Assembly: GCA_963704435.1 (NCBI GenBank)
Contig: OY969902.1
Location: 200,949 to 264,948 of the forward strand
Length of the DNA stretch: 64,000 bases
Reading direction: 5' to 3'
Source: an uncultured archaeon
GTDB taxonomy: Archaea; Micrarchaeota; Micrarchaeia; Micrarchaeales; CABMGC01
Below, piece by piece: positions 1-64,000 of the stretch. Made by a program: the position numbers and the translations under genes. Numbering within the stretch: the stretch's first letter is position 1; every line of letters begins with the position of its first letter. Under the pieces are notes generated by a model. That model had not been told where the DNA came from. It saw nothing but the letters and a program-made list of their open reading frames with translations, and ran no database searches.

Positions 1-1682
1 CCCGCCCGTGCGCGCGTGCCTGGCTCAATCGGCCGGGTAGCCGCAGGCCCTGAAGGCAGGATTAGCAGGACGGTCCCACCCATGTCCACAGTCCCAAAGC
101 TTAGCCCTGCACCATAGGAGCTCAGGATCGCGACCTGGAGCGGAGCCCTGACCGTTGCAGCGCGAATTCCGATTGCTGCCTCCACGGAAGTTCGTACACT
201 ATCTGCGCGGTTGCTCGTGGTTGCTCTTGCCTTTTCCTGCACATTAGCAATTGCGGCAACTTTCTCAGGGTCGATCATTCGCTTGGGTGTGCGCCTCTCC
301 GCGCCTACGCTTGCAAGAGGCTTTTTCTTCTTCCGTTTCTCCTCCGAGTAAGGCGAGGAGATTGATGCGAAGCCCTGCCCGACGCGCGAAGGAGTGACAT
401 TCGGACCAATCGAAACGGAAGCTGGCATCCCGGCGCCGCCGTGCACTCCTATGGGTGCAGCCTTAAGCGTCAGGCCGCCTCCGCGCGCGGTTACGAGTGC
501 CAGCGGCTGCTGCCTGCTCATCATGGAGAGATTCAGGAACGGGACCACGTCCCCGACCTGCGAGAGGACCTTCACTCCGGTCATCGGCCTGATCGCGCCG
601 CCCCCGATGAATTGGGTGCTGCCGAAGCCCCTCGCGTCCATGAGGCTCAGCGTTGAGGCGACCATCTGCTGGTGCAAATGATCCGACAGGCTGAATATCA
701 CCGCGACAGCGCGGCTGCTTATGGCTGCATTGGCGATGTCCTCGTGGCTTCGCGGATCCTCCATGAAGATTACCCTGCACCCCGCGGCGACTCCAGACTG
801 CGCGATAAGAAGTGGGGCGCGATTGTGGCCGTCGTCCCCGGTTTTCACGATTAACAAAGTGGGCTTTTCCGCCACGTTCCCGTCGTTCCCCCTTACGACG
901 CCAGACAATACGCCGGTGTCGTTGAACTTGTGGCTGGTCAGGTTGTCAAAATTTCTTGTAACCCACGCTTCGGACAGGGCCCGGGATGCCTTTTGAATGC
1001 CTAGGCCGTTTAGCCACTCCATGCTATCCAAAACCGCACCGATCTTATCCGGATTCTGCGCTATTAGGTAGAACAGCTCGCTCGCGAACCTCGCGTCCTT
1101 TGACATATTTCGCGCATGCTGGTTCTGAATGAGCTTCCTGTCCGTCAACGCGTCGACGCTCCCAGTCGTGCCGACGGAGAAAAATAAGTTGCTGGCACCG
1201 CCCGCGCCCATGCCGCTGAGGAAGTGCGATATGCCGTCCGAAAGGAGCTTCGGATCCGTAAGCGCGACTGCATTTCCGGTTAGCCTTATCGCGTATAGGT
1301 GGGCGCCTGCGATGGCGGGGTCCTTACTGCGTATGGAGTCGAGGAATTCGTTGCGGGTAAGCTCGTTGAAATTGTCCTTGTTGAGCGCGAAGAGGAGTCC
1401 GACGCGAACTAGCGGGTCGAGCGGCATGGCGCCCTTTATCATCTCCAGCTCTTTCTTTTCGATGCCGGGGGCGGCACTCTTGATTATCGCATCCGTGTAC
1501 TTCGTGGAATAGTCCTTTGCCTGCGCCGACACCCCATTCGTCGCGAGGTAGGCTTCCCTTTCCTTGGGGGCCATCTTCTCGCAGGCGCAGGATGCTGCAT
1601 CCACGCGCGCCTCAAGGTTGCGAGTCTCTGCGGTTGAGGGTTTTACATACTCTGTCCGGAAGAATAGCTGCTGTTTGTACAT
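1..1682 (-). CDS. Hypothetical protein, 3' end outside the window, with a cobalamin-binding-domain-like segment
   Basis: Absent from the ORF track because there is no stop inside the window. My translation of the minus strand from ATG (1682-1680) is open down to position 1 (MYKQQLFFRTEYVKPSTAETRNLEARV...). The segment KPTLLIVKTGDDGHNRAPLLIAQSGVAAGCRVIFMEDP...AVAVIFSLSDHL...FIGGGAI follows the layout of B12-binding Rossmann domains, with a DxHxxG-type loop that reads DGHNRA here. Confidence 0.5.
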   Translation of the reverse strand, partial: MYKQQLFFRTEYVKPSTAETRNLEARVDAASCACEKMAPKEREAYLATNGVSAQAKDYSTKYTDAIIKSAAPGIEKKELEMIKGAMPLDPLVRVGLLFALNKDNFNELTRNEFLDSIRSKDPAIAGAHLYAIRLTGNAVALTDPKLLSDGISHFLSGMGAGGASNLFFSVGTTGSVDALTDRKLIQNQHARNMSKDARFASELFYLIAQNPDKIGAVLDSMEWLNGLGIQKASRALSEAWVTRNFDNLTSHKFNDTGVLSGVVRGNDGNVAEKPTLLIVKTGDDGHNRAPLLIAQSGVAAGCRVIFMEDPRSHEDIANAAISSRAVAVIFSLSDHLHQQMVASTLSLMDARGFGSTQFIGGGAIRPMTGVKVLSQVGDVVPFLNLSMMSRQQPLALVTARGGGLTLKAAPIGVHGGAGMPASVSIGPNVTPSRVGQGFASISSPYSEEKRKKKKPLASVGAERRTPKRMIDPEKVAAIANVQEKARATTSNRADSVRTSVEAAIGIRAATVRAPLQVAILSSYGAGLSFGTVDMGGTVLLILPSGPAATRPIEPGTRARA

Positions 1683-1882
1683 CTCTACCCATGCTCGTGG
1701 CACTATATCGGACTCAGGCAGACTGGCTTACCCCTCGCAATGGGATCACAGTTGCGGCACAGCAGTGGATTTTCACCACTTTCCCCTGACCATAGCTGGA
1801 TCTGAACCCAGCTGTCCGGTCTGTAGATATCTGAAACAACGTTTATAAATTCGCAATCGCAAATTGGAACTCGGGGTATTCC

Positions 1883-2461
1883 ATGGGAGACGAGCACGAG
1901 ATAACCATACTTGACGTTAAGCGCAGCGAAGTGCTGGCTCGCCTGAGGAAGCTGAAGGCGAAGCACACCGGCAGCCACAAGTTCAGGAGGGTGGAGTTCC
2001 TGGTCAGGGGAGACGTCGGGGGCGGCCACTCCTGGGGCAGGGTCCGAACCAACGGCGACGAGACCACGATAACACTCAAAGAAACCAAGGGCAAGGGCGG
2101 CTTTGCTTCGATGAAGGAATACGAGGTTAAGGCGGACAACTTCGAGGAGGCGGCAAGGATCATGACGAAGCTCGTGGGCTCTAGGATCGTGGTCTATTTC
2201 GAGAATGATCGTGACGCGTACAGGCTCGGCAACGCGCAGGTGACGATTGACAAGTGGCCGAAGATACCCGCATTCGTCGAGATAGAGGCGCCCTCCATGG
2301 CAGAGGTGAAGAGGGCGTACAAGCGGCTGGGCATAAGCGGCAGGTTCGTCGGTAATCTATCCATACACAAGATATACGGGCACTACGGACTGAGTTTCGA
2401 GAAGGTCATGGCGAAGAACAGGCCGAAGCTGAACAGGCTGATTGGAGAGACCAAAAAATAA
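1883..2461 (+). CDS. CYTH-domain protein (CyaB/thiamine-triphosphatase-like)
   Basis: 192-aa ORF. It has an N-terminal acidic ExExx strand (DEHEITILDVK) and the size and strand pattern typical of CYTH triphosphate tunnel enzymes. Recognised by eye only. Confidence 0.55.
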   Translation: MGDEHEITILDVKRSEVLARLRKLKAKHTGSHKFRRVEFLVRGDVGGGHSWGRVRTNGDETTITLKETKGKGGFASMKEYEVKADNFEEAARIMTKLVGSRIVVYFENDRDAYRLGNAQVTIDKWPKIPAFVEIEAPSMAEVKRAYKRLGISGRFVGNLSIHKIYGHYGLSFEKVMAKNRPKLNRLIGETKK

Positions 2462-2496
2462 AATCTGAGCGTAAGCGCTCGGTAAGAAGTAGCATC

Positions 2497-2913
2497 TCAG
2501 ACCAATCCCACTACAAACTTGATGAACCTATCGGCATCCTTCACGATCGCAATCGCGTCCAACTCACTGCTTATTGCGCCGCCGTATTGTATGGAGTGCC
2601 TTGTCATCCTGTACGAATCGATGAGCCTGAGATAGTCCTGCACCTCGGAGTCGTCCCGGTAGAGCTCCCTTAGCGCCTCTATCATTGCGAAATGTCCGCG
2701 TTCCTTATAGCCCTTCCTGAAGAGCAGCGACCTTGCGGCATGGAACATTGCATCATATGCCAACAGGAATACGATGTCAGAGAAGCCCAGAGTCTGGTTG
2801 CCCTTGGCCCTTTTTAGGAAGTGCTTTGCGATCGATATGGATCCCTCTATCTCATCTTTGTCCACGGACTGTTTCTTTATCAGTCCCTTCCGCAAAAGCT
2901 CCTCGAGTTTCAA
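2497..2913 (-). CDS. HEPN-domain protein (toxin partner of a HEPN-MNT pair)
   Basis: 138 aa and all-helical. The segment LLAYDAMFHAARSLLFRKGYKERGHFAMIEAL is typical of small archaeal HEPN proteins. It overlaps the upstream nucleotidyltransferase gene by 4 nt (2910-2913). Confidence 0.75.
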   Translation of the reverse strand: MKLEELLRKGLIKKQSVDKDEIEGSISIAKHFLKRAKGNQTLGFSDIVFLLAYDAMFHAARSLLFRKGYKERGHFAMIEALRELYRDDSEVQDYLRLIDSYRMTRHSIQYGGAISSELDAIAIVKDADRFIKFVVGLV

Positions 2914-3458
2914 GGCAGCGCCCCATACAGCACTATGTTGCTCTTGATGATGGAAGAGTAAAACTTATCTTTCTTTTCAGAGATCTTCCGCCATTCCCCG
3001 ATAGTCATTATTTCCAGCTTCACTTCCAGGCCCAGTTCCTTTTCGAGCTGGCTCAATCCCGAGAGATTCATTCCCTTCGAAGGCGAGATGACGAGCAGGT
3101 CGATGTCGCTGCTCCTGTCCTGTTCGCCCCTTGCTGCGCTCCCGTACAGGGTCACGTTGCTCAGTTGCGGATTTTCGGCGACGAACCTGTTGATGCAAGG
3201 GGAGATTTTCAGGAGAAGGTATGCCTTCTTCAACTCCTTCGTCACTGCATTGGACGCGAGTGAGTAGAATATCGCGTTGCCTGCTTTCTCCTTCTCCAGC
3301 AGACCTGCGGTCTCGTACAGTTGGAGATACGTCTGCGCCGTTCTCGGACTTATTCCCAGCGTTCTCGACAGCTCTTTCAGGTATGTCCTATCGCCTTCGG
3401 ATAGAAAGTACTCCAGAACAGCCCATCCCTTGAACTTTCTCCATTCTTCCAATAGCAT
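2910..3458 (-). CDS. Minimal nucleotidyltransferase (MNT) with N-terminal winged-HTH
   Basis: 182 aa. The motif LYGSAARGEQDRSSDIDLLV matches the GS-X10-DxD pol-beta nucleotidyltransferase signature. The N-terminus (LKELSRTLGISPRTAQTYLQLY) looks like a wHTH. The gene is translationally coupled to the HEPN gene. Confidence 0.75.
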   Translation of the reverse strand: MLLEEWRKFKGWAVLEYFLSEGDRTYLKELSRTLGISPRTAQTYLQLYETAGLLEKEKAGNAIFYSLASNAVTKELKKAYLLLKISPCINRFVAENPQLSNVTLYGSAARGEQDRSSDIDLLVISPSKGMNLSGLSQLEKELGLEVKLEIMTIGEWRKISEKKDKFYSSIIKSNIVLYGALP

Positions 3459-3463
3459 AACCT

Positions 3464-3501
3464 ATAATACGATAGTATTATATATAAACCTATCGTATTA
3501 T
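3464..3501. promoter_or_regulatory. Perfect 12-bp inverted repeat flanking an AT-rich TATA-like spacer upstream of the MNT-HEPN operon
   Basis: ATAATACGATAG (3464-3475) and CTATCGTATTAT (3490-3501) are exact reverse complements. They are separated by TATTATATATAAAC and start 6 nt upstream of the MNT start at 3458. Confidence 0.45.
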
Positions 3502-3530
3502 CTAAGTCAATTGCATGCGGAAGCCCGCAG

Positions 3531-5459
3531 TTACCCGAAGAATATTGGCCTTTTCGAAATCAGCATGGGCAGGGACAGGCTAGTTTTCGGCATTCCTTCC
3601 GTTTTGCTCAGTATCGTTTGCGCCAGATCCGCAAACATGATTTTCTCCTGCTTCTTGTCCTCCCTTATCCTGACCATCAGCAAGCCGGACTGGATTTCCC
3701 TGTCTCCGATAACGCAGATATAAGGCACCCAATCCTGCTCCGCGCCCCTTATCTTCTTGTCCATCGTCGTTTCGCTATCGTCCACGTCCGCCCGTATGCC
3801 CTTTTGCTTCATCTCCTCGGCGAATTTCACGCACTGTTCCACATGTTTATCGGATACCGGAACGAATCTTACCTGCGTAGGGATTAGCCAGAGCGGCAGC
3901 TTGGGAACCTGCCCCTTGCTCTGCCTTATTGACGCCAGTTCCAGCAGGGCGTAGATGACCCTTTCCACGGCCCCGCTTGGCGAGCAGTGAAGTATTATCG
4001 CATTTTCCTTTTTGCTCTGCGAGTCGACGTAAGTAATGCCGTACCTCTTGCTGTTTTCGTGGTCTATCTGCACGGTCGACAGCGCCGTGGCCTTGTTCAT
4101 CGAATCGACGATGTTGAATTCAAACTTCGGGTCAAAATATGCGTACCTGAAGTTCCACATCTCTATCAATGCTGGTTTTTTGAGCTTGTTTTTGACCAGG
4201 TCCGCTATGAATTCTTTATTTTTTGACCAGAATTCTTCGGTCATCCTGATTGCGGCCTCGTACTCGAACGCTTCTATTCCGAGGGACGCAAGCATCATTT
4301 GGCAAAATCCGAACTGCTTTCCGAACTCTTCCTTGGCCTGTTCCAGGCCATTGCAGATGGTGTGCATATCCGGCATAGTGAATGCGCGCAGCCTTTTTAG
4401 CCCTACAACTTCTCCGCTCTTTTCCCTCCTGAAACTGTATCTCGTAAGTTCATATATTTTCAGGGGCAGCTGTTTGTAGGATATCGTCGCATCGTGCATC
4501 ATCAGGAACTGGCCGAAACATGCGGAGAATCTCAGGAACAGTTCCTTGTCGTCCGAGCGCACCACGTAATGCCTGGCCGGGAATCTGGCCAGATAGTCCT
4601 TGAGCGCAGGATGCTCATAATCATACATTATGGGAGTTTCCACTTCCACCGCGCCGTACTCGATGGTTTTCTCCGTTACATAACTTTCAAGCAGGCTCTT
4701 GATCAGCCTTCCATTGGGATAATATCGCATATTTCCAGAGTCGGACCCTGGCTCGTAGTCCACTAGTTGCAGCTTGCGCATCAGCTTAATGTGCTCGGGC
4801 ACTTGATCGTAGACTCTTGTCTTTTTTATCTCGTAATCTGCAAATTTCTTCAGGTTTGAATCCTTTTGGAACGCAAACCCATCGACGGGCGTCAATTTTC
4901 CATCGGCATCCAAGATGTACCAGGTAGATATGACCTTGGTCTCCTCCGCCATCGCCTTTGACTCGCTTTCTGCTTCATTTGCCTTTTCTCGAAGGTCAGT
5001 CATCGCATCATCTCCGGTAACATTATCCTTCTCTAAGCGGGCCGACCTTTCATTGCTCCCGTAGCTGCGGGACATCTCCGCGAGCGGATGGCCCTTGATC
5101 GAGAAGCTCAGCCTCTTGTTCCAGCCGAACGGCGCGTTGTGGAGGCTGACGCCCTCCGGTACGCGCTCGCGCATCGATTCGAGCACGCTAAGCGCGTCCT
5201 TCGGCGGCGCCAGGTCAGCGCTGAGGTGCGCGAACGGGTATATGACCAGCTCCTTCCTCCCCTGCTTCCTCATGAACGCCGAAACATCCTCCATCGCCTC
5301 CCTGGCGGTCCCCTCCTCGTCTCCCTTCTCGACGCTGACGAGGAGCACCAGCGCGTCGTCCACGGAGACCCTCTTCTCCCCGCCCTCCTCGTGCACGCTC
5401 GCCTCTGGCTTAACCAGCTCATAGGTTATGTTGTCAACGTCAAGCTGAAGTATACGCAT
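3531..5459 (-). CDS. thrS: Threonyl-tRNA synthetase, archaeal type with N-terminal editing domain
   Basis: 642 aa. The N-terminal archaeal ThrRS editing domain is present (VIYPFAHLSADLAPP...). So are a class II core (FRREKSGEVVGLKRLRAFTMPDMHT) and a C-terminal anticodon-binding domain. Confidence 0.9.
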   Translation of the reverse strand: MRILQLDVDNITYELVKPEASVHEEGGEKRVSVDDALVLLVSVEKGDEEGTAREAMEDVSAFMRKQGRKELVIYPFAHLSADLAPPKDALSVLESMRERVPEGVSLHNAPFGWNKRLSFSIKGHPLAEMSRSYGSNERSARLEKDNVTGDDAMTDLREKANEAESESKAMAEETKVISTWYILDADGKLTPVDGFAFQKDSNLKKFADYEIKKTRVYDQVPEHIKLMRKLQLVDYEPGSDSGNMRYYPNGRLIKSLLESYVTEKTIEYGAVEVETPIMYDYEHPALKDYLARFPARHYVVRSDDKELFLRFSACFGQFLMMHDATISYKQLPLKIYELTRYSFRREKSGEVVGLKRLRAFTMPDMHTICNGLEQAKEEFGKQFGFCQMMLASLGIEAFEYEAAIRMTEEFWSKNKEFIADLVKNKLKKPALIEMWNFRYAYFDPKFEFNIVDSMNKATALSTVQIDHENSKRYGITYVDSQSKKENAIILHCSPSGAVERVIYALLELASIRQSKGQVPKLPLWLIPTQVRFVPVSDKHVEQCVKFAEEMKQKGIRADVDDSETTMDKKIRGAEQDWVPYICVIGDREIQSGLLMVRIREDKKQEKIMFADLAQTILSKTEGMPKTSLSLPMLISKRPIFFG

Positions 5460-5572
5460 CGGATCCCTTGCCTATTGGCAATAATTGGAAAGGCAATAAA
5501 TAAAATAGGTCTCTTCGGTGGCGAGTCCGGCAAAAGGCACATAAACGTTCAGTTCGAAAGCCAAAAGAGGGC

Positions 5573-6802
5573 ATGAACGTACTCGTCGTCGACCTTGGAT
5601 CGAAGATGAACGCCATGGGCGGGCAGGCGCGCGTAGCCGCGTCGCTCTTCAGGGGCCTGGGGAAGAGGTTCAATGCATACTATCTCGGCTACCCGACCGA
5701 GTACCTGGGCGGCGGCAGGAACACCATAATGCTGAAGAGGGGGGTGCTCGGGCTCGGCCTGAAGAGGAGCGGGGCAAGCGAGCACGCCATCATGAGGATG
5801 GGCTACAACGTCCTGGTGGCGCGCAACCTCATCGGGCTGGGGATCGACAAGGCCGAGCTGCTCGAGCGCGTGAGGCGAATCGGGCCGGACGTCGTCATAG
5901 CCAGCTCGGTCAGCGACCTGCCGCTGCTGATCTACCTCAGGAAGCGCGGCATATCCTTCAAGGCGGTATACGTCGACCACGCCAGCATATCCGGCACCGC
6001 GGGGGGATACCTCTCGAAGGAGTCCATACCCCTCGTCTTCGGAGCCGGAGTGAACTCGCTCAGCACGGAAGGCGCGCTGAGGAAGTTCTTCGGGTTCTTC
6101 GACATGACCGTGGCGCTCAGCAGGAAGCAGCTCGCTGACATATCCAAGTTCACGAGGAGGGTGGCATACATCCCCAATGGGATAGCCGCGGCCGCGGGAA
6201 ATGACGCAAGGCTCAAGGGAAGGCTAAGGAAGAGGTTCGGGATAGGAAAGGGCGATTTCGTCGTGCTCTACATCGGCCGGCTGTTCGAGCGGCAGAAGAG
6301 CGTCAGCACGCTGATAAGGGCCTTCTCCACGCTCGGGCACAGCGACATGCGCCTGCTGATAGTTGGCGACGGCCCGTCGCGCGGAGAGTACGAGGAGATG
6401 GCCGATGGCGACCCCCGCATCGTATTCGCCGGGATGCTGGACGACCGCCTGGTGCCTTACGCCTACGGCATCTCCGACCTGTACGTGCTCCCCTCGAACT
6501 GGGAGGGCTTCTCGCTGACGATGCTGGAGGCGGCTGCGCATTCGCTCCCGATAATAATATCCGAGAGGGTGGATTGCGCGGAGTACCGCGTAGGCAGGGG
6601 GCTCGTGACCTTCAAGACGGGGGACCCCGGAAGCCTTGCGGAAAGGATGGAGCTGGCATACGGGAGCGCGCAGATGAGAAGGCGCATGCGGGCGGTATCG
6701 GGCGCGCTGGCCAGGAGGTACGGCGAGGGGCGCATGCTTGGCGCATACGCCAGGCTCGTGCGGTCGGTCGGCGGAAGGCGGAGCGCACGGGAAGCAGCTT
6801 AA
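5573..6802 (+). CDS. Glycosyltransferase, GT4 (GT-B fold) family
   Basis: 409 aa. The C-terminal Glycos_transf_1 signature is present: LYVLPSNWEGFSLTMLEAAAHSLPIIIS. Confidence 0.8.
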   Translation: MNVLVVDLGSKMNAMGGQARVAASLFRGLGKRFNAYYLGYPTEYLGGGRNTIMLKRGVLGLGLKRSGASEHAIMRMGYNVLVARNLIGLGIDKAELLERVRRIGPDVVIASSVSDLPLLIYLRKRGISFKAVYVDHASISGTAGGYLSKESIPLVFGAGVNSLSTEGALRKFFGFFDMTVALSRKQLADISKFTRRVAYIPNGIAAAAGNDARLKGRLRKRFGIGKGDFVVLYIGRLFERQKSVSTLIRAFSTLGHSDMRLLIVGDGPSRGEYEEMADGDPRIVFAGMLDDRLVPYAYGISDLYVLPSNWEGFSLTMLEAAAHSLPIIISERVDCAEYRVGRGLVTFKTGDPGSLAERMELAYGSAQMRRRMRAVSGALARRYGEGRMLGAYARLVRSVGGRRSAREAA

Positions 6803-6811
6803 CGCCCGGCC

Positions 6812-8815
6812 CTATCGAGGGTTCTGCCCCTCAGGGGGAGGTTGTTCCGCCGCAGGCACCTTTTTCCTCATCATCGCGTAAGCGACGACTATTATGACTA
6901 TCAGCGCCACCACGATTACCGCCGCGTATGTCATTGCGGAGCCGCTGGGCATCATTACCTGCGCCGCGCTTGCGACCGTTGTGGACGCCGTTGTCGGAAC
7001 CGTTGTTGCGACAGTGGTCGGAATTGTCGTCGCGACCGTGGTCGACACCGTCGTCGGTTGCGATACGGCGCCGACGAAGGACCAGCTTGTCTGGTCGGTG
7101 TTAGGCGTCAGGGCGTTTGTTGCGTATTTCACAGCATATGTCTGCGGCGCATAGGGGTTGGACAGATTCTTGGGATTCTGCGTTATGACCGCCAATGCTG
7201 CCTGTTTCAGGGGCATTCCGGTAGCCGTCCAAAGCGGGTTGTTCGCGTTTATTACGGCAATGGCGTTGTCGGTGGTGCTTAGCGCAGCGGCCAATGCGGA
7301 GGCGGAAGTCAAGCAATCCGCAGTAGGGTTGGAAAGGCTTGACGGAGCAATGACGCGGCATTTGCCAGTAGTCGCGTTCGGGAAGATGTTCGGATCAAAG
7401 ACCACCACCCTGACCAGGTAGGAGGGGGAATAGGTGCTGTTCTTAAGGGGGGACGCTATGTAGCTGCGGGCGGGGTTTGCGACTACTCCCTCGGGGAGTC
7501 CGGCCACTCCCTTCGTTATCCCGAGAGCCCGCTCGATTATTCCGAACACCGGCGAATAGTAATAGATCGGCTTTCCGGGGCACGCGCTCGACGAATTTCC
7601 GATTCCGCAATCGGTGGTTATTATCGTGCCGTTGTAGATCGGGTATCCCTTGGATGTGGTATAGTTGGGGAGTCCGTATATCGAAGGCCCAGCGAAGGCA
7701 GGGACTATTATCCATATTGGAAGGGCTCCCGCCAGTATATTGGCTCCGGAAGCGCTCCCGATCTCACACGTAGTGACGCCGGACGCGTTTCTGGCTTCGG
7801 TCGTGTTGTAGGGAATTGAAGCGCATGCGGTATCCGTGAAGGCGTACTCGACGAGGTTGCCGTTCTGGAAAGCTGTGGTGCTGTTCGACACTGTGGTCGC
7901 GGAAGTCAGCAGCGCCCACTTCTCTACGTTCGTGTTGCTCGCGTTGACCTTCTTCGTTGTCTGGGGAGTGACTATGGTGATATAGGTGTGGTTCAGGATG
8001 GATTTCGTCTGCGTGACATTATCCAATGCCAGCGTTGCCTGGTAGGGCATAGTATTCTGCACCAGGTATAGAACGTTGTTCCTGTTCGCGGCGACGACTG
8101 CCGAATCGGTCGTGTTGAGCGCCCTGGCGAGAGCGGCCGTGTTGTTGAGGCAGTTGTTCAGGGGGTTGGACAGGTTTGACGCGACGACTTGCGTGCACCT
8201 GCCAGTGGTCGTGTTCGGCAGCAGGTTCGGGTCGTACACGCCGATCCTCACCACGTACGCCAGGTTGGGAATATTCCCTTCGTTGTTTGGGAGCAGGGTG
8301 TCGCGGGCGGCATGCGGCAGCACCCCCTGCGGCAGTCCGAATACGCCTTTCGTTATCCCGAGCGCGGCCTCGAAGGCGCTGTGGCTGGGGGAGTAATAAC
8401 CCCTGTTGATTGATAAATTGCAGGCCGCCGGCGTCCCGTCCGCCCCGCAGCTGGTCACCACAGTCATTCCGTTATACGATGGATAGCCCTGCGCGGTCGA
8501 GTTCCAGTAGGTAAAGCCATAAATGGACGGTCCCGCGAATGACGGGACGAGCTGGTACATCGGATGCAGCCCTACCGTGTTGCTGATGCCCGCTCCTACC
8601 TCGCAGTTGGTCACCGCCGAGGCGTTCACCGCAGGGGGATATCCCAGATAAAGCGCACTGAGAGTCGATGTGCAAGCGGATGCCGGAGTGGAGCTCAGTG
8701 TCACGACCCTGCCGTTCTGGAAAGCCGTATTGCTCGCATATGCTGTGGCGGACATCGCCATCACGGCAAACAAGAAAACAGATGCAAACGCCATTAGTCC
8801 TGCGGACTTGCTCAT
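6812..8815 (-). CDS. Membrane-anchored surface glycoprotein with an internally duplicated ectodomain
   Basis: 667 aa. Features are an N-terminal signal/TM (LMAFASVFLFAVMAMSATAYA) and two homologous ~280-aa modules, each starting AFQNG..., with VP(S/A)FAGPSIYG and C-x-C patterns. There are many N-x-S/T sequons, a Thr/Val-rich linker (TTVSTTVATTIPTTVATTVPTTASTT) and a C-terminal TM plus basic tail. Confidence 0.7.
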   Translation of the reverse strand: MSKSAGLMAFASVFLFAVMAMSATAYASNTAFQNGRVVTLSSTPASACTSTLSALYLGYPPAVNASAVTNCEVGAGISNTVGLHPMYQLVPSFAGPSIYGFTYWNSTAQGYPSYNGMTVVTSCGADGTPAACNLSINRGYYSPSHSAFEAALGITKGVFGLPQGVLPHAARDTLLPNNEGNIPNLAYVVRIGVYDPNLLPNTTTGRCTQVVASNLSNPLNNCLNNTAALARALNTTDSAVVAANRNNVLYLVQNTMPYQATLALDNVTQTKSILNHTYITIVTPQTTKKVNASNTNVEKWALLTSATTVSNSTTAFQNGNLVEYAFTDTACASIPYNTTEARNASGVTTCEIGSASGANILAGALPIWIIVPAFAGPSIYGLPNYTTSKGYPIYNGTIITTDCGIGNSSSACPGKPIYYYSPVFGIIERALGITKGVAGLPEGVVANPARSYIASPLKNSTYSPSYLVRVVVFDPNIFPNATTGKCRVIAPSSLSNPTADCLTSASALAAALSTTDNAIAVINANNPLWTATGMPLKQAALAVITQNPKNLSNPYAPQTYAVKYATNALTPNTDQTSWSFVGAVSQPTTVSTTVATTIPTTVATTVPTTASTTVASAAQVMMPSGSAMTYAAVIVVALIVIIVVAYAMMRKKVPAAEQPPPEGQNPR

Positions 8816-9013
8816 GTCATACCCTTTTCAGCAATTCGCTGCGGATGTTTAAATATCTTTGCGCAAGGCAAAAACGCTGACGAAAGAATCATTTAGCATT
8901 GGGAAAGCCTGACCGCAGGATCAAAACCCAACATGCCTCGGGGCGCGAGCGATGGCCCCAAGGCAGGTCCAGGCAGGAACGCTATCGCAGAAATCGCGAT
9001 AAGCGGATCCTCT

Positions 9014-9787
9014 TCACTTCTTTCCCTTTGCCGGCTTCTTTTCTTCCTTTGCCGGCTTCTTTCCCTTCATCGCGGCGTACGCGACCACGACCACGATTAT
9101 CAGCACCACTACGATTATCGTGGAATACATCACGGCGGAGCCGCTAAACATCGTTACGGGCGCCGTGCTTGCGACCGTTGTGGGCGCAGTTGTCGGAACC
9201 GTTGTCGGAACGGTGGTCGGAATTGTCGTTGCGACCGTGGTTGCAGGCTGCGTAGAAGCCAGCAATATCAGCTTTACCACATTCGTGTTGCTCGCGTTGA
9301 CATTCTTAGTCGTATAAGAGTTGGCCGCGGTCAGGTATGTGCCATTCAGGATGGACCTTGTCTGCGTAACGTTGTACAAGGTCAACGTCGCTTGATACGG
9401 CACCTGGGATTTCGTTTTGTAGATGATGTTATTCTGGTTCGCCGCGGTAACCGCCGAGTCCGTCGTATTAAGCGCCCTAGCAAGAGCCGCGGTGTTGTTG
9501 AGGCAGTTGTTCAGGGGGTTGGACCGGTTTGATGCGACAACTTGCGTGCACCTGCCAGTGGTTACACTCGGGAATATGTTCGGGTCGTATACGCCAATCC
9601 TCACCAAATAAGTCGTGGTAAGCACATTTCCTACGTTATTTGGAAGCAGACTGTCGCGGGCGGTATTCGGCAATACCCCTTGCAGCAGCCCGTTTACGCC
9701 ATTCGTTATCCCTAGCTGGGTCTCAATAGCGCTATGGCCCGGAGAATAGTAGTTTATTTTAATGGATTGATTGCAGGCCACTGAAGT
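9014..9787 (-). pseudogene. C-terminal fragment of a single-module surface-glycoprotein paralogue, split by an IS insertion
   Basis: The translation (ACNQSIKINYYSPGHSAIETQLGITNGV...TGRCTQVVASN.SNPLNNCLNNTAALARALNTTDSAV...) aligns with the second half of each module of 6812..8815. It ends in a Thr-rich linker plus TM. The frame continues exactly into 10847..11238 once the IS and one target-duplication copy are removed. Confidence 0.8.
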
Positions 9788-10846
9788 TAGGGAGTTGACA
9801 TTTACATTCAGTCACCTCGTCAAATACAAACCCCTTCACATCACGTATTCGATCAGGTTTGCGAGGAGGCAGGAAAACACGTGAATCCTGACCTTCTTTA
9901 TGCCAACGAACCTGTTCTTTGCAAGCCCGAACAGCTCCTTCAACCTTGCAAAGAGGTGTTCGACGGCCCACCTCTTCCCATACTCCGGATCCTTCGGGTT
10001 CTCTGTTTTCAGATACTTGTTGCCGCTTCTCGGGATTACTGGAGTTAGGCCATCGTCGCGCAACTGCATCCTTATCGCTGATGCGTGGTACTGTGCATCC
10101 GCAATGTATTTTGACTGATACTGCAGTTGAAAGGTCTTCTTTACTCTGTCGTACAGCGGCCAGAACATCTTCTTGTCGTTTGTGTTCGCAGGTATGACCT
10201 CAATTGCAAGTGGCGTTTCCGTCTCGGCTTCTACGATTACATGTGGTTTATAACCGAAGAACAGTTCTTTCCCATTGCCGAGGTTTTGCATCAGTTGTTC
10301 TTTCCTTGACGGAGTTCTGTGCCCCCACCTCGCATCGCCGTCCTTGCGCGAATATGCGAAGACGTCGGTACTGTCCTGCACGATAAGTCGCAGTTGCCTT
10401 GATTTCATCCGGTCCTGCACTATCCAGTTGTGCAGTTCCGCAAACATCTCCGCATCCGACCGTTCCCGCACCTTCGAGAAGGTCGACGGATGCGGCTTCC
10501 TCGTGTAACCAAGGATCTTTCCTATCGGGTCCCTGACTAGGAACTCCGCGAGTCTTACGTCGGTAAGATTCTCATGTTGCCTTATCGCAAAGGCGACAAG
10601 ATGCTTCGCAAACTTCCTCGTATGCCCGAACTTCTGCACGATCACCTTAGCCGCAGCCCAAACTTCTATTATTTTATTCTTTAGTTCATAGATTTCCATT
10701 GTCTTCAACTCCTGGCAAGGCGGTCGATACACTGACGTATCGGCCGTCCAGGAGACTCACGACCTTATTTTCCCGACGATAAAAAGAGAAGAGAAAACCC
10801 CCGAAATCATATTGGGTGCAAAGACTTAAAATTTGTCAAGTCCCTA
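9788..10846 (-). mobile_element. IS4/IS5-superfamily insertion sequence, copy A (1059 bp)
   Basis: By manual comparison it is identical to the copies at 13680..14738 and 52466..53524. The terminal inverted repeats are TAGGGA(G/C)TTGACA. It is flanked by a perfect 8-bp direct repeat ACTGAAGT (9780-9787 and 10847-10854). Confidence 0.9.
9836..10732 (-). CDS. DDE transposase (IS4/IS5 type)
   Basis: 298 aa. It carries the Y-x2-R-x3-E-x6-K signature (YGKRWAVEHLFARLK) and upstream D residues (QDSTDVFAY, YIADAQY). The same 298-aa protein is encoded three times in the window. Confidence 0.9.
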   Translation of the reverse strand: MYRPPCQELKTMEIYELKNKIIEVWAAAKVIVQKFGHTRKFAKHLVAFAIRQHENLTDVRLAEFLVRDPIGKILGYTRKPHPSTFSKVRERSDAEMFAELHNWIVQDRMKSRQLRLIVQDSTDVFAYSRKDGDARWGHRTPSRKEQLMQNLGNGKELFFGYKPHVIVEAETETPLAIEVIPANTNDKKMFWPLYDRVKKTFQLQYQSKYIADAQYHASAIRMQLRDDGLTPVIPRSGNKYLKTENPKDPEYGKRWAVEHLFARLKELFGLAKNRFVGIKKVRIHVFSCLLANLIEYVM

Positions 10847-11238
10847 ACTGAAGTCCCGCCTGCGGGACAGTTTGTCATCAAAACCATTCCGTTATATACC
10901 GCATAGCCCTGCGCGGTCGCATTCCAGGCGGTTATGCCATAAATAGATAATCCCGCGAATGCGGGAACGAGGGTGTACAGCGGGGACATCCCAATGGTGT
11001 TGCTGATGCCAACGCCCACTTCGCAGTTGGTCACCGCCGAGGCGTTTACCGCCTGCGGATAACCCATATAGAGCGCACTGATGGTCGACGTGCATAGGGG
11101 TGATGGGGTAGAATTCAGCGCCACGACCTTGCCATTCTGGAAAGCCATGTTGCTCGCGGATACAGTGGCGGACAGTCCCATCACAGTAAACAAGAAGATT
11201 GATGCAAATGCGATTAGCCCTACTGTTTTATTATTCAT
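10847..11238 (-). pseudogene. N-terminal fragment (signal peptide plus first half-module) of the IS-split surface-glycoprotein paralogue
   Basis: MNNKTVGLIAFASIFLFTVMGLSATVSASNMAFQNGKVV...VPAFAGLSIYG...YNGMVLMTNCPAGGTS is homologous to the N-terminus of 6812..8815. The reading frame runs into the IS and stops there. The upstream ATG at 11361 in the track is probably not the real start. Confidence 0.75.
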
Positions 11239-11475
11239 TTCACAACCCTTTTTAACAATCAACTGATGATGTTTAAATATCTTTGCTTGGGCAAACCGCA
11301 GATAAGTGCAATCATCTGGCCCCAAGAGGGCTTCAATGGCCGTATGTGATGGCAATGGCATTGCCAGTGAGCTAGCATGCAGGAATGGTTTTCAATCCTT
11401 AACGTTGATTCGCCCATGCGGTGGACGCGGACCTCAAAAAATGGGAACCAGTATTTTATCCGCTGACTATCAATC

Positions 11476-11847
11476 TCACTTGCTCTTCTTTCCGTCCCTG
11501 CTCCTCACCAGCAAGATGCCGAGAACGAACAGCACTGCGGATGATATGAACGATGTCAGGTTAAGGATGAGTGAGAAAGGGAAGAATAGCGGTATCGTGA
11601 CATACAGCGTGGGGATGCAGAGCCAAGTGCCATAGTTGTCGCAGGAGGGGAATTTTGTCGGGGCCGTGTTCGTGATGTAGGCGGAATTGCGAGTCAGAAG
11701 TCCCAATGAGAATGAAAGAAGCAGCAGGAGTAGCCCAATCATCGCGATCCTATTGAACTCTTCGAGCCCTCTTGCCAAATTCTCTCTTACTGAGAGGAGA
11801 GGGCCCTTTGCCTCCGCTTTTGTTCTTACCCTGTTCAGCCCCGCCAT
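11476..11847 (-). CDS. Hypothetical small membrane protein
   Basis: 123 aa with about three hydrophobic helices (IAMIGLLLLLLSFSLGLL, IPLFFPFSLILNL, AVLFVLGILLV). No recognisable family. Confidence 0.45.
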   Translation of the reverse strand: MAGLNRVRTKAEAKGPLLSVRENLARGLEEFNRIAMIGLLLLLLSFSLGLLTRNSAYITNTAPTKFPSCDNYGTWLCIPTLYVTIPLFFPFSLILNLTSFISSAVLFVLGILLVRSRDGKKSK

Positions 11848-12028
11848 CTTGACACCCCGTGCTGATTGAAAGTTCGTACTTCTGCCCGTCCCTTCCGTAT
11901 CGGATTATCTTGTATGATTCTCCTTTTATATGCCTTCCATCATCTCATGACCCTTAAACTCTTAGGGACTATCACGAGCCATCCACGCGCCTCGCTTTTA
12001 TCTTAATCATTTTAAATGAATTACCTCG

Positions 12029-12763
12029 CTAAGGCAGCAGCTTCTCCCTACTGATAAGCCTTGATGACAGCAAGATCATGGCCAGCGCGATAAGCGCCAG
12101 TATAGCGGCCTGCGCAATCTCCAGGAGGATCGCGGTGTTGAACGGGAATGCGAACGGTATGAAGTAATCCGGTACGACCAATAAAACGGCTATGGTCATC
12201 GCAAGGGGCTGGTTTCCGCCTGCCCTGCTCTTCTGCAGCACGCTGAACGCCATCATGACGGTTATCGCGAAAGCGACAGTCGAGAGCGCTATTATCACGC
12301 CTATGGCGAATATCGGGAGCGACGCCATCGCGGAGCCCATTCCCGATGAGGCGTAGGTGTAGAGCGTGCAGCCTCCGATTAAGATTACCAGGTATGCGCA
12401 TGCCATCAGCAGCGCAGCGTACAGGTATCTGAGGTAGATGTCGCGCTGGGTCATCCCGAGAGAAAGCAGGTACTCGAGCACGCCGTTGTTCTTGTCGTAG
12501 ACGAACAGGATCACTATGGACGTTATGAGCATGAGCGCTGGCAGGACGTCGAACGGGATCGTAAACAGGGACAGCTCTGGGACCGCGGACGAAGCGCCCT
12601 TCAGGCTGCCTATCGCGCCCAAAAATGATGGGTTTATGACCGTGAGGCGGAGGACCGTGATGAAGACCGCGATGAAGATGTACATCTTGCTCAGCCCGAG
12701 CGCCCTCCTGGCGGTGACCACTACGCTGTTCTCCCTGACTTCCTGGTTCTTGTTCTCTGCCAT
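12029..12763 (-). CDS. ABC-2-type transporter permease
   Basis: 244 aa and polytopic (about 6 TM). It lies immediately downstream of an ABC ATPase with a 1-nt gap. Confidence 0.65.
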   Translation of the reverse strand: MAENKNQEVRENSVVVTARRALGLSKMYIFIAVFITVLRLTVINPSFLGAIGSLKGASSAVPELSLFTIPFDVLPALMLITSIVILFVYDKNNGVLEYLLSLGMTQRDIYLRYLYAALLMACAYLVILIGGCTLYTYASSGMGSAMASLPIFAIGVIIALSTVAFAITVMMAFSVLQKSRAGGNQPLAMTIAVLLVVPDYFIPFAFPFNTAILLEIAQAAILALIALAMILLSSRLISREKLLP

Positions 12764-12764
12764 G

Positions 12765-13619
12765 TCATTTCACATCCTTGTCGAACAGTTCCTGCAGGGG
12801 GTTGTCAAGCTCGCGCATCTCGGTGACGAGTATGCCCTTCTGTACGATCCTCTTCAGCGCGAGCCCCGCCTCCTTGGGGTTCGAGACCGTGAGGACGTAG
12901 TATCCCCCTTCTCCCTTCTTTGCGTCAACTATTCCGGTTATGTCTTTCGAGGCCCTTATGCCGATCCTGTAGCTCTTGGAGCGCACGTTCTCTATCTTGT
13001 CGAACATCGTGAGCCTCCCGCCCTTGATGAGTATCAGGTTCCTTCCTATGTCGGTCGCCTCGTACAGGTTGTGCGACGAATAGAGCACGAGCTTGTCCCT
13101 GCTCAGCTTGAGCACCGCATCCCTTATCTCCTTTGAAAGCCTAGGGTCGAGGTTTGCGGTGGGCTCGTCGAGAAGGTAGACGTCCCTCTCCTTGAGGAAG
13201 ACCTTCGCTATCGACACCCTCTTCTTCTGCCCCTGCGAAAGGTCTGATACCCTCCTGTCCCTGAGCTCCTGGAGGCCAAGCGTGCCTATCGCGAGTTCGG
13301 GGTCTCCGCCCTCCATGCCCGCGTAAAACCTGAGCGCATCGTATACGGTCATCTCCTCCGGCAGCGCGTTGTAGTGCGAGAGGTAGTTTATGCTGCTGCG
13401 CAGCTCCTTCGTGGACCCTATCTCCTTGCCGTCCAGCAGGATCTTGCCTGACATCGGCTCCAATATTCCAGCGATTGTCCTGAACAGCGTTGTCTTGCCC
13501 GCCCCGTTGGGCCCCAGGACAACGTATACCGACGATTCCTTCGCCGTAAAGCTGATTCCATGAAGCACCGGTTTCCCGTCGTAGCCGGAATCGACGCCTT
13601 TTAATTCTAAAGTATGCAT
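12765..13619 (-). CDS. ABC transporter ATP-binding protein
   Basis: Walker A GPNGAGKTT, ABC signature LSQGQKKRVSIA and Walker B VYLLDEPTANLD are all present. Confidence 0.9.
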   Translation of the reverse strand: MHTLELKGVDSGYDGKPVLHGISFTAKESSVYVVLGPNGAGKTTLFRTIAGILEPMSGKILLDGKEIGSTKELRSSINYLSHYNALPEEMTVYDALRFYAGMEGGDPELAIGTLGLQELRDRRVSDLSQGQKKRVSIAKVFLKERDVYLLDEPTANLDPRLSKEIRDAVLKLSRDKLVLYSSHNLYEATDIGRNLILIKGGRLTMFDKIENVRSKSYRIGIRASKDITGIVDAKKGEGGYYVLTVSNPKEAGLALKRIVQKGILVTEMRELDNPLQELFDKDVK

Positions 13620-13679
13620 CTAGCCACGTTGCTATAACTATCACCTAACGACATATTAAAGATGTGGAGGGATTCACAC

Positions 13680-14738
13680 TAGGGAGTTGACATTTACATT
13701 CAGTCACCTCGTCAAATACAAACCCCTTCACATCACGTATTCGATCAGGTTTGCGAGGAGGCAGGAAAACACGTGAATCCTGACCTTCTTTATGCCAACG
13801 AACCTGTTCTTTGCAAGCCCGAACAGCTCCTTCAACCTTGCAAAGAGGTGTTCGACGGCCCACCTCTTCCCATACTCCGGATCCTTCGGGTTCTCTGTTT
13901 TCAGATACTTGTTGCCGCTTCTCGGGATTACTGGAGTTAGGCCATCGTCGCGCAACTGCATCCTTATCGCTGATGCGTGGTACTGTGCATCCGCAATGTA
14001 TTTTGACTGATACTGCAGTTGAAAGGTCTTCTTTACTCTGTCGTACAGCGGCCAGAACATCTTCTTGTCGTTTGTGTTCGCAGGTATGACCTCAATTGCA
14101 AGTGGCGTTTCCGTCTCGGCTTCTACGATTACATGTGGTTTATAACCGAAGAACAGTTCTTTCCCATTGCCGAGGTTTTGCATCAGTTGTTCTTTCCTTG
14201 ACGGAGTTCTGTGCCCCCACCTCGCATCGCCGTCCTTGCGCGAATATGCGAAGACGTCGGTACTGTCCTGCACGATAAGTCGCAGTTGCCTTGATTTCAT
14301 CCGGTCCTGCACTATCCAGTTGTGCAGTTCCGCAAACATCTCCGCATCCGACCGTTCCCGCACCTTCGAGAAGGTCGACGGATGCGGCTTCCTCGTGTAA
14401 CCAAGGATCTTTCCTATCGGGTCCCTGACTAGGAACTCCGCGAGTCTTACGTCGGTAAGATTCTCATGTTGCCTTATCGCAAAGGCGACAAGATGCTTCG
14501 CAAACTTCCTCGTATGCCCGAACTTCTGCACGATCACCTTAGCCGCAGCCCAAACTTCTATTATTTTATTCTTTAGTTCATAGATTTCCATTGTCTTCAA
14601 CTCCTGGCAAGGCGGTCGATACACTGACGTATCGGCCGTCCAGGAGACTCACGACCTTATTTTCCCGACGATAAAAAGAGAAGAGAAAACCCCCGAAATC
14701 ATATTGGGTGCAAAGACTTAAAATTTGTCAAGTCCCTA
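13680..14738 (-). mobile_element. IS4/IS5-superfamily insertion sequence, copy B (1059 bp)
   Basis: Same sequence and ends as copy A. It is flanked by TTCACAC (13673-13679 and 14739-14745). The repeat becomes 8 bp (ATTCACAC) if the terminal A is counted with the duplication. It is inserted 60 nt upstream of the ABC ATPase start. Confidence 0.9.
13728..14624 (-). CDS. DDE transposase (IS4/IS5 type)
   Basis: The 298-aa translation is identical to 9836..10732. Confidence 0.9.
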   Translation of the reverse strand: MYRPPCQELKTMEIYELKNKIIEVWAAAKVIVQKFGHTRKFAKHLVAFAIRQHENLTDVRLAEFLVRDPIGKILGYTRKPHPSTFSKVRERSDAEMFAELHNWIVQDRMKSRQLRLIVQDSTDVFAYSRKDGDARWGHRTPSRKEQLMQNLGNGKELFFGYKPHVIVEAETETPLAIEVIPANTNDKKMFWPLYDRVKKTFQLQYQSKYIADAQYHASAIRMQLRDDGLTPVIPRSGNKYLKTENPKDPEYGKRWAVEHLFARLKELFGLAKNRFVGIKKVRIHVFSCLLANLIEYVM

Positions 14739-14809
14739 TTCACACCTCTTGTTTAAGGGCTTCTAATGGCGGGCATAAGCCTTAATGGGGAGTTGAACAA
14801 TTCGGTTTA

Positions 14810-14910
14810 CTACGCTGAGAGTGCTACCTGAGTGAATGTGCGATGCCCCACGTGTTTTTCCATGCAGTCACCGACGTCTATATGAACTGGCTGAATTTAT
14901 ATAGCTAGTT
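14810..14910. repeat. Intergenic repeat family, copy 1
   Basis: CTGAGAGTGCTACCTGAGTGAATGTGCGATGCCCCACGTGTTTTTCCATGCAGTCACCGACGTCTATAT differs from copy 2 at about 5 of 69 positions by manual alignment. The minus strand holds a micro-ORF, MEKHVGHRTFTQVALSA (14810..14863). Confidence 0.7.
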
Positions 14911-14954
14911 ACGCATAGAATCCCACCAAAATCTTTCTTCGTTTCTCGGTTCTT

Positions 14955-15812
14955 TCATACTCTGGCCCTTAGCCAGTCCAGGACATCGCTATTTTGGATA
15001 TTCCTCTCTTCCGAGAGGTAGCTGAAGAACTTGTAAAGCGAGTAGTAGACCTTATCCAAATCAACCTTCTGAAGTATGTTGCTTCGCGTAAAGGCCTTGA
15101 ACTCTGATTTCAACATGGATTTAGTCACTTCCTCAAAAGACCCCGCGAGAGTGCCTTCCAGGTACATCATGAACAGTTCGAGGTTACTTTCGTGCTGCCC
15201 CGCAGTCCGCTCCTTCAGTCCTTCCTTTGAGATCAGGTACTTTTCGAAGCTGACGAGATAGCCGCTCCACGAATCCTGAAACTTCGCGGCCCTGGCAAGG
15301 CCCTCGAAACACCTGCCGTCGTAATCCTGCACCATGAACTTGCCGGAGAAGAAATACGGGCCATTTCCCCTTGAGTTTATCCTTGCGATCAGCGTGCTGT
15401 GCAGATCCAGCTTCGGGAGCTCGATCGTCTCCAGGTCATAGCGCCGGTTCCTCGTATCGATCAGCGTGACGCGATCCTCGGCCTGCGCCTCGACCCTGAA
15501 ATATCCGAACTTGCTTTTGCAGCCCTCCAGCAGGACTTCTTCCTCGTCCTTCGTTAGCTCTCTGGGGTGATGCTTGAGATACCACTGCACCAATGGCATG
15601 TTCTCCACCATGAAGGACGGCACGAGCCAGGCGATAAACATCGACTCGGCATCGTCCTCTACGATGCTTGGAGCCTTCAGCAACCCCGAGAACTCATACT
15701 GGAAAAGGCTGATGGCCGCGTTAAGGTCATCCTTTCCCATGGCGCGCACGACCTTGAACGTTGCACTGTTCCAAAGACTGGCAAATTCGCGTTTGTCTTC
15801 CTTCCACGCCAT
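14955..15812 (-). CDS. Hypothetical protein; the C-terminal third resembles a phage-integrase SAM-like core-binding domain
   Basis: 285 aa. The C-terminal helices (FEKYLISKEGLKERTAGQHESNLELFMMYLEG...YSLYKFFSYLSEERNI) resemble the N-terminal SAM-like domain of tyrosine recombinases. No catalytic domain is present. This is a weak call. Confidence 0.4.
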   Translation of the reverse strand: MAWKEDKREFASLWNSATFKVVRAMGKDDLNAAISLFQYEFSGLLKAPSIVEDDAESMFIAWLVPSFMVENMPLVQWYLKHHPRELTKDEEEVLLEGCKSKFGYFRVEAQAEDRVTLIDTRNRRYDLETIELPKLDLHSTLIARINSRGNGPYFFSGKFMVQDYDGRCFEGLARAAKFQDSWSGYLVSFEKYLISKEGLKERTAGQHESNLELFMMYLEGTLAGSFEEVTKSMLKSEFKAFTRSNILQKVDLDKVYYSLYKFFSYLSEERNIQNSDVLDWLRARV

Positions 15813-15964
15813 GGCGTACGCCCCTACGAAAATAATGCACTGTAATAATTCTTAACGTTATTTCCTACCGGCTCAACTTAGCCGTATATTCTTTCAGTAT
15901 TAATGAACAATGTTGTTCATTACTAATGAGAAGATATATATACCTTGCCGTTTATTCCCTAACT

Positions 15965-17182
15965 ATGATACTAAAGGATGCGCTCAGGGAGATAGTTAAG
16001 AGGCAGAGGGCGAGCTTGGAGTCCTCCGAGTACGGGGTTGAGAGGGAGCTGGCGGGCAAGGTGGAGCTCGGTCTTCCCTACGCCCTGGTGATATCGGGCG
16101 TCAGGAGATGCGGCAAGAGCACCCTCCTGCGCCAGCTCACGAAAAGGCTTCCCAGATACTATTACCTCCATTTCGAGGATCCGCTGCTCTCGGCCTTCGA
16201 ACCTGAGGACTTCGGGAAGCTCGACGACGTGTTCCGCGAGGAATACGGAGATCGGGAGTACTACCTTCTCGACGAGGTCCAGAACGTCAAGAGCTGGGAG
16301 GTTTTCGTCAGGTCGAGGCTGGACGCGGGCAAGAAGTTCCTCATAACCGGCTCCAACGCCTCGCTGCTCAGCAGGGAGCTCGGCACCCGCCTTACAGGGA
16401 GGCATCTCAACATCGAGCTCTTCCCGTTTTCGTTCGGCGAGATGCTCCTGCTGAAGAAGAGGCGCGCGAATCTTGACTCTTTCGACGAGTATCTCGTGAA
16501 TGGCGGCTTTCCGGAATACCTGAGGCACGAAAGGCAGGAAATACCCCAAAGGCTGTTCACGGACATAATCCAGAGGGACATAGTGGCCAGGCACGGCATA
16601 AGGGACGCGAAGACCCTAGAGGAGCTGGCCCTCTATCTGCTGACCAACATCGGAAAAGAGTTCTCGTACAACGGCCTAGCGAAGACGTTCGGGCTTGGCT
16701 CGGTAAACACAGCAATATCCTTCGTCTCCTATCTGGAGGACAGTTACCTGCTGTTCACGGTGCCGCGGATTGACTTTTCGCCGAAGAAGAGGGTCACGGG
16801 CCAGAAGAAGGTCTATTCCATAGACAACGGGCTATCGGGCGCCAACTCCGTGTCGTTCTCCTCGGATGCGGGCAGGATGCTGGAGAATGCCGTATTCCTC
16901 GCCCTGAGGAGGAAGCACAAGGACATATTCTATTTCGCAGGGAAAAAGGAGTGCGATTTCCTGGTCAAGGAGAAAGGAAAGATAACGATGGCCGTGCAAG
17001 TCACATACGAGTTGAACTCCGACAACAAGGACAGGGAACTGGAAGGGATGGTGGAAGCCATGGAAAAGTTCGGGCTGGAAGAGGGCCTGCTGCTGACCCG
17101 CAACCAAGAGGATTCGCTGAAAGTACGGGGAAAACGGATAGCCGTCAGGCCCGTCTGGAAGTGGATTGGTGAAAATCCCTGA
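15965..17182 (+). CDS. AAA-family ATPase with DUF4143-type C-terminal domain
   Basis: Walker A is GVRRCGKSTLLRQL and Walker B is YYLLDEVQ. The architecture is typical of archaeal AAA_14/DUF4143 ATPases. I prefer the ATG at 15965 (MILKDAL...), about 25 nt downstream of a TATA-like AGATATATATAC, over the track start at 15926. Confidence 0.75.
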   Translation: MILKDALREIVKRQRASLESSEYGVERELAGKVELGLPYALVISGVRRCGKSTLLRQLTKRLPRYYYLHFEDPLLSAFEPEDFGKLDDVFREEYGDREYYLLDEVQNVKSWEVFVRSRLDAGKKFLITGSNASLLSRELGTRLTGRHLNIELFPFSFGEMLLLKKRRANLDSFDEYLVNGGFPEYLRHERQEIPQRLFTDIIQRDIVARHGIRDAKTLEELALYLLTNIGKEFSYNGLAKTFGLGSVNTAISFVSYLEDSYLLFTVPRIDFSPKKRVTGQKKVYSIDNGLSGANSVSFSSDAGRMLENAVFLALRRKHKDIFYFAGKKECDFLVKEKGKITMAVQVTYELNSDNKDRELEGMVEAMEKFGLEEGLLLTRNQEDSLKVRGKRIAVRPVWKWIGENP

Positions 17183-17239
17183 AGCACGGTATGGGGATAC
17201 GAGATTCCATCCGTCTCTTTGAAGCGGCCTGAGGGGCAT

Positions 17240-17415
17240 CTACAGCAAAAGTACAGTTCCCCAATTCAGCCCTGAGAGTGATACCTGACTGAATGTGCGA
17301 TGCCCTACATATTTTTCCATGCAGTCACCGACGTCTATATATAAAAGCTATCTATATATAGCTTCTGATGGAAAACGAGCGTATGAGCTACAAATCAAGA
17401 AAACGCGCATTCTAG
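17240..17415. repeat. Intergenic repeat family, copy 2, with a truncated AbrB-like gene 5' end
   Basis: It has the same core as copy 1. The minus-strand micro-ORF is MEKYVGHRTFSQVSLSGLNWGTVLLL (17240..17320). An AT-rich palindromic TATA region (CTATATATAAAAGCTATCTATATATAG) follows. Then comes ATGGAAAACGAGCGTATGAGCTAC..TAG, homologous to the first ~12 codons of the AbrB-like gene at 24653. Confidence 0.7.
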
Positions 17416-17495
17416 GGACTCTGAATTACGGCTAGGAAATAGTCTGCGAATATGCTTATTAAGGCGGAAAACCATAATACAATCTAGTGCATAAG

Positions 17496-18074
17496 ATGCC
17501 CGAGAACTCCGGCGCTATGGTGGTCTTTGTTGGTGGGCCAAGGGCATCCGGAAAAAGCGCAGTTTTGAGCGAATTGAAGGCTTCAGCGCGAGCATCAGGA
17601 ACGGAAATCGAGATAGTGCCGATGTATAGCGTCTTGTCGCAGATTGGGCGAGACCGGTACAACAAAACAATAGGGGAGATCAATGCAGAGGCCCCGCTTG
17701 CACAAAGCATACAGATCGAGATCATAAAGCGGGTGAAGACATCGCCTGCCCAGGTCGCCCTGCTAGACGGCCATTATCTGAGCCAGGATGGTAAATCTAT
17801 GACGCCAATCTACCGGACTGACCTTGCTGATTACTCTGGGCTATTATCCGCTCACATAGTTGTGACTGCGCCGCCAGAAATGATACTTGAAAGAAGGCTC
17901 AACGACGAAGATTGCGGACGGAATCTGGATATTGGACTGATAAAGACGGAACAGGATGGAGAGATTGGTGAGGCAAAGAGAATAGGCAAGCTTTATGATA
18001 CGCCTGTCTATGTTATAGAAAACGTAGATATGAAAAGAACGGTCGCCGATTTCAGGAGCTTGCTTCATGTTTGA
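17496..18074 (+). CDS. P-loop NTPase, nucleotide/nucleoside-kinase-like
   Basis: Walker A is VFVGGPRASGKSAV and a Walker B-like strand is VALLDGHY. The size (~190 aa) and layout resemble adenylate-kinase-fold enzymes. The track start at 17487 is GTG; the first ATG is at 17496. Confidence 0.6.
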   Translation: MPENSGAMVVFVGGPRASGKSAVLSELKASARASGTEIEIVPMYSVLSQIGRDRYNKTIGEINAEAPLAQSIQIEIIKRVKTSPAQVALLDGHYLSQDGKSMTPIYRTDLADYSGLLSAHIVVTAPPEMILERRLNDEDCGRNLDIGLIKTEQDGEIGEAKRIGKLYDTPVYVIENVDMKRTVADFRSLLHV

Positions 18075-19470
18075 TGAGCGGAACGCGATTGAATTCGTCC
18101 TGGGATGTGGGAAAGTGGAGGACAATCAAAAAATAGATAAGCGTAGAACTCTGCTAGTGGGGGAACGCGATATAAAAGAACTTGACGAAGGCGGCAGGGT
18201 CCACTGCGTCTCCAAAAAGACAGGACTGCAGGTAAATTCGCTAACCCACAAAGAGATCGGGCTAAGATCAAGAGGATTGGCTATTTTGGATTCAGGCAAC
18301 AAGATAGTCTACCAAGAAGACAACTCGCACCTGCAGCACTTCTTTCCCATACTTATCAGGGATTTTGCGAAATTGGCATACGAATATACCAAGTCTAACA
18401 AGCCGCTGCCCATAGTGTCAGTAGATTCGCACGATGTAATAGGCTGCGATTTTTGCTGCCAGGATTGCCTCTCCGGCGGCGGACTGCTCGTCGCGAAATC
18501 AGGCATAAACAAAGGCTTCAGCCCAGCACTGAAGAGCTACATACACATACTTTCCGAGATAGCTGAATACTCGAAGCGGAGAGGCGTAGATTCGGTAAGA
18601 TTTGAGCAGTCCGGAGAGGGAAACCCGGACCTCTATGCGCTCCGCCCAAAACTCATAAAAGAAGCTAAGAAGCGCCATAACATGCAGACGGTGTATGTGA
18701 CGACAGGAAGCCAGATGAGCGAGGAACTGGCCGAGTCTCTCGTAGATAATGCGGCGTTCATACGAATAAGCTTCCCTGGAATAGATCCGCGAACGTACGC
18801 ACTATACTCCAACCAGAAGAAATACACTTTCAACGATTCTATCGCACGGCTGAAGAAATTGATCAAGATGAGGGCCGAGGCGGGGCGTGAACAGGAATTG
18901 CTAATAGGGGCCCGGGTTGCGCTTAGGCCCGAGGAGGAGCTCCTGTACTACGACTTCGGCAAGCTTATGAAGAAGATCGGAGTGGATTGCGTACAACTGG
19001 TGAAAATTCTGGTTCCAAATGGCCTGAAATGCCGGAATTTCCCAATTTCTGCCACTGCGATACGCCAGCTGGAAAAGCTCAAGACGCTGTCTGATGAGCA
19101 CTTCTGCGTAGCCATGCCTAATGTGCTAGACTACCTGTACTATGCGAGATACATAAAGGACAGGAGTAACTTCACGGACGTGTGCTACAGTTCTAGAATT
19201 CAGCCAGTCCTGACAGGCAACGGGCTCTTCGTATGCACAAAAAGCGAGGTCATGTACTCCAAAGAATACCTTTTTGGCAGCTTCAAGGGCAAAAAGGGCG
19301 AGATAGAGCAGTTTCTCAGCAAGAAGAATGTTGACAAAGTGACCAAGAACGTGCCTGCGTCATGCTACACCTGTGGAAACATATTCGACAACCTGCTCTT
19401 TGACAAGATGGTCAAGCTCGCCCGCCAAGCCAAAGGACCGCTATCATTTTATGAGGTCATATCTTACTAA
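18067..19470 (+). CDS. Radical SAM enzyme with a C-terminal Cys-rich (SPASM/twitch-like) module
   Basis: It has a CxxxCxxC motif in IGCDFCCQDC and a SAM-binding GGE-like motif, SGEGNPDL. The C-terminus reads CYSSRIQPVL..FVC...SCYTCGNIFDNLLFD. It overlaps the upstream gene by 8 nt. Confidence 0.7.
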   Translation: MFDERNAIEFVLGCGKVEDNQKIDKRRTLLVGERDIKELDEGGRVHCVSKKTGLQVNSLTHKEIGLRSRGLAILDSGNKIVYQEDNSHLQHFFPILIRDFAKLAYEYTKSNKPLPIVSVDSHDVIGCDFCCQDCLSGGGLLVAKSGINKGFSPALKSYIHILSEIAEYSKRRGVDSVRFEQSGEGNPDLYALRPKLIKEAKKRHNMQTVYVTTGSQMSEELAESLVDNAAFIRISFPGIDPRTYALYSNQKKYTFNDSIARLKKLIKMRAEAGREQELLIGARVALRPEEELLYYDFGKLMKKIGVDCVQLVKILVPNGLKCRNFPISATAIRQLEKLKTLSDEHFCVAMPNVLDYLYYARYIKDRSNFTDVCYSSRIQPVLTGNGLFVCTKSEVMYSKEYLFGSFKGKKGEIEQFLSKKNVDKVTKNVPASCYTCGNIFDNLLFDKMVKLARQAKGPLSFYEVISY

Positions 19471-19481
19471 AAGGTCGCAAA

Positions 19482-20456
19482 ATGGTCAAACTTAAAGAAC
19501 TGGGGAAAAAGCAGGAACTCTTCGAAGAGATGCCAGCAGATAAGATGAGGGTTTTCAGCAGCCCTACGCTATGGCTTGCCTCCGGGAATGTCCTACTCCA
19601 TAGCTGGCCAAATACGCAGCCGTTCTACTTCTATCCCTTCAGTGTACTGGATTTCTTAAATAACAATCGGAGAGAGCTGAGGATTATAGATTCAAGTCGT
19701 ACGGCAGCGATAGAGGCAATTAAGAAATTGAAAGGCTCAAAGGTCCATTTTGAGGGTTTGAAACCCGACCTGATCGATTTCGCCCTAAAGTCGGGCCACA
19801 AGGTGTCCGTCATATGCGATCTGGAAGAAATAAACCCCAGCAACCTAGAGACCTTATCGTGCATAGACTTTCTTATAGTGAGGATAAACTCAGCTAATCA
19901 GGACCTGTCCAGGTTAAAAGGCATACCTAATAAGAGGCTCCTGTCTGGAATAAGAGTGTATCTGTCAAGCGATAGCAATGACTTTACTTCTTCAGCCAAA
20001 GAGGCCAAAAGACTGGGCTTCGACTTTATCCACGTGTCCAAGAGGCTCGTAGGATCAAGGCAAGCATCCTTTCCGGAAAGCCAGAAGGACAGGATTCACA
20101 ACCTGCTGGGCTTCCAGTCAAAGACGTTCAAGGTCTTGCTCCCGAAGAACCTTAACACGGTTTTTAATGAAAAATTCGCTATAAGCGATGAGTATGATAA
20201 TTCGAGCAACTGCTATTTTTCGCGATTCAGGAGAGTTTTATACAAAGACAAATTTTATCCCTGTTATACCCATTCAATAGTTGAGAAAGGAAAATTCTCT
20301 TCGGAAACGTTAACTGGATTGAGGAAAAAGTCGAAACTGTTCGGAAAGGGCTGCACGGACTGCGCATGTATCTATGAAAATGACCTATTCGAGGACATTT
20401 CCAAGAGCTCGAAAAGAATCAAGAACAAAAGGTTTTTACTTGGTTATGACTATTAA
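19482..20456 (+). CDS. Hypothetical protein sharing the Cys-rich C-terminal module of the preceding radical SAM enzyme but lacking CxxxCxxC
   Basis: 324 aa. The C-terminus CYFSRFRRVL..YPC...GCTDCACIYENDLFE is clearly homologous to the C-terminus of 18067..19470. I saw no canonical radical-SAM cluster motif in the N-terminal two-thirds. Confidence 0.6.
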   Translation: MVKLKELGKKQELFEEMPADKMRVFSSPTLWLASGNVLLHSWPNTQPFYFYPFSVLDFLNNNRRELRIIDSSRTAAIEAIKKLKGSKVHFEGLKPDLIDFALKSGHKVSVICDLEEINPSNLETLSCIDFLIVRINSANQDLSRLKGIPNKRLLSGIRVYLSSDSNDFTSSAKEAKRLGFDFIHVSKRLVGSRQASFPESQKDRIHNLLGFQSKTFKVLLPKNLNTVFNEKFAISDEYDNSSNCYFSRFRRVLYKDKFYPCYTHSIVEKGKFSSETLTGLRKKSKLFGKGCTDCACIYENDLFEDISKSSKRIKNKRFLLGYDY

Positions 20457-20491
20457 TAAATTAGGATGAGAATAGAATTTGGTGATGCGAT

Positions 20492-20947
20492 ATGGAAGAA
20501 AATGATAGGTTCGGCCTTGGGGTTTTCGTGTGCTTCTTTAACAAAGACTATTCAAAAACCCTGTTATTGTTCAGAAACGCTGAAAAAAGGGCGCGCTGGG
20601 GCGCGGATTGGGGAAATGTCGGAGGCGTAGTCGAGCTTGGAGAAACGACGGTACAGGCTGCTATAAGGGAGGTTATTGAGGAAATAGGGATAAATCTGAA
20701 GCCATCGGACCTGAGTCTCATTTACATCAAAGAGACGCTGAATTTCATTCCACACATACAGGCAGTGCATTTCGTCTACACCACCACAATGGATGAGAGC
20801 CGAAAGATTAAATTGAATAGCGAATCGGATAGGTACGAGTGGTTTGAAGTCTCAAATTTGCCGGAGAGGATGCTTGATTCAAAGAAAGATATGCTAATGT
20901 GGAGAGACCTGGCAAAGTCTGGCCGCAAGATAGCGCAGAACAAATAG
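20492..20947 (+). CDS. NUDIX hydrolase
   Basis: The Nudix box GGVVELGETTVQAAIREVIEEIGI fits GX5EX7REUXEEXGU. A Shine-Dalgarno-like GGTGAT lies 5 nt upstream of the ATG. Confidence 0.85.
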   Translation: MEENDRFGLGVFVCFFNKDYSKTLLLFRNAEKRARWGADWGNVGGVVELGETTVQAAIREVIEEIGINLKPSDLSLIYIKETLNFIPHIQAVHFVYTTTMDESRKIKLNSESDRYEWFEVSNLPERMLDSKKDMLMWRDLAKSGRKIAQNK

Positions 20948-20955
20948 GTGAGTGG

Positions 20956-21780
20956 ATGCGCGGTTTGATGCGCACTCCGATTAAATATCCCGGATCAAAG
21001 AATTATTACGTAATCAAACACGTCTTGCAAATCCTGCCGCCACATGCAGTTTTCATAGAGCCCTTTTGCGGAGGAGCTTCAATATTCTTCGCAAAGCCCA
21101 AAGCAAAGAGTAATTGGTTAAATGACATAGATGCAGAGCTAATAACCACATACAAAGTATTGAGGGACAATCCAGATGGATTGATTGAAGCTATAAATGG
21201 CGCGGAAATCTCCAAGGAGAATTATCGCCATTTCAAGATGGATTTTAAGCCTAGAAACGATCTTGAAAGAGCCCTAAGATGGCTATACTTGGACCTAAAT
21301 TCTTATCCAGATACGATAAATCTAGTGCCTAAATTCTTAAAATTTGACGATACCACTCACACAAATATGCGCAGACTTACAGAAGAGCTGCATAGGGCTT
21401 CCAGAAAGCTGCAGCATGTCGATCTGACTGTAATGGATTTTGCTCATACAATAAAAGAAGCACCGGAAGGTGCATTTCTATTTATAGACCCTCCATACTC
21501 CCTGCACAACTCCCCCTCTAAAGCTAAAAAATACCTAAACAAATTCGGAAGGAAAGGACACACAAAACTTGCAACCTTACTTAGAGACAGGTTTAACGAG
21601 ATTAAATTCATGCTTTGCTATAGGGCAGATTCCGAAGCGGAAAGCCTGTACACTATAGATGAAAAGATGTACAAAAAAGTTTTCAGATTCAAGGCAGAGC
21701 ACCCTATATTAAAAGGCAATAAATTAAAAATGAAAAAAGAAGAATATTCAGAGATGGTTCTTACGAATTATAAGATATAG
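20956..21780 (+). CDS. DNA N6-adenine methyltransferase, Dam/D12 class
   Basis: It has the N-terminal IKYPGSKNYY, the SAM-binding FIEPFCGGASIFF and the catalytic FLFIDPPY. I prefer the start at 20956 (AGGTGA 4 nt upstream, just after the NUDIX stop) over the overlapping track start at 20899. Confidence 0.85.
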   Translation: MRGLMRTPIKYPGSKNYYVIKHVLQILPPHAVFIEPFCGGASIFFAKPKAKSNWLNDIDAELITTYKVLRDNPDGLIEAINGAEISKENYRHFKMDFKPRNDLERALRWLYLDLNSYPDTINLVPKFLKFDDTTHTNMRRLTEELHRASRKLQHVDLTVMDFAHTIKEAPEGAFLFIDPPYSLHNSPSKAKKYLNKFGRKGHTKLATLLRDRFNEIKFMLCYRADSEAESLYTIDEKMYKKVFRFKAEHPILKGNKLKMKKEEYSEMVLTNYKI

Positions 21781-21797
21781 GTCATCTAGTGAGGGGT

Positions 21798-23690
21798 ATG
21801 AAATATGGGGCGGATAGGCAAGGACGCCAGAAGCATCCTATACCTAAGAAGGTCGTTAAGATTGCTGTTCTAAAGAGTGAAGGCAATCTTAGTGCCGTTT
21901 CCCCAGGGGATATCAAAACAAGGCAAAGTTTGCTTTTTCAACTGCACAAACTTCCTGATGAAGCCGTACTACACATAAGAAACTTCATGCCCCAAGTCGG
22001 TTGCCCTAATAGGTGCTCTTTTTGCTCACAAAGTTCTGGCAAAACGATCATAAAAATCTCGGATAGGGGCCTAAGAAACCTCATTTCGGCGCTCAAAACC
22101 GCTGCGATTGAAGCGTTGGCTAGAAGAGAGGGCGCGAGTATAGGCTCATTGGTAAATGACGATGGGAGCCTCAACAAGGCGTTTAAGCTTCCGGAGAAGG
22201 GTTTGATTGGCAACCGTCTAGATGGAGGAGAGAGCAGGGTGTACCCCTTTTTAGATACGGACATCTGTTCTTATTCTGACCTTTACGATTATGTAAAGTA
22301 TCTCAATGAAGATTTAGGTGTATCAATCTCGATATCCACAGTCGGATATTCCAGATACAATAAACAGCTACAGAGAATGCATGAAAAAATAATAAAGGAA
22401 TTTCCACAAGCCATAGCTAGTCTGGCATTTTCAATAACACCATATACCTATGGTTGGACAAAAGCGGCGGAAAAATCCGGCAAATACAGCAGGTCAGATT
22501 TCAATCAAGATATGGCTAATGCTATAAAAACGTACGCGCCTCTAATCGAGAGGCTAGGTGCGAGTAGGAAGACCTTCTGTGTATCTCTCCGGTTTAAACC
22601 AGAAGTGTCTGCAGAAAGCAGGCAACTTGATGAAGGTCATGTGAAAGGCCACCACTTTATCCATTCGGGACCGCATCTCCTCTTCAGTATTGCAAGGAAT
22701 GTAAACTTGGAACCTTCTGAAGTCATAGGTGTGGAAGGCAGAATACCTTTGTTCAACAATCTGCCCCAACCCTATGTCTTAGTCACTTCAGACAACCAGC
22801 TTAACACAAGAACATGGCATGCCGCTGTTTTGGAACTCATTACAAAATACGATGAAGGGCTTCTCAAAGGGAGAAAAGATATGCCCATAAGAACAAAGCA
22901 AGTCTACAAATGTGAAAACGAGGAAGGCATATACTATGCTGCAGATCCGACTTTCAAAGAAGGGGGCCATTTTGAAGCTCTACACTTCTATGCTCAGACA
23001 GAAAGGCGGAGGGTGAGCGGATACAATAATGCGGAACGCACCTTTCTGAATACCATACTCGATTTTAAAAAGGAAAAGGGAATTTCGAGACGTGATGAAT
23101 TTCCAGATGCAACGTGGGCCGATGTTAATTCGGTAGTGGAAAGGCTAACTAAAAAAGCAGTAGCTGCTGGCAACTACGATATACTTCACAGAAATCACAT
23201 CGAAAAGGATATACTGCCTATAGTGGAGTCATATGTGGAAATATTAAAGCACTCTGACCTTAGTCCCTCCTTCTTATTTCATCCTCACTTTACTGATGAT
23301 ACTGGCCAAATAGTAAATCGCGGAAGAGCCTTAGCCCAATTCCATGGTCTAGCTGGAAAAGAAGATGTACCTATAACGCCTAACGAAGAAAGAACATTTG
23401 GGCGGGCAGGGCATCCTGCCCTTAACGGAGTTGAATACAGACTCTCTCCAAATCCTGATAATGGAGTGTGCGCTAATAGTATAGCGAAAAGGAACAGTGA
23501 AAACCCACAATTAATCAAACACAGTTTAATACTAGCTCCAATAGACTACAATCCTATGATTCGATATAATGACTATGAGAGAGCCGTGGTAATAGAAGAC
23601 GTAGAATTGGTAGCAATCCCCTTCGAACAATTTTATGCCCTGAAACTACTGCCAGGCATAACCCTTAAACGACAGATATCACACAATTAG
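21798..23690 (+). CDS. Large radical SAM enzyme of unknown subfamily
   Basis: It has a CxxxCxxC motif in VGCPNRCSFCSQS. At about 630 aa, the long C-terminal region has no motif I recognise. The track start at 21789 is GTG; the first ATG is at 21798. Confidence 0.65.
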   Translation: MKYGADRQGRQKHPIPKKVVKIAVLKSEGNLSAVSPGDIKTRQSLLFQLHKLPDEAVLHIRNFMPQVGCPNRCSFCSQSSGKTIIKISDRGLRNLISALKTAAIEALARREGASIGSLVNDDGSLNKAFKLPEKGLIGNRLDGGESRVYPFLDTDICSYSDLYDYVKYLNEDLGVSISISTVGYSRYNKQLQRMHEKIIKEFPQAIASLAFSITPYTYGWTKAAEKSGKYSRSDFNQDMANAIKTYAPLIERLGASRKTFCVSLRFKPEVSAESRQLDEGHVKGHHFIHSGPHLLFSIARNVNLEPSEVIGVEGRIPLFNNLPQPYVLVTSDNQLNTRTWHAAVLELITKYDEGLLKGRKDMPIRTKQVYKCENEEGIYYAADPTFKEGGHFEALHFYAQTERRRVSGYNNAERTFLNTILDFKKEKGISRRDEFPDATWADVNSVVERLTKKAVAAGNYDILHRNHIEKDILPIVESYVEILKHSDLSPSFLFHPHFTDDTGQIVNRGRALAQFHGLAGKEDVPITPNEERTFGRAGHPALNGVEYRLSPNPDNGVCANSIAKRNSENPQLIKHSLILAPIDYNPMIRYNDYERAVVIEDVELVAIPFEQFYALKLLPGITLKRQISHN

Positions 23691-23701
23691 GCTAGATATT
23701 T

Positions 23702-24490
23702 ATGCTAAGGATATACGGCACCGTTTATGATAATGCCGATTTAGCCGAAAAATGTCTGAGGTCCATTTCAAAATTAAAGCCATACCGGCTCTATGTAGTT
23801 GACAATTATTCTACAGATAAAACATACGAAATACTTAGGAGACATAAGGAAGTGAATATAAAGAGGCTAAAATGCTCAAGAGGAAAAGGCAGGGACGTGG
23901 CATTGAAAATGCTGCTTAGCGAAGCGAATCCCGAAGACCCCGTAATGTACATAGACTTTGACGTGATTTTCGAGCCCGGTTTCATAAAAATACTGTCAAA
24001 GCGAATTAAGCAGATTAAAGACAATGAAATGTACAATCTTTTTAATGGTCTTAGCACCGCTAAAACAAACAGGGCACTGCCTTGGCGCGATCTAAATTCG
24101 GCCGAGGACTGGGAAAGATTAGCAAGGGCAAAAAGTGAAGGCATACGCATATTGACAATCAGAAATGATATCAAAAATATCAGAAAATGGGTGAATAACC
24201 GGGAGAACGTCGGCTATAAAGTATCTGATAGAGAGTGCAGATATGTAACTAATAAGTTGGGTCTGGATATTAGAGTATTTAAGATGCTGATAGACAGCGA
24301 AAGAGGCAGGGCCCATAAGTCCTTTCACGAATTCTATGAAATCTCAGCTAACAAGAATATAAAGAGTTATTTGCTCTTTTTAGCTGCATACGTATGCGGG
24401 CGTACGTTGGGGATCTATTCATACGATGATAAAAGAAGCAACAAAGAATATGTGCTCGATTTTAAAATATCGAGCTTGTGGAAATTCTAA
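23702..24490 (+). CDS. Glycosyltransferase family 2-like protein
   Basis: 262 aa. The N-terminal Rossmann-like GT-A pattern is present (IYGTVYDNADLAEKCLRSI...YVVDNYSTDKTYEIL, later YIDFDV). It is the last gene of the AT-rich operon. Confidence 0.55.
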   Translation: MLRIYGTVYDNADLAEKCLRSISKLKPYRLYVVDNYSTDKTYEILRRHKEVNIKRLKCSRGKGRDVALKMLLSEANPEDPVMYIDFDVIFEPGFIKILSKRIKQIKDNEMYNLFNGLSTAKTNRALPWRDLNSAEDWERLARAKSEGIRILTIRNDIKNIRKWVNNRENVGYKVSDRECRYVTNKLGLDIRVFKMLIDSERGRAHKSFHEFYEISANKNIKSYLLFLAAYVCGRTLGIYSYDDKRSNKEYVLDFKISSLWKF

Positions 24491-24550
24491 TATGCAGGAT
24501 CTCTCCAAGTTTAATTTCCTTGAAGGACTATCTTAAAAATCTCTCGAAAA

Positions 24551-24652
24551 TCAGGTCTGGACTGAGAGGGCTGCCGGAGCGAATGTACGATGCCCTACGT
24601 GGTTTGCCATACATTTCACCGTTGTCTATATATAATGGCTATCTATATATAG
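24551..24652. repeat. Intergenic repeat family, copy 3 (most diverged), promoter region of the AbrB-like gene
   Basis: Sequence is CTGAGAGGGCTGCCGGAGCGAATGTACGATGCCCTACGTGGTTTGCCATACATTTCACCGTTGTCTATATATAATGGCTATCTATATATAG. The minus-strand micro-ORF is MANHVGHRTFAPAALSVQT (24551..24610). Confidence 0.65.
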
Positions 24653-24880
24653 ATGACGATGGAAAACGAGCCCGTAAGCTACCGGTCGAGGCGGACCCAC
24701 AAGCCGGTCGCCAGGGATTGCAGCAGGGTCATGCGGCTGTCGAACGGCCAGTTCCTGGTGACCGTGCCAAGGGAGATCACCAGATGGAAGCACATAGGCA
24801 AGGGCACGCTGCTCAAATGGTCCGATGCCGGACCCGGAAGGGTTATCTTGGAAGTCGTGCAGGGCCTGGACGATGCATGA
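24653..24880 (+). CDS. AbrB/SpoVT-like (MazE/VapB-type) DNA-binding protein
   Basis: 75 aa. The segment RLSNGQFLVTVPREITRWKHIGKGTLLKWSDAGPGRVILEVV matches the swapped-hairpin AbrB pattern. I prefer it over the overlapping 146-aa ORF at 24478..24918. Confidence 0.55.
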   Translation: MTMENEPVSYRSRRTHKPVARDCSRVMRLSNGQFLVTVPREITRWKHIGKGTLLKWSDAGPGRVILEVVQGLDDA

Positions 24881-24963
24881 AGAGGTGCTGGTTCAAATGC
24901 AGGACTCCTCGCCCATAAGTAGGGACATAGTTAATGCGAAGAAGAGATATGCTCTTTGGAAAA

Positions 24964-25641
24964 CTAACTAGGTAGCGTTTGGTTCGACAGGCTCCAGAGG
25001 AATCTCTCTATTGCTACTATTCCTTCTCCAGCAGCTTCGGCACCTACTGAAGATATGGCATCACCAGTCACTTCTCTTCCTGAAATGTAAGGCGCCGGAG
25101 TCTGATTGTTAGTTACGAATCCGCTTATTTCTTTGTCCATCACATATCCGGCGATAGTTTTAGTAGCCTCTTTGGCAAGATTAATGGCATCCTTCTCCTT
25201 GAGTGTGCCTTTCTCATACTCCTCCTTAAGCTTCATCGCCTCGAATGCAATCTTTCCGAACTCGTAGGCAGCGCAGGCCACTGTGAAGATGAGCATAGGA
25301 CCCGGGAAGGCCACCGCTAAAGCCTGTAGAAGAACTTTCTTTGCCACGCTAAGCGCTACATTCCTGAAGAAGGCGTTAACAGGGACCTCTTCAGTCATTG
25401 TGTTAGTTTTAGGACTCCATGAAGTGGCTCTTTTGACATATGAGACAGAAGTCTCGTGTCCCCTAAACGAAACGGATGCACTTTGTGTTGTAAAATCAGC
25501 TAATTTCTTCACGCCTTTAGGTAAATGAGCCTTAACCCTGCGGCTTTCTTCCGAATCATCATCACCTCCACCGAATCCGCCACCACCTCCACCTCCTCCT
25601 GAATATGATTTCTCTCCTTTACCTCTGTTTCCGCCACCCAT
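24964..25641 (-). CDS. Hypothetical protein with a poly-Gly/acidic N-terminus and a central hydrophobic segment
   Basis: 225 aa. It starts MGGGNRGKGEKSYSGGGGGGGGFGGGDDDSEE and has the hydrophobic stretch LLQALAVAFPGPMLIFTVACAAY. The gap to the upstream gene is 2 nt, so they probably form an operon. Confidence 0.5.
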   Translation of the reverse strand: MGGGNRGKGEKSYSGGGGGGGGFGGGDDDSEESRRVKAHLPKGVKKLADFTTQSASVSFRGHETSVSYVKRATSWSPKTNTMTEEVPVNAFFRNVALSVAKKVLLQALAVAFPGPMLIFTVACAAYEFGKIAFEAMKLKEEYEKGTLKEKDAINLAKEATKTIAGYVMDKEISGFVTNNQTPAPYISGREVTGDAISSVGAEAAGEGIVAIERFLWSLSNQTLPS

Positions 25642-25643
25642 GT

Positions 25644-26657
25644 CTACACCTTTGCTAGCAAAATGTCCTTCTTCTCATAGTCCGGAAAGCAGTCCGAAAG
25701 CTTCCTGTGAGCTTCGAGCAGCGCTAGAGCTATGTGCTGGTCTTTCAGATTCTTCATTACGCACTCTATTGTCGGCTTGCTGCGGTATCTCTGAGGCAGT
25801 TTGACCGGATTACTAAGAGGTGATGAAGTAGATGGACTCACAGGCTGACCCTGATATCTTCGGGTCCATTTGAGAGTTTTCTCTTTTCCACCTTTGAATA
25901 TGCGTCCCTTGAATGCAGCAACAAAGTGGCTCTCCACCATATAGCCATTGGCAAAACCAAAGTCTTTAAACGTCTTGAGTGACCCTCCACCGCAAATCAG
26001 CAGCCAGGGCACTCTTCTCGATATCTCTCTGGCGAAACCTATCGCCTGCGTTAGTTCGCGCGCTGACCCTTTGTACAAGTAATCCCCGGCATGGAAAGCG
26101 AATAGACCAATGCCCAACTGTTTCAGGCATTCGATATACCAACCGAGCCTTTCATAGTTGTTTCCCTTGACGAGCCCGATAGGAATGCTGTTAGGGCAGG
26201 CCTTCTTGAGATAAACGGCTCCCCTCAGCATCTTTTCCAGATCACCATCACAGTCTTCATCGTTATATGTCTCTCCGTCTGGCGTAAGGTAGTAGTCAGG
26301 CTTAATGTCGTTTATGATATTTGCATGCTTCTTCCACGACACACACGCTATGACTCTGTTCCTGGCGATGGAGGACAAAAGAACATTGCAACCATGGTAC
26401 TCTAGCTTATCGTGGATTCCGATGGCTCTTAGCTCCTTGAGCATGGGTGTATCTATGCTTCCATCTCTCTTCACCATGTCCTGAAGACGCGCCACGACTC
26501 CCGGAGCGGGGGCGTATCGGCAAGGATTGTGGGTTAGAGGCTCGCCAAGCTTCTCCACAGGCCATATGAACTTCCTTAGGCATTGATCGATGGGGTGGAA
26601 ACGTGCGTCTACCCAAGAAGCCGCTATTTCGTCCATTACAGACCCGTTTCCGGACAT
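25644..26657 (-). CDS. TIM-barrel protein resembling tRNA-guanine transglycosylase / DpdA-type transglycosylases (tentative)
   Basis: 337 aa. The order of motifs resembles the TGT family: DIKPDYYLTPD, then IPIGLVKGNNYERL (compare f-G-i-v-Q-G-g-x-y-x-d-L-R), then LFAFHAGDY, then WLLICGGGSLKTF...FANGYMVESHFVAAFKGRIF (compare h-l-f-G-x-G-x-P ... G-v-D-x-F-D ... A-r-x-G). I saw no CxCxxC zinc motif, so this is a weak call. Confidence 0.35.
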   Translation of the reverse strand: MSGNGSVMDEIAASWVDARFHPIDQCLRKFIWPVEKLGEPLTHNPCRYAPAPGVVARLQDMVKRDGSIDTPMLKELRAIGIHDKLEYHGCNVLLSSIARNRVIACVSWKKHANIINDIKPDYYLTPDGETYNDEDCDGDLEKMLRGAVYLKKACPNSIPIGLVKGNNYERLGWYIECLKQLGIGLFAFHAGDYLYKGSARELTQAIGFAREISRRVPWLLICGGGSLKTFKDFGFANGYMVESHFVAAFKGRIFKGGKEKTLKWTRRYQGQPVSPSTSSPLSNPVKLPQRYRSKPTIECVMKNLKDQHIALALLEAHRKLSDCFPDYEKKDILLAKV

Positions 26658-26931
26658 TATGCTCGCCCTTTCTTAGATACTAAACGGCATCGCCTACCAA
26701 ATACGACCCCACCCCAATCGTGTTTGGCGCTGTTTGAATCCCTAAGAGATTATGCCTGACATTCCGCAAGCAAAATCTTTCAATTTTTCGGTATGCAGCT
26801 TGAACCAGAGTATACAAGGATAAGACAGAGCTATCTGCGAATGCTTAATTGTTGCACTAAAACTATTTAAATCCTAAAGGTAGCCTGAGAGCAGGACCTA
26901 TTCTTTATGACTTAGAATGAGAAATAACCCC

Positions 26932-27636
26932 TTATTTTACCTTAGCTTCATCAATCTTTCTAGCTAGCAAACTTGCAAAAACTAAATATTCATACGCTTT
27001 CTTTGGGTCTTTTTGTACTATTCTACTATGACTCTTTGGGTCTTTTACTGCTAGCATTGCACCAGCAAATATAAACTTAAATCCTTCCTGTTCTTCTTTT
27101 TCAGAGTTTTTAGAAGAGTATTTTATTCTTAGCAAAGGAGCGTCTTCTTTGAAGGCAGTCATCATAAGAGTTTTCCCTATTTGATTGATTTGACTTTTAG
27201 CGCGCACCAGAATTTCTATTTCTTTAAATGCAGCGAATATCGCCTCCGGATAATGTTCATTATTAAATAGCTTTTCAGATGCTTTTTTGATTCTTGGGTG
27301 TAATAGTGATAAATCATATACGCTCTGGCTGACTATAAGTTTTGACTTTGTTCTATTATTTTCTGAACCCAACTGTAAAATTGCCCATTTCTCATATGCG
27401 TATATTCCATATGCTGTCTGAATCAAATTAACATACAAAATAGAACCCTTTACATTAAACCTCATCACTACGCCTGGAGCGATTGAAGTAATATTTGTCA
27501 AGACCTCTTTGTAATAAATTGCTATTGTCGCATAACTTATTCCCCTAGCATCAGGTTTACCAACATCTTGCAGCTGCAGGGTTATGGAACCAGTAACGAA
27601 CTTATGTCCAACATAAATTTTTGTTTCTGGACTCAT
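26932..27636 (-). CDS. TIGR02391-family (Abi-like, ymh-type) protein with a unique N-terminal domain
   Basis: The C-terminal half is FNNEHYPEAIFAAFKEIEILVRAK...IGKTLMMTAF...EEQEGFKFIFAGAMLAVKDPKSH...EYLVFASLLARKID. This matches the conserved pattern of TIGR02391 proteins, which are common in R-M and abortive-infection neighbourhoods. The gene is very AT-rich. Confidence 0.65.
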   Translation of the reverse strand: MSPETKIYVGHKFVTGSITLQLQDVGKPDARGISYATIAIYYKEVLTNITSIAPGVVMRFNVKGSILYVNLIQTAYGIYAYEKWAILQLGSENNRTKSKLIVSQSVYDLSLLHPRIKKASEKLFNNEHYPEAIFAAFKEIEILVRAKSQINQIGKTLMMTAFKEDAPLLRIKYSSKNSEKEEQEGFKFIFAGAMLAVKDPKSHSRIVQKDPKKAYEYLVFASLLARKIDEAKVK

Positions 27637-27944
27637 TGCACTATATGCCGGATTTGGAATTTCGTCACCTCATCAATAAAAGATGCCCTAGTCGGGGCCA
27701 GTTTATTTCTTAAAATAAGGAATAAAGGAATAAAAGCCCACGCCTTGACTTGTCAAAGTTTACGTCCTTAGAAGCCCTGCACTCAATCAAGGAGTACGAG
27801 ATTTGCGCTTAAATCGCAAACTTCTGCCCGCAAATCAGCCCCTGAGGTACTCGCACCGAACTCAGGTGAGTTGACCACTGCGTTAAAATAAGGGGATAAG
27901 TCATAAGCGTTATAGTAGACAGATAACGTTATCATGGTGCTATT

Positions 27945-28337
27945 ATGATCCGATGTCCATACTGCGATGAGCTGCGCTATTTCAGCAGCGGAGCGTCCTA
28001 CAGAGTTCACAAGTGTCGTTACCACAGGGGAGTGACGTACCGGCAACCCCAAAAAGTAGCGGAAGAGGCTGCGATAACTGGAAAGCAGCAGATCGAGGCG
28101 CAATCCAGAGCACCGCAAACACCGCTTCGGCAAGCCTTACCGCAGAGGCCGCAGAAATACTCCGGCCACGACTCACAAGTCCCTCGGGCAGACAATTGGG
28201 CCTGGGAGATAGCGCAAGAAGCAGTAGTGGATGTTCTCAAGGAGCGCGCAGAGGCGGAGAGAAAGGCGTTCAACGAGAAATATGCGAAGTGGAGGGCACA
28301 GCAGAAGCAGCATGGAGATCATATTCCACTTGATTAG
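27945..28337 (+). CDS. Hypothetical protein with an N-terminal C2H2-like zinc finger
   Basis: 130 aa. It has CPYC-x14-H-x4-H followed by a charged helical tail. A 116-aa ORF on the opposite strand competes with it, so coding status is uncertain. Confidence 0.35.
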   Translation: MIRCPYCDELRYFSSGASYRVHKCRYHRGVTYRQPQKVAEEAAITGKQQIEAQSRAPQTPLRQALPQRPQKYSGHDSQVPRADNWAWEIAQEAVVDVLKERAEAERKAFNEKYAKWRAQQKQHGDHIPLD

Positions 28338-28376
28338 GTTTGAGTTCGCATTCTAGTCAAGTAAATAAGATAATAT

Positions 28377-28913
28377 TTAACTCCCTAAACTCTTCAGTGA
28401 AGTGTTTATTTTGTCCATTATAAGTTTCTTTCTTTCCTCTAAAAATTTATAATAAGTGTCAATACCCCAGTCACCTGGTGGAATTAGATGTTCTTTCTTT
28501 TCTTCCTCGCTCAAAGTCGTTATCCATTCTTTATAAGGTGTTCCTGTCTTTCGTTTGTTTCCTATTGATGAGATATATCTTATATTGAATATCCTATCTA
28601 TATTCTCTTCGGGAACATTTGCATCAGTTAATTCACTTCTTGAAAAGATATGGTCCTGTTCCGGCAAATTATTTTTTGAACTTGGATTATAATTTATGCT
28701 ACTATAAATAAGGTTGAGCACCAAATAGCTACTTTTATCATTATACTCTATATTATTTAGGAATTCCTCCGTTAGATTTAGGTTTTTATTATTTTTGATC
28801 GCTCGCGCCTTTATTTCTGCAAGAGGGAATTCTTTACTTTGATTGTTATCTATTTCTTCTTTTATGCCATACAAAATCGTATCAGATGCCCCAGCAAAAA
28901 GTCCAGTTAACAA
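28377..28913 (-). CDS. DUF1524/HNH-like nuclease domain protein, probably the C-terminal remnant of a DUF262-DUF1524 (GmrSD-like) gene
   Basis: 178 aa. EQDHIFSRSEL...IFNIRYISSIGNKRK matches the His-Me finger pattern of DUF1524. No DUF262 (DGQQR) N-domain is present. The ORF starts directly next to the IS200-type element. Confidence 0.5.
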   Translation of the reverse strand: MLTGLFAGASDTILYGIKEEIDNNQSKEFPLAEIKARAIKNNKNLNLTEEFLNNIEYNDKSSYLVLNLIYSSINYNPSSKNNLPEQDHIFSRSELTDANVPEENIDRIFNIRYISSIGNKRKTGTPYKEWITTLSEEEKKEHLIPPGDWGIDTYYKFLEERKKLIMDKINTSLKSLGS

Positions 28914-28914
28914 T

Positions 28915-29575
28915 GACCTCCTCCCCCGACTAAAGTCGGGGGTATCCCCTGCGCTCTAGGCGGCAAGTCTCATTTGTCCGTACTGATCCTGCTTTCTGAT
29001 GTAATTTTGTATCGTCTCCTCGTTCTGAGGGCCTACGCTTCCGTTACTGTATCCTTCACTCCAGAAATGCCCTCTCCAATACCTAAGTCGATGGTTTGGC
29101 ATTTCTTTGAAGACCACGTACGCCGAATATCCCTTCAGCAGTTGCACCGCGGTTGAAACTGACATAGTATTTGGTACGTCAATCTCAAGATGCACGTGTT
29201 GAAAGTCTTCTCCGACAGCGAATTCTTTAATTCCGATTCCATGTCTACGCGCGGCGTCATAAATCGCATCGTGTATTATTCGGCAGGTCTCTGGATTTTT
29301 GAACATCCTGTATCGATATTTCGACACAAAAACCATGTGCTGCCAGTTGTACCTGTGGATGCATGCCGTCGCGCTTTCCTTTATATCCCTTACATTGTTT
29401 ACACTATTCACAATAACACTTCGGCGGCAGAAACTTCAGGACCGCAAAAATTCTGGGGCCACACTGCCGTCGCTAATCCTTCTCAGAATTTGTTAAAAAT
29501 AGAGCAGGAACACTCAAAGTGGGGTCAATTCCTGTCCGCGGGCTAAAGCCCGTGGTATACCTTGACCCCACACCC
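28915..29575 (-). mobile_element. IS200-type element (tnpA only); ends approximate
   Basis: The Y1 transposase gene is flanked by two similar same-orientation hairpins with TAAA loops. They are CCCCCGAC-TAAA-GTCGGGGG (28923-28942) and CCGCGGGC-TAAA-GCCCGTGG (29536-29555), each followed by TAT(C/A)CC. Confidence 0.6.
28956..29411 (-). CDS. tnpA: IS200/IS605-family Y1 (HUH) transposase TnpA
   Basis: 151 aa. It has the HUH motif (FQHVHLEI), SVSTAVQLLKGYSAYVVF, RGHFWSEGY and a C-terminal IQNYIRKQ with the catalytic Tyr region. Confidence 0.85.
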   Translation of the reverse strand: MNSVNNVRDIKESATACIHRYNWQHMVFVSKYRYRMFKNPETCRIIHDAIYDAARRHGIGIKEFAVGEDFQHVHLEIDVPNTMSVSTAVQLLKGYSAYVVFKEMPNHRLRYWRGHFWSEGYSNGSVGPQNEETIQNYIRKQDQYGQMRLAA

Positions 29576-29596
29576 CCTAATAATATTACAATGTAT

Positions 29597-29616
29597 TTTT
29601 GTGTAATTACACAAAA
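29597..29616. promoter_or_regulatory. Perfect 20-bp palindrome upstream of 29630..30448
   Basis: TTTTGTGTAATTACACAAAA is its own reverse complement and ends 13 nt before the ATG at 29630. Confidence 0.4.
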
Positions 29617-29629
29617 GCAGAGGCAGACC

Positions 29630-30448
29630 ATGTCAAATTCGGAACAACAAAAGTTCAAAAAACAAGTTATTGCAGATTTTGATAGAGGTTCTAATGCTGC
29701 TGAAATTATCACCAAATATAACATACAAAACACACCCAACAGAGAAGAAGGTAAACCTACTCGCAAAACCATCTATAATTGGAAGAATGAATACGATGCG
29801 AAAAAGTCTATAGACAGCCCAAAGGTATTCAGACTGAGCAAGAAGAAGCAGATGGAAGTCAAAAAAGAATTTGAAAATATGTTTTCGGTCTTTAAATCAA
29901 AGAAAATCTCCGATATGCGTGTAGCATTAAGGAGCATAGACAACTATATGAAAAATTATGGTTGCACTCCTAACGAGACGCAAATTGATTTGCTGATACC
30001 TCACATTAAAGATGTCGAACTCAGGTACGATATCCTGCGAACTATATTCGGAGTAATGGAAGAAAATCCCAAAATCTTTAGAAAAGTCAATGAACAAAAA
30101 TTATGTAAAAAATTGCATGCGCTACTCAAGGAATACGAGCCGAATACTTACAAGAAACCAACCGTGGAATACCTGTTTTTTATCCTAGGGCACTATAACG
30201 ATCCTATCATAGTGGACAGATTAGTGCAAGATGCCGAACAATGTAAGCCAGAGCTGCTTAGTCGCATTAGGTCTTACTATGCACAAAAGTACTCCGTTAA
30301 AGTAATTGAAGAATGCAGGAATGAGCTATTCGATGCTGCCCAAAAATTGCAAAGAGAAGGTAAAAGTGATGCTGCTGATTTTATACAACAGATAGTGGCT
30401 ATAGCAAGCAAGAATGCAAGAAATCCCCCTGCTCGATTTAAGCCTTAG
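29630..30448 (+). CDS. Hypothetical protein with an N-terminal HTH-like segment
   Basis: 272 aa from the ATG at 29630 (MSNSEQQKFKKQVIADFDRGSNAAEIITKYNI...). The rest is helical. The track start at 29519 would read through the IS200 hairpin and the palindrome. Confidence 0.5.
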   Translation: MSNSEQQKFKKQVIADFDRGSNAAEIITKYNIQNTPNREEGKPTRKTIYNWKNEYDAKKSIDSPKVFRLSKKKQMEVKKEFENMFSVFKSKKISDMRVALRSIDNYMKNYGCTPNETQIDLLIPHIKDVELRYDILRTIFGVMEENPKIFRKVNEQKLCKKLHALLKEYEPNTYKKPTVEYLFFILGHYNDPIIVDRLVQDAEQCKPELLSRIRSYYAQKYSVKVIEECRNELFDAAQKLQREGKSDAADFIQQIVAIASKNARNPPARFKP

Positions 30449-31037
30449 ACTTCTCCCTTGAATGCGCATTCTTTTCCAACGCCACAAAATCGCTGGCATC
30501 CACGATTCTGCCCACGCAGCGCTCCACAAATATGATTGAGCTTTCTTGGCCCAGCGGTCTGCTGGTTGAACAGCAATCCTTTATCATGAAAACGTTGTAC
30601 CCCCGATGCACGGCATCGACGCCAGTCTCCCTCACACAGCAGTCAGTCTGTTCACCTACCAGATAAATATCGGTTATTTTCAGTTCCTTTAGTAACCCAT
30701 CCAGCCCGCTTCCACAGAAACCACTGTATCCATGCTTCTCAAGGATGTGGTCGCTCTTTTCCGGTGCCAGCTCTTCGATGGTCAGCGCGCCGTCTGTGCC
30801 CTTCATCGACTGGCGTCTATGGGCACTGTGTCCTATAAACTTGAAAATTGGGTCGTTTTCGGTAAACGCGCTGTTTACGTAGATTACTGGAATTCCCTTT
30901 TTGTGCGCTGCCTCTATCACTTGTTTTATATTCCCAATCAGCCTTTCCCTTTCGTCCACGGCTACCAGCGGCCTTTCTCCATAGACGTAGTCTTTCACCA
31001 TGTCCAAGACAAGCAGCGCTTCCATCAGCTCAACCAT
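30438..31037 (-). CDS. Isochorismatase-family cysteine hydrolase (nicotinamidase-like)
   Basis: Motifs are ALLVLDMVKDY, KHGYSGFCGSGLDGLLKELKITDIYLVGEQTDCCVRETGVDA, with the catalytic Cys within DCCV. Confidence 0.8.
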   Translation of the reverse strand: MVELMEALLVLDMVKDYVYGERPLVAVDERERLIGNIKQVIEAAHKKGIPVIYVNSAFTENDPIFKFIGHSAHRRQSMKGTDGALTIEELAPEKSDHILEKHGYSGFCGSGLDGLLKELKITDIYLVGEQTDCCVRETGVDAVHRGYNVFMIKDCCSTSRPLGQESSIIFVERCVGRIVDASDFVALEKNAHSREKSKA

Positions 31038-31202
31038 TATAGATTAAAGCTTAAACAAATATATGAGGCTTGTGCTACCTTTTACGGCAAAGGATGTAAT
31101 GAAATCAAGTATCGCCCGCACAACAAATTCATGGAGCTTTACGCAAGATAAAAAGCCAAGCTAAAGCTCGCCGTATCCTGAACATATGGTAATTATCAGT
31201 CT

Positions 31203-32393
31203 TCATCGTCTATTTTCCAACACCCCATGAACCGCATCCCTGCTCTTCGGATCGAGCTTCTCCATCAGCAGGTTGACCGCCTTCATCATGTCGTCCAGTT
31301 TCTGCCTCACCGACTCCAGCTCGCTGGCCTCCTCCACTGGGCTAACGTCCAAGGGGCTGTGGCACTTGCTGCAGTACTTGGCCGTCATCTCATTTACCTC
31401 CTGGCACTTGTAGCAGACCTTCACCGTGAGCCTCGGCTTCACAGGCTCTCCCCTGCCGATCGTTATGCCGTTCGCCTTCATCACGGCGTCGTCCACGTCC
31501 TTTCCGCTCAGGTGCACGTAGACCGCCGCCATCTGGCTCGCCCCGGTCCAGCCGAAGTACATCTTGAGCTGCTGCTCGGTCATGCTGTTCGCATATAGGC
31601 TCGCCCTGCTGTGCCTGAAGAGGTGCGGGTGTATGCGCTTCCTTATGCCCGTCCTCTCCTTCAGGTCCCCGAGCAGCTTCCTCACATTAGGGTAGTCGAA
31701 GGGATTCCCGTGGGACGTGAGTAACAGGGCTGATTCCGGCGGCAGGCCCCTGCCGCGCTCGTTGAGGTAGTTGGACAGGTACGGAACCGAGAAGACGAGC
31801 GTCACCCGCCTCTTGCCCGTCTTGCCGTCCACCATCGCGTAGCTTGGGCTTTCCGCGTTCAGGACGATGTCCCTTACCTTCAGGTTCAACAGCTCCCCTA
31901 CGCGCATCCCTGTGTCGTACAGGAGCGATATTATGGCCCTGTCCCTCTGGCTCCTGCACGCGTTTATGAGCCCGGCCACCTCGTCCTCAGTCAGGAGCTC
32001 CTCGGGCAGCTTCATGGACTCCATCTGGCCGACTTTGATCCACTTGACTATGGAAGGATAGTCTTCTGCCGAATAGAGCCACTTGTAGAAGCTCTTCAGG
32101 GTCTGCTTTATCTTCCTCAGGCTGTTCACGGCCTTGCCGCTCTTGTTGAGGTACAGGACAAGGCGCTCTATGTCTTCCTTCGTGGCCTTCTTGGCGTCCT
32201 TGCCTAGGTAGGGGAAGACGGCGCGCAGCTCCCTTATCACCCTGGCGACGGTCTGGGGCTTCCTGTTTAGCAGGCCCAGCTTCGCGCCGAACGCGAGAAC
32301 GTAGCCCCTGTTGGGCTCGGAGAGCTCCTCCTCTACCTTCCTGACCTGCATGGCCAGTATGTACTCGCCCTTGTGCAGGTAGTCCCTTTTCAT
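31203..32393 (-). CDS. Tyrosine recombinase/integrase with a C-terminal zinc-ribbon extension
   Basis: 396 aa. It has an N-terminal SAM-like core-binding domain, a catalytic region (DTGMRVGELLNLK, HPHLFRHSRASLY, AAVYVHLSG) and CYKCQ...CSKCH at the C-terminus. Its start lies 68 nt from the 3' end of tRNA-Thr. Confidence 0.85.
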   Translation of the reverse strand: MKRDYLHKGEYILAMQVRKVEEELSEPNRGYVLAFGAKLGLLNRKPQTVARVIRELRAVFPYLGKDAKKATKEDIERLVLYLNKSGKAVNSLRKIKQTLKSFYKWLYSAEDYPSIVKWIKVGQMESMKLPEELLTEDEVAGLINACRSQRDRAIISLLYDTGMRVGELLNLKVRDIVLNAESPSYAMVDGKTGKRRVTLVFSVPYLSNYLNERGRGLPPESALLLTSHGNPFDYPNVRKLLGDLKERTGIRKRIHPHLFRHSRASLYANSMTEQQLKMYFGWTGASQMAAVYVHLSGKDVDDAVMKANGITIGRGEPVKPRLTVKVCYKCQEVNEMTAKYCSKCHSPLDVSPVEEASELESVRQKLDDMMKAVNLLMEKLDPKSRDAVHGVLENRR

Positions 32394-32460
32394 AGATTTT
32401 ATGTCTGTTTCGCCCCCTTTATAGGCGCGCTGGTCAAGGGAGTCGCACTTCTGGCTGTCC

Positions 32461-32532
32461 AGCCCTGAGAGGGAATTGAACCCCCGACCTACTGCTTACA
32501 AGACAGTCGCTCTACCACTGAGCTACCAGGGC
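32461..32532 (-). tRNA. tRNA-Thr (anticodon UGU)
   Basis: Manual cloverleaf: GCCCTGG-TA-GCTC-AGTGGTA-GAGC-G-ACTGT-CTTGTAA-GCAGT-AGGTC-GGGGG-TTCAATT-CCCTC-TCAGGGC-T. It is 72 nt and CCA is not encoded. Confidence 0.85.
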
Positions 32533-32600
32533 GCGCAGTCTGCGCACTCATTCTATGATTTGGAACTTTAATAAGTTATTTGGCAGTATTGACTGGTGCA

Positions 32601-33431
32601 TCATGCAAAGGCGATGCTGGCATACGCAACGACAGATCCGTATTCCTTCGTCGCCTCTCCTGAGTTTGTGTATTTCAGCAGGTGCCCGGCCTTCGCGCCT
32701 TCGCTCCTCGCAAATAGTGCTGCGACCGCGACCGGACCGTGGCCGCAGGCGCTGTCCCCGCTCTTCGATAGCGCATCCTCAAAGCCCTCTACGTCTAGCT
32801 TCTCTATCGCGCGTATCGCGCGCATGTCCTTCTCCTTCGCCACGCTCGCCGGCTCGTAGTGGTCGAAGTCGGAACTCGCCAGCACCGCTATCCTCCGGCC
32901 GAGCCCCTTTCCTGCGCCGCGCACGGCTTCGTCGAGCAGAATGCACGCCTCACGGGACTGGTCCCCCATGCATATGAATACGCAGCCGACATCGCCAAGC
33001 AGCCGCTGGATGAACGGCAGCTCCACCTCCACAGAGTGCTCATAGGAATGCGCGTCCTCGTCCTCGCGTATGTAGCCGGACCTTTCTATGATGGCCTCTG
33101 ACAGCTCCGTGTCGTTCCTAACCACACCGAATGGCGTCTCCCAGTCCTGGAGCGAGACCGCAATGGGCTGCCCGTATCCCGTATGGTTCGGCCCTATAAT
33201 CACTATTGTGTCGAACTTCCTCTTCCTGCGGGCCTCGAGCATCGCCTTGAAAGTGTAGGCTGCGGTCGCACCCGAGTACGCGTAGCCCGCGTGCGGAGCG
33301 ACAAACGACACGGCACCTGACACGCTGGCGGCATCGAGCTTCGCCTTCTCAACGAACTCCGAGATGACCGTCGCGAGCTCGTTCGCGCCCGAAGGATAGA
33401 ATGTCCCTGCGACAGCGGGCTTCCTTATCAT
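32601..33431 (-). CDS. MEMO1-family protein (AmmeMemoRadiSam system protein B)
   Basis: The motifs MIRKPAVAGTFYP...FVAPHAGYAYSG...IGPNHTG are diagnostic of the MEMO/UPF0103 family. Confidence 0.85.
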   Translation of the reverse strand: MIRKPAVAGTFYPSGANELATVISEFVEKAKLDAASVSGAVSFVAPHAGYAYSGATAAYTFKAMLEARRKRKFDTIVIIGPNHTGYGQPIAVSLQDWETPFGVVRNDTELSEAIIERSGYIREDEDAHSYEHSVEVELPFIQRLLGDVGCVFICMGDQSREACILLDEAVRGAGKGLGRRIAVLASSDFDHYEPASVAKEKDMRAIRAIEKLDVEGFEDALSKSGDSACGHGPVAVAALFARSEGAKAGHLLKYTNSGEATKEYGSVVAYASIAFA

Positions 33432-33462
33432 GTGACCACCTTCGTCCGTCGCGAGGGGAATG

Positions 33463-35295
33463 CTACCTGGACGGCGCCTTCCCTTTAGCCACCTTGCGGG
33501 ACAGGAAGTAAAGCACAGCGAGCGCGAACACTATCACTATCACGTCCGTGCCTATCCCTGAAGATGAGCCCTGGCCGCCGCTCTGCCCGGCCGGGGCGGT
33601 GACGTTCGAGGCGTTGTACGCCGCGACCGTGGTGTATGCGCTCGTCGCCGGAACGGTCGTCGGCAGGGTCGTGCGCGCCGTGGTCTGCGCGGTCACGGGC
33701 GGTACCGTGCTCGTGGCGATGGCCGTGCTGGTCGTGGCGATTACTGTGCTGGTCGTGGTGGCGACCGTGCTCGTCGTGAGGTTGTTGAGCGCGCCGGCAA
33801 GGATTATGTCCGTTGCCGGGTTGAGCGTTCCGGTCCCGACCCAGGCGCCGTGCGCGGCCGCGCTCACGGACAGGTTCTGCGACGCCTCCCCCGTGTCCGA
33901 GCCGAACGTGTATGCCGACGGGAAGGGCAGGAGCCTCCCGTTGCTGCCCGCGTAGTAGATCCAGATGCTCGAGTTGAGCCTTGAGAAATAGGATATCTCG
34001 TCGCTCTCCTCCCCCGCGAAGACGAACTCCGCGTCATAGCGAACTCCCGACTTGCCTGCGCTGTTTGGCGTGTTGTAGAACGGCGTCACGAGGATGTACG
34101 CGCTGCTCGCGGGAATCTGCAAGGTCACGCTCTCGTAGTACGAATCGCCGCTGGCCGTGGACGTTCCGAAGGAGACCACGGGGTTCCCGTTCTGGATGCT
34201 GACCTTGATGACCGGAGACACGTTCAGGGGCATTGAGTAGGGGACTTTCGCGCTCGGAGAGTAGAAGTAGTATGATCTCGAATAGGAGAAGTACTTGTCC
34301 GGCTCGCCGGAGTGGATCTTGCCGGGTCCGCTGACGGTGCTCGATGACATGTTTGCCCCGAAGACCGTGTTGTTCCATATGTTGTCGTAGATGAAATCCG
34401 TCCTGTTGCGCGTGTCGAAGGCCCTGATCTCCTGGAGCCAGTAGGTGTAATTCCTGCCTCCGGAAAAGACCTTCATGAGCACGTTCAGCTGCAGGCTCGC
34501 CCCGTAGGCCGACGCGCTGTCCGGCGGGGACGCGTTGTACGAGAGCAGCGAATATATCATCGCGCTACCCTCCACGAGATTCGTCTCGATCGGCTGCGGG
34601 ATCAGCCTGCCCGAGACGTTATACAGGCCATAGCTCACCACGCCCACGGATTGCGCCCTCGATGAGTTGTGGCCGTAGAGCGGATTCGCCAGGGCGGGTG
34701 TGAGGTTGAGATACAGGAACGCCTGGGTCGGCGCGAACGAGGACAGGTTGAGGTAGTAGTTGCCGGAGTTCAGGTAGAAGTACCACGAGGAGTAGGTCGA
34801 GTTCTCGTCGAAAGTCAGGTTGTACCCGAAGATCCTCCCGATTACGGGGGAGGCGCCGAGCAGCGTCATGCTCACGTCGCTGTAGTTCGCGAGGGATATC
34901 GGGACCGAGTATCTCGTATTTATCTCCACCAGGCTCCCCGCTCCGCTCGGGACAGTCAGGCTGCTTGCCTGCGCCATGACCTCCCCGTAGAGCGCATCCA
35001 CCACGACGCGATAGGTGCCGGGGGAGACGTTAAAGACGTAGTCTCCGCTGCCCACCGACCGGTTGTATATCATCGGGGTGTAGCGGTTGCTCCTGAAGAG
35101 CTGGTACTGGCTGCTCGTCATCAGCATGAGGGCGACGTTGCCGGTCGTATTCAGCGCGACCGCGACCTGCGAGTTTGTGTTCGCCGTGGAATTGAAGGAG
35201 TAGTAATAGCCACGGGGGAGGGCCCCGGCCGCGCATGGGCGCAAAAGGACAAATGCAGCTAAAACCGCGATAAACAGGATGCGCGCCTTGCCCAT
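33463..35295 (-). CDS. Thermopsin-family (peptidase A5) protein, membrane-anchored
   Basis: 610 aa. It has a signal peptide and a thermopsin-like core (VGVVSYGLYN...SLQLNVLM...YTYWLQEIRAFDTRNRTDFIYDNIWNNT). There are many N-glycosylation sequons, a Thr-rich linker and a C-terminal TM. Confidence 0.75.
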   Translation of the reverse strand: MGKARILFIAVLAAFVLLRPCAAGALPRGYYYSFNSTANTNSQVAVALNTTGNVALMLMTSSQYQLFRSNRYTPMIYNRSVGSGDYVFNVSPGTYRVVVDALYGEVMAQASSLTVPSGAGSLVEINTRYSVPISLANYSDVSMTLLGASPVIGRIFGYNLTFDENSTYSSWYFYLNSGNYYLNLSSFAPTQAFLYLNLTPALANPLYGHNSSRAQSVGVVSYGLYNVSGRLIPQPIETNLVEGSAMIYSLLSYNASPPDSASAYGASLQLNVLMKVFSGGRNYTYWLQEIRAFDTRNRTDFIYDNIWNNTVFGANMSSSTVSGPGKIHSGEPDKYFSYSRSYYFYSPSAKVPYSMPLNVSPVIKVSIQNGNPVVSFGTSTASGDSYYESVTLQIPASSAYILVTPFYNTPNSAGKSGVRYDAEFVFAGEESDEISYFSRLNSSIWIYYAGSNGRLLPFPSAYTFGSDTGEASQNLSVSAAAHGAWVGTGTLNPATDIILAGALNNLTTSTVATTTSTVIATTSTAIATSTVPPVTAQTTARTTLPTTVPATSAYTTVAAYNASNVTAPAGQSGGQGSSSGIGTDVIVIVFALAVLYFLSRKVAKGKAPSR

Positions 35296-35364
35296 TCGAT
35301 TTCCACCTTTTATGACTTCCTTACCATGGAAACACTTTTATGCATTCTGGGTCAAGGAACGCAC

Positions 35365-36039
35365 ATGTCCGATTATGCGGTACGGGTATTGGAAAGGCTG
35401 TCGAAGAGGTACGGCTGCAGGCTCCACACGCAGCTGAGGCACGCGGACATCACGGAACTGTTCGTGGCCGCGCTCCTCTCGCCGCAGTGCACGGACAGGC
35501 AGGTTAACGAGGCCACGTCCGCGCTGTTCAAGAGGTTCAGGACATTCGGGGACTATGCGAAAGCCGAACCCTCCAGCCTGAGGAGGTACCTCAAGGGCGT
35601 CAATTTCTACAGGACGAAGGCGAAGCACCTGAGGTCTGCGTCGAAGGAAATCGTGGAGGGGTTCGGCGGCAGGGTCCCGCGCACTCTCGCAGAGCTGATG
35701 GAGCTCGACGGCGTGGGAAGGAAGGTTGCCAACGTCATCCTGAGCGAGGGGTACGGCATAAACGAGGGCATAGCTGTCGACACCCACGTCGCCGTGACAT
35801 CGAGGCGGCTCGGGCTCACTGGGAACAAGGACCCCGCAAAGATAGAGGCCGACCTGATGAGGGGGATACCGAAGAAATATTGGGGCGACGTGAACGGGCT
35901 GCTCATAGAGCTTGGGAGAGACGCGTGCACGGCGAGGCGGAAGCACTGCGAGCGCTGCGTCCTCAACGACATCTGCCCGTCGAGCAGCGTGCGCAGGCGG
36001 CGGGCTAATGCCACTCCGGATGGTAGATCACGCCGTTGA
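35365..36039 (+). CDS. nth: Endonuclease III (HhH-GPD DNA glycosylase/AP lyase)
   Basis: The HhH motif is LMELDGVGRKVANVIL, followed by VDTHV, and the 4Fe-4S loop is CTARRKHCERCVLNDIC. The ATG at 35365 sits about 25 nt after a TATA-like TTTTATGC. The track start at 35326 is an alternative. Confidence 0.85.
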   Translation: MSDYAVRVLERLSKRYGCRLHTQLRHADITELFVAALLSPQCTDRQVNEATSALFKRFRTFGDYAKAEPSSLRRYLKGVNFYRTKAKHLRSASKEIVEGFGGRVPRTLAELMELDGVGRKVANVILSEGYGINEGIAVDTHVAVTSRRLGLTGNKDPAKIEADLMRGIPKKYWGDVNGLLIELGRDACTARRKHCERCVLNDICPSSSVRRRRANATPDGRSRR

Positions 36040-36847
36040 GCCTTATCCTCAGCCCGTACTTGTCCAGCTTCTCCTTCACGATCCTGTCCAGCGCCTCCCT
36101 GTGCGCGGCCGTAGCCGCCTCGGCATAGGCCCGCTGCAGTTCCGGGTTCCCTGACAGGTAGTCGGACAGCCTCTTCCTGATGTAGCTGCCGAGGTTTATG
36201 TGCTCGACGTACACTTCGGAAACCCCCGCTCCGGCGATGCTTGCGAACAGGTCGTCGAGGAGCTCCGGCTCGTCCCTGAAGTGGGGAAGGAGCGGACCCA
36301 CGAACGCGTATGTGCGTATCCCCTCCTCGTTCAGGCGCTTCAGCGCCTGCAGCCTCGCGCTCGATGCGGTCGCCCTTACCTCCAGGAACCGGCTGAGCCT
36401 GTCGTCGGTGGTCGTTATGGTCATGCCCACCTCGGCGTCCGGGATGCGCTTGATGATGTCCATGTCCCGCAGCACCAGCGAGGATTTGGTCTGTATGCTG
36501 ACCGGCCCGGGGTACCCGCTCCTCGCGATCGCATCCAGTATCCCTCTCGTCAGCAGGTACTTGGATTCGGCCCCCTGGTAGGGGTCGGTGACCGAGCTGA
36601 TGAATATCGAGGACTTCCTGTCCTTCAGCAGTCTCAGCTCCCTCTCGAAGACGGAGACCGCGTTCGTCTTCACGAAGACGTAGTTTCCCCAGTTCTCTAT
36701 GGGCTCGTTGACGAACTTTCCCATGAAGCTCGCATAGCAGTAGAGGCAGCCGAACTCGCACCCGGTGTAGGGGTTCACGACATAGTCGGTATCGGGCAAC
36801 CGGGACTTGACGAGGACGCTCCTTGCCCTTATCTCCTTGAACTGCAT
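36005..36847 (-). CDS. Radical SAM protein, SplB/DNA-repair-photolyase-like (COG1533 type)
   Basis: The N-terminus VVNPYTGCEFGCLYCYASF carries CxxxCxxC. The size (280 aa) and layout fit the family. Confidence 0.7.
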   Translation of the reverse strand: MQFKEIRARSVLVKSRLPDTDYVVNPYTGCEFGCLYCYASFMGKFVNEPIENWGNYVFVKTNAVSVFERELRLLKDRKSSIFISSVTDPYQGAESKYLLTRGILDAIARSGYPGPVSIQTKSSLVLRDMDIIKRIPDAEVGMTITTTDDRLSRFLEVRATASSARLQALKRLNEEGIRTYAFVGPLLPHFRDEPELLDDLFASIAGAGVSEVYVEHINLGSYIRKRLSDYLSGNPELQRAYAEAATAAHREALDRIVKEKLDKYGLRIRLNGVIYHPEWH

Positions 36848-36965
36848 ATTGCTGATTTTGGATTTTGCCTTATTTAACTGTATCTGACATCTTGCAAAAA
36901 TCGGCCTCAGGTCAAGTGACGGCAGGCGATGCTTTTTAGCCTTTTCCGGCGCATATACTCACCGT

Positions 36966-37039
36966 GCGATCGTAGTCTAGCCTGGTTAGGACTTTGCCCC
37001 TCCAAGGCAAAGAGCCGGGTTCAAATCCCGGCGATCGCA
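36966..37039 (+). tRNA. tRNA-Gly (anticodon UCC)
   Basis: Manual cloverleaf: GCGATCG-TA-GTCT-AGCCTGGTTA-GGAC-T-TTGCC-CCTCCAA-GGCAA-AGAG-CCGGG-TTCAAAT-CCCGG-CGATCGC-A, 74 nt. The anticodon loop reads CCUCCAA, which puts C at position 33. Confidence 0.8.
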
Positions 37040-37092
37040 CATCTTATTTGGACCGGTGAATCCCGACCGACAGAAACGAATAAAAAAGTGAC

Positions 37093-38442
37093 ATGAAAGA
37101 TTACGTGGTGGATGAGCGCATGTTTGCACCGCTATACGGACCCCTCCTTCTTCTCGACTCCTCCGTCAACAACCTCTGGATAGCCATAGCTGCGCTGCTG
37201 GTCTTCGCCATGACCTTTGCGGTCGGGCTCCTCGAGATCGGCGAGCTGGGCGAGGACTTCGACGTCAGCCTGATGAAGACGATGCTGATCGCGTGCGTCG
37301 CGGTGTTCGTGATGGCCGCGATAGGCTTCAACACGGCATTCGCGCCCACGATAGGCGGCCTGATCGGCAATCCGCTTTACGGGCCTGGGCTGCTCCTCGG
37401 TGGATTTTCGGCATCGGCGCAGGGCCTGCTTTCCGGAACCTGGTGGTCGATGGCTGCCAGCTACTTCAACACGGGCCTGTCTACGGGATCGTACTTCCTC
37501 TTCGAGGCGGCGTTCGCGGCGGTGACGCTCGCGCTCGTGTGCGTCATCGCCCTCAAGAAGGTCAAGCTGGAGGCGGTGCTCATATTTGCCGTAATCTATT
37601 TCATACTCATATGGAACGTGCCCGCGGCATGGGTGTGGAACCCCACGGGCTGGCTCTACGTCATGGGCATGAGGGATTTCGCGGGAGGGCTCGTCGTGCA
37701 CGCCGCGGCCGGCGTCGCCGGTCTCGCGATAGCCCTTCAGATATGGAGGGAGGAGCGCAGGAGGGGCCTCAAGGAAAGCCCGAAGACCCCAATAAGGGCC
37801 AGCAAGGGATGGCTCGCCATCTCGATCCTGCTCCTCTGGATGGGCTGGTTCGGATTCAATCCGGGAAGCGTGCTCGCGTTCGACAGCAGCACCCTGACCG
37901 TCGTATTGACGACGTTCCTCGCCGCATCGTCGTCCTTCGTGTCGATAATGTTCTTCAGGTACCTGGTGACGAAGACCAAGCCCAGCATAGTCTACGGCAC
38001 GAACGGGATACTGATGGGCCTGATCATAATAACCCCGCTCGCCGGGTTCGTCAGCCCCGCGAGCGCGATGATACTGGGCCTGATTGGCGGTCCGCTCTTC
38101 CTTGTCGCCGAGAGGTACATCTCTAGGGCTAAATGGTTCACGGACCCGATCGGGCTGTTCCCCGGCCATCTTGTCGGGGGAATCTTCGGCGTGCTCATGA
38201 TAGCGTTCTTCGTGCAGCAGCCGTTCGCCGCAGCATCCGGCAACGCGAACCTGCCGAACGGACTGCTGTTCGGGGGAGGTAGCGCCGCCCTCTGCCAGCT
38301 GGGCATAGAGGCCCTGGGCCTGGCGGTGGTGCTCATTTTCGTGTTCTGCGTCTCCAGCGCGGCCATCTGGCTGATAGGCAAGGCGCTCGGCGGGATAACC
38401 AGCGACGAGTACTACAAGGGCATAAGGACAAGGAAGAGATAG
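37093..38442 (+). CDS. amt: Ammonium transporter (Amt family)
   Basis: 449 aa with about 11 TM. Motifs are DFAGGLVVHAAAGVAGLA and LLWMGWFGFNPGS. Confidence 0.9.
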   Translation: MKDYVVDERMFAPLYGPLLLLDSSVNNLWIAIAALLVFAMTFAVGLLEIGELGEDFDVSLMKTMLIACVAVFVMAAIGFNTAFAPTIGGLIGNPLYGPGLLLGGFSASAQGLLSGTWWSMAASYFNTGLSTGSYFLFEAAFAAVTLALVCVIALKKVKLEAVLIFAVIYFILIWNVPAAWVWNPTGWLYVMGMRDFAGGLVVHAAAGVAGLAIALQIWREERRRGLKESPKTPIRASKGWLAISILLLWMGWFGFNPGSVLAFDSSTLTVVLTTFLAASSSFVSIMFFRYLVTKTKPSIVYGTNGILMGLIIITPLAGFVSPASAMILGLIGGPLFLVAERYISRAKWFTDPIGLFPGHLVGGIFGVLMIAFFVQQPFAAASGNANLPNGLLFGGGSAALCQLGIEALGLAVVLIFVFCVSSAAIWLIGKALGGITSDEYYKGIRTRKR

Positions 38443-38455
38443 GAGGAGTTCCCCG

Positions 38456-39142
38456 CTAGATGTTGTTCAGCCTGAGCTTCAGCTCCTCGCCGCTGAGCTT
38501 AGTCGTGAGTATCGGTATCCTCTCCACCTGCGCAATCTTTATGGCGAGCTTGTCCACCACGTCGACGTTCTGTATGACGACGAGCTTCGGCTTTATGGGC
38601 GCCACCCTTATCACGACCATAGGGGACCTTCCGGTCTCGACCTGGTCGAAGATGAAGGCGCGCTCGGTCGTGGTGCCGAAGAGCCGGGGGTACTCGGCCG
38701 GAGACATGTCGAGTATGACCCCGAGGCTGTTGAGGAGCGTGTAGCCGAACAGCTTTATCGAATCGAGATAGTTGGGGTTCGCCGCTATCTTCGCGTCTAT
38801 CTGCCTGGAGAAGTCTATGCCGCTGATCGGCGTGGAGAAGTCGTGTATCGTGTACGGCGCGGCCTCGCTCGGAGCGTTGAACTTGACCAGGTTCCTGAGG
38901 ACCTCGCTGCCCTTCTGCTCGTCCATCGAGATCAGCGCGGTCACGAACCGCTTTATGATGCCGACGCCGGGGCTCGCCCTCCTGTTGCCCTCGTAGTCGC
39001 TTATGGTGGATGCGGATATCTTGAGGTGCTTGGACAGCTCGACCTGCGACACGCCGAAGAGCTCCCTCCATTTCTTCATCGCGCTGCCAGGGCTGTCGGA
39101 CATCGCTATCTCTCCCGCTATCCTTTCCTGCAGGTTCTCCAT
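38456..39142 (-). CDS. Archaeal XRE-type HTH transcriptional regulator (COG1395-like)
   Basis: The N-terminal Cro/C1 HTH is MKKWRELFGVSQVELSKHLKISASTISDYEGNRR, followed by a ~150-aa C-terminal domain. Confidence 0.7.
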   Translation of the reverse strand: MENLQERIAGEIAMSDSPGSAMKKWRELFGVSQVELSKHLKISASTISDYEGNRRASPGVGIIKRFVTALISMDEQKGSEVLRNLVKFNAPSEAAPYTIHDFSTPISGIDFSRQIDAKIAANPNYLDSIKLFGYTLLNSLGVILDMSPAEYPRLFGTTTERAFIFDQVETGRSPMVVIRVAPIKPKLVVIQNVDVVDKLAIKIAQVERIPILTTKLSGEELKLRLNNI

Positions 39143-39286
39143 GGAACCAATATTGCAGCGGGAGGTTTAATAAGATATCTGACGAACTGCCATACGGCAG
39201 TTCCGGCGCATACCTTCCTCTATCGGCGCATGCCCAAATGGCCCGTCCCGGCACTACAAATTTTGGTATGAATGCTATAAAAAATC

Positions 39287-39565
39287 ATGCGTCGACAGTA
39301 TCAGGTTGGTGATGGCGTGGCGATGGGCCTGTACGAGTGCAAAAGATATTCGGATAGGGCGTTCAATGAGCCCGACGAGATTGTGGAATCTGTGGACACC
39401 GGGGAGCATGAGGAGCGGATGGGCGCGCTGCTGATATGGGCGGGCAGCGTCGAAGAAGCGAAGGAGATGTTCAGGGCGTACGAGGGCGGCGGGGCCCCGT
39501 GCGAGATAGTCCTGATAAGGCTCGGCGCGGAAAGCAGGATCATATACGACAACGATGTCAGATGA
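39287..39565 (+). CDS. Hypothetical small protein
   Basis: 92-aa ORF with normal-looking composition. No recognisable motif. Confidence 0.35.
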   Translation: MRRQYQVGDGVAMGLYECKRYSDRAFNEPDEIVESVDTGEHEERMGALLIWAGSVEEAKEMFRAYEGGGAPCEIVLIRLGAESRIIYDNDVR

Positions 39566-39568
39566 GAC

Positions 39569-40279
39569 CTAGCCGGAATCCTTCCTCTTCGCCTTCGGCT
39601 TGGCCTTCTGCCTCTTCTCCAGCTCGGCGTACTCCTTCTTCGCGGCCTCGTCCGCCTTCGTGACGGCCTGCTCCCTCGCCGCTCCGTCCTTGGGCTTCAG
39701 GAAGAGCGAGACGATCGCTATTATTATCCCGGAGATCATCAGCAGGACGGACGCGCCGCCGAGGATGACCGAGATGTAGGTCGAGCTGAGCTGCGACTGG
39801 GTGACGCTGAGGTAGCTGACCGCGACCTGGCTCGGCCCGCTAGCGCTGGCGCCGAACAGGGCGTAGTAGTCGCCCCCGGACAGCATGGTCGAGTTAGCGA
39901 GGTAGGGGACCTGCGACGAAGAGAACGGGAAGGTGCCCTTGGTGATGTTGCTATATATGGCGTAGACTCCGTTTCCCTCCAGGCCCGCTGCCGCGGTCCC
40001 GGCGCCCTTGCCGGACGCGCTCGCCGCGCTTATCGCGCTGAACGCGCTCTGGTTCGCGAAATAGAAGTTCACGCTGCTGGTGGCGTTGTACGAGAGGATG
40101 ACCATGCCCGACTGGTTGAGGAATATCCTGACATAGCTCAGGGGAGACCCCGCCCCGAGCGAGACGGTGTTGGTGACCGGGACCACTCCCGCAGGTATGG
40201 CCGTCTGCACGGCGACCAGGGCGAGAACCAGTCCGACGACGAATACGATAAGGCCTATGTAGAGCAGCTTCTTCCTCAT
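39569..40279 (-). CDS. Hypothetical bitopic membrane protein (N- and C-terminal TM, extracellular middle, basic tail)
   Basis: 236 aa. The TM segments are LLYIGLIVFVVGLVLALVAV and VILGGASVLLMISGIIIAIVSLF, followed by a K/E-rich tail. Confidence 0.5.
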   Translation of the reverse strand: MRKKLLYIGLIVFVVGLVLALVAVQTAIPAGVVPVTNTVSLGAGSPLSYVRIFLNQSGMVILSYNATSSVNFYFANQSAFSAISAASASGKGAGTAAAGLEGNGVYAIYSNITKGTFPFSSSQVPYLANSTMLSGGDYYALFGASASGPSQVAVSYLSVTQSQLSSTYISVILGGASVLLMISGIIIAIVSLFLKPKDGAAREQAVTKADEAAKKEYAELEKRQKAKPKAKRKDSG

Positions 40280-40345
40280 GCCATCGCATAATCTTGCATA
40301 TGCGAATATTTAAATTGTGATGAGTCATTATAACGCTGTGATCGC

Positions 40346-41074
40346 TTGACCAACTACATCAAAACGGGCGTGACGGGCCTCGACGCCATGCTGTACGGCG
40401 GCATACCGGAGAAGAACCAGGTGCTGCTGGCAGGGGGGCCTGGCACGGGCAAGACCCTGCTGTCGTTCGAGTACCTGTACAGGAACGCCAAGGCGGGCAA
40501 TACGTCGCTCTTCTTCGCGCTCGAGGAGGACCCGAAGAGGATCGTCGACAACTTCAAGTCGGCATTCACCGAGCTGAAGGACGTGGACAGCCTGCTGAAC
40601 AGCAAGAAGCTGATAATAGACGGCCAGGACCCGTCGCTGCTGCTGCACGCGGGCGCGGGCGAGTCGTCGCCGTACGAGTTCGGGAAGGTCATAGCCGACA
40701 TGGAGTCGCTCGTGGTGTCCACCGGAGCGACCAGGGTCGTCGTGGACTCGCTCTCGGTGCTCGAGATGCTGATAAGCGAGCCCTCGATATACAGGAAGTC
40801 GATGCTCGCGCTGTCGAACAACCTCAGGAGGCTGGGTGTGACCTCGATACTCACGAGCGAGATGCCGACGCCTGAGAGGGACAAGCTGGAGTTCAGGACG
40901 GAGTTCTTCATCTTCGACGGCATAATGATACTTTACGAGACCGGCGAGGAGGCGAGGAGGATAACCGCGATGGAGATCATAAAGATGCGGGGCTCCAAGC
41001 ACAGCTTCGTCACCACGCCTTACGAGATAACGCCCAACGGCTTCAACGTGATAGCCGCGGAAGGGATGGTCTAG
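40346..41074 (+). CDS. KaiC/RecA-superfamily ATPase (single KaiC-like domain)
   Basis: IKTGVTGLDAMLYGGIPEKNQVLLAGGPGTGKTLLSFEYL contains Walker A, and VVVDSLS is Walker B. The start codon is TTG. Confidence 0.75.
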   Translation: MTNYIKTGVTGLDAMLYGGIPEKNQVLLAGGPGTGKTLLSFEYLYRNAKAGNTSLFFALEEDPKRIVDNFKSAFTELKDVDSLLNSKKLIIDGQDPSLLLHAGAGESSPYEFGKVIADMESLVVSTGATRVVVDSLSVLEMLISEPSIYRKSMLALSNNLRRLGVTSILTSEMPTPERDKLEFRTEFFIFDGIMILYETGEEARRITAMEIIKMRGSKHSFVTTPYEITPNGFNVIAAEGMV

Positions 41075-41086
41075 CGACGATATGAT

Positions 41087-42145
41087 TTGATGGATTCGGG
41101 CGAAGGCAGGGCCGGGGAGGCCGTCACGCCGGACAGGATGAAGCTATACGTGGGAGCCGCGCTCGCGCTCCTGCTCGTAGCCGCCCTTTCGTACCTGCTG
41201 GTCCCGAGCGGAAGCGGGATCGGCGCGTGCGGCCGACTCCTCCTGCAGAACAGCAGGTACTCCTGCACCGAGGCCTACGCGGTCTCCGCGCTGAACGCCA
41301 GCGCGTGCGCAGGCATGCCGAGCGCGTATTCCGACCCGTGCTACCTGCAGATCGCGCAGGCCAGGAACGACAGCTCGCTGTGCGCGAAGCTGAGCAGCCC
41401 TGCGGAGTCCTACTCCTGCGCCGAGGGGATATACGTCGCGAAGGGCGACTATTCCGCGTGCGGCGGAATCGGCCAGCCGTATTCGGGCATGTGCAGGGAG
41501 GCGATAGCCGAGAAGCTCGGCAACCAGTCGATGTGCGGCGGCATAGGCAACGAGACCGACACCGACGTCTGCGTCTCGGAGATCGGGATAAGCGGGATGC
41601 TGAGCTCGGGGAACGTGTCGCGCTGCGCCGGAGTGGCCGGAGTCGACGACAATAACATCACCGGCCAGGTGATATCGAACTTCAGCTACTCGTCAGGGGG
41701 CGCCTACGCGAACCTGACGGTCGGGCTGGAGGCGCTGGCGCTGGTGCCGAACTCCTACTTCAGCGCGAGGGACTTCTGCTATGCCCTTGCAGCGTCGCGC
41801 CTGTCCGAGGAGGCGCTCTGCCTGAACATCGGAGACAGCAACGCCAGGGCCATATGCGACTCGAACGCGGGGTTGCGGGCTACGGCCAACACGACGTTCA
41901 ACTACACGCAATCGCTCGCTGACTGCGCGGAGATGCCCGGGTCTGAGGCGCAGGTGTGCGAACAGGCGACCGCGCTCGAGCAGGCGGTAGTGACCAGGAA
42001 CGCCAGCCTGTGCGGAACGCTCAACGGCGTCTTCTACACCGGCTGCTACTCCGCCCTCGCAAAGGCTTACCAGAATTCCAGCTACTGCGGATACATCACG
42101 AACGCCACCGATAGGGTCTCGTGCGAGGGCAACGCGTCGAGTTGA
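41087..42145 (+). CDS. Cys-rich repeat protein with an N-terminal membrane anchor
   Basis: 352 aa. It has an N-terminal TM (LYVGAALALLLVAALSYLLV) followed by more than 10 loosely periodic Cys-containing units (..Y/DxxC....A......SxC..). Confidence 0.5.
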   Translation: MMDSGEGRAGEAVTPDRMKLYVGAALALLLVAALSYLLVPSGSGIGACGRLLLQNSRYSCTEAYAVSALNASACAGMPSAYSDPCYLQIAQARNDSSLCAKLSSPAESYSCAEGIYVAKGDYSACGGIGQPYSGMCREAIAEKLGNQSMCGGIGNETDTDVCVSEIGISGMLSSGNVSRCAGVAGVDDNNITGQVISNFSYSSGGAYANLTVGLEALALVPNSYFSARDFCYALAASRLSEEALCLNIGDSNARAICDSNAGLRATANTTFNYTQSLADCAEMPGSEAQVCEQATALEQAVVTRNASLCGTLNGVFYTGCYSALAKAYQNSSYCGYITNATDRVSCEGNASS

Positions 42146-42149
42146 TGGA

Positions 42150-43577
42150 TTGGCGAAGGAAATCAAGGGAATCGTCACCTGCATAAGGCACCGCGCGGGC
42201 CTTTCGGGCGACGACTACTTCATCGTGGCGGAGGAGGGCGGGGCGCTATCTACGCTGCCGCTGAAGAGCGGGACGCTACTGAACATCGGAGAGTTCATGA
42301 AATTCTCAGTCGAGGAGGGAGCTGTGAAAGGCGCATGGCCAGCCGAGGACGGGAAGGACCTCGCAAGGATACGCGCCATAATAGACGAGCGGGAGGAGGA
42401 CCTGCGCTCCGACAGGTACCGGACAGGGATCGACGAGGTTGACGGGATCACGTCGCGCATGTGGGAGCCGCTCTCCAGGGCCGCTTCCCTGCTGCTGCGG
42501 AAGCTGGCGGTCGCGGCCCCGATCACGGTCAGGTTCCACAACGACATCGACGGGGCATGCGGGGCCTTCTGCCTGAACAAGGCGATGGCGGATGCCGTCT
42601 CCAAGACGGGTAAGGACGGCTACTCGCCCAACATCCACTGGCGGATGCACGGCGGGGTGTCGTACGGAAGGATAGAGGCGACGAGCGACACGCTCGTGAT
42701 GAACAACTACGAGTGCATCGAGAAGCCGCTGCTCGTGATACTAGACTTCGGGACCGCGAAGGAGAGCAACCCGGGCGTGGATCTCGTCAGGGACAGGTTC
42801 GACATCATATGGCTGGACCACCATCCGATGGTCGACGGGTTCCAGGGAAGGGAGCTCAGCCACTACGTCAATCCGTGGCTCTTCGGCGGCGACTCCAACT
42901 ACACGGCGGGGTTCCTGACGTGCGCATTCTCGAAGACGTTCGCGGACGTGGATTCGCGCGACATAGAGAACGCGTCGTTCATCGGGGACTACAGCACATA
43001 CGCGCGCCCTGATGAGGGAAGCAGGAGGCTGGCCGCGCTGCTCGACCTGATAACGAGCGACACGAAGCTGGTGAACGGATCCGGGGGCGACAGCCTAGAC
43101 CCGGCGCAGATAGAGGCGATGCTGAACGACGGGAAGAGGAGCGCTGACCTCATCGCGTTCGCGGAGAACAGGGTCGCAGAGATGCTCGACACCGCACTGC
43201 GCTCCGTGAAAGTCTACAGCGGGAGCGAGGCGAAGATATACGTCGCGGACTTCGAGACCTTGAGGGGTGAGGAGGGGCACAGGTATCCGCTTCCTGGAAG
43301 GTTCGCATCGAAGCTGCTTGACAGGATAGAGGAGCTGAACACGGCCCCGTGCATACTCCTGCTGCACTTCAAGTCATTCATATCGATAAGGATGAGCAAG
43401 CGGCTATCGGACAGCGTGGGCCTGCTGGAGGTGCTCGCGAAGGTGGGGGAGGAGCATCCTGACGACGTCGACTCGAGCGGCGGGCACAGCAACGCCGCGA
43501 GCATAAAGCTGAGGGGTGATTCGAGCAAGAAGGAGATAATAAAGGCGGTCGTCGACAAGCTCAAGGAGAGGGCGTAG
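42150..43577 (+). CDS. DHH-family phosphoesterase (archaeal RecJ/GAN-like)
   Basis: The DHH motifs appear in order: HNDIDGACGAF, VILDFG, WLDHHP, and GGHSNAASI (GGGH-like) in the DHHA1 region. Confidence 0.7.
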   Translation: MAKEIKGIVTCIRHRAGLSGDDYFIVAEEGGALSTLPLKSGTLLNIGEFMKFSVEEGAVKGAWPAEDGKDLARIRAIIDEREEDLRSDRYRTGIDEVDGITSRMWEPLSRAASLLLRKLAVAAPITVRFHNDIDGACGAFCLNKAMADAVSKTGKDGYSPNIHWRMHGGVSYGRIEATSDTLVMNNYECIEKPLLVILDFGTAKESNPGVDLVRDRFDIIWLDHHPMVDGFQGRELSHYVNPWLFGGDSNYTAGFLTCAFSKTFADVDSRDIENASFIGDYSTYARPDEGSRRLAALLDLITSDTKLVNGSGGDSLDPAQIEAMLNDGKRSADLIAFAENRVAEMLDTALRSVKVYSGSEAKIYVADFETLRGEEGHRYPLPGRFASKLLDRIEELNTAPCILLLHFKSFISIRMSKRLSDSVGLLEVLAKVGEEHPDDVDSSGGHSNAASIKLRGDSSKKEIIKAVVDKLKERA

Positions 43578-43786
43578 AAGCCTGGTACCCGGACATAGCG
43601 AAGGTGCTGACTAAGTACTACGGCTATGCCGCGAAGAGCAGGAAGGGCAGCCATGTTTAGATGGCTGACGCATCGGGTCACAGGGTCACAATCCTTGCGA
43701 CAAACGAGCAAGTGAACAGGCATAACTACCAATCGATACTGAGGCAAACAGGTCTTTCTAAGGCAGACATAGAAAAATACCTCTGA
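43577..43786 (+). pseudogene. hicA-like toxin gene with an in-frame TAG and no obvious start codon
   Basis: My translation is ..EAWYPDIAKVLTKYYGYAAKSRKGSHV*MADASGHRVTILATNEQVNRHNYQSILRQTGLSKADIEKYL*. It matches the HicA pattern (x-G-[FY]-x4-[RK]-x-[KR]-GSH...vtvP.H..l..gtl.sIlkqaGl). The TAG is at 43658-43660. There is no ATG, GTG or TTG between the upstream in-frame stop (43517-43519) and the GSH motif. Confidence 0.6.
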
Positions 43787-43828
43787 GGCATCTTATCTCA
43801 TGCTGAATAGCGAAACCTGCCTTGCGGA

Positions 43829-44422
43829 CTACGCCTTGCCCAGCTCGGGATGCTCCGCCTCGAACTCCGCCTGCCATTCGCGGAACTCCGCGAGCTTCTT
43901 CTTCTCGGCGGCGCCCATTTTCTTCTCGTACTTCGCCTTCATCCCCCTCTCCCACTCCTCGAGCGTGAATCCGTAAGGCGGCCTCTCTCGTATCGTCTTC
44001 GGGCTGTAGTAGCGACCGTAGACCTCTCTGTAGTAGTCGATCTCCCTCGACTCCGCCTTCGCGGCGTCGGCGTGCACGCCCTCGTTAGCGAGGAAATCCA
44101 CGATGCCCTTCAGGCTTATCTTCTCGTTCCTGTTCGCGGCGTCCTCTGGATTGTACAGCACCCGTATGGTCCGTCCTTCGAAATCGACGGACGCCATGAG
44201 CACCGGCTCCATCAGGATCAGCCGGTACTGCAGCCTCGCCGCGCGCTCCGCATCCTTGAGCCCGTCCCCGCTCGCGTTCTTGAAGACGACCTCCCTCACC
44301 TTCTTGTACGGGACCATGTACTTCCCGCCGTTGTCCTCGATGTACTCGCTGCTCGCGCTCAGTTCTGCGCCGCTGTTCTTGGCGTAGAAGCTTCTGTAAT
44401 CCCTCTCGCGCTTGTCCATCAA
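43829..44422 (-). CDS. Hypothetical protein co-oriented with the upstream radical SAM gene
   Basis: 197 aa. It has a central ferredoxin-like-looking segment (VDFEGRTIRVLYNPEDA...IVDFLANEGVHA) and a K/E-rich tail. It starts 6 nt after the stop of 44429..46192. Confidence 0.55.
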   Translation of the reverse strand: MMDKRERDYRSFYAKNSGAELSASSEYIEDNGGKYMVPYKKVREVVFKNASGDGLKDAERAARLQYRLILMEPVLMASVDFEGRTIRVLYNPEDAANRNEKISLKGIVDFLANEGVHADAAKAESREIDYYREVYGRYYSPKTIRERPPYGFTLEEWERGMKAKYEKKMGAAEKKKLAEFREWQAEFEAEHPELGKA

Positions 44423-44428
44423 ATTCCC

Positions 44429-46192
44429 CTATGCGTCATTCCCCGCTTGTGCAGGCCGCGAATTCACGGGCAGAGAGAACAGGTCTACGATGCTGCCGTA
44501 GGTCCGCTTGTACTCCTCCCTCGACTCAAGCTCCTGCACGTCTCTCCTGTACTTGTCGGCCGCGTAGCTCCATCCAGGATGCAGCGCCGCCCACTCCTTG
44601 CTCGGTATCGCGTAAGCCCTCTGCACCTTGTCCCTGTACAGCTCGGGCATTACGTTGAACGTGCAGAACGGCACGGTCCTCCCGTCCGGGAGCGTGTAAT
44701 GGACCTCGCACTTCTCGACCCTCTTTATGTCATAGTTGTACTCGTCCTGGAAATGCATCATGCCGAGGAACAGAGTCTTCATCTGCAGGTCGGCCATGCT
44801 CTTGAAGTCGTGCTTGGTCAGTATGCCGGTGAGCAGCTTCGCGAAGTTCACCGACTTGGGCTGCTTTTCCTTGTCTATGAACTTGAGCGCGCCCGCGAGG
44901 GTCTTGGCCGCGATGAGCTTGCGCTCTATCATGCTCTTGCCCTCCATCTCGCCTGTCGCATTCTGGAGGTGTTCGACCAGCCCCGCGGCGTCGACGAACC
45001 TGGTTATCGGTATCACCCTGTTGTCGCTGTCGAGGAACAGGTAGGTGCCCGCACCGCACGCGAAGTGCGTGGACAGGTCGTACTTGTACTCCCCGGTGAG
45101 CGCCTCGAGGAACTTGTTTATCCCGCCCGTGTACGGCACCGAGAACCAGTCCTCCCTCGCGACCACGCCATGGGTCTGCTCCTCTATGAGCTTTATCGCG
45201 CCGGGGATCGTTATCCTCTGCCTCTCCCTCTGGCCGGTCGGCATCCTCCCGACCAGCGATACCGGCTGGAAGTTGATCGCCCTCACGATGTCGAGGTTGT
45301 TGAGCGCGAAGTTCACCATCGCGCCGAGCTCGTTGTCGTTCGACGTCCTTATCACGGTCGGAGTCAGCACGATCCCTATCCCCGCCTTCCTTGCCGCGCT
45401 GAGTATGAGCGGTATCTCCCAGTGGTTCTTCGGGTTCGCCCTCTTGCTCACTCCGTCGAAGCTCATGTATAGCGTGCTGACCCCCTCGTGCCTCAGCCGC
45501 ACCATGAGGTCCGGGTCGAAGCCGAGCCGTATCGCGGTTGTGTTCAGCTGTATCTGGTCGAAGCCCGCCTCCTTCGCCTTCCTCACTATCTCGGGCAGGT
45601 CGGCCCTCATGGTCGGCTCCCCGCCGGTGAGCTGTATCGCGTTGGAGGCCACGGGCTTCTGCGCCCTGAGCTTCCTGAACATGCGGTCCAGCTCGTCGAG
45701 CGTGGGCTCATATATCGGCTCGTTGCGCTGATCCATGGTGCCGAAGAAGCAGTAGCTGCAGGAGAGGTGGCAGCGGTTCGTCACCACGACGTTTATCAGG
45801 CCGCTGTGCGACTTGTGCCTCTCGCATATGCCGCAGTCGAACGGGCAGTTCTTGCCCTCGTTGACGTAATCGGGATTGTCGAGCCCCCTTCCGTCATAGT
45901 TGTACTTCTTCATCTTCGCGTACATGTCATAGTCCTCCCAGTACTTCTCGACGGTCAGGCCGTGCTCCGGGCAGCGCTTCCTTATCATGACGAAGTCCCC
46001 GTCGCGGTACAGAATACCGTCGATGATCAGCTTGCACTCCGGGCAGATCGTCTTCGTCCTGTCGACGACGGGCATCCGCTCCATCTCCTCGGCGGTCCTG
46101 TAGTAGGGCGCGGTAAGAGGATCGTGCGCCTCACTGCCGCTCGCATGCACGTGCGCATCCGTGGATTTGGCATCGCCATGGCCGGAAATCAT
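44429..46192 (-). CDS. Radical SAM enzyme resembling tetraether lipid synthase (Tes / GDGT-MAS, COG1964 type)
   Basis: 587 aa. An N-terminal rubredoxin-like segment (CPECKLI...CPEHG) is followed by CPFDCGICERH and the radical-SAM motif TNRCHLSCSYCFF, plus QLTGGEPT. This architecture is as described for archaeal Tes. Assigned from memory of that family. Confidence 0.55.
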   Translation of the reverse strand: MISGHGDAKSTDAHVHASGSEAHDPLTAPYYRTAEEMERMPVVDRTKTICPECKLIIDGILYRDGDFVMIRKRCPEHGLTVEKYWEDYDMYAKMKKYNYDGRGLDNPDYVNEGKNCPFDCGICERHKSHSGLINVVVTNRCHLSCSYCFFGTMDQRNEPIYEPTLDELDRMFRKLRAQKPVASNAIQLTGGEPTMRADLPEIVRKAKEAGFDQIQLNTTAIRLGFDPDLMVRLRHEGVSTLYMSFDGVSKRANPKNHWEIPLILSAARKAGIGIVLTPTVIRTSNDNELGAMVNFALNNLDIVRAINFQPVSLVGRMPTGQRERQRITIPGAIKLIEEQTHGVVAREDWFSVPYTGGINKFLEALTGEYKYDLSTHFACGAGTYLFLDSDNRVIPITRFVDAAGLVEHLQNATGEMEGKSMIERKLIAAKTLAGALKFIDKEKQPKSVNFAKLLTGILTKHDFKSMADLQMKTLFLGMMHFQDEYNYDIKRVEKCEVHYTLPDGRTVPFCTFNVMPELYRDKVQRAYAIPSKEWAALHPGWSYAADKYRRDVQELESREEYKRTYGSIVDLFSLPVNSRPAQAGNDA

Positions 46193-46260
46193 ACCTGCAC
46201 CTACGACATAAAAATGATATTATTACTGAGTTATGAAAAACTGTTATTTATACCTGAGGG

Positions 46261-47850
46261 TCACTCTGGCTTGCGCTTCTTCTTCCCCTTGAACCCGGTC
46301 TTGGCGCCGCTCCTGAAGCCGCCTTCGCGGCTCGGATAAGGCTTGCGCGGGAAACCTCCCTCGCGGTTTGAGTATGACCTCCTCTGAGGGAAGCCACCGC
46401 CTTCGCGGTTCTGGTAGGGTCTCCTCTCCGAGAAGCTGCTTCCTTCGCGGTTCTGGTAGGGCCTCCTCTGCGGGAAACCGCCCTCGCGATCGGAGTATGG
46501 CCTTCGCGGGAAGCCGCTTCCTTCGCGGTTCTGGTAGGGTCTCCTCTCCTGGAAGCCGCCTCCCTCGCGGTTCTGGTATGGCCTGCGCTGGAAATTCCCT
46601 TCGCGATTCTGGTATGGTCTGCGCGGAAAACTTCCGCCTTCGCGGTTCTGGTAGGGCCTTCTCTCCTGGAAGCTGCCTCCTTCGCGATTCTGGTAGGGCC
46701 TCCGCGGGAAACTGCCGCTCTCCCTGTTTTGGTAGGGCCTTCTCTCCTGGAAGCTGCCTCCTTCGCGGTTCTGGTAGGGCCTCCTCTGCGGGAATCCCTC
46801 TTCGCGCCTGCTGCTGTCATAGCTCTTCCTGAAGCCGCCCGCCCTCTCGCCCTCCTGCGAATATTTCCTGTACTGCGGAGCGCCTTCCCTCGGATAGGCC
46901 TTCTCCCCTTGCGGCCGGTATGGCCGGCTGGCCTGACCTTGAGCGCGCATCACCGTCCTGGGCTTCCACTCCTGCCTCTGCCTCTGGTACTGCTGCGGCT
47001 GCTCGGGACCGCGCTCCCTAGGAGGCGACGCGTTTATGCGCGCGATGCCCTTGTCGAGCGACTCCTTCAGCGTCTCGCCTATGAACCTCTTCGAGATCGA
47101 GTCCGCCCGCGCGGCTATGCTGATCTTCGTCGCGAAGATCCTCGCTATCTTGCCCTTGTTGCCGCGGTCCGCGCTCGCGACCTCCTTCAGCTTGAACAGT
47201 ATCCCGTACTTGGGCGGCTTGCTCCCGGAGCGCAGGTGCCTGAAGAGCGCCTTCTCCGCGCCGAGCAGCTGTATCGTGCTCGCCGGCATGTCGGCAAGCT
47301 TGGAGAGCGAGCCCGCCTTGGCCAGCAGCTCCGCCGCGACCTTGTAATCGACCAGGTAGGCTATGTTCGGCATCGACTTCGGCACGTTCTCCTTCAGGAA
47401 CTCGTCGAGCTCCTTCTCGAGCGCGAAGAGGCCCAGCTCGGTCTCGGCCATGCTCTTCATGACGAGGTACTCGTCCTCCTTCGGCTCGTTGCCTATGCTG
47501 TTCTTTATCAGCTCGAGTATGTCATCGGCCCGGTCCTTGGCCACCTTCCTTAGCGAATCAGCGCTGGCGCCCCTCTTGTCGGACCCCGCCTCCATGACGA
47601 ATTTCGCGTACGCCTCCGCGCTGCCGAGGTCGAGCTCGGGGAAGTATATACCGTACCACTCCTCGAGCCTCTCGTGGAGCAGGTTCCTGTTGCGCTCCAC
47701 CTCGTTGTAGGAGTTGATGGCCTGGGCGAGCGCGTGCTCCCCCGTGGAATAGGCTTCGCTCACCGCCTCCTTCGCGAGCGACAGTATCCTCTTCCTCTTC
47801 TCCTCGGGCGTCTCAGCCAAAATAAGCACCAGGATTAATTGGAATCGCAC
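46261..47850 (-). CDS. Nop5/Nop56/Prp31-type NOP-domain protein with a long C-terminal tandem-repeat tail
   Basis: NOP-domain motifs are present (LEEWYGIYFPEL, ASTIQLLGAEKALFRHLRSGSKPPKYGILF, IARIFATKISIAARAD). The C-terminal ~180 aa consist of RRPYQNREGGxF(Q/P)(E) repeats and a KKKRK end. The N-terminus and start codon are uncertain. Confidence 0.75.
   Translation of the reverse strand: MRFQLILVLILAETPEEKRKRILSLAKEAVSEAYSTGEHALAQAINSYNEVERNRNLLHERLEEWYGIYFPELDLGSAEAYAKFVMEAGSDKRGASADSLRKVAKDRADDILELIKNSIGNEPKEDEYLVMKSMAETELGLFALEKELDEFLKENVPKSMPNIAYLVDYKVAAELLAKAGSLSKLADMPASTIQLLGAEKALFRHLRSGSKPPKYGILFKLKEVASADRGNKGKIARIFATKISIAARADSISKRFIGETLKESLDKGIARINASPPRERGPEQPQQYQRQRQEWKPRTVMRAQGQASRPYRPQGEKAYPREGAPQYRKYSQEGERAGGFRKSYDSSRREEGFPQRRPYQNREGGSFQERRPYQNRESGSFPRRPYQNREGGSFQERRPYQNREGGSFPRRPYQNREGNFQRRPYQNREGGGFQERRPYQNREGSGFPRRPYSDREGGFPQRRPYQNREGSSFSERRPYQNREGGGFPQRRSYSNREGGFPRKPYPSREGGFRSGAKTGFKGKKKRKPE
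46300..46805 (-). repeat. About 12 tandem 39-42-bp coding repeats (RRPYQNREGGSFQE units)
   Basis: The periodicity is visible directly in the DNA (…CCTTCGCGGTTCTGGTAGGG(C/T)CT(C/T)CT…) and in all reading frames of the ORF track on both strands. Confidence 0.85.
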
Positions 47851-47959
47851 CTATAAATATGTTACCGACCGAGGCAGAGCGCGCAAAAGGCGGAGCCAGC
47901 CAACCATTATAATTTTTGCTTACTGATAATACTATACTTATATCGTAGGGTCTGAGCAC

Positions 47960-49453
47960 ATGAACATGGACGATCTGCTTGCTTTCACCAAGAGCAAGGG
48001 CTTCTTCTGGCCTAGCGCGGAGATATACGGCGGATTCGCGGGGATGTACGACTACGGCCACCTGGGCGCGCTCCTGAAGAGGCGGTTCGAGCAGCTCTGG
48101 CTATCCTATTTCGTGGAGACGAAAGCGGATTACTACCTGATAGACTGCTCCACCATACTGCCCGAGAAGCCGCTGGTCGCCTCGGGGCACGCCGCGCGAT
48201 TCAACGACATCCTCGTGGGGTGCTCGAAGTGCCACACCTACTACCGGGCGGACGTCATGCTGTCCGACTTCAAGATAAAGGTGTCTGAGGGCGCGAGCCC
48301 CGCCGAGATCGACGGGCTGATAAGCAAAAACGGCGTCGCGTGCCCCAAATGCCAGGGGAAGTTCCTGCCCTCGAAAGAGTTCAACATGATGCTTGACGTG
48401 CATCTCGGGCCCGAGAAGTCGGACAAGGGCTACCTGAGGCCGGAGACCGCGCAATCGGCATACCTCAACTTCTTCAGGGAGTTCAACGTTCTGCGCAGGA
48501 GCCTGCCGATGGGCCTTGCGGTGATCGGGAAGGCCTACCGGAACGAGATATCGCCGCGCCAGGGCCTTTACAGGATGAGGGAGCTGACCCAGGCAGAACT
48601 CCAGATTTTCTTCGACCCAGAAGAATTCGAGGCGGATTTCGACAAGCTGAAGAATGTCGAGATGACGGTCGTACCCTACAAGACGAAGAAGCAGGTCACC
48701 ATAACCGCGGAGGAATTGGTGAGGGATTACGAGATTCCAGAGTTCTACGCCTACCACATGGCTGCGATAAGGCTCTTTTACCAAAAAGTAATAGGCCTCC
48801 CGGACGAGAAGCTCAGGTTCCTGGAGAAGGGAGGGGACGAGAAGGCGTTCTACAACAAGCTTCACATGGACATAGAGGTCGATGTGGAGAGCTGGGGCGG
48901 ATTCAAGGAGGTCGGAGGGCTGCACTATAGGGGAGATTACGACCTAAGCTCCCACACGAAGGGCTCGAACACGGACCTCTCCGTTACGATAAACGGGAAG
49001 AAGATAGTGCCGCAGGTCCTTGAACTCAGCTTCGGGGTGGACAGGAACGTCTGGATGCTCATAGACGTCTTCTACAAGAAGGAAGGGGAGAGGAAGGTCC
49101 TGGCCTTGAAGCCTTGGCTAGCTCCTTTCAACGCAGCAATATTCGCGCTGCAGAAGGACGAGAAGATAAATGAAAAGGTGAGGAGCGTATCGGACTCCCT
49201 TAAACAGAAATTCAGGGTCTTCGTCGACGACTCGGGCTCCATAGGCAGGAGATATGCCAGGATGGACGAGATAGGCACCCCGTTCTGCATAACTGTGGAC
49301 TTCGACACCGTGACCGAGAGTTCCAAAGATTACGATACAGTAACCGTGAGGGACAGGGACACGAAAACGCAGGAGAGGATAAAGATAGACAAACTTGCGG
49401 AATTTATAGGAGACCGGATAAACCCTCAAAGCCTGGAGCCTTACCCGCAGTAG
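47960..49453 (+). CDS. glyS: Glycyl-tRNA synthetase (archaeal/eukaryal alpha2 type)
   Basis: 497 aa. Motifs are FFWPSAEIYGGFAGMYDYGHLG, GKAYRNEISPRQGLYRMRELTQAELQIF, plus a C-terminal anticodon-binding domain. Confidence 0.9.
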   Translation: MNMDDLLAFTKSKGFFWPSAEIYGGFAGMYDYGHLGALLKRRFEQLWLSYFVETKADYYLIDCSTILPEKPLVASGHAARFNDILVGCSKCHTYYRADVMLSDFKIKVSEGASPAEIDGLISKNGVACPKCQGKFLPSKEFNMMLDVHLGPEKSDKGYLRPETAQSAYLNFFREFNVLRRSLPMGLAVIGKAYRNEISPRQGLYRMRELTQAELQIFFDPEEFEADFDKLKNVEMTVVPYKTKKQVTITAEELVRDYEIPEFYAYHMAAIRLFYQKVIGLPDEKLRFLEKGGDEKAFYNKLHMDIEVDVESWGGFKEVGGLHYRGDYDLSSHTKGSNTDLSVTINGKKIVPQVLELSFGVDRNVWMLIDVFYKKEGERKVLALKPWLAPFNAAIFALQKDEKINEKVRSVSDSLKQKFRVFVDDSGSIGRRYARMDEIGTPFCITVDFDTVTESSKDYDTVTVRDRDTKTQERIKIDKLAEFIGDRINPQSLEPYPQ

Positions 49454-49476
49454 ATGGACAAAAGGTTTGGAAAACC

Positions 49477-50115
49477 ATGGAAATCATAGTTTTCGGGGAC
49501 AGCATAGCCTACGGGGCTTGGGACAAGGAAGGCGGATGGGTGCAGCGGCTCAGGAAGATTCTTGACGTTAAAACCCTATCGAATCCCGATCAGTTTTATC
49601 TCGTATACAATCTTAGCATTGATGGCGCGGACACTGAATTATTGCTAAAGTGCATCGATTCTGAAATAAAACACAGGATTCAGGGAGGTAGCCCTCTGAT
49701 ATTGATGTTTGCAGTGGGTGTGAACGACTCTTGTTTCGTAACAACTCAGAATGCAAATGCGGTAAGTCAAGAGAAATTTGTCGAAAACCTGCGCTCCGTG
49801 ATCGATACGGCGGAGCGATACACACAAACAATAGTTTTTGTTGGGCTCACTCCTGTGGATGAGTCAAGAACTACTCCCGTTTTCTGGGATGCCCAGAAAC
49901 ATTACAAAAACAAGAATATCAAAGAATACAATGAGTTAATAAGATCAGTATGCGAAGGAGAAAACGTACATTTTATAGACCTTTTTCAACGATTCGCAAA
50001 AACAGATTACAATGCCCTGCTTGAAGAAGGCTGGCACCCGAATAGCGAGGGGCACAAGGAGATTTTCGAGATTGTGAAGGCATACCTGATCGAGAAGAAG
50101 ATTCTCGACTTATGA
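49477..50115 (+). CDS. SGNH/GDSL-family hydrolase
   Basis: Block I is IIVFGDSIAYG, followed by GVNDS and a C-terminal WHPNSEGH-type block. Confidence 0.75.
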   Translation: MEIIVFGDSIAYGAWDKEGGWVQRLRKILDVKTLSNPDQFYLVYNLSIDGADTELLLKCIDSEIKHRIQGGSPLILMFAVGVNDSCFVTTQNANAVSQEKFVENLRSVIDTAERYTQTIVFVGLTPVDESRTTPVFWDAQKHYKNKNIKEYNELIRSVCEGENVHFIDLFQRFAKTDYNALLEEGWHPNSEGHKEIFEIVKAYLIEKKILDL

Positions 50116-50139
50116 AGCATGAAGAAAGAATGTGATTGA

Positions 50140-50508
50140 ATGGCAGGAACAATAACGATAGAGGAAAACTTTGTCATATTCCGGCCCCATGGACTCGACA
50201 AGGTGTGGGCGCTCAAGAACGAACTGAAGATCCCACTGTCCCATGTCAAGGACGTTTCGACGGAAAAGCAGGACTGGGCACTGTTCAAGCAGCTGAAGAT
50301 GGGCGGAACGGGTCTGCCCGGAGTCATAAAGGCAGGGCGATGGCTGGGCAAGGAAGGGTTCCTGTTCTACGACATGCACAACCTTGACAACTGCGTCACG
50401 GTAAGCACCCAGAACGAGTTCTACACAAAGATAATATTCGAGGTCGAGGACAAGGAAGCCGCCGCGAAAAGGATAAGCGAAGCCGCGATGATGGCGAAAC
50501 GCAGGTGA
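50140..50508 (+). CDS. Hypothetical small protein (possibly bacterial PH-like fold)
   Basis: 122-aa ORF with a beta-rich pattern. No diagnostic motif. Confidence 0.4.
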   Translation: MAGTITIEENFVIFRPHGLDKVWALKNELKIPLSHVKDVSTEKQDWALFKQLKMGGTGLPGVIKAGRWLGKEGFLFYDMHNLDNCVTVSTQNEFYTKIIFEVEDKEAAAKRISEAAMMAKRR

Positions 50509-50512
50509 TCGT

Positions 50513-51442
50513 GTGCCTTCCAAAAAGGGAAAAGTGGTCCGCGCGCGGAAAGACGCGAATCCGGTGTTCAACGTAAAGGACTTCAGCCTCAGGCTGACTT
50601 TCGAGAGCGGCCAGCCTCTGGCCTTCTACGGCGACTATTCCTCGAAGGGCAAAGATGAAACATTGTCCTACGTGACGCGGCGCGGGCTCATAGAGGTGCG
50701 CTGCAGCAACTCCGGCGGATATTCCCGGATAAGCTGCAGGCACTCCGGCGACTATACCGACGACTCCGCACGCGAGGACGCCTTCTGGAGGCTCGGGATG
50801 GGCCAGGACATGGGCAGGATATACTCCGCCATAAGCACGGACGCGTTCGTGGAGAAGGCGATCAGGGCCCACTACGGGCTGCGCATAACCAAGAGCGAGC
50901 CCTGGGAGGCCGCGCTCTGCTTCACGGTCTCGCAGTTCAACAACATAAAGAGGATACGGGGCATAATGGGGCGCCTGATCGACAGGTTCGGCGAGGCCCG
51001 CGAGGGAGGCGGCAGGAAGTTCCGCCTCTTCCCGAACCCTGCGGCGATAGCCGGCGCTGACGCCCGCGAACTGATGCGCTGCGGCGCCGGATACAGGGCG
51101 GCGTACCTAAAGAGCGTGGCGAAATGTTTCGCGGAGGATTCCGGCCTAGAGCAGCTTTACGAGAAGGACTACGACAGCGCGAAGAGGGAGCTGCTGGGTA
51201 TCCACGGCATCGGGGACAAGGTCGCGGACTGCATCCTCCTCTTCGGCTACGGCAAGCTCGGGGCCTTCCCGGTGGATACATGGATAAAGAGGACCGTCGA
51301 GCACACCTATTTCGATGGAAAGAAGAAGAGCGTGCCCGAGATACACGCGTTCGCCGACGGAAAGTGGGGACCGTACGCGGGCTACGCCCAGCAGTACCTG
51401 TTCTGGCACGGCAGGTCGACTGCTGTCGGAAAGTCGAAGTGA
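50513..51442 (+). CDS. ogg: 8-oxoguanine DNA glycosylase / AP lyase (OGG-type HhH-GPD)
   Basis: The N-terminal motif is LTFESGQPLAFY and the HhH-GPD motif is LLGIHGIGDKVADCILLFGYGKLGAFPVDTWIKR. The start is GTG, preceded by AGGTGA. Confidence 0.75.
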   Translation: MPSKKGKVVRARKDANPVFNVKDFSLRLTFESGQPLAFYGDYSSKGKDETLSYVTRRGLIEVRCSNSGGYSRISCRHSGDYTDDSAREDAFWRLGMGQDMGRIYSAISTDAFVEKAIRAHYGLRITKSEPWEAALCFTVSQFNNIKRIRGIMGRLIDRFGEAREGGGRKFRLFPNPAAIAGADARELMRCGAGYRAAYLKSVAKCFAEDSGLEQLYEKDYDSAKRELLGIHGIGDKVADCILLFGYGKLGAFPVDTWIKRTVEHTYFDGKKKSVPEIHAFADGKWGPYAGYAQQYLFWHGRSTAVGKSK

Positions 51443-51528
51443 GGTTCCTGAATGCCATTTACGAATAACGCCGCAGCTACGCGTTTCGATAGTGTTTTAT
51501 CCTTTCTATCAGATAGTATTGCGAGCCT

Positions 51529-52419
51529 ATGCCGGATTCAAGATGCAACAGGCATTTCAGGTCGCAGTCCGCGATGGAGTACCTGATGACCTACGGATGG
51601 TCGATCCTCATAATCACGGTGATCCTGGGCGCGCTCTACAGCGTCGGCGCGTTCGGATCGTCGAACATCGGCCCCCGCGCGCCTCCGGGGAACTGCAAGA
51701 TATTCCGGTCGTCGGGCGAGGCCAACCTCGAGGGCACGTGCGGCGGTGTCCTGCCGCAGCAGGTCGCGCAGTTCAACGGCCAGAGCTATGTGTATGTGGG
51801 CAGCAATGCGTTGCAGATGAACAACCTTGCGACCGCTTTGACGGTGTCCATATGGGCGGATCCGCAGAGCCTAGGCCCCAACAGCCAGTACCTGTTCTCC
51901 AATTCGAGAGATAGCGGTGGCACTTACAACGGTTACAATCTGTATGTGTCCAACACCGGAGTGCCTATCTTCCTAGTATGGAACCTGGCCTCCAACAGCG
52001 TATCGGGGGGCACGCTAAGCATGAACGCGTGGTACCAGGTGGCAGGCGTCTATGACGGATCGTACCTTTACATATACGTGAATGGTGCGCTTAAAAACAA
52101 AATCGCGTATTCTGGAGGGGTAGGCGTACCTTCGTCCTACGGCGCGCTGATAGGCGTGCTCGCATATAATTATCCTACGTATTACAAATTCGTAGGAGAC
52201 CTTGCGAATCTGCAGATTTACAACACCTCCCTCGACGCCAATCAGATACAGACGCTCTACATCAAGGGCATAGGCGCCGCTCCGGTGGATCCGTATCACA
52301 TTATAGGATGGTGGCCGCTGAACGGCAACGCCACTGACTACAGCGGAAACAACAACGGCGGAGCAGCGACCAACGTCATCTACACGGGCTCGTGGCTTTC
52401 GGGATATACCCCTCCTTAA
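51529..52419 (+). CDS. Type IV pilin-like (class III signal peptide) protein with a LamG/concanavalin-like domain
   Basis: The N-terminus RSQSAMEYLMTYGWSILIITVILGALY is a typical archaeal prepilin signal plus hydrophobic helix. The LamG pattern is present (WYQVAGVYDGSYLYIYVNG...GDLANLQIYNTSLDANQIQTLY). Confidence 0.75.
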   Translation: MPDSRCNRHFRSQSAMEYLMTYGWSILIITVILGALYSVGAFGSSNIGPRAPPGNCKIFRSSGEANLEGTCGGVLPQQVAQFNGQSYVYVGSNALQMNNLATALTVSIWADPQSLGPNSQYLFSNSRDSGGTYNGYNLYVSNTGVPIFLVWNLASNSVSGGTLSMNAWYQVAGVYDGSYLYIYVNGALKNKIAYSGGVGVPSSYGALIGVLAYNYPTYYKFVGDLANLQIYNTSLDANQIQTLYIKGIGAAPVDPYHIIGWWPLNGNATDYSGNNNGGAATNVIYTGSWLSGYTPP

Positions 52420-52465
52420 GCGGACTAAAAACCCGAAGTCAGGAATCGGGATAGAAGAGGAAAGG

Positions 52466-53524
52466 TAGGGACTTGACAAATTTTAAGTCTTTGCACCCAA
52501 TATGATTTCGGGGGTTTTCTCTTCTCTTTTTATCGTCGGGAAAATAAGGTCGTGAGTCTCCTGGACGGCCGATACGTCAGTGTATCGACCGCCTTGCCAG
52601 GAGTTGAAGACAATGGAAATCTATGAACTAAAGAATAAAATAATAGAAGTTTGGGCTGCGGCTAAGGTGATCGTGCAGAAGTTCGGGCATACGAGGAAGT
52701 TTGCGAAGCATCTTGTCGCCTTTGCGATAAGGCAACATGAGAATCTTACCGACGTAAGACTCGCGGAGTTCCTAGTCAGGGACCCGATAGGAAAGATCCT
52801 TGGTTACACGAGGAAGCCGCATCCGTCGACCTTCTCGAAGGTGCGGGAACGGTCGGATGCGGAGATGTTTGCGGAACTGCACAACTGGATAGTGCAGGAC
52901 CGGATGAAATCAAGGCAACTGCGACTTATCGTGCAGGACAGTACCGACGTCTTCGCATATTCGCGCAAGGACGGCGATGCGAGGTGGGGGCACAGAACTC
53001 CGTCAAGGAAAGAACAACTGATGCAAAACCTCGGCAATGGGAAAGAACTGTTCTTCGGTTATAAACCACATGTAATCGTAGAAGCCGAGACGGAAACGCC
53101 ACTTGCAATTGAGGTCATACCTGCGAACACAAACGACAAGAAGATGTTCTGGCCGCTGTACGACAGAGTAAAGAAGACCTTTCAACTGCAGTATCAGTCA
53201 AAATACATTGCGGATGCACAGTACCACGCATCAGCGATAAGGATGCAGTTGCGCGACGATGGCCTAACTCCAGTAATCCCGAGAAGCGGCAACAAGTATC
53301 TGAAAACAGAGAACCCGAAGGATCCGGAGTATGGGAAGAGGTGGGCCGTCGAACACCTCTTTGCAAGGTTGAAGGAGCTGTTCGGGCTTGCAAAGAACAG
53401 GTTCGTTGGCATAAAGAAGGTCAGGATTCACGTGTTTTCCTGCCTCCTCGCAAACCTGATCGAATACGTGATGTGAAGGGGTTTGTATTTGACGAGGTGA
53501 CTGAATGTAAATGTCAACTCCCTA
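52466..53524 (+). mobile_element. IS4/IS5-superfamily insertion sequence, copy C (1059 bp)
   Basis: Same sequence as copies A and B, in the opposite orientation. The flanks are AGGAAAGG (left) and (A)GGAAAGT (right), an imperfect or offset target duplication. Confidence 0.9.
52580..53476 (+). CDS. DDE transposase (IS4/IS5 type)
   Basis: The 298-aa translation is identical to the other two copies. Confidence 0.9.
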   Translation: MYRPPCQELKTMEIYELKNKIIEVWAAAKVIVQKFGHTRKFAKHLVAFAIRQHENLTDVRLAEFLVRDPIGKILGYTRKPHPSTFSKVRERSDAEMFAELHNWIVQDRMKSRQLRLIVQDSTDVFAYSRKDGDARWGHRTPSRKEQLMQNLGNGKELFFGYKPHVIVEAETETPLAIEVIPANTNDKKMFWPLYDRVKKTFQLQYQSKYIADAQYHASAIRMQLRDDGLTPVIPRSGNKYLKTENPKDPEYGKRWAVEHLFARLKELFGLAKNRFVGIKKVRIHVFSCLLANLIEYVM

Positions 53525-53574
53525 GGAAAGTCCCCTCCCTCAGGGATATAAACCTATTCAGCGGATTCTAGTCC

Positions 53575-55080
53575 ATGGGACTCATCAAGGTCCAGAACGT
53601 GATGAGCAACGAGCTCGCGAAGAGGACCATCTTCAGCAGGCCGCCCGAGCCGCCACAGGAATACCTGCTCAACGATCCCACGAACTCGATATTCATAGGC
53701 ATAACCAAGCTCTTCAGCGTGCCCTTCACGTGGACGTTCGCCGGCCTGACCAATCCCCACATATCCGTGGTCGGAATAACCGGAGCCGGGAAGAGCTTCT
53801 TCGTGAAGACGTTCCTCATAAGGGCCAGCTACATCTGGAACACCAACGCGATAATAATAGACTGGGCAGGGGAGTACAAGGCGTGGGTCAACCAGAGCGG
53901 CGGGGTCACCGTCTCACTGGGGAAGGGCGACTACATCAACATCATGGACCTATCGGGCATGAAGCCCCTCGACAGGTCCAAGCAGATACTCACGTCGCTC
54001 GAGATACTCACGGACCTCTCGGAATATCCCGAGCAGAAGAGGCTCACAGAGGAGGCCATAGAGCAGGCGTACACGAACTTCGGGTTCAACCCCGCCGAGA
54101 CGCCCCCTCCTAACAAGGAGGCGCCCACGTTCAAGGACGTGATAAACCTCCTGGAGGAGAAGCTGCAGGAGGGCACCTACGAGTATCCGGCGGAGCTCGA
54201 GAACGCGGTCTACAGGCTCAGGCAGTTCGCCCGCGAGGGGGAGGACTACTTCGCGAGGAAGAGCACCATAGACCTCGACAAGCTGATAACCTCGGGGCTG
54301 GTGGACATAGACCTGTCCAGCCTCCCGGACGAGAGGTTCAGGGCGCTTGCCGCGCTGTTCATGCTGCAGACGCTGAAGGAGAAGATGAGGATGGAGGGCT
54401 GGAGCGCTTCGAAGGGGCTTAAGGCATTCGTCGTCCTCGACGAGGCGTGGAAGGTCGCGAGCGACGAGAGGAGCGACGCGATCACCATAGTCAGGGAGGG
54501 CAGGAAGTACCAGTTCGGGCTGATTGTCGCGTCGCAGAACCCGACGGACATCAACGAGGCGATATTCTCCAACGTGGGCACATCCATAATGCTCAGGATA
54601 AGGTTCGAGAAGTTCCTCGACTACCTGCAGGGCTCGCTCAACTTCTCTAACTTCATGAGGAGCGAGATCAGCAAGTTCGGCGTAGGGCAGGCCGCGGTGG
54701 ACATGTCGTTCCAGACATCGGTGCAGTTCCCCGAGGTGTTCCTGATAGACAGGGTGGTGGGCGAGATACCCCTCGACGTCTACACCGTGGGCGTCACGGG
54801 CGTGCTCAACCAGGCCGAGCTCGAGGACACGAGCCTGCAGAAGGAGTACTACTTAGAGAGGATAGACCTGAACTCGAAGTTCATACAGTCGAACGTGAAC
54901 TCTGTCGCGATAGACGAGATCTTCAGGGAGCTGGACGCGAGGAACAGGAGCATCGACATAAGGGGCCTCGTGCAGGTGATGCTGAGCAAGAAGGTCAGCA
55001 AGGACACCGCGGTCGAGCTCCTCAGGAGCTTCGGGCTCTCCGACGCCATAATAACCAGGGTCTTCATGTACATATCATAG
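53575..55080 (+). CDS. HerA/VirB4/FtsK-superfamily ATPase (DUF87-type)
   Basis: Walker A is VVGITGAGKSFFV and Walker B is AFVVLDEAWK. REGRKYQFGLIVASQNPTDI is typical of HerA-like ATPases. Confidence 0.75.
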   Translation: MGLIKVQNVMSNELAKRTIFSRPPEPPQEYLLNDPTNSIFIGITKLFSVPFTWTFAGLTNPHISVVGITGAGKSFFVKTFLIRASYIWNTNAIIIDWAGEYKAWVNQSGGVTVSLGKGDYINIMDLSGMKPLDRSKQILTSLEILTDLSEYPEQKRLTEEAIEQAYTNFGFNPAETPPPNKEAPTFKDVINLLEEKLQEGTYEYPAELENAVYRLRQFAREGEDYFARKSTIDLDKLITSGLVDIDLSSLPDERFRALAALFMLQTLKEKMRMEGWSASKGLKAFVVLDEAWKVASDERSDAITIVREGRKYQFGLIVASQNPTDINEAIFSNVGTSIMLRIRFEKFLDYLQGSLNFSNFMRSEISKFGVGQAAVDMSFQTSVQFPEVFLIDRVVGEIPLDVYTVGVTGVLNQAELEDTSLQKEYYLERIDLNSKFIQSNVNSVAIDEIFRELDARNRSIDIRGLVQVMLSKKVSKDTAVELLRSFGLSDAIITRVFMYIS

Positions 55081-55118
55081 GTGTCGCCTTGGGATCCACT
55101 TTCACCATCGGCAGGATA

Positions 55119-55385
55119 ATGCTGAAGCGGACGCTCATTGCGCTCGGCATGAGCGAGAAGAGCGTGGACGAGCTGCTCGCGGAGCTAAACAAGACGCACA
55201 GGCACGCCAACGCGGTGGCGTTCGCGGGCTCCCTGCAGAGGCTGGGGCTCAAGCAGGAGGACATCGTAAACGTGCTCAGGAGGATAGGCATAGACGACAT
55301 AACTATATCCAGCATCTTCAACGTCGTGGACGAGGAGAGGATAAAGAGCGCTTACGGGAGGGTCGTCGAGATATACATTCAATAG
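55119..55385 (+). CDS. Hypothetical small helical protein
   Basis: 88 aa from the ATG at 55119; the track start at 55089 is TTG. Its LQRLGLKQEDIVNVLRRIGIDD motif resembles the extreme C-terminus of the preceding ATPase (LLRSFGLSDAIITRVF). Confidence 0.4.
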   Translation: MLKRTLIALGMSEKSVDELLAELNKTHRHANAVAFAGSLQRLGLKQEDIVNVLRRIGIDDITISSIFNVVDEERIKSAYGRVVEIYIQ

Positions 55386-55393
55386 GCGTGTGC

Positions 55394-55753
55394 ATGGCGA
55401 AGACATACTGCATGATCTGCGGGAAGGAGAAGGGCGGGATAGCCGTCGAGGAGGACTACGTCCTCGGCGCGATAAGGTGGTTCAAGAGCAACGTCACCAG
55501 GAACGAGAAGGGGAACCGTCTGGTCGTGTGCAGGGACTGCTACGCGCAGTACAAGAAGGAGAGGAAGAGGTACGAGTCCAGGCAGGTCGTCTACGCGGTG
55601 CTCGGCGTGCTTTTCTTCGTCGTGAGCGTGGCGATGTTCCCGAGGGCGACCACTGTCGCCGTATCCATCGGGGTCTGCGCGCTCCTGTACCTCTTTTCGC
55701 TGATGAGCTACGTGCCCAGGGTATCTCAAAGACCGCAGCAGCGCAATCAATAA
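55394..55753 (+). CDS. Zinc-ribbon membrane protein
   Basis: It has CMICG...CRDC (a four-Cys ribbon) followed by two TM helices (VVYAVLGVLFFVVSVAMF, VAVSIGVCALLYLFSLM). Confidence 0.5.
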   Translation: MAKTYCMICGKEKGGIAVEEDYVLGAIRWFKSNVTRNEKGNRLVVCRDCYAQYKKERKRYESRQVVYAVLGVLFFVVSVAMFPRATTVAVSIGVCALLYLFSLMSYVPRVSQRPQQRNQ

Positions 55754-55786
55754 ATACGTTGATAGAGATAGAAGGACGTGAGTTAG

Positions 55787-56515
55787 TTGCCCGAAGAAGA
55801 GACCGAGGTGGAGCCCAAGATCGAGAGGGTGGAGTTTCCGGGCAAGCTCAACGGTACGGTCTCTGCCGTGAAGGACAAGGTCGCGCAGATGCCCTTCTAC
55901 AACTTCCGCGAGGCGGAGGGCGGCATAGACATAGTCAGGGTCGAGAGCAGGAACGTGCGCAAGAAGCCCTTCCTCTTCTACATAATAACGGTCAAGCCTG
56001 ACGCGCTCACGCTCACCTATTCCATAGTGCCTGGGAGCAGCGACAGGCTCAGGAGGGCGGTCGTGATAAAGAACCTTGCCTCGATACTGTCGGTGATATC
56101 GGACAGCTTCGCCATAGAGGAGGGCAAGTTCTTCCAGTACGTCGATTCGGTGCTCGATAGCCTGATAAACGGCATGTCGCAGGGGTACAGCACGCTGTTC
56201 AACAAGTACGACGCGGTCGCCGGGGAGTACGCGGAGCTGAAGAAGCTGGCCAACGACCTCGCGATGTCCAACAAGAACCTAACGACCCAGACCAGCCAGC
56301 TGAGCGAGGAGAACAAGACGCTCAACGAGCAGCTCATGTCGCTGCAGACCTACTCGGACGACGCGCTGATGGGCATGGTGGAGGACTGGATAGAGGTGCA
56401 CAGCAGCGCGATAGACGTCGGGGAGTTCTCCAAGACCTACAAGGTCCCGGAGCCCAGGATCGAGCAGATACTCGACAAGATGGTCGCCGCGGGCTACATA
56501 GAGCTCAAGGGTTGA
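55787..56515 (+). CDS. Hypothetical coiled-coil protein with a C-terminal wHTH-like domain
   Basis: 242 aa with a TTG start. A central heptad-like region (YAELKKLANDLAMSNKNLTTQTSQLSEENKTLNEQLMSLQ) is followed by FSKTYKVPEPRIEQILDKMVAAGYIEL. Confidence 0.5.
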   Translation: MPEEETEVEPKIERVEFPGKLNGTVSAVKDKVAQMPFYNFREAEGGIDIVRVESRNVRKKPFLFYIITVKPDALTLTYSIVPGSSDRLRRAVVIKNLASILSVISDSFAIEEGKFFQYVDSVLDSLINGMSQGYSTLFNKYDAVAGEYAELKKLANDLAMSNKNLTTQTSQLSEENKTLNEQLMSLQTYSDDALMGMVEDWIEVHSSAIDVGEFSKTYKVPEPRIEQILDKMVAAGYIELKG

Positions 56516-56525
56516 GGCTGGGCGC

Positions 56526-56678
56526 ATGAGATACAACGTGACCGTGAACAAGAAGTACAGGCACGTGAAGGTGTACCGCATCGTAAAGCGGCTCAACGAG
56601 AGCACCAACCCGCTCTCCGCGGCTTTCGCCTCCCTGGTCGACAGGTTCGTGAGCTCAAGGTCCAAGAGGTCGGGATGA
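56526..56678 (+). CDS. Possible 50-aa basic protein translationally coupled to the next gene
   Basis: Not in the track because it is under 60 aa. The sequence is MRYNVTVNKKYRHVKVYRIVKRLNESTNPLSAAFASLVDRFVSSRSKRSG. Its TGA overlaps the ATG of 56675 (ATGA). Confidence 0.35.
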   Translation: MRYNVTVNKKYRHVKVYRIVKRLNESTNPLSAAFASLVDRFVSSRSKRSG

Positions 56679-59026
56679 TGAGACTAAGGACCGCGATAAT
56701 CGCCGTCGTCGTCTTCGCAGTGCTGTTCTCCGCGCTCGTGCTCTACATAAGGTCCCTCGCGAGCAGCTTCGTCCCCTACGTCACTCCCGCCGCGCCCGGC
56801 CCGGTATCGCTGCAGGCGCACGTCAACACGAGCAGGATGATAACCTACAACGACACCCACAACCTCGCGGACTACGCGCTCGTGTCATACTCGCTGAGGA
56901 ACGCGACGAACGCGATCGTGACGCTGGCCGCCTACACTCGGAACCCAATGCCGCGGATATACCTGCTCAACGTCAGCGCGTACTGCCTGTCATGCTTCAG
57001 CTCGGACTACCTAAGTTCGATCCTCCGCTCGGACCTGGCGCAGTACGGGATCATAAAGAACGCAACCAGCTTCAGCTACGTCAATGTCACCAACGCGGGC
57101 AGCATACCCCGGAACTCGATCGTGATAGTGCCATCCGGCGTACTGCCCCGCCCGCTCATCGGGAGCTCAAACGCTAGCGTCTTCGCGATGCTGAACAGGG
57201 GAGATACGATAATCTTCGCAGGCAGGAACTTCTCGAGCAGGTCGATAGACCTCAACAGCCTGGTGTACGTTGATTCAGCGAGCGTCATCTCGCAGTTCCT
57301 CTCATTCGGCATAGCCGAGGCCCCGTTCACGAACGCGGTCAACAAGTCATTCATACCCGCGAACATGAGCTTCCGAGGCCAGACCACGGTGCTGGTCGGA
57401 GGGAGGCAGTACGGGAACGCGACCTTCATCAACTCGGCAAACGGAACGGTAATAACTTTCACGAACTATCCCACGTCCGGATGGAACAGCGCCCAGGATA
57501 TGGCGAACGACATCTCCAGCGCCGTGAATTCGAGGTTCTGGATCCCGAACCCCGGGCGCGGCGGGACGTCATTCGCGGTCGGCGCGAACGGCATAGGCAA
57601 CGTAGGCGCGGTCGCGATCCTTTCCAGCGTCGTGAACAGCACGAGCATCGGCAGGATCGCGAACGGAACTTACTCCTTGGTGTCGGTGGCCGCAAGGGGC
57701 CCCGGCGGCACCGCGATGGAGGAGTTTGCCTTCCGGAACCAGTACGCGTGGAAGGGCCTCGTGGGCGTGCAGTCCGTGGCAGGGGAGCGTCAGAACATCC
57801 CGCTGACCGTCTTGGTGAACGGAAATCCGAACGCCAACACCAGCGTCCTTCTGCATCTCGACATGTACGACAAGAACATGAGCTACGTGGGCACGATACC
57901 GCTCGCGTTCGTGCTCGTGGGCAGCGAGGTCGTGCAGTACAGGTCGTTCGCCTTCCCCAGCGGCTACTACCTGATGGAGCTCAAGGACTTCAGCAACAAC
58001 CTCTACTCCGAGGCGCTCTTCTATCTCACGAACGTGACCTTGAACGCCACCTCGCTGGACTTCAAGAACGCCACCTTCTCGTTCAGCGCGTTCAGCAATG
58101 GCCTTCCGATAACCAACACTACCTACTCCATAAGCATAAACGGGGCGTACAGCAGCTCCGGCATAGTCAGGAACGGGACGTTCGACTATTCGCTCCCGAA
58201 GGGGACGATAGTCAACTACGGCAACGAGGTGTTCCGCATAATGATGTTCAACACCAACTACACCGTATCCGAGCAGTACCAGCAGAACATACTCCACATC
58301 CCACCGATATACATCGAGTTCGCAATCGCGATAATCGTCGTGGTGCTCCTGAACCTCATCCTCAGGCCGCCCCTGAGGGACGAGTACTACATAGACGTTC
58401 CCGAGTTCCCGCCATCCAAGGCAGAGAAGGTCGGCGTGCAGTCGGGATCGGTGCTCGGCGTCTTCGACAAGGTGAACTACTACTACCGCTGGACCTACAT
58501 GCCGCTCACCGTCGGTGAGATAAGGCTGGGGATAAACAACAACATAAGGGCCAATAACATGCCCGTGGCCGTGACTACGCAGAACGCCAACATAGTGCTG
58601 GCTAAGCTCGTCATGGACGGCAAGCTCGTGAGCTCCGGGGAGTACTATGCGCCGAAGGCGTGGGTGGACTCGTCGAAGCACAGCATAGACTACCTGGTAA
58701 TATTCAGGAAGCTGAGGGACTACTGCGTCTCGCACGCCATACTGTTCACGGACCTGGACTCCGACAAGACGGAGGACATGCTCGTGACCAAGGACGGCAG
58801 GCGGAGCGGCGTCTTCATATCCGCGCCCGGGTCGAAGACGAAGAGCATCCCGCTCTCGAACGACTCGAAGAGCTTCCTGGTCTTCCTGGACGACGCCGCG
58901 AGGCAGGATTTCGTAAAGAGCCTGTACACGTCGCTGGGCAAGGAGGCGGAGATGCTGAAGCTGGGCATAGAGTACAACTACATAAGGCTGGTCGACTGCG
59001 ATCACCTGGACCAGCTGGAACTCTAG
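56675..59026 (+). CDS. Large bitopic membrane glycoprotein (extracellular ~520 aa, cytoplasmic ~215 aa)
   Basis: 783 aa. It has an N-terminal TM (AIIAVVVFAVLFSALVLYI), many N-x-S/T sequons, a second TM (IEFAIAIIVVVLLNLIL) and a C-terminal soluble domain. No family recognised. Confidence 0.6.
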   Translation: MMRLRTAIIAVVVFAVLFSALVLYIRSLASSFVPYVTPAAPGPVSLQAHVNTSRMITYNDTHNLADYALVSYSLRNATNAIVTLAAYTRNPMPRIYLLNVSAYCLSCFSSDYLSSILRSDLAQYGIIKNATSFSYVNVTNAGSIPRNSIVIVPSGVLPRPLIGSSNASVFAMLNRGDTIIFAGRNFSSRSIDLNSLVYVDSASVISQFLSFGIAEAPFTNAVNKSFIPANMSFRGQTTVLVGGRQYGNATFINSANGTVITFTNYPTSGWNSAQDMANDISSAVNSRFWIPNPGRGGTSFAVGANGIGNVGAVAILSSVVNSTSIGRIANGTYSLVSVAARGPGGTAMEEFAFRNQYAWKGLVGVQSVAGERQNIPLTVLVNGNPNANTSVLLHLDMYDKNMSYVGTIPLAFVLVGSEVVQYRSFAFPSGYYLMELKDFSNNLYSEALFYLTNVTLNATSLDFKNATFSFSAFSNGLPITNTTYSISINGAYSSSGIVRNGTFDYSLPKGTIVNYGNEVFRIMMFNTNYTVSEQYQQNILHIPPIYIEFAIAIIVVVLLNLILRPPLRDEYYIDVPEFPPSKAEKVGVQSGSVLGVFDKVNYYYRWTYMPLTVGEIRLGINNNIRANNMPVAVTTQNANIVLAKLVMDGKLVSSGEYYAPKAWVDSSKHSIDYLVIFRKLRDYCVSHAILFTDLDSDKTEDMLVTKDGRRSGVFISAPGSKTKSIPLSNDSKSFLVFLDDAARQDFVKSLYTSLGKEAEMLKLGIEYNYIRLVDCDHLDQLEL

Positions 59027-59055
59027 GGATTGTTCTTAGATGGCGACTCTACCTC

Positions 59056-60645
59056 TCAGGACTGCTGTTCCTTCTCCTCCTTGGCCTTAAGCAGGTCCTT
59101 GTACTTCTTGTCCACCAGCGCCTTGAGTTCTACCTCTATCTTTTTCCTGTCGTCCCCGGTTATGTCGCTGAGGTCCCCGGACAGCTGGCTGACGTACCTG
59201 ACTATCATGCTGTAGCTGCTCTCCTGCAGGTTCCTGTGCCTCTCTCCACTGAGGTACCTCTCGAGCTTCCTGCCTGCGTCCATCACCGCGAGCTTTATCT
59301 CCTCGACGATCTCCTCGTTCTGCGCTATCGCCTGCTTCCCGACGCCCGAGTAGGGTATGTACACCGATGACACGTTGACGAGCACGCTGACCGGCTCCTC
59401 GTCGAACTTCGCTATCGAGTAGCGCTTCCAGTCCACCCCCCCAATCGCCTCGGTTATCGCGCAGCTGCCCGTGTCGAACAGCAGCGGCACCTTGTTCGCG
59501 AACCGTAGCACGTTGCCAGAGACCATCTGGCCGTTCGCCTTGCCCGCCTTTCCGCCGTAGGCTATGCCCACCTCGACCACGAAGGGTATCCCTCCCTTGA
59601 ATACCTTCGGCTTGCGCTCCACCACGCTCAGGAACGTCGGGTCGAGTATGTTCTTCATCGCGATCTCTATCTGGCTCTCCCCTATCGTCGAAAGCGAGTC
59701 GAGTTCCGGAGCGATCCACTTCACCTGCCCAAACGCGTTCACTATGCGCTCGGCCTCCGCCCAGGTCAGCGCCCTCGGCTCCTTCTCGAAGTCGACGTCC
59801 TTCGCGATGGCCGCGAGCTCCTTCACCTTCTCCTGCGACACCCTAGAGAACGTCTCCACGAGCAGCGAGGAAACCTTCCTGCTGCTGCTCATCCTCGCGA
59901 AATCGAGAAGGTCGCTCGCCCCTATGCCGAGTGGATGGGGCTTTATCAGCTTCGCCCTCTTGGGCATCTCCTCTACGGATCTCGGGAAGGCAACCTCATT
60001 CCCGTCGGGCTCCACAAGCCTTATGCTGATGTGCGGGTTGGAGAGCGCCGTCCTCCTTATGTACTCGTAGACTCCGTGGTCGCTCTTCTCGTACTTCACG
60101 TCGCCGAACTCGCCGTAGACCGACAGCCCGCGGAACTCTCGCGGCACCGGGGTCACCTCGCTGATTATGGGCTTGTTGGACCTTATGTCCACGCTGAGGT
60201 TGCACTCGAACTGATCCTTCCCCGTGCCCGACTTGACGTGTATGCCCTTGCCTGTTGTTATGAGCGCGAAAAGCGTGCAGCCCCCGGCCCCTATGCCCTG
60301 CTGCCCCCTCTGCTGCATGTACCTGTGGAACTTCGTTCCGGAAAGGACTGACGCTAGCGCCTTGCCTACTATGCCCTTGGGTATCCCAGGGCCGTTGTCC
60401 GTGACGCCGATGCCGTACTTGTTCTCCGAGATTTCCTTCACGACGACGTCTATGCTCGGCAGTATGTTCGCCTCCTCGCAGGCATCGAGCGAGTTCGTGA
60501 CGTACTCGTGCACCACGGTCGTCAGCGACCTGACCTTCCCGGAGTAGCCGAGCATCTGGCTGTTCTTCCGGAAGAACTCGGTTATGGAGTGCTCCCTGAA
60601 CTCCTTGAATATCTCCTCTGAAGACTTTACCTCCTCTTGCGCCAA
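59056..60645 (-). CDS. top6B: DNA topoisomerase VI subunit B
   Basis: The Bergerat-fold N box is VHEYVTNSLDACEEA. The G boxes are DNGPGIP and GQQGIGA. Length is 529 aa. Confidence 0.9.
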   Translation of the reverse strand: MAQEEVKSSEEIFKEFREHSITEFFRKNSQMLGYSGKVRSLTTVVHEYVTNSLDACEEANILPSIDVVVKEISENKYGIGVTDNGPGIPKGIVGKALASVLSGTKFHRYMQQRGQQGIGAGGCTLFALITTGKGIHVKSGTGKDQFECNLSVDIRSNKPIISEVTPVPREFRGLSVYGEFGDVKYEKSDHGVYEYIRRTALSNPHISIRLVEPDGNEVAFPRSVEEMPKRAKLIKPHPLGIGASDLLDFARMSSSRKVSSLLVETFSRVSQEKVKELAAIAKDVDFEKEPRALTWAEAERIVNAFGQVKWIAPELDSLSTIGESQIEIAMKNILDPTFLSVVERKPKVFKGGIPFVVEVGIAYGGKAGKANGQMVSGNVLRFANKVPLLFDTGSCAITEAIGGVDWKRYSIAKFDEEPVSVLVNVSSVYIPYSGVGKQAIAQNEEIVEEIKLAVMDAGRKLERYLSGERHRNLQESSYSMIVRYVSQLSGDLSDITGDDRKKIEVELKALVDKKYKDLLKAKEEKEQQS

Positions 60646-60649
60646 TCCG

Positions 60650-61153
60650 TCACCTTCCGTTCTCCCGTTTCTTCATCTTCTCCATTATGGTGTATGCCTT
60701 TTTGTGCGTTCCGCCATCCAGCAGCACGTCCAGTGCAGAGCGCATTATCCTGAGCTCCTCGATCGTGCCTATCATGCTCACAGTGTCCCCGTAGACCACC
60801 ATGTCCGCCCCGCTGACCGCCTGCATGTAGCTCTTGGTCCGTCCCTCGCTCCCTATTATCCTCGCCTTTATCCTCCTCACGTGGTCATCGTTCTTGAACA
60901 TCGTCTTCAGGTCCACGGACTCGAAGAAGTAGTCCTCGGACAGGAGCTTGTAGGCCTTGTGTATGTCGAACCCCCTGCCGAACGCAAGCAGGACGTTCTT
61001 CGCATTGTACTCATCGTACGCCTCTCCGGTTATCACTACTTCGTTGCCGTCTCGAACCTCTATGCCGCACGCTAGGCGCTCGCTTATCGAGTCCAGGAGC
61101 GCGCGGTCTTCGAGTAGCTTGGCCCTCCTTGCAGGCATCAGGAACTGCTGCAT
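60650..61153 (-). CDS. KH-domain RNA-binding protein (archaeal Pno1/Dim2-like, COG1094)
   Basis: 167 aa with two KH-like units. RIIGSEGRTKSYMQAVSGA contains the GxxG loop. Confidence 0.7.
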   Translation of the reverse strand: MQQFLMPARRAKLLEDRALLDSISERLACGIEVRDGNEVVITGEAYDEYNAKNVLLAFGRGFDIHKAYKLLSEDYFFESVDLKTMFKNDDHVRRIKARIIGSEGRTKSYMQAVSGADMVVYGDTVSMIGTIEELRIMRSALDVLLDGGTHKKAYTIMEKMKKRENGR

Positions 61154-61269
61154 CCAATCACAAAACCAAAATCAGGCTAAGACATATTGCCTCGCCGAGA
61201 CTTTTATATCTTCGTCTTGCGAGGGCAATTCCTTAATAACCTGTTTTGCCATAGAGGATAGGGAGTAAA

Positions 61270-62184
61270 ATGAACATTGTCATCGCGGTTCCGGTGGACG
61301 AGAACTTCGCGGCATTCATAGGCAAGAAGGGCTCCGCAAACAGCATCACGTTCTACAACCGGAAGCAGGAGGGCGACATGATAGTCGCGCTGTTCCCCGG
61401 CCAGGAGGACGAGAAAGTGCACGCGCTTGCCCAGTCGCTGCTGGTGGCGCACAAGATCGTGATCAGCACGGCCGCAGTCGACAAGAGGTTCGGGGAGGCG
61501 CTCATCGCAGCGTCGCTGCTCGAGAAGCCAATCATACTCACGAACGACAACGACGTTGAGGCCATACTCAAGGGTTCGGGGATCTCGAACTGCAGGATCG
61601 TGCCCAAGGAGGGGCTTTTCGAGGCGATACGCGAAGGCTCGGACCTGGCCCCCGAAGTGGACGGGAGCGATGTCAGGGTGGACATAGACAAGGCGTTCCC
61701 TGTGAGGGGCATAGGCACCGTTGCGCTGGGCATAGTGACCCGCGGAGTCGTGAAGCAGCACGAGAAGCTCTACCACTCTTCAGGAAAGCAGGTGGCTGTG
61801 CGGTCTCTGCAGAGCCACGACGAAGACGTGACCTCCGCAGGCGTAGGCACCCGCGTGGGCATCTCACTCAAGGACATCGGTGACGATGAGATAAGCAAGG
61901 GCGACTTGCTGACATCGATCGCTCCAGTAAGGAAGTCGAGGAAGATCGTGATCGATGCGAAGCAGAGCGCGGTCGCGAAGGAATCCGTCTCGGAAGGGTC
62001 GTCGTACAGGATTGCTCAGAACTTTTCCTCGAGCGATTGCATAGTGACCGGGATCCACGGAAACGATATCGAGGTCGAACTGAGCGCACCGATGCCTGTG
62101 GAGAAGGGTGACGAGGTATTCCTGATAAGGAAGGCGGTTCCCAGGCTGTTTGCGTCAGGCAGGGTTAAGGAAGCCTCTGCGTGA
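61270..62184 (+). CDS. EF-Tu/SelB-like protein with a degenerate G domain and EF-Tu domain 2
   Basis: 304 aa. The beta-barrel domain-2 pattern is present (VRVDIDKAFPVRGIGTVALGIVTRGVVKQHEKL...VRSLQSHDEDVTSAGVGTRVGISLKDI...ISKGDLL). The N-terminal domain lacks a canonical P-loop. Confidence 0.6.
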   Translation: MNIVIAVPVDENFAAFIGKKGSANSITFYNRKQEGDMIVALFPGQEDEKVHALAQSLLVAHKIVISTAAVDKRFGEALIAASLLEKPIILTNDNDVEAILKGSGISNCRIVPKEGLFEAIREGSDLAPEVDGSDVRVDIDKAFPVRGIGTVALGIVTRGVVKQHEKLYHSSGKQVAVRSLQSHDEDVTSAGVGTRVGISLKDIGDDEISKGDLLTSIAPVRKSRKIVIDAKQSAVAKESVSEGSSYRIAQNFSSSDCIVTGIHGNDIEVELSAPMPVEKGDEVFLIRKAVPRLFASGRVKEASA

Positions 62185-62215
62185 TTCGGCCTAAAACGGC
62201 AATCTGCTTGAGCGA

Positions 62216-63052
62216 TCACCGCACAAGGTTCTTTACCGCATCAGACAGTGGAACGTTAAGATCTGTCGCGGGCTTTTCGAGCATGACGAATTCGTATTCC
62301 GACTCCTTTAGAAGCAGGCCCTGCGCCATCCCGTCTACGATCTGGCCATTCATGTGTTCCCCTTTGTCTTTCTGCGCAGGTATGAAGACCCTGCGTTCAT
62401 ATTTGTGCGGGACCCCGTGCTCTGCGCTCTTCTTTTCAGGTATCCACTTATTCTCCACGTAAGTGACACTGACGTTGCTGTGCTGCTTTGTCAGGCGTCC
62501 TATGATCTCGCGACCAAATTCCGTCTGCATGCTGAAAGCGGTTCCCCTGTCGTCTCTTTCCCTGCCCCTTTTTTCGGCGGAGTCCACGAGCACTGCGATT
62601 ATTTCATTGAGCTCCCCGAGTTCAGCCAAGTGTGCGGGATACCTGCTTCCAAGCGTGCGCAGGAAATTCGCATAGATTTCGTTCAATCTCTCGGCATCGA
62701 GCTTCCTCTCCGATGCGTGGTGCGAGGATCTTTTCATGATCCGCTGCAGTTCTATTTTACCATCCACTCCTATCCCGATGTGGCTAGGATAGGAAAAGGT
62801 TGCGTCAGAGCGTTCGCTTCCATCTATGAAGTAGACGCGCAAGTTCGTCTTTATTCCGGAAAGCTCAGACAGGCTCCTGCTAAGGCTTTCAACATACCAC
62901 GGTATGAAACTCGAATTTATATCGATTCCGAGAGTTGCTTCTGGCGCAGTGCCATAGCGCGCGCTTTCGTATGCTGAGCGCTTCAGCTCAGTGAATATCT
63001 GTACGGGCGACTTGTGCTCGACGAGCACGCTGACTTCAGTAGGACTAGACAT
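62216..63052 (-). CDS. Hypothetical protein
   Basis: 278-aa ORF with no recognisable motif. It lies downstream of, and co-oriented with, the R-M-like gene fragment at the window end. Confidence 0.45.
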   Translation of the reverse strand: MSSPTEVSVLVEHKSPVQIFTELKRSAYESARYGTAPEATLGIDINSSFIPWYVESLSRSLSELSGIKTNLRVYFIDGSERSDATFSYPSHIGIGVDGKIELQRIMKRSSHHASERKLDAERLNEIYANFLRTLGSRYPAHLAELGELNEIIAVLVDSAEKRGRERDDRGTAFSMQTEFGREIIGRLTKQHSNVSVTYVENKWIPEKKSAEHGVPHKYERRVFIPAQKDKGEHMNGQIVDGMAQGLLLKESEYEFVMLEKPATDLNVPLSDAVKNLVR

Positions 63053-63150
63053 TACAGGGCTTTAGAGTGGTGTACTGCTCCTCTGTCATGCAACTCACGT
63101 AACTATTCCTTTGCATGGCCACATATTTATGCCTTGCGTGTGGGCCAGCT

Positions 63151-63201
63151 TTGTCCATAAAGTCCCTCTTGTCCATAAAGTGTCAATCTTGTCCATAAAG
63201 T
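63151..63201. repeat. Three direct repeats of TTGTCCATAAAGT spaced 18 and 20 bp
   Basis: TTGTCCATAAAGT occurs at 63151-63163, 63169-63181 and 63189-63201. This is in the intergenic region between 63204..64000 and 62216..63052. Confidence 0.8.
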
Positions 63202-63203
63202 CG

Positions 63204-64000
63204 TCACACAGTTTCTTCTATTAGTTCTATTTCTTTTTTATCAGATATTCCATAAATGTTGTATACTTGTTCATTGATTTCTTTATCTATTCTTTGAATC
63301 TCATCTTTCAGCTCGATAGCCCTATTTGTTTTATCCTTTGTTTCCATGAGTTCATTATTTAGCGAAATAATCCTATCTACTAATTTTATAATTTGATTCT
63401 GTTTGGTTTTATCTTTTTTGATAGGTATCTGTTTTAAGTAAATTCGTTTAATGTTAATATCGACAAAAAGTTTTCTAAACCAATAATTAATCAGGTTGGA
63501 ATTTATTATTCCGAGAACATATTTAGTTGAATAGCCTAAGCTTTCGTCAATTATTATATTATTTAGGTTTTGAAGAGTATAGTATTTTTGATTATCATAG
63601 GCTACAATAAGCCTTCTTGGTAATTTCAGATTTCTTATGAGTTGAACTAATAATTTCTGCTCATTTAGATATACTCTCTCATCCCAACAGCCTCCGCCTG
63701 CACTACTTTTATCAAAATAAATATATTTGTTATTAAATCTCAGCCAGTATCTTCCAATATCTCTACCACTTAAGAGGGGTTTATATTTGCTATTTTTCTG
63801 AGTATCAAAAATACATTCTTTATTATTACGAGTTACCATACCTCTATAAACTTCTCCTATCTCTCCAAGAGGTATTGAACCTCTTTCTATCTTCTTCTTT
63901 ATACTATCAAAGCGGTCATCTACAACTACATTAAAGGAGTAAAAGTTAGATTTCAAAAAGGATTTTTGATATATTTTCTTTTTATCTTTGATTTTCAACT
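63204..64000 (-). CDS. C-terminal part of a type II/IIG restriction-modification protein (TaqI-like C-terminal specificity domain); 5' end outside the window
   Basis: IPLGEIGEVYRGMVTRNNKECIF...KPLLSGRDIGRYWL...YIYFD...LVQLIRN...YYTLQNLNNII...KYVLGIINSNLINYWFRK matches the TaqI_C/Eco57I-type target recognition pattern. The frame is open to the window edge, and the track's M is a TTG. The region is extremely AT-rich. Confidence 0.6.
   Translation of the reverse strand, partial: LKIKDKKKIYQKSFLKSNFYSFNVVVDDRFDSIKKKIERGSIPLGEIGEVYRGMVTRNNKECIFDTQKNSKYKPLLSGRDIGRYWLRFNNKYIYFDKSSAGGGCWDERVYLNEQKLLVQLIRNLKLPRRLIVAYDNQKYYTLQNLNNIIIDESLGYSTKYVLGIINSNLINYWFRKLFVDINIKRIYLKQIPIKKDKTKQNQIIKLVDRIISLNNELMETKDKTNRAIELKDEIQRIDKEINEQVYNIYGISDKKEIELIEETV

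Follow-up and report, generated by a model that had tools for sequence, protein, structure and literature searches.

Genes and features beside tRNA-Thr

The window, that is, the whole 64,000-nucleotide stretch of DNA analysed, belongs to the chromosome of a Micrarchaeota (DPANN) archaeon, the earlier placement of its host among the Thermoplasmata being wrong. The features between a copy of an insertion sequence (IS) and a tRNA-Thr gene are given below with positions counted from the first letter of the window; c1 to c3 denote the copies of a recurrent arm, and E1 to E3 the units that these copies mark off.

13680..14738, minus strand: IS copy B with a DDE transposase, identical to copy A (9788-10846)
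14815..14906, plus strand: arm copy c1, half core CTGAGAG, no AbrB gene; outermost recognisable element end
14955..15812, minus strand: 285-aa ORF of E1 (NCBIfam TIGR02225 8.9e-4, residues 188-274 only)
15926..17182, plus strand: AAA_14/DUF4143 ATPase of E1 (Pfam), PDC-S01 candidate defence family (PADLOC 2.2e-109)
17267..17280, no strand: distal att core CAGCCCTGAGAGTG, 13 of 14 positions as in the tRNA 3' end
17272..17417, plus strand: arm copy c2 with a 15-codon stub of the AbrB-like gene
17487..24490, plus strand: seven-gene operon, cargo of E2 (Pfam; GC 0.438)
24562..24661, plus strand: arm copy c3, half core CTGAGAGGG at its start; left end of E3
24653..24880, plus strand: 75-aa protein with a predicted AbrB/MazE fold, its gene being conserved at the distal end throughout the element family
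24964..25641, minus strand: 225-aa glycine-rich protein of E3, ORF on the strand of the TGT-like gene and immediately downstream of it
25644..26657, minus strand: 337-aa distant TGT-superfamily protein of E3, possibly DpdA-like (PADLOC TGT 1.6e-4)
26932..27636, minus strand: Hypoth_Ymh protein of E3 (PF09509 5.5e-30)
27945..28337, plus strand: 130-aa cysteine/histidine-rich protein, also in the homologous element L047
28377..28913, minus strand: decayed HEC-05 protein remnant, C-terminal third of 600 aa (PADLOC HEC-05 1.4e-25)
28956..29411, minus strand: IS200-type Y1 transposase, a secondary insertion in E3 (PF01797 2.3e-27)
29519..30448, plus strand: 309-aa protein of E3
30438..31037, minus strand: isochorismatase-family hydrolase of E3 (PF00857 1.5e-39)
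31203..32393, minus strand: intact tyrosine integrase, 396 aa, C-terminal CxxC...CxxC zinc ribbon (PF00589 2e-23; phrog_1 2e-36)
32394..32459, minus strand: integrase-side arm, from the core to the integrase start, near-identical in L047, with partial conservation in the tRNA-Arg element L050
32460..32473, no strand: tRNA-proximal att core CAGCCCTGAGAGGG (plus strand), the last 13 nt of the tRNA and 1 nt more
32461..32532, minus strand: tRNA-Thr(UGU), intact integration target (ARAGORN; Rfam tRNA 70.8 bits)

E3 (24562-32473) is a complete element, with an integrase, an AbrB-like gene and decayed defence cargo. The integrase is of full length (396 aa, against 393-401 aa in its homologues), the residues R164, H257-x-x-R260 and Y292 are visible in its sequence, and its start lies, as reported before, 68 nt from the 3' end of tRNA-Thr on the same strand as the tRNA. 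The arm on its side probably contains the integrase promoter. It is the only integrase gene, and no integrase pseudogene lies left of c2 or c3.

Most of the gene assignments of an earlier note on this DNA were confirmed, namely the isochorismatase (PF00857), the IS200 tnpA (PF01797), the AAA/DUF4143 ATPase (AAA_14 and DUF4143, with PDC-S01 in PADLOC), the seven-gene operon (Pfam) and the TIGR02391 Abi-like gene, of which Hypoth_Ymh is the Pfam counterpart; this last protein also matches the HEPN defence models Aga_HEPN (PADLOC, 4e-12) and PD-Lambda-3_B (2e-11). The supposed DUF1524 nuclease remnant is indeed a decayed remnant, and the family matched is HEC-05, which PADLOC lists as a candidate defence family and which is here equated with the one named, over profile positions 407-594 of 600. 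The TGT-like label is weakly supported, by the PADLOC match and by weak matches to Pfam TGT (PF01702) in 7 of 44 aligned members of a family with 113 cluster representatives; the protein itself has no Pfam match, and the family profile meets PDB TGT entries weakly, at E 0.4-1. The label HTH for the 309-aa protein is backed by no tool, the protein having no match in Pfam, PADLOC, NCBIfam, PHROGs or PDB. The 225-aa glycine-rich protein likewise has no family match in Pfam, PADLOC, NCBIfam or PHROGs, and the 130-aa protein is 62% identical over 68 aa to L047 positions 14323-14526.

E2, extending over about 17390-24561, carries its operon behind the AbrB stub. The operon is rare and nucleotide-related and encodes an AAA_17 kinase-like protein, a radical SAM protein, an unknown 324-aa protein, a NUDIX protein, a D12 methyltransferase-like protein, a 633-aa radical-SAM-like protein and a GT2 glycosyltransferase. 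It is unrelated to L047 and L058; its gene set is found again in L064 and L061, and since it recurs elsewhere without arm or integrase it behaves as an independent cargo cassette.

E1, which begins with the arm copy at 14815, appears to be an older remnant holding the 285-aa ORF and the DUF4143 ATPase. The ORF is weakly similar to the XerD N-terminal domain, lacks the catalytic domain and is possibly a truncated recombinase; L058 shares the first 51 aa of the ORF in conserved form, and the ATPase is 94% identical in amino acids to the gene adjoining the distal att of L058.

The cargo of these elements is variable and consists mostly of defence-type genes. Known or candidate defence genes cluster in the island, with matches to PDC-S01 (2e-109), a type II methyltransferase (8e-39), Aga_HEPN and PD-Lambda-3_B-like models and the HEC-05 remnant, and weak ones to TGT and pVip; no complete known multi-gene defence system was recognised in it.

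Arms, att cores and homologous elements

The earlier note overlooked an internal structure of the region: an arm of about 100 nt, specific to the element family, occurs at 14815, 17272 and 24562 and so partitions the island. The window contains exactly three copies, against none in shuffled sequence, and an nhmmer profile found no further one in it. All three start with CTGAGAG, which lies inside the last 14 nt of the tRNA (about 8/16384 by chance for a random 7-mer), and in c1 and c3 the core is reduced to 7-9 nt. In complete elements the arm stands ahead of the small AbrB/MazE-fold gene, and in c3 a TATA-rich inverted repeat of 21 nt overlaps the AbrB start codon. Homologues of this gene occupy the distal end in L058, L059, L060 and L050. 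The protein has no sequence match in Pfam or PDB; its AlphaFold model (pLDDT 60.6) has a beta-beta-alpha-beta-beta fold, for which MazE, SpoVT and AbrB are the top Foldseek matches at non-significant E 0.2-1.4, with pSSVx C68 also among the top. The former label AbrB-like agrees, weakly, with the fold prediction and lacks a match in sequence; the protein is a probable regulator.

At 17267-17280, the far end of the element, there is a direct repeat that agrees with the tRNA 3' end in 13 of 14 positions. A 12-nt match had been noted here and dismissed, and a long repeat of the tRNA had been sought by eye in vain. The match is real and no long tRNA repeat exists; the dismissal does not stand, because four homologous elements show that the match is the distal att site. 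As the match is not significant by statistics in the window alone (BLAST E 0.44), the case for att rests on comparison with other loci, where the repeats (14/14 in L058, 13/13 in L059, 11/11 in L050) occupy the homologous position by the arm and the AbrB-like gene. The distal end of the L058 element carries a 14-mer identical to the tRNA-proximal core. The homologous elements are the following, with amino acid identity of the integrase.

L047 and L058: integrase 93%; tRNA-Thr(UGU), 67 nt upstream of the integrase; CfrBI restriction-modification and AbiJ; repeat 14/14, CAGCCCTGAGAGGG
L059: integrase 69%; tRNA-Thr(UGU); methyltransferase and others, 6.2 kb in total; repeat 13/13
L050: integrase 56%; tRNA-Arg(GCG); Shedu SduA_C and HNH; 11-nt repeat abutting a homologous arm
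L066: integrase 42%; intron-containing tRNA-Thr(UGU) with the same 3' end; D12 methyltransferases and a restriction-enzyme-like N-terminal domain; distal end not reached

L047 and L058 were obtained from separate samples and are joined via an identical overlap of 6.1 kb. Beyond the distal repeat of L059 lies the host FBPase, and GC jumps there from 0.30-0.41 to 0.50-0.56. The arm of L050 was found at E 2.6e-14 by a profile built without it. As in the window, the integrase stands beside an intact tRNA 3' end in L047, L059, L050 and L066, and the distal end in L047/L058, L059 and L050 consists of the AbrB-like gene and the arm. Conserved ends enclosing variable cargo are observed in this family, to which the units of the window belong.

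The integrase region is 90.8% identical in nucleotides to L047 and E1 91.3% to L058, whereas core genes share only 72-77% with the closest GTDB relatives (L047 is not proven to be part of the genome of the relative L011), which is evidence for horizontal transfer. The arm of E3 is 79% identical to the L058 copy, or 83% over arm and AbrB gene together. A housekeeping Xer-type recombinase, next to a tRNA by coincidence and surrounded by low-GC DNA gained through unrelated routes, would agree with the host-like GC of the integrase gene (0.59) and with the wide occurrence of the family in Micrarchaeota at similar length. This explanation is already contradicted and can be practically discounted: homologues in unrelated chromosomal contexts follow tRNA-Thr or tRNA-Arg at a distance of about 65 nt, three homologous loci combine direct repeats of the tRNA end with low-GC cargo, and the integrase region is closer to L047 (91%) than the core genes are to those of the nearest GTDB relatives (72-77%). 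Integrase homologues number 954, and those examined adjoin tRNA genes.

That the region is a provirus or plasmid in integrated form, and not an integrative element with cargo, is very unlikely. The many unannotated ORFs and an integrase adjacent to a tRNA, the latter typical of archaeal proviruses, speak for this reading; yet the integrase is the only PHROGs match, Pfam and PHROGs profiles reveal no capsid, packaging, replication or conjugation domain in the window, L047 or L059, and the arm is not found in IMG/VR, where its two matches are due to chance. Across the family members, neither replication nor transfer genes were recognised.

Composition and assembly of the island

The backbone has a GC content of 0.59, and backbone windows of 2.5 kb, used as the reference for tetranucleotide L1, give 0.208 +/- 0.036 with a maximum of 0.308. 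E2 (GC 0.438, L1 0.567), E3 (0.464, 0.474) and the stretch at 26.7-30.4 kb (0.402, 0.673) are anomalous, while the integrase gene (GC 0.59) and the DUF4143 gene (0.554) are not anomalous in tetranucleotide composition; these figures bear out the block-by-block shift described before. Besides its atypical composition, the island is missing from related genomes, the relatives compared being distant (Memo 50-66% identical in amino acids). Orthologues of the glycosyltransferase (5573-6802) and thrS (3531-5459) lie 0-9 kb beyond Memo in several relatives and about 26 kb from it in the window. The gene order is thus not shared by relatives, and the earlier reading survives in its main points, namely that the island is a mosaic, was built at a tRNA gene by a tyrosine integrase, is rich in defence-type and mobile genes, and results from several acquisitions plus decay rather than from one intact element.

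The left boundary of that reading does not survive. IS copy B sits 76 nt outside c1, the outermost element arm, and arrived by simple insertion, as shown by a target duplication of 7-8 bp, (A)TTCACAC, that of copy A being ACTGAAGT. The acquisition of the 18 kb from IS copy B to the tRNA in one event, the extent drawn in the earlier note, is extremely improbable and already contradicted. The low-GC DNA is contiguous and an IS lies near its left edge, as such an event would have it, but apart from the separate insertion of the IS there are three arm copies and three compositional classes, and the segments differ in their relatives, E1 and the integrase being about 91% identical to L058/L047 and the operon unrelated.

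The locus is probably composite, a genomic island that small integrative elements of one family have built up in the Micrarchaeota chromosome. The island is real but fairly ordinary, and three members of this family, or remnants of them, are stacked in it. A complete element has the tyrosine integrase at one end and the arm of about 100 nt with the AbrB/MazE-fold gene at the other; the cargo enclosed by them varies, most of it being genes for restriction-modification, Abi, HEPN and other defence-type functions. The integrase would recombine the att site of the element with the identical last 13-14 nt of tRNA-Thr(UGU), regenerating the tRNA and duplicating the core at the far end of the element. 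The unit linked to the integrase begins with the distal core (17267-17280) and closes with the tRNA core (32460-32473), a span of about 15.2 kb that a second arm copy at 24562 divides into E2 and E3. The three units probably arose by successive integrations at or near the same tRNA, the oldest lying farthest away, with integrases lost from the older units. CTGAGAG is a candidate for the 7-bp strand-exchange (overlap) region, and this would account for the survival of just that half of the core in c1 and c3; these two copies may record integration at secondary sites, or deletions that stopped at the core. In the circular form the integrase and AbrB promoters would diverge, facing each other across attP, and may be regulated by the AbrB-like protein.

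With a single integrase, and with no trace of the integrase-side arm left of c2 or c3, simple tandem integration needs extra deletions or secondary-site events. The same observations favour a single insertion at the tRNA, with the inner arms and the operon brought in later by homologous recombination or module exchange with related elements, or by duplication, rather than by separate integrations. Tandem archaeal elements have been documented to exchange modules (PMC8371274), the closest pair of arms is c1 and c2 (85%), and the operon occurs elsewhere as an independent cassette. This course of events is nevertheless unlikely. The arm copies diverge from one another (78-85% identity) about as much as from the copy of another genome, L058 (77-79%), which argues against recent internal duplication, and all copies end exactly at CTGAGAG, which is not a prediction of homologous recombination.

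The island looks fixed in the sampled populations. All six metagenome contigs that span the tRNA run on into the integrase, all five that span the E2/E3 junction agree with the window, and neither a circular form nor an empty site was observed among metagenome contigs and relatives. Identical metagenome contigs stop at 29457 and 29554, just beyond the IS200 Y1 transposase gene.

Relation to known integrative elements

Classical pNOB8-type integrase elements and the Sulfolobales 'gene capture' islands were reportedly treated by She et al. As in the classical, non-suicidal elements, integration leaves the integrase gene of the island intact. An SSV-type (suicidal) element was considered and rejected, as the integrase ORF is unsplit and the core lies 67 nt outside it. 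The pSSVx and pSSVi elements, which are Sulfolobus virus-plasmid hybrids, use SSV-type integrases. Successive elements accumulate at one tRNA and then decay in the gene capture islands, as they would here. For archaeal tyrosine recombinases there are descriptions of short att sites in tRNA 3' ends, of integration in tandem and of the exchange of modules, and attB in the regenerated tRNA gene and flanking direct repeats are shared with pNOB8-type elements (PMC8371274). Unlike those elements, the island has a DPANN (Micrarchaeota) host, a very short identity segment (13-14 nt) at the extreme tRNA 3' end, an integrase with a C-terminal zinc ribbon, a distal end formed by a conserved arm of about 100 nt and an AbrB-fold gene, and no recognised conjugation or replication genes.

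SNJ2 resembles the island in its short att, which overlaps only the 3' terminal part of the tRNA gene; SNJ2 differs in being a virus with structural genes and an integrase of a distinct family, while no viral genes are found in the island. The predicted AbrB-like protein may be comparable to C68 of pSSVx and C56 of pSSVi (PDB 3o27, 7xi6), small swapped-hairpin DNA-binding proteins of archaeal mobile elements; their match is among the top structural ones but weak (E above 1) and without sequence similarity. Finally, bacterial tRNA/tmRNA-linked genomic or defence islands with tandem accretion (Williams 2002, cited in PMC8371274) share the tRNA 3' end as target, tandem arrays with tRNA-fragment repeats as their bounds, variable defence cargo between conserved ends and the loss of older integrases; the present island departs from them in its archaeal host, its unrelated backbone and its inner repeats, which keep only a 7-9 nt core.

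Integrase, tRNA gene and gene content

The island ends at a tRNA-Thr(UGU) gene, and the coordinates together with ARAGORN bear out the earlier note that a tyrosine integrase starts 68 nt from the 3' end of this gene. At 14815, 17272 and 24562, a repeat search identified three direct copies (c1, c2 and c3) of a 50-120-nt sequence. This sequence, termed the arm, is the family-specific stretch of about 100 nt that precedes an AbrB-like gene at the distal end of the element. The copies bound three parts of the island, E1 (14815-17266), E2 (~17390-24561) and E3 (24562-32473).

Table. tRNA gene, integrase gene and arm junctions of the island
32461-32532, minus strand: tRNA-Thr(UGU), intact (ARAGORN and Rfam)
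31203-32393, minus strand: tyrosine recombinase, 396 aa (PF00589, 2e-23; phrog_1, 2e-36)
24562: c3 junction, ctgga-CTGAGAG-GG, 9 nt matching the tRNA end
17267: c2 junction, CAGCC-CTGAGAG-TG, 13/14 matching the tRNA end and containing a 12-nt match noticed earlier
14815: c1 junction, ctacg-CTGAGAG-tg, 7 nt matching the tRNA end

The integrase carries a C-terminal CxxC...CxxC zinc ribbon, and the residues R164, H257xxR260 and Y292 can be read in its sequence. A housekeeping Xer recombinase was rejected for this protein. An SSV-type element is ruled out because the integrase gene is intact, and the island is not recognisable as a provirus.

Most of the gene content proposed earlier was confirmed with Pfam and PADLOC. 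IS copy B (13680-14738) encodes an IS4-type DDE transposase, and within the island were identified an AAA_14/DUF4143 ATPase (PADLOC PDC-S01, 2e-109), a Hypoth_Ymh protein that also matches a HEPN defence model, an IS200 Y1 transposase and an isochorismatase. The operon comprises seven genes, encoding an AAA_17 kinase-like protein, a radical SAM protein, a 324-aa protein, a NUDIX protein, a D12 methyltransferase, a 633-aa protein with a CxxxCxxC motif, and a GT2 glycosyltransferase. The supposed DUF1524 nuclease remnant is now taken as the C-terminal third of a 600-aa HEC-05 protein, a PADLOC candidate defence family. The labels AbrB-like and TGT-like find weak support, and the HTH label found none in any search. 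PDB sequence searches with the TGT-like, 285-aa and 309-aa proteins gave nothing, and neither tandem repeats nor CRISPR were found in the island.

The block-wise change in composition was upheld quantitatively, by GC and by tetranucleotide L1 distance. The backbone has a GC of 0.59, and its 2.5-kb windows give an L1 of 0.208 +/- 0.036 (maximum 0.308); the operon block has a GC of 0.438 and an L1 of 0.567, and the segment at 26.7-30.4 kb has values of 0.402 and 0.673. Host-like GC is found in the integrase gene (0.59) and the DUF4143 gene (0.554). Outside the island, low-GC patches occur at 2497-5459, 48500-50500, 52000-53500 and 62500-64000. The first of these includes two small adjoining ORFs (2497-2913 and 2910-3458), by eye a HEPN/nucleotidyltransferase-like pair, beside thrS (GC 0.51-0.52). 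At the right end of the window GC falls to 0.385, where another island may begin.

IS copy B had been taken as the other boundary of the island, a placement that did not hold: 76 nt separate it from c1 on the outer side, and it is bordered by a target duplication of its own, (A)TTCACAC. The identical IS copy A (9788-10846) is flanked by the duplication ACTGAAGT, and both copies are, to judge from these duplications, simple insertions. A gene paralogous to that of the large surface protein (6812-8815) is split by IS copy A into halves at 9014-9781 and 10807-11361.

Related elements and the att site

A degenerate arm pattern matched exactly three sites in the window, the positions of c1 to c3, compared with 0 in 100 shuffles, and an nhmmer profile found no fourth copy in the window. 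All three copies start with CTGAGAG, and a TATA-rich inverted repeat is present in the arm copies. The c3 copy leads into the start of a 75-aa AbrB-like gene and c2 into a 15-codon AbrB-like stub; at c1 the gene is lost. A tblastn search of the window for second integrase or AbrB copies gave this stub alone, over 14 aa. The 3' end of the tRNA, read on the plus strand, is CAGCCCTGAGAGGGAATT. A long direct repeat of the tRNA is absent from the window, the best match being 12-15 nt, and the 12-nt match at c2 is by itself not significant within the window (BLAST E 0.44). It had been treated as incidental; comparison across loci identifies it as the true distal att site, because homologous elements repeat the tRNA end at the same place.

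Homologous loci from other genomes or metagenomes were informative. The closest homologue of the integrase (P0001, 93% aa identity) is encoded in L047 in another chromosomal context, with a tRNA-Thr(UGU) gene 67 nt upstream, and the low-GC cargo of this locus includes an N6_N4 methyltransferase with RE_CfrBI as well as AbiJ/Abi_C. The contig L058 shares a 6.1-kb overlap with L047 at 100% identity; it then extends across an AbrB-like gene and its arm as far as CAGCCCTGAGAGGG, a 14/14 match to the tRNA end. Past this repeat lies a DUF4143 ATPase gene, 91.3% identical in nucleotides to window positions 15659-17384. The clean 6.2-kb element in L059, with an integrase 69% identical, shows the order tRNA-Thr(UGU), integrase, cargo including a methyltransferase, AbrB-like gene and arm; it ends at the 13-nt repeat CCCTCTCAGGGCT, a host FBPase gene follows 20 nt further on, and GC steps from 0.30-0.41 to 0.50-0.56.

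More distant members are found in L050 and L066. In L050 the integrase (56% identical) lies 63 nt after tRNA-Arg(GCG), whose last 11 nt recur at distances of 6.2 and 7.1 kb downstream. Adjoining the nearer repeat are an AbrB-like gene and a homologous arm, which was found at E 2.6e-14 with a profile built without it, and the cargo includes SduA_C (Shedu) and HNH proteins. The two repeats (16131-16141 and 17022-17032) are 0.9 kb apart with low-GC DNA beyond both; the pattern at this locus suggests accretion at tRNA-Arg too. In L066 the integrase (42% identical) lies after a tRNA-Thr(UGU) gene that is interrupted by an intron and has the same 3' end; among its cargo are D12 methyltransferases and a restriction-enzyme-like N-terminal domain. 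This tRNA gene (8970-9080), with a ~37-nt intron after the anticodon as read by eye, was missed by ARAGORN.

Taken across these loci, the comparison shows that the integrase family targets the extreme 3' ends of tRNA genes, with an identity segment of 11-14 nt and regeneration of the tRNA. It shows also that the ends of these elements are conserved and their cargo variable. Two arm matches in IMG/VR were rejected as chance, their flanks being without similarity, and the arm had 0 matches in JGI metagenomes.

Assembly of the island at tRNA-Thr

E3 carries every feature of the family, namely the integrase, the arm on the integrase side (conserved in L047 and L050 too), the AbrB-like gene and the distal arm; it also encodes a 130-aa protein common to L047. 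Its cargo is decayed, consisting of IS200 and the truncated HEC-05 gene. In E2, the operon is preceded by the complete distal core, arm c2 and the AbrB stub. E1 contains the DUF4143 ATPase and a 285-aa ORF; this part of the island may be a remnant that was transferred along with the element, or else a conserved flank. Residues 188-274 of the 285-aa ORF weakly resemble the XerD N-terminal domain (8.9e-4); the ORF lacks the catalytic domain and may represent a truncated recombinase; BLASTP against the integrase detected no significant similarity.

Identity is 78-85% among c1, c2 and c3 and 77-79% between them and the L058 copy. These values fit independent acquisitions better than recent duplication, which argues for successive integration. 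Elements would thus have integrated one after another at or near the same tRNA-Thr, with the oldest now farthest away and the older integrases subsequently lost. A weak point of this reading is that the window contains neither a second integrase nor a remnant of a second integrase-side arm. The main alternative is a single integration followed by exchange of modules between related elements, a process documented in archaea (PMC8371274); it is considered quite improbable here.

CTGAGAG is proposed as the 7-mer overlap region of strand exchange. Both c1 and c3 keep this motif and none of the outer core, and on this proposal their junctions would reflect either integration at secondary sites sharing the overlap alone or deletions ending at the core. 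The stretch at 14776-14814, left of c1, was considered as a decayed tRNA 3' half and was not significant, with 55/1000 shuffles scoring as high. After circularisation, attP would lie between divergently transcribed integrase and AbrB-like genes, and the probable target of the AbrB-fold protein is the 21-nt inverted repeat at 24614-24664 that overlaps its own start codon. Replication or transfer functions were recognised in no member of the family.

The region of the integrase and tRNA is 90.8% identical in nucleotides to L047, and E1 is 91.3% identical to L058. The identity of the Memo and endonuclease III genes to their closest GTDB relatives is 72-77%, and the excess over this core-gene level is evidence, as far as identity values indicate, of mobility between species. 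The contig names contig_30163 and contig_30164 hint that L047 and the relative L011 come from one assembly. The junction of tRNA and integrase is spanned by six contigs and the E2/E3 junction by five, each with 99-100% identity to the window; neither a circular nor an empty form was seen in the contigs found, and the island looks fixed within the sampled populations. The identical metagenome contigs L004, L003 and L008 stop inside the tRNA gene (at 32470, 32503 and 32505). Variation in the population at the att site and k-mers shared with other tRNA-Thr genes explain these ends equally well, and they were set aside as evidence of population heterogeneity.

Host, operon and significance

The island is flanked by a Memo-family gene (32601-33431), whose 33 best relatives (40-66% aa identity) come from Micrarchaeota-type MAGs. 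Homologues of the integrase and the AbrB-like protein are also from Micrarchaeota, some of them in MAGs labelled Marsarchaeota. Given these relatives, the Thermoplasmata host assumed earlier has to be abandoned. Memo directly adjoins an endonuclease III gene in most of the 33 relatives, and in several of them orthologues of the glycosyltransferase (5573-6802) and thrS (3531-5459) lie 0-9 kb across Memo, compared with ~26 kb in the window. The empty-site search found tRNA-Thr not syntenic in 32 of the 33 relatives, and therefore no exact empty site could be recovered; an unoccupied tRNA-Thr(UGU) gene in the locus L015 has a different 3' end. On the other side of the tRNA, a thermopsin-family protease gene (33463-35295; host-like GC of 0.615) is inserted between Memo and endonuclease III.

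The seven-gene operon (17487-24490) is rarely encountered. Among 5.8 billion clustered proteins, only 9 homologues of its 633-aa protein were found, and JGI metagenome contigs gave no relatives. In other Micrarchaeota-type contigs the set occurs again: all seven genes recur in changed order in L064 (85-7648; 37-73% aa identity), and six of the seven in L061 (5027-11147), inside a low-GC block near tRNA-Asn. A 39%-identical homologue of the 633-aa protein in L063 (10001-11911) is clustered with thymidylate kinases, a sugar epimerase, a glycosyltransferase, carrier-protein enzymes and an ABC exporter. From this recurrence and cluster context, the operon is predicted to be a rare, mobile, nucleotide-related pathway. 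Profile searches of the PADLOC/NCBIfam type gave weak viperin-like matches, and a role in defence is therefore possible.

In the way it works the island resembles the classical integrative elements that target tRNA genes in archaea and bacteria, and their accretion islands (PMC8371274), and all of their testable defining features were found in it. Its mechanism is conventional. The cargo operon, a rare nucleotide-related operon on mobile DNA, holds most of the promise and is a starting point for discovering a function. The novelty is in the family, comprising the zinc-ribbon integrase, the AbrB-fold gene, the ~100-nt arm and the 13-14-nt att site. Micrarchaeota are also a new host: the literature searched describes no mobile elements of this kind for these ultra-small symbionts, for which a concrete att site and element architecture are now available. 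One backbone carries different defence cargo in different genomes (restriction-modification with AbiJ, Shedu-like, or HEPN with GmrSD-like), which suggests how archaea with reduced genomes swap immunity genes. The integrase and AbrB elements may represent undescribed minimal 'cargo shuttles', widespread in Micrarchaeota, that carry defence genes between species through the 13-14-nt att site, of which the 7-bp overlap alone would be strictly required, so permitting capture at secondary sites. As a separate point, the operon, with its kinase, two radical-SAM proteins, Nudix protein, Dam-like methyltransferase and GT2, may be a new nucleotide- or DNA-modifying antiviral system and not an ordinary biosynthetic pathway. 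This reading is rather improbable.

Near the left end of the window, a full-length match to the cobalamin riboswitch model RF00174 was found at 1697-1831 on the minus strand (38.6 bits, Rfam gathering threshold 31.5), with B12-box motifs. Directly downstream, a long ORF (~1679 to past the window start) matches the B12-binding domain PF02310 at 7e-6 and 26.3 bits, below the cut-off of 32.1. Cobalamin riboswitches are regarded as bacterial, and one in a Micrarchaeota archaeon would be unusual.

Follow-up and report, generated by a model that had tools for sequence, protein, structure and literature searches.

The window analysed here, 64,000 nucleotides of contig OY969902.1 from an uncultured archaeon of the Micrarchaeota, contains an island with a GC content of 0.42-0.50 across 14-32 kb, compared with ~0.60 in the flanks. 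At one end of the island an intact tRNA-Thr(TGT) directly adjoins a tyrosine integrase gene, the 3' end of the tRNA facing the island. The host ThrRS carries an archaeal editing domain. Further inside, three copies of a repeat are present where a first-pass annotation had placed them, c1 at 14815-14906, c2 at 17272-17391 and c3 at 24563-24682. The 18-mer GAATGTGCGATGCCCYAC matched three sites in the window with up to three mismatches (0.08 expected), all of them repeat copies. As described before, c1 and c2 are close to each other, differing at 5 of 69 positions as read from the alignment, and c3 is more diverged. The mutual similarity of all three copies breaks off exactly at CTGAGAG. The features of the locus are listed below; the att, arm and int(N)/int(C) designations are putative.

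14739..14814: left flank of c1; P'-like arm motif, TTGTTCAACTCCCC on the minus strand, separated from the core by 14 nt
14815..14906, plus: c1, orphan att junction; two degraded TATA boxes, small gene lost
14815-14821, plus: c1 core remnant CTGAGAG, 7 nt
14836-14848, plus: c1 arm motif ATGTGCGATGCCC
14810..14863, minus: c1 int(N) remnant, 17 codons (MEKHVGHRTFTQVALSA), then stop
Between c1 and c2: E1, a 285-aa gene and an AAA_14/DUF4143 gene
17249..17261, plus: extra arm motif copy (AAGTACAGTTCCC) in direct orientation, 6 nt left of the c2 core
17267..17280, plus: c2 att core CAGCCCTGAGAGTG, 12 nt identical to the tRNA-Thr 3' end region 32460-32471
17293..17305, plus: c2 P-arm motif ATGTGCGATGCCC
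17240..17320, minus: c2 int(N) remnant MEKYVGHRTFSQVSLSG, then read-through into flanking DNA
17368..17415, plus: c2, 15 codons (MENERMSYKSRKRAF) from the 5' end of the small divergent gene, followed by a stop
Between c2 and c3: E2, seven-gene cargo
24563..24572, plus: c3 core remnant CTGAGAGGGC, 9-10 nt
24583..24595, plus: c3 P-arm motif ATGTACGATGCCC
24551..24610, minus: c3 int(N), MANHVGHRTFAPAALSVQT and stop; fusion at the core with 32464 and downstream sequence yields a 436-codon ORF
24627-24635 and 24644-24652: two TATA boxes, TATATATAA and TATATATAG, between the divergent starts 24610 (minus) and 24659 (plus)
24659..24880, plus: gene for a small basic beta-rich protein, 73 aa (75 aa from start 24653)
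Between c3 and tRNA-Thr: E3, various cargo and int(C)
31203..32393, minus: int(C), tyrosine integrase, PF00589, HxxR, C-terminal 4-Cys zinc ribbon; frame open upstream through the att core
32394..32459, minus: P' arm, coding in the int frame (LDSQKCDSLDQRAYKGGETDIKS)
32418-32423: internal TATAAA in the P' arm, 30 nt upstream of ATG 32393
32438-32450, minus: P' arm motif AAGTGCGACTCCC, inverted relative to the P arm
32460..32473: att core at the tRNA (T-stem 3' strand, acceptor 3' strand, discriminator and 1 nt)
32461..32532, minus: intact tRNA-Thr(TGT), putative integration target (Rfam, 70.8 bits)

A proposed fourth copy at 26882 was rejected as a chance match: it has only CCTGAGAG in common with the others, without arm motif or TATA region, and this 8-mer occurs five times in the window with 3.3 expected. 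The element TCTGCGAAT(AT)GCTTA is indeed present at both 17443 and 26834.

A tRNA-derived core between inverted arms

The repeat core had been noted to match the 3' end of tRNA-Thr. This is true, and the match is longer than described. Twelve nucleotides, CAGCCCTGAGAG, are common to 17267-17278 and 32460-32471, and the match to the tRNA end comprises 14 nt in the related contig_30164. The tRNA 3' fragment is repeated directly and in the same orientation at the distal end, over 12 nt at c2, 14 nt in the related pair L124/L126 and 13 nt at the ends of the related element L136. This distal repeat is a short one, and decay has left 7 nt of it in c1 and 9-10 nt in c3. Since CTGAGAG falls within the 12-14-nt match to the tRNA-Thr 3' end, and the tRNA lies beside an integrase gene, each copy can be read as an attL-type junction.

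A motif of 13-15 nt, presumably an integrase-binding arm site, is found in the window at 14836, 17249, 17293 and 24583 on the plus strand and at 32438 on the minus strand, always beside a core. The sole other match, at 9158 with one mismatch, is ascribed to chance. The motif forms an inverted repeat around the core, also in L122, L134 and L136, and one arm of this inverted repeat encodes HVGHRTF, the peptide core of the micro-protein suggested in the first-pass annotation. To the left of c1 the P'-like motif stands at canonical spacing to the core, its likeness to the P' arm of L130 being judged by eye; this flank, which is cut by an IS copy (13679-14738), is probably what remains of an older element. 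No canonical P' arm is present to the left of c2 or c3, and hence these two junctions are not simple tandem junctions.

The 18-nt arm pattern GAATGTNCGATGCCCNAC was scanned against 185,579 species genomes. All 108 loci obtained were chance matches, with a best extended score of 26 over ~100 nt, and none had a flanking core or TATA; against IMG/VR, three matches were found. The repeat family was followed through its proteins alone. A structured small RNA in the repeat was considered and excluded, RNAalifold predicting 0 pairs on seven copies and an Rfam scan of 13-33 kb returning only the tRNA.

The divergent small gene is intact in c3, reduced to a 15-codon stub and stop in c2, where homology to the intact copies stops near 17390-17400, and absent in c1, in agreement with the earlier description. 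In archaeal promoters the TATA box is centred near -26/-27, and from this geometry the two boxes of c3 would each serve one of the divergent starts. The label AbrB-like found no support. Pfam gave no match at E<=10 for seven homologues, PHROGs were uninformative, and a PDB profile search returned spurious LRR matches only. A weak AlphaFold (AF2) model (pLDDT 58) is all-beta with five strands; with this model as query the best Foldseek match, to Sso7d at an E-value of 0.7, is not meaningful. The small protein is probably a DNA-binding regulator or a directionality factor.

An integrase frame that continues through the core

In a Pfam scan the integrase matched PF00589 (2e-23), SAM-like N-terminal domains and a zinc ribbon, and PF16795 was not listed; HPHLFRHSRA supplies the HxxR motif. 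Upstream of ATG 32393 the integrase frame remains open across the P' arm, in which both other frames contain stops. Conceptual translation of the minus-strand ORFs of the three copies gives MEKHVGHRTFTQVALSA, MEKYVGHRTFSQVSLSGLNWGTVLLL and MANHVGHRTFAPAALSVQT, each ended by a stop, and when c1, c2 or c3 is joined to int(C) at the core, all three continue in frame to yield 436 codons with no stop. As judged from the sequence, what had been called a micro-ORF on the minus strand is int(N), the 5' end of the integrase gene separated from its body.

Uninterrupted forms of the gene occur in metagenomes. In L133 and L134 the integrase ORF extends without interruption over 439 and 445 codons (443 and 449 from an in-frame ATG further upstream), divergent from the small gene. 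It starts MNTT(N/S)RHRTSNP and proceeds through the core, RF(N/D)AF and YKGAK into the integrase. L134 also encodes a primase/polymerase-like protein and therefore resembles a small replicon. The split layout at tRNA ends is seen in L136 and in L124+L126 as well. L136 is a whole 6.7-kb element in one contig, in which the 13-nt direct repeat CCCTTCTGAGGCT marks both the tRNA end and the far end and the composite ORF has 444 codons; for L124+L126 the composite ORF has 435 codons. The gene order in L124 is AAA_14, core, small gene, FokI-like, AbiJ, CfrBI and MTase genes, integrase. It carries this other cargo and has no equivalent of the 17.4-24.5 kb block, so that the blocks are variable between related elements, a point the first-pass annotation had asked to be checked. 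In the empty-site comparison, the ABC genes flanking L126 are only 33% identical to those of the window, hence the host of L126 differs from that of the window. Among viral contigs, single-protein queries with the integrase or the small gene found no relatives, and a query with an integrase alignment found distant ones only (<=36% identity), which were left out of the analysis.

We consider it likely that each repeat copy is the distal, attL-type end of a single element family which targets the 3' end of tRNA-Thr and whose integrase gene is split across attP. Read on the plus strand, a copy would consist of the core (CTGAGAG within AGCCCTGAGAGGG), the arm motif, int(N) on the minus strand, two TATA boxes and the small gene, with int(N) providing the integrase start codon and first 16 codons. 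In the reconstituted attP, with the predicted junction ...GGGCATCGTACATTCGCTCCGGCAGCC-CTCTCAG-GGCTGGACAGCCAGAAGTGCGACTCCC..., the P arm motif and its inverted partner beside the integrase gene would flank the core, and in the free circular element the integrase ORF would run from the int(N) ATG across attP into the catalytic body. Because this ORF spans attP, integration would part int(N) and its promoter from int(C), which would then comprise 31203-32393 and the open frame upstream. As int(C) retains TATAAA ~30 nt upstream of the internal ATG, we infer that a 396-aa short integrase is probably still made from the integrated copy.

On this evidence at least three related elements appear to be stacked, in a decayed state, at one tRNA in the island. 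The three copies would be the leftovers of repeated integrations, followed by deletion or recombination, in the order E0 remnant, c1, E1, c2, E2, c3, E3, tRNA-Thr. Int(C) is retained in E3 only; a search of the window for further int(C) remnants found none.

Alternative readings of the copies

Against a split gene it can be held that the integrase is a classical one (PF00589 with HxxR), outside the PF16795 SSV superfamily. In a classical type II (pNOB8-like) layout, int would start at ATG 32393 with its own promoter, attP would lie in non-coding DNA upstream, the conserved 50 nt would combine arm-type sites with the small-gene promoter, and the ATG and open frame would be incidental. L126, L212, L134 and L136 also conserve the TATAAA that precedes ATG 32393 by 30 nt, and gene callers start most database homologues at the equivalent internal ATG, so the short form alone could be the real protein. 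Of nine distant relatives (34-46% identity) lying beside a same-strand tRNA, eight have a stop between tRNA and int. Furthermore, in the apparently uninterrupted L122 a TGA closes the frame after the P' arm, before the integrase body is reached, and the core repeat is short (7-14 nt). However, apart from the TGA of L122, the frame is open and in register throughout the lineages of the close subfamily. Core and internal ATG are 24, 26, 27 or 28 codons apart in four lineages, and all indels in this interval and within int(N) are multiples of three, int(N) of L136 being one codon shorter. In ten int(N) sequences from ~7 lineages (c1-c3, L124, L118, L119, L122, L123, L133 and L134) the ATG is fixed at 14 codons before the core position, and none of the ten has a stop before the core. 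The uninterrupted ORFs of L133 and L134, moreover, begin at the int(N) ATG. A classical layout is, in our judgement, unlikely.

Codon wobble was left out of this weighing. The first-pass annotation had pointed to a synonymous difference in the Arg codon (CGC/CGT) of HVGHRTF. Third codon positions indeed show 25 extra states overall, as against 16 and 19 at the other two, and 12 as against 5 and 5 within the arm motif. The arm-motif positions concerned are variable in the P' arm as well, although they fall there on second positions of codons, and for this reason the wobble in the motif is not counted as coding evidence. The variable sites are degenerate positions of a DNA inverted repeat, which would account for the HRTF wobble in a classical layout as well, and the argument from wobble for a micro-protein was dropped. 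With third-position variation set aside, the coding case rests on frame and indel behaviour.

According to a second reading, already put forward in the first-pass annotation, a promoter module, duplicated as a whole, serves an independent micro-protein with the core HVGHRTF on one side and an AbrB-type antitoxin or regulator on the other. A conserved ATG with an open ORF of 17-26 codons is present in each copy, and the module does have its two TATA boxes placed between divergent starts; this part of the proposal stands. The free-standing micro-protein does not. Its C-terminus is different in each copy because reading continues into unrelated flanking DNA, the relatives have NVGNRTS, YKGGVTS, NKKVTS or NRHRTS in place of HVGHRTF, and the integrase ORF of L133 and L134 begins at this very start codon. 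The small gene, for its part, has no toxin partner adjoining it and no AbrB/SpoVT match. We regard this reading as very improbable.

Hardly any weight is given to an integron-like cassette array, in which the copies would be attC/attI-type sites that capture and express single cassettes: as proposed earlier, and as in integrons, the copies are sites of a tyrosine recombinase (the integrase at 31203-32393), occur repeatedly and bound blocks that differ between related elements, but no hairpin-forming attC structure is found in the site, which comes from the tRNA 3' end and recurs at the tRNA, the integrase adjoins the tRNA gene and not an attI/Pc platform, and the blocks are not promoterless single-gene cassettes but whole or decayed mobile elements, multi-gene, with genes on both strands and their own promoter regions.

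If the copies are attL-type ends of a split integrase gene, the layout may also have a regulatory side, which we put forward tentatively and with some doubt. A classical, non-SSV integrase might have independently evolved the att-inside-gene layout as a two-isoform switch, with a long form (~436 aa) in the free element and only the 396-aa form in the integrated one, the difference between the isoforms setting the direction of recombination without a separate excisionase. The extra N-terminal 40 residues would be encoded by the very attP DNA that the integrase binds. The long form would be expressed from the compact promoter with two TATA boxes, which it would share with the small divergent regulator in mutually exclusive use, and the short form from an internal leaderless promoter. 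Orphan int(N) ends in the island could form chimeric long integrases with incoming elements.

Relation to known integrases and islands

The closest counterparts are the type I 'suicidal' SSV-type archaeal integrases (SSV1, pTN3, pT26-2), reportedly described by She and colleagues in 2002 and by Badel and colleagues in 2020. There, as is likely here, attP lies inside the integrase ORF, integration at a tRNA 3' end splits the gene into bracketing int(N) and int(C), and orphan pieces of both kinds pile up in genomes. The type I arrangement is recognised at the present locus and its relatives by int(N) and int(C) reading through the core in a single frame (436, 435 and 444 codons in the composites), L122 being the exception. 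In contrast, SSV-type integrases belong to PF16795 with KxxR, have an identity block of tens of nucleotides and come from hyperthermophiles, whereas the present integrase belongs to PF00589 and has HxxR as well as a C-terminal zinc ribbon, its int(N) has only ~16 codons, the identity block is 13-14 nt, and hosts and relatives are Micrarchaeota/Marsarchaeota-type MAGs. Unlike in the SSV type, integration need not inactivate the integrase, because int(C) has lost none of the recognisable domains and retains an internal TATA and ATG, both conserved, which suggests an active short form.

A 2021 review treats the PF16795 SSV superfamily as the sole, monophyletic source of self-splitting integrases (PMC8371274). 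By the definition used there the present integrase lies outside this superfamily, as PF16795 is absent and HxxR is present. The split-gene 'suicidal' layout is thus known, and a PF00589/HxxR integrase that has it would be new. Should an attP within the first 40 codons and a retained internal start be confirmed for a PF00589/HxxR family, the layout arose more than once and can be non-suicidal.

Repeated integration and decay at tRNA genes are known for tandem islands (PMC4383910, PMC6563490). As in tRNA-targeting islands and tandem arrays (Islander, PMC4383910; PMC6563490, PMC8371274), an intact tRNA lies beside the integrase, a displaced 3' fragment forms the distal direct repeat, and one tRNA would have been reused to give stacked elements with mosaic cargo. 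Here, by contrast, the integrase body is present only in the tRNA-proximal member, and because the inner junctions are degraded (core of 7-12 nt, no canonical P' arm) the island would not be recognised as a tandem array by the Islander definition. Bacterial ICEs (ICEKp1, ICEclc Pcirc; PMC13023037) likewise place a far-end promoter upstream of int only in the circle and use another promoter when integrated. In the present case the far end would also give the start codon and 16 codons, so that the two states would yield two isoforms; in addition, the system is archaeal, with putative TATA-box promoters. It could be used as a small and testable model of how integrase expression depends on state in archaea.

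In annotating archaeal islands, we recommend treating short conserved micro-ORFs next to repeats of tRNA origin as putative int(N) stubs. As such stubs would mark element boundaries, they offer a simple means of delimiting stacked elements in poorly annotated DPANN-type or acidophilic archaeal MAGs. Finally, the defence-like and nucleotide-modifying cargo differs between relatives, and thus these elements may carry such genes from host to host.

Repeat copies and their tRNA-Thr target

The first-pass annotation had described three copies of a diverged repeat, and all three are present to the left of a tyrosine integrase gene and a tRNA gene.

14815-14906, plus strand: repeat copy c1
17272-17363 (as aligned to c1), plus strand: repeat copy c2
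24563-24682, plus strand: repeat copy c3
31203-32393, minus strand: tyrosine integrase gene, toward which the 3' end of tRNA-Thr points
32461-32532, minus strand: intact tRNA-Thr(TGT), at the right end of a low-GC stretch

At up to three mismatches, an 18-nt repeat core matched only these three sites in the window (0.08 matches expected). c1 and c2 are 85% identical over 92 nt, with the estimated 5 differences in the first 69 positions, and c3 is 82% identical to c2 across the TATA region and the opening codons of the downstream gene. The minus-strand reading frames were also found as described, as was the plus-strand gene, which is present at c3, reduced to a stub at c2 and lost from c1. A supposed fourth copy at 26882 has only CCTGAGAG in common with the repeat and lacks its remaining features; as this 8-mer occurs near chance frequency (5 occurrences in the window vs 3.3 expected), the site was ruled out as a repeat copy. 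The pattern TCTGCGAAT(AT)GCTTA, noticed earlier, does recur at 17443-17458, about 45 nt ahead of the gene that opens the block following c2, and at 26834-26847, where it is intergenic and near the chance CCTGAGAG at 26884; shuffles gave an expectation of 0 for a pattern that was picked post hoc.

The mutual similarity of c1, c2 and c3 breaks off precisely at CTGAGAG. On the plus strand the tRNA-Thr 3' end reads cCAGCCCTGAGAGGGaattgaacc, and the corresponding cores read ttCAGCCCTGAGAGtg in c2, gaCTGAGAGGGCtg in c3 and cgCTGAGAGtg in c1. This core spans the 3' strands of the T-stem and acceptor stem of tRNA-Thr as well as its discriminator. On metagenomic contig_30164 (loci L124 and L126), whose integrase is 93% identical to that of the window at the protein level and about 91% at the DNA level, 14 nt (CAGCCCTGAGAGGG) are common to the tRNA-Thr end and a site 11.4 kb away, upstream of the small gene (24659-24880, plus strand, in the window). 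When an element integrates at a tRNA 3' end, the tRNA is regenerated and the fragment that it displaces marks the opposite end of the element (PMC4383910). Judged from these matches, the repeat begins on its left with the tRNA-Thr 3' end, the signature expected of integration into a tRNA. The repeat is genuine, and its general explanation is ordinary: it represents the att-site ends of integrative elements stacked at the tRNA. Out of the ordinary is an integrase that is not of the SSV type and whose ORF runs across its own attP.

Arm motifs and the integrase reading frame

Within the window, the motif A[AT]GT[GA]CG[AG][TC][GT]CCC is found on the plus strand at 14836, 17249, 17293 and 24583 and on the minus strand at 32438; the one further match is a chance match with 1 mismatch. 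In the reconstituted attP, the copies in the P arm (at the repeat) and the P' arm (32394-32459, minus strand, beside the integrase body) form an inverted repeat lying 10-12 nt off the core on either side, and such an inverted repeat likewise surrounds the core in loci L122, L134 and L136. We infer that this arm motif is an integrase-binding site. The conserved peptide HVGHRTF, which had been proposed for the minus-strand micro-ORF, did not hold up: relatives read NVGNRTS, YKGGVTS, NKKVTS or NRHRTS, and the motif itself translates as HRTF on one side and as KCDS or RFES on the other. Nor did the argument from synonymous codons, since the P' arm varies at the corresponding positions too, and there they are second codon positions; the apparent wobble in the P arm is thus degeneracy at the DNA level. 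A search for conserved RNA structure in the repeat found none. An extra arm-motif copy at 17249-17261, separated by 6 nt from the left end of the c2 core, has a direct and not an inverted orientation; the arm motifs that flank the L124 core (9881-9893 and 9925-9937) duplicate each other exactly over 15 nt.

At the tRNA-proximal core, the frame of the micro-ORF continues for 22 more stop-free codons (LDSQKCDSLDQRAYKGGETDIKS) into the ATG at 32393, and the two alternative frames between core and ATG contain stops. When c1, c2 or c3 is joined to the integrase body, int(C), each yields a 436-codon composite ORF. Composites from the window alone could be luck; consequently, independent cases were sought. 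The small protein has few homologues (6 clusters only), and every readable small-gene locus (L117/L124, L118, L119, L122 and L123) has one upstream layout, consisting in order of the core, the arm motif, an ATG on the minus strand placed 14 codons ahead of the core position, two A/T boxes and the small gene. A tblastn search of 80 metagenomic integrase loci, with the small protein as query, yielded L133 and L134, in which the small gene is divergent from an unbroken integrase ORF of 439 and 445 codons, respectively. This ORF opens with MNTT(N/S)RHRTSNP, crosses the core and continues through RF(N/D)AF and YKGAKTQGIL(I/T)NM into the integrase body. L134 additionally encodes a primase/polymerase-like protein, as a small replicon would.

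In L136 an entire integrated element is contained in one 6.8-kb contig. One end carries a partial tRNA finishing ...GGTTCAAATCCCTTCTGAGGCT, then the P' arm and the integrase gene, and the other carries the small gene, TATA boxes, the ATG MKHKRHVTSDTQPLLRL and the identical 13-nt CCCTTCTGAGGCT; the composite ORF has 444 codons. Across lineages the core lies 24, 26, 27 or 28 codons from the internal ATG, and the detached 5' end of the gene, int(N), is shorter by one codon in L136, all length changes being multiples of three. Together, the shared layout, the uninterrupted ORFs of L133 and L134, the L136 composite and the indels in threes make an accidentally open frame very unlikely. L122, with an in-frame TGA ahead of the integrase body, is the exception to the open frame. 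On this comparative evidence, the micro-ORF is the predicted front of the integrase gene.

The integrases of L132, L133, L134 and L135 are nearly identical to each other and 46-48% identical to that of the window. Their four different cores share length and frame, each apparently being the 3' end of another tRNA, which looks like target switching through core replacement.

Integrase type and predicted expression

The integrase has a PF00589 domain with HxxR, SAM-like N-terminal domains and a C-terminal four-cysteine zinc ribbon (residues 327-344), invariant in 31 relatives and followed by a short helical tail. A zinc ribbon of this kind is unusual among tyrosine integrases. Relatives are annotated in Micrarchaeota and Marsarchaeota MAGs. 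Eight of nine distant relatives (34-46% identity) have a stop between the tRNA and the integrase gene, indicating a classical layout there. The topology of the window system, with attP within the ORF and the element enclosed between int(N) and int(C), is that of the type I "suicidal" integrases. A review of archaeal tyrosine recombinases treats these as a single monophyletic group with PF16795 and names R...KxxR...Y as the catalytic signature of the SSV1 type (PMC8371274). However, the window integrase with its PF00589, HxxR and zinc ribbon does not fit the SSV family (PF16795, KxxR), and we therefore file it as a putative type I-like enzyme outside that family.

A TATAAA lies upstream of the internal ATG, at 30 nt in the window and L136 and at 36 nt in L134, a spacing that suits leaderless or near-leaderless archaeal mRNA. 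Since no recognisable domain is missing from int(C) either, a 396-aa enzyme is probably still produced from the integrated copy. The nearest functional parallel is the state-dependent switching of int promoters in bacterial ICEs (PMC13023037). In the window system the putative switch would alter the protein N-terminus too. At c3, the divergent starts are arranged as follows.

24610, minus strand: int(N) start codon
24627-24635 and 24644-24652: TATA boxes between the divergent starts
24659, plus strand: small-gene start codon

The start codons are 48 nt apart, each about 16 nt from its near TATA box and 23-33 nt from the far one, and L134 has the same geometry. By standard archaeal promoter geometry, each gene would be served by the far box. 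The initiation complexes would then overlap, which suggests that int(N) and the small gene may be transcribed in a mutually exclusive manner.

Island structure and surroundings

The low-GC stretch (0.42-0.50 vs about 0.60) extends from about 14 kb to 32.4 kb, ending at tRNA-Thr, and its cargo includes an IS200-type transposase gene together with defence-like and nucleotide-modifying genes. The order is E0 remnant, c1, E1, c2, E2, c3, E3 and tRNA-Thr, where E0-E3 denote element blocks or remnants.

Left of c1: E0 remnant, a P'-like arm cut by an IS at 13679-14738
Between c1 and c2: E1, a 285-aa gene and an AAA_14/DUF4143 gene (matching PADLOC candidate PDC-S01)
17487-24490, plus strand: E2, seven genes (AAA_17 kinase-like, radical SAM with weak viperin similarity, unknown 324-aa, NUDIX, Dam-type methyltransferase, 633-aa radical-SAM-like, GT2 glycosyltransferase)
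From c3 to tRNA-Thr: E3, the small gene, unknown genes, Hypoth_Ymh, IS200 transposase, isochorismatase and int(C)

The E2 genes are a candidate cluster for nucleotide modification, DNA modification or defence. A search of the window for a second integrase body found none, int(C) being the sole one. Related loci bear out the suggestion that the blocks between copies are variable. Between L124 and the window, a 91% match covers AAA_14, c2 and the opening 12 small-gene codons, and the two match again over the integrase gene; L124 has nothing equivalent to 17.4-24.5 kb (E2) and carries different cargo, and further left in it the promoter and small gene occur a second time, truncated. L125 (ENA ERZ25039473 contig_80709), from another population, is 99.9% identical to window 23899-24942 through c3 and the small gene, which a frameshift lengthens to 132 aa; past 24942 it switches to tRNA-Gly(GCC) and phosphoglycerate-mutase/host genes, which marks it as a strain-level rearrangement right of the small gene.

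No canonical P' arm lies in the left flanks of c2 and c3, and at c2 the extra arm motif is present and the small gene is cut near codon 13-15; the inner junctions are thus not clean tandem junctions. In the history that we propose, after integration the repeated modules must have recombined with one another or deletions must have occurred between them.

A 1062-bp IS with a DDE_Tnp_1 transposase is present in three 100%-identical copies, at 9788-10849, at 13679-14738 on the left edge of the island, where it truncates the flank left of c1, and, inverted, at 52463-53524. The window is archaeal, its ThrRS carrying the archaea-specific editing domain. An Rfam cobalamin riboswitch match lies at 1697-1831 on the minus strand (38.6 bits vs a gathering score of 31.5); such riboswitches are uncommon in archaea. 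At 46345-46779 a repeat of about 117 nt, presumably from a repeat-containing protein, is present in four tandem copies with 68-79% identity. Within 6800-11300, the segments 6842-9726 and 8433-11286 share several direct repeats of 30-300 nt, diverged to 63-83%, which indicate paralogous gene duplications beside the IS copy.

Follow-up and report, generated by a model that had tools for sequence, protein, structure and literature searches.

A horizontally acquired archaeal operon that joins radical-SAM proteins to nucleotide-linked partners, a candidate source of a non-standard nucleotide

In a 64,000-nt stretch of DNA from an uncultured Micrarchaeota archaeon (hereafter the window), whose host genome is a small archaeal genome, a block of seven genes encodes two radical-SAM proteins, a cluster-less paralogue of one of them, a P-loop kinase, a NUDIX hydrolase, a Dam-type methyltransferase and a glycosyltransferase. 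What might such a combination make, and for what end? An initial annotation, made from the letters of the DNA, had favoured a DNA or nucleotide modification or anti-virus pathway, with a cell-envelope glycan or small-molecule pathway as the alternative.

The operon and its island

Translation of the open reading frames of the window gave seven tightly packed plus-strand genes spanning 17496-24490 (Table 1), with junctions from g1 to g7 of -8, 11, 35, 8, 17 and 11 nt. GGTGA is found before both 20492 and 20956, and public gene calls on identical contigs start g1 (17496), g5 (20956) and g6 (21798) where the initial annotation had done so. The operon has a GC content of 43.9% versus 58.4% in the backbone at 33-62 kb, and is enclosed by a wider low-GC stretch (~14-31 kb, 45.4% GC); GATC is depleted alike in operon and backbone (0.70-0.72), so the ratio carries no information on the operon. 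It lies within a low-GC integrase/tRNA-Thr island, the gene directly upstream matches PDC-S01 (2e-109), and a HEPN-like Hypoth_Ymh gene is located downstream. The packing, the ribosome-binding sites, the AT-richness and the island with its defence-type genes are therefore as originally described, and all of the motifs listed at that time were found in the translations (GGPRASGKS, GCDFCCQDC, EQSGEGNPD, GVVELGETTVQAAIREVIEEIGI, FCGGAS, DPPY and GCPNRCSFC). The seven-gene operon is real, and was acquired horizontally. A neighbouring gene at 25644-26657 gave a weak TGT match (18.9 bits) that is uncorroborated, and the gene is not conserved with the operon.

Table 1. Genes of the operon and copies of the bracketing repeat (positions in the window)
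Feature	Position	Strand	Description
Upstream repeat copy	17272..17415	+	Palindromic TATATATA promoter-like core 17333-17361; 15-codon remnant 17368-17415
g1	17496..18074	+	192 aa; P-loop nucleoside/nucleotide-kinase-like; Walker A GGPRASGKS
g2	18067..19470	+	467 aa; radical-SAM enzyme; CxxxCxxC C127/C131/C134; GEGNPD
g3	19482..20456	+	324 aa; full-length g2 paralogue; C-terminal Cys domain retained
g4	20492..20947	+	151 aa; NUDIX hydrolase, MutT/MTH1/NudB/NudI nucleoside-triphosphate pyrophosphatase type
g5	20956..21780	+	274 aa; Dam/DpnM-type N6-adenine DNA methyltransferase; FCGGAS and DPPY
g6	21798..23690	+	630 aa; radical-SAM protein of a rare uncurated family
g7	23702..24490	+	262 aa; family-2 (GT-A) glycosyltransferase
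Downstream repeat copy	24562..24880	+	Repeat 24562-24682 with intact 75-aa gene 24653-24880

The bracketing repeat noted in the initial annotation is genuine, but it is not the terminus of an element. Its ~130 nt (17272-17391 versus 24562-24682) are 77-82% identical, and a 29-nt core occurs in exactly 2 copies in the window, with 0 expected. It comprises a TATA-rich palindromic promoter and the first ~15 codons of the 75-aa gene; the upstream remnant, MENERMSYKSRKRAF followed by a stop codon, is a truncated form of that gene. A mobile-element end was thus ruled out in favour of a duplicated promoter and gene start. The upstream copy is likely to be the promoter of the operon. The 75-aa protein, which had no match in a family search, looks like a small DNA-binding protein of the AbrB/SpoVT type.

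The radical-SAM proteins and their partners

The Pfam family Radical_SAM is matched by g2 (6e-7), which carries the cluster loop GCDFCCQDC, the SAM motif EQSGEGNPD, and four conserved C-terminal cysteines (C373, C390, C433 and C436). The top PDB match of its AF2 model (pLDDT 90.9) in Foldseek was DesII (4e-13, TM 0.53), with CteB/SuiB/anSME, viperins (~6e-9, TM 0.65 on target) and BlsE (2e-7) next. There was no sequence-level match to any PDB chain, and g2 is 14-15% identical to DesII and BlsE. Its NCBIfam viperin score is 20.7 bits versus a cut-off of 180, and pVip HMMs matched weakly in PADLOC. The description of g3 as a g2 paralogue that has lost the cluster was borne out and extended to full length: BLASTP aligned the two across the C-terminal 210 aa (E 1e-8), and hhalign profile-profile comparison across 304 columns (probability 99.7%, E 2.5e-26), with the CxxxCxxC loop and the GEGNPD motif deleted in g3. 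Searches of Pfam, PADLOC and NCBIfam assigned g3 to no family. It is adjacent to or near g2 in all 28 loci compared, and probably serves g2 as a partner without catalytic activity.

The family of g6 has the invariant motifs PQxGCxNxCxFCSQ, YLDxDI, STVGYSR, ITPYTYGWT and FTxDTGxIxNxG, and the cluster loop (GCPNRCSFC) alone matches Radical_SAM in Pfam (0.0024). No significant fold or sequence match was found in the PDB or BFVD (AF2 model, pLDDT 75.6), nor was there an NCBIfam family or any score against the viperin profile.

Among the partners, g1 matches AAA_17 in Pfam (1.5e-6) and, weakly, nucleoside/nucleotide kinase, adenylate kinase and uridine kinase in NCBIfam, with no relative in a PDB sequence search. 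The NUDIX family is matched by g4 (Pfam, 2e-15; Nudix box GVVELGETTVQAAIREVIEEIGI), whose nearest solved relatives are MTH1, NudB, NudI and MutT. Matches of g5 are to MethyltransfD12 (Pfam, 6e-24) and MTase_II (PADLOC, 8e-39), with no restriction partner within the seven-gene operon, and g7 matches Glycos_transf_2 in Pfam (9e-11). The operon therefore unites radical-SAM proteins with nucleotide-linked partners.

Recurrence, variants and settings

Co-occurrence across genomes, a point raised by the initial annotation, was found: the gene set forms a unit in no fewer than five further archaeal lineages, once reordered. All seven genes are present in L004/L067 (with g6 shifted ahead of the NUDIX gene), L007, L103-105 and L106-107, and six of the seven in L001, the proteins being 32-73% identical to those of the window. 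The GT2 gene is kept at the operon end in L004, L007 and L103-L107, and an aldo-keto reductase gene is conserved beside the archaeal operon. By these sequence comparisons the operon is a coherent conserved unit, kept by selection, and no chance adjacency. Its distribution across domains is rare and patchy (54 of 185,579 species genomes).

DPANN archaea and gut Bacilli carry the g2-g3 pair as well, and there a small radical-SAM enzyme takes the role of g6. MoaA (GTP 3',8-cyclase) is closest to that enzyme (3e-15), but the match covers the N-terminal 145 residues only (56 bits versus a cut-off of 284), neither MoaC nor any other molybdopterin gene lies close by, and g6 itself is unrelated to MoaA beyond the cluster loop. 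The pair is joined by three unrelated types of P-loop kinase (g1, a 184-aa DPANN type, and a guanylate-kinase-like type), three kinds of nucleotide phosphohydrolase (NUDIX, metallophosphoesterase, and two DUF402 copies) and two unrelated GT2 lineages, one of which follows the g2 and MoaA-like pair in >12 bacterial loci. Such independent recruitment supports the nucleotide theme. None of the bacterial variants has Dam, and those DPANN variants that carry the MoaA-like enzyme lack GT2. The identity of g5 to its DPANN-variant copies (36-47%) parallels that of g2/g3, by which measure g5 is co-inherited with the operon and no random passenger.

With respect to the setting of homologues, the suggested link to defence is seen in relatives that have AbiEii, Schlafen/AlbA_2, Fic and TnpB genes on their flanks. 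The g2-g3 core of DPANN archaea and gut Bacilli is surrounded by housekeeping genes (RtcB, archease, PPDK). Several Bacilli species are syntenic, with PPDK upstream and GT2, then DUF4422 and UDP-galactopyranose mutase (Glf), downstream, which is more like a stable physiological trait than a variable defence gene. Given this housekeeping and galactofuranose setting, a defence role is putative. RtcB and archease adjoin the cluster in one nanoarchaeal genome, RtcB being on the opposite strand.

In ~17 bacterial loci, g6 is followed by a Tmk-like kinase, a GreA-like factor and an HD/PDE protein, and is preceded by a divergent gene pair, one encoding a WYL-domain protein and the other a 334-aa protein without a family match. 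The GreA-like proteins retain the acidic tip motif DxxEN (as aligned to E. coli GreA), consistent with a role in releasing host RNA polymerase halted by a terminating nucleotide. Elsewhere, g6 occurs together with NUDIX and dNK (L006), a CYTH gene neighbours a relative, g6 is fused to NADAR (five proteins) or NUDIX (one protein), and on a Streptomyces plasmid a NUDIX gene comes after a truncated g6 gene. A homologue with 39% identity (L003) is situated in a large cluster with epimerase/dehydratase, GT4, acyl-CoA dehydrogenase, carrier protein, AMP-binding enzyme, two thymidylate-kinase-like genes and ABC exporters.

As the initial annotation had claimed, the gene combination matches no described system: PADLOC yielded weak pVip and generic methylase matches and did not recognise g3, g6 or g7, NCBIfam returned nothing for g3 or g6, and literature searches found no description of such a system. 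Searches of 2.9 million viral contigs, 50,697 phage genomes and BFVD gave no relatives of g2 or g6, which argues against a phage-type hypermodification origin.

Possible pathways

We tentatively prefer a viperin-like scheme in which a free nucleotide is tailored, probably for use in conflict. The g1 kinase would phosphorylate a nucleoside or NMP towards the triphosphate; g2 (DesII/viperin-like), probably working with g3 as a heterodimer, would act alongside g6 to remodel the sugar or base of the nucleotide through radical chemistry; g4 (MutT/MTH1-type) would remove pyrophosphate, either limiting self-poisoning or giving a monophosphate intermediate; and g7 would place a sugar on the product or its final acceptor. 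The resulting non-canonical nucleotide may poison an invader's polymerase. The Dam-type g5 accompanies the operon in archaea, and we assign it no step. Support comes from the nearest solved relatives of g4, from the viperin fold match of g2 with its weak pVip matches, and from the mobility of the island, its defence-type neighbours and the rare, patchy distribution. A role in conflict is favoured because the island is mobile and because WYL regulators, Tmk-like kinases and a GreA-like factor accompany g6 relatives. Against tailoring, no protein of the operon attains the threshold of a viperin family, DesII, a TDP-sugar enzyme, is the top structural match of g2, the g2-g3 clusters of DPANN archaea and Bacilli have a housekeeping setting, and PADLOC is blind to three of the genes. 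We also know of no role for a glycosyltransferase or a DNA methylase in known antiviral-nucleotide systems.

Viperin is linked genetically to an NMP kinase (10.1101/2023.09.13.557418). Fusions of viperin to a triphosphatase or cyclase domain have also been reported. Similarly to viperin or pVips with a CMPK2-type NMP kinase, the operon links a radical-SAM gene to a nucleotide kinase, g2 superposes on viperin structures, and the neighbours on the island are of defence type. However, both g2 and g6 fall under viperin HMM thresholds, and the operon has two radical-SAM enzymes predicted to be catalytic, plus the cluster-less paralogue, NUDIX, GT2 and Dam. Viperin lacks the N-terminal beta domain and 4-Cys C-terminal domain of g2, and g6, at 630 aa, has C-terminal domains without a structural match. 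Ophion, a validated anti-jumbo-phage system for which nucleic-acid interference is proposed, comprises a radical-SAM enzyme, a PHP phosphatase and a phosphoribosyltransferase (10.1101/2025.09.30.679545). It likewise combines a viperin-related yet distinct radical-SAM enzyme with enzymes of nucleotide metabolism, but its partner set differs (PHP and PRTase genes are missing from the operon) and it occurs in Gammaproteobacteria, rather than in archaea and Firmicutes.

The glycan or small-molecule alternative is still alive, although we consider it somewhat unlikely that an NDP-activated sugar is modified by g2/g3 and perhaps also by g6, in the manner of DesII (desosamine) and BlsE (blasticidin S), in a nucleotide-sugar/glycoconjugate pathway or towards a nucleoside-type natural product. 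The GT2 would then serve a lipid, S-layer or small-molecule acceptor, NUDIX and kinase would regulate or recycle the carrier, and Dam would be a passenger. DesII and BlsE, whose substrates are sugars linked to a nucleotide or nucleobase, are among the best solved folds for g2, and NDP-sugar-hydrolysing NUDIX enzymes exist, e.g., GDP-mannose hydrolase. The terminal GT2 of the archaeal operon, the other GT2 of the bacterial loci, the DUF4422 and UDP-galactopyranose mutase genes of Bacilli, the conserved aldo-keto reductase, and the GT4, epimerase/dehydratase and ABC exporters around the L003 homologue all point the same way. Yet g2 is paired with a degenerate paralogue, other genes of deoxysugar or peptidyl-nucleoside pathways are missing, and Pfam and NCBIfam found no sugar-1-phosphate nucleotidyltransferase, 4,6-dehydratase, aminotransferase, flippase or exporter in the seven-gene operon. 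The kinases are of NMP/nucleoside rather than sugar type, g4 is akin to NTP-sanitising enzymes, the co-inherited Dam is not a random passenger, and GreA-like factor, WYL regulators and NADAR fit glycan synthesis poorly.

Cellular DNA hypermodification resembling that of T4, which we judge unlikely, is the sole reading with a job for all seven genes: NUDIX would convert (d)NTP to (d)NMP, the radical-SAM enzymes would modify the base while it is still part of a nucleotide, the kinase would recharge it for incorporation by polymerase, GT2 would glycosylate the modified base in DNA, and Dam would methylate the same DNA, marking or protecting self. The T4 set includes dCTPase, dCMP hydroxymethylase, dNMP kinase, glucosyltransferases and Dam, so that the operon shares with it an NTP pyrophosphatase, a nucleotide-level modifier, a P-loop kinase, a glycosyltransferase and a Dam methylase. 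Phage thymidine hypermodification clusters include radical-SAM enzymes, and the Dpd and Dnd modification systems are island-borne, as is the operon. Its methylase is catalytically intact by motif and has co-diverged with g2/g3 across two architectures; the dNK and thymidylate-kinase-type partners of g6 suggest that the substrate may be a deoxynucleotide or thymidylate. The operon is, however, cellular, and the viral collections searched, the usual home of such pathways, yielded no g2 or g6 relative. Its modifier is a radical-SAM enzyme rather than a thymidylate-synthase-like hydroxymethylase, its GT is GT-A family 2 rather than T4 alpha- or beta-GT, and there is no DpdA/TGT or dedicated polymerase; the bacterial variants lack Dam, and the DPANN MoaA-like variants GT2. 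Repair and sanitation of damaged nucleotides or nucleic acids seems quite improbable. There, radical-SAM enzymes would reverse or process a damaged nucleotide in the manner of spore photoproduct lyase, NUDIX would clean the pool, kinase and phosphoesterase would heal ends or recycle, and Dam would provide strand discrimination. The divergent WYL-containing pair resembles PafB/PafC, which control DNA-damage regulons, in arrangement and size, and accompanies a GreA-like factor; NADAR domains, fused to g6, strip ADP-ribose from DNA bases in DarT/NADAR systems; g4 resembles MutT/MTH1; and RtcB and archease are neighbours once. That one case has RtcB on the opposite strand, repair leaves GT2 without a task, fold and HMM searches gave no similarity to spore photoproduct lyase or any repair radical-SAM enzyme, and island location and patchy distribution are unusual for repair genes.

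Of the role first proposed, the part concerning nucleotide chemistry is upheld by the partner genes, while the absence of viral relatives in the collections searched and the DesII-like fold count against the remainder; a defence or DNA-modification role is one that we infer. The product of the operon is most likely a non-standard nucleotide, which may serve as an antiviral, a DNA mark or a surface sugar.

Structure and setting of the operon

The initial annotation had described seven packed, co-oriented genes, and we found that open reading frames do fill the interval 17496–24490, with junctions from g1 to g7 of, in order, −8, 11, 35, 8, 17 and 11 nt. The starts assigned to g1, g5 and g6 match public gene calls on identical contigs, ribosome-binding GGTGA sequences lie ahead of g4 and g5, and all of the motifs listed in that annotation are present in the translated reading frames. 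The operon is also AT-richer, as claimed (GC 43.9% vs 58.4% for the backbone), and is enclosed in a broader low-GC stretch (~14–31 kb), which also holds IS200 and DDE transposases, with two insertion-sequence copies identical. These two DDE_Tnp_1 copies share the same orientation and are identical over 1059 bp; they flank an ABC-type ATPase gene (PADLOC mad3/AriA-like) and two unknown genes, and copies and enclosed genes together may constitute a composite transposon.

The two repeat copies said to bracket the operon exist, and the repeat consists of the duplicated promoter and first ~15 codons of the 75-aa gene that follows the operon, the upstream copy being a truncated remnant of the start of that gene. 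IS or MITE ends and an att site are thereby ruled out as its identity. This arrangement suggests that the cassette arrived by insertion at the start of this small gene or by recombination through it, and the operon probably uses the promoter carried in the repeat. GATC statistics were uninformative as a clue to Dam function, with values of 0.70–0.72 for operon, backbone and entire window alike and 0.62 for the wider island.

The proposed association of the island with an integrase and a tRNA was borne out, in that a tyrosine integrase gene abuts tRNA-Thr. No att duplicate, in the form of a tRNA-Thr-derived repeat of at least 14 nt, was found elsewhere in the window. Defence-type neighbours are likewise present: an AAA_14/DUF4143 ATPase, a strong PADLOC PDC-S01 candidate (2e-109), lies directly upstream of the operon, and a HEPN-like Hypoth_Ymh gene lies within the low-GC stretch. 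Converging on the operon is a two-gene unit, neither gene of which is conserved beside it in other loci. One encodes a 225-aa protein with a Gly-rich N-terminus and no family, and the other a 337-aa protein with a weak PADLOC TGT match of 18.9 bits that Pfam, NCBIfam and PDB do not corroborate; with this score and the non-conserved adjacency, the idea of an operon-linked DpdA-like transglycosylase is unsupported.

A search for riboswitches as pointers to a metabolite found none close to the operon and none in the eight Bacilli loci covered. Far upstream, a full-length match to the cobalamin riboswitch model RF00174 at the Rfam gathering level (38.6 vs 31.5 bits) lies directly ahead of a minus-strand reading frame of >560 aa that exits the window start. 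A riboswitch of this class would be unexpected in an archaeon, whereas the host of the window appears to be of Micrarchaeota type. The threonyl-tRNA synthetase encoded in the window is most similar to those of Micrarchaeia (64%), and the host is probably a DPANN archaeon with a small genome. At the other end, GC falls sharply to 32% in the last kilobase (63001–64000).

Features of the window and of loci with relatives of the operon genes
Feature	Position (strand)	Description
g1	from 17496 (+)	P-loop AAA_17 kinase (profile search)
g2	18067–19470 (+)	Radical-SAM enzyme, 467 aa; cluster cysteines C127/C131/C134
g3	19482–20456 (+)	Paralogue of g2, 324 aa
g4	20492–20947 (+)	NUDIX hydrolase (PF00293, 2e-15)
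g5	20956–21780 (+)	D12 Dam-type methylase (PF02086, 6e-24)
g6	21798–23690 (+)	Radical-SAM protein, 630 aa
g7	23702–24490 (+)	GT2 glycosyltransferase (profile search)
Bracketing repeat	17272–17391; 24562–24682	Two copies
Small gene	24653–24880	75 aa
DDE_Tnp_1 insertion sequence	~9787–10846; ~13679–14738	Two copies
ABC-type ATPase	12765–13619	Between the DDE_Tnp_1 copies
Converging unit	25644–26657 (−); 24964–25641 (−)	337 aa; 225 aa
Isochorismatase/nicotinamidase family	30438–31037 (−)	Window gene
Tyrosine integrase	31203–32393
tRNA-Thr	32461–32532
Cobalamin riboswitch	1697–1831 (−)	RF00174
L001, operon relative		Six of the seven genes, without GT2
L001, isochorismatase gene	15185–15769	Counterpart of the window gene
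L004, operon relative		Reordered: g1-g2-g3-g6-NUDIX-Dam-GT2
DPANN variant of g2–g3		g2, 260-aa radical-SAM enzyme, g3, NUDIX, Dam (three loci), 184-aa P-loop protein, sometimes second NUDIX
Bacilli variant of g2–g3		NUDIX, g3-like, guanylate-kinase-like, metallophosphoesterase, two DUF402, g2, small radical-SAM enzyme, GT2
L003, g6 locus		g6 homologue within large biosynthetic cluster with exporters
L005, g6 locus		Tmk-like kinase, GreA-like factor, NADAR-g6 fusion
L006, g6 locus		g6, NUDIX, dNK
L075, g6 locus	7974–13695	Example of bacterial WYL/g6/Tmk-like/GreA-like/HD module
L108, g6 fragment	6071–7224	Streptomyces globosus plasmid NZ_CP030864.1

Protein families of the operon

Profile searches agreed with the initial annotation on five genes (g1, g2, g4, g5 and g7). 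The translation of g4 contains the Nudix box GX5EX7REUXEEXGU as GVVELGETTVQAAIREVIEEIGI, and its closest structures are MTH1, NudB, NudI and MutT. Both motifs required of a D12-class N6-adenine methyltransferase, FxGxG and DPPY, are found in g5, which scores 103 bits against TIGR00571, slightly below the cut-off of 114.85, and is structurally nearest to M.DpnII and Dam. There is no cognate restriction endonuclease beside g5, since the operon neighbours are all assigned and none has a nuclease domain; one is likewise missing beside Dam in the related loci L001, L004, L007, L019 and L103–L107.

Our model of g2 is confident (pLDDT 90.9). In Foldseek searches its best match among solved structures was DesII (8hzv; E 4e-13, TM 0.53, 14% identity), followed by SPASM/twitch maturases, viperins (~6e-9) and BlsE (7vob; E 2e-7). 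Although DesII and BlsE represent the closest solved fold, sequence homology to them was not detected, and a profile of 35 g2 homologues matched no PDB chain at E ≤ 0.4. The superposition on mouse and fungal viperins (E 6e-9 to 1e-7, TM(target) 0.6–0.67) is not specific, because this fold is common to many radical-SAM enzymes. As regards a possible Cys-rich auxiliary-cluster domain of the SPASM/twitch kind at the C-terminus, CteB, SuiB and anSME are among the fold matches, Pfam SPASM gave no match, and four conserved C-terminal cysteines of g2 are kept in g3. That g3 is a paralogue of g2 was confirmed, and the relationship is in fact full-length (hhalign probability 99.7%, E 2.5e-26, 304 columns). 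As had been noted, g3 has no cluster motif: the CxxxCxxC loop is deleted, as is the SAM motif GEGNPD. Profile searches with g3 returned no family match.

The match of g6 to the radical-SAM model is restricted to the cluster loop. An enlarged version of the small MoaA-like enzymes was ruled out, as hhalign aligned 38 columns around that loop at a probability of 27%. The g6 model is of moderate quality (pLDDT 75.6) and found no significant fold match in PDB or BFVD, and PDB holds no sequence relative of the family.

Distribution and gene neighbourhoods

The operon is real, conserved and uncharacterised, with a coherent nucleotide theme. In keeping with the operon first proposed, the full seven-gene set recurs in L007, L103–L105 and L106–L107, and protein identities of operon relatives to the window are 32–73%. 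Among the genes that flank them are AbiEii, a Schlafen/AlbA_2 ATPase, Fic and TnpB. In two lineages (L103–L107) the seven-gene operon is directly followed by conserved genes for an aldo-keto reductase and an AAA_28 (NadR-kinase-like) protein. A PNP_UDP_1 nucleoside phosphorylase is also present in one of these lineages, and a metallophosphoesterase in the other; all four are missing from the window.

The g2–g3 core is far more widespread than the seven-gene set. The g2 family was found in 54 GTDB species genomes, its carriers being DPANN archaea and, among bacteria, gut Bacilli, Mollicutes, Clostridia and Muribaculaceae; in some 25 Clostridia genomes g2 stands alone. The small radical-SAM enzyme of the DPANN and Bacilli variants is MoaA-like and, beyond the cluster loop, unrelated to g6. 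We detected no homology among the kinases or the GT2 proteins of the different variants, and no orthology between the archaeal and bacterial ones; they look like non-orthologous recruitments. A kinase, a nucleotide phosphohydrolase and, less certainly, a glycosyltransferase have thus been recruited repeatedly to g2–g3; in Bacilli, the GT2 gene may rather be part of the neighbouring galactofuranose set. Housekeeping genes make up most of the flanks of g2–g3 clusters (in a set of 105 flanking proteins, Pfam identified PPDK 4–5 times, DUF4422 4 times, UDP-galactopyranose mutase twice and a few toxin–antitoxin proteins), a setting that does not look like a defence island.

Relatives of g6 numbered only 9 in a word-indexed search of 5.8 billion proteins, and an exhaustive profile search gave 199 clusters at 50% identity. 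We drew their contexts from thirty metagenome loci and from further loci with relatives. In ~17 of these loci (L072–L087), a divergent upstream gene pair is followed by g6, a Tmk-like kinase, a GreA-like factor and an HD/PDE protein, with a CYTH neighbour in one. One gene of the pair has a WYL domain and the other encodes 334 aa with no family match; by arrangement and size we take the pair to resemble PafB/PafC. The GreA-like proteins retain the acidic tip motif on which transcript cleavage depends, as judged by comparison with E. coli GreA. This bacterial module appears to be a distinct and undescribed system.

NADAR is fused to the N- or the C-terminus of g6, and a single g6 carries a C-terminal NUDIX domain. 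Among plasmids, the sole match was a truncated piece of g6, next to a NUDIX gene, on two Streptomyces plasmids; in L108 it is a 172-aa C-terminal part of g6 (38% identity, annotated as hypothetical), and the NUDIX gene directly after it is a further g6–NUDIX linkage. A gene of the isochorismatase/nicotinamidase family lies a few kb from the operon in both the window and L001 (E 1e-12 between the two). Considered alongside the links of g6 to NADAR and NUDIX, its presence hints at NAD/ADP-ribose chemistry, but it may be a coincidence. Human gut metagenomes (L090, L091 and L093–L095) hold a remote g6 branch (23–26% identity). In every case an AsnB/QueC-like amidotransferase gene comes before g6, and in most cases a diphthamide-synthase-like PP-loop ATPase gene does so too.

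Proposed function and its alternatives

The initial annotation knew of no named system with this gene combination, and in full-text searches we too found no description of it in the literature. The system that the operon works most like is viperin with its NMP kinase. Viperin converts CTP, UTP or GTP into the 3′-deoxy-3′,4′-didehydro-NTP. However, g2 scores 20.7 bits against NCBIfam NF038283 (viperin_w_prok), far from the family threshold of 180, and only ~24 bits with the PADLOC pVip and pVip-kinase models, and g6 does not match NF038283 at all. Type II restriction-modification differs in its endonuclease, the operon having the Dam-type methylase without one. The Dpd system requires DpdA/TGT and the preQ0 genes FolE, QueD, QueE and QueC, none of which was found in the operon. 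Phage thymidine hypermodification has a viral context, a thymidylate-synthase-like hydroxymethylase (the source of 5-hmdU) and aGPT-Pplase enzymes, whereas g1–g7 contain no such domains. Ophion combines a radical-SAM protein with a PHP phosphatase and a PRTase; as the operon has no PHP or PRTase domain, it is a different system.

The conserved core comprises two catalytic radical-SAM enzymes and a degenerate paralogue. Both radical-SAM families occur repeatedly beside enzymes of free nucleotides (four lineages of NMP/dNK-type kinases, and MutT-type NUDIX, DUF402, HD, CYTH and NADAR proteins). We provisionally place the operon in radical-SAM nucleotide tailoring. The substrate would be a free nucleotide, with the kinase and NUDIX protein setting its phosphorylation state and the radical-SAM enzymes remodelling it. 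A role in conflict, with viperin-like logic, is the reading that we tentatively favour, because the seven-gene form is carried on an island, next to genes of defence type, and because the bacterial g6 module is wired to WYL regulators and to a transcript-cleavage factor, which makes sense if the g6 product stalls RNA polymerase. The anti-virus or modification role first suggested is partly supported, by the nucleotide theme and the island setting, whereas the surroundings of the g2–g3 core elsewhere argue against conflict.

Nor does the conflict role account for GT2 and Dam. As a possible but somewhat less probable alternative, the operon may serve a pathway to nucleotide sugars or glycoconjugates, or may make a natural product of nucleoside type. 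DNA hypermodification in the style of T4 would account for all seven genes; we nevertheless consider it unlikely, as two IMG/VR scans, tblastn searches of 50,697 phage genomes and the BFVD fold search revealed no relatives of g2 or g6 among viruses, empty results that speak against a viral origin. More improbable still is a cellular, non-viral form of DNA hypermodification in DPANN archaea, in which g2/g3 and g6 would modify the nucleotide pool by radical chemistry, the product would be incorporated into the genome and glycosylated by GT2, and Dam would add a co-mark. The kinase and NUDIX protein would here gate nucleotide phosphorylation, in a T4-like scheme run with radical-SAM chemistry from a mobile island, with Dam co-inherited. 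Repair of nucleotides or nucleic acids seems the least probable of these explanations.

The proteins g6, as a 630-aa radical-SAM protein, and g3, as a degenerate radical-SAM partner, define two families that are unnamed in curated libraries, and the distribution of the genes shows the flow of a complex pathway between genome-reduced archaea and gut bacteria. Because the operon is compact and has expressible bacterial cousins, the question is directly testable. Should DNA or a surface sugar be what the operon modifies, new radical chemistry would be brought to those fields. If the g6 product poisons a polymerase, radical-SAM enzymes would have a second route to antiviral nucleotides, independent of viperin, and the GreA-like factor would be a built-in rescue of the host RNA polymerase.
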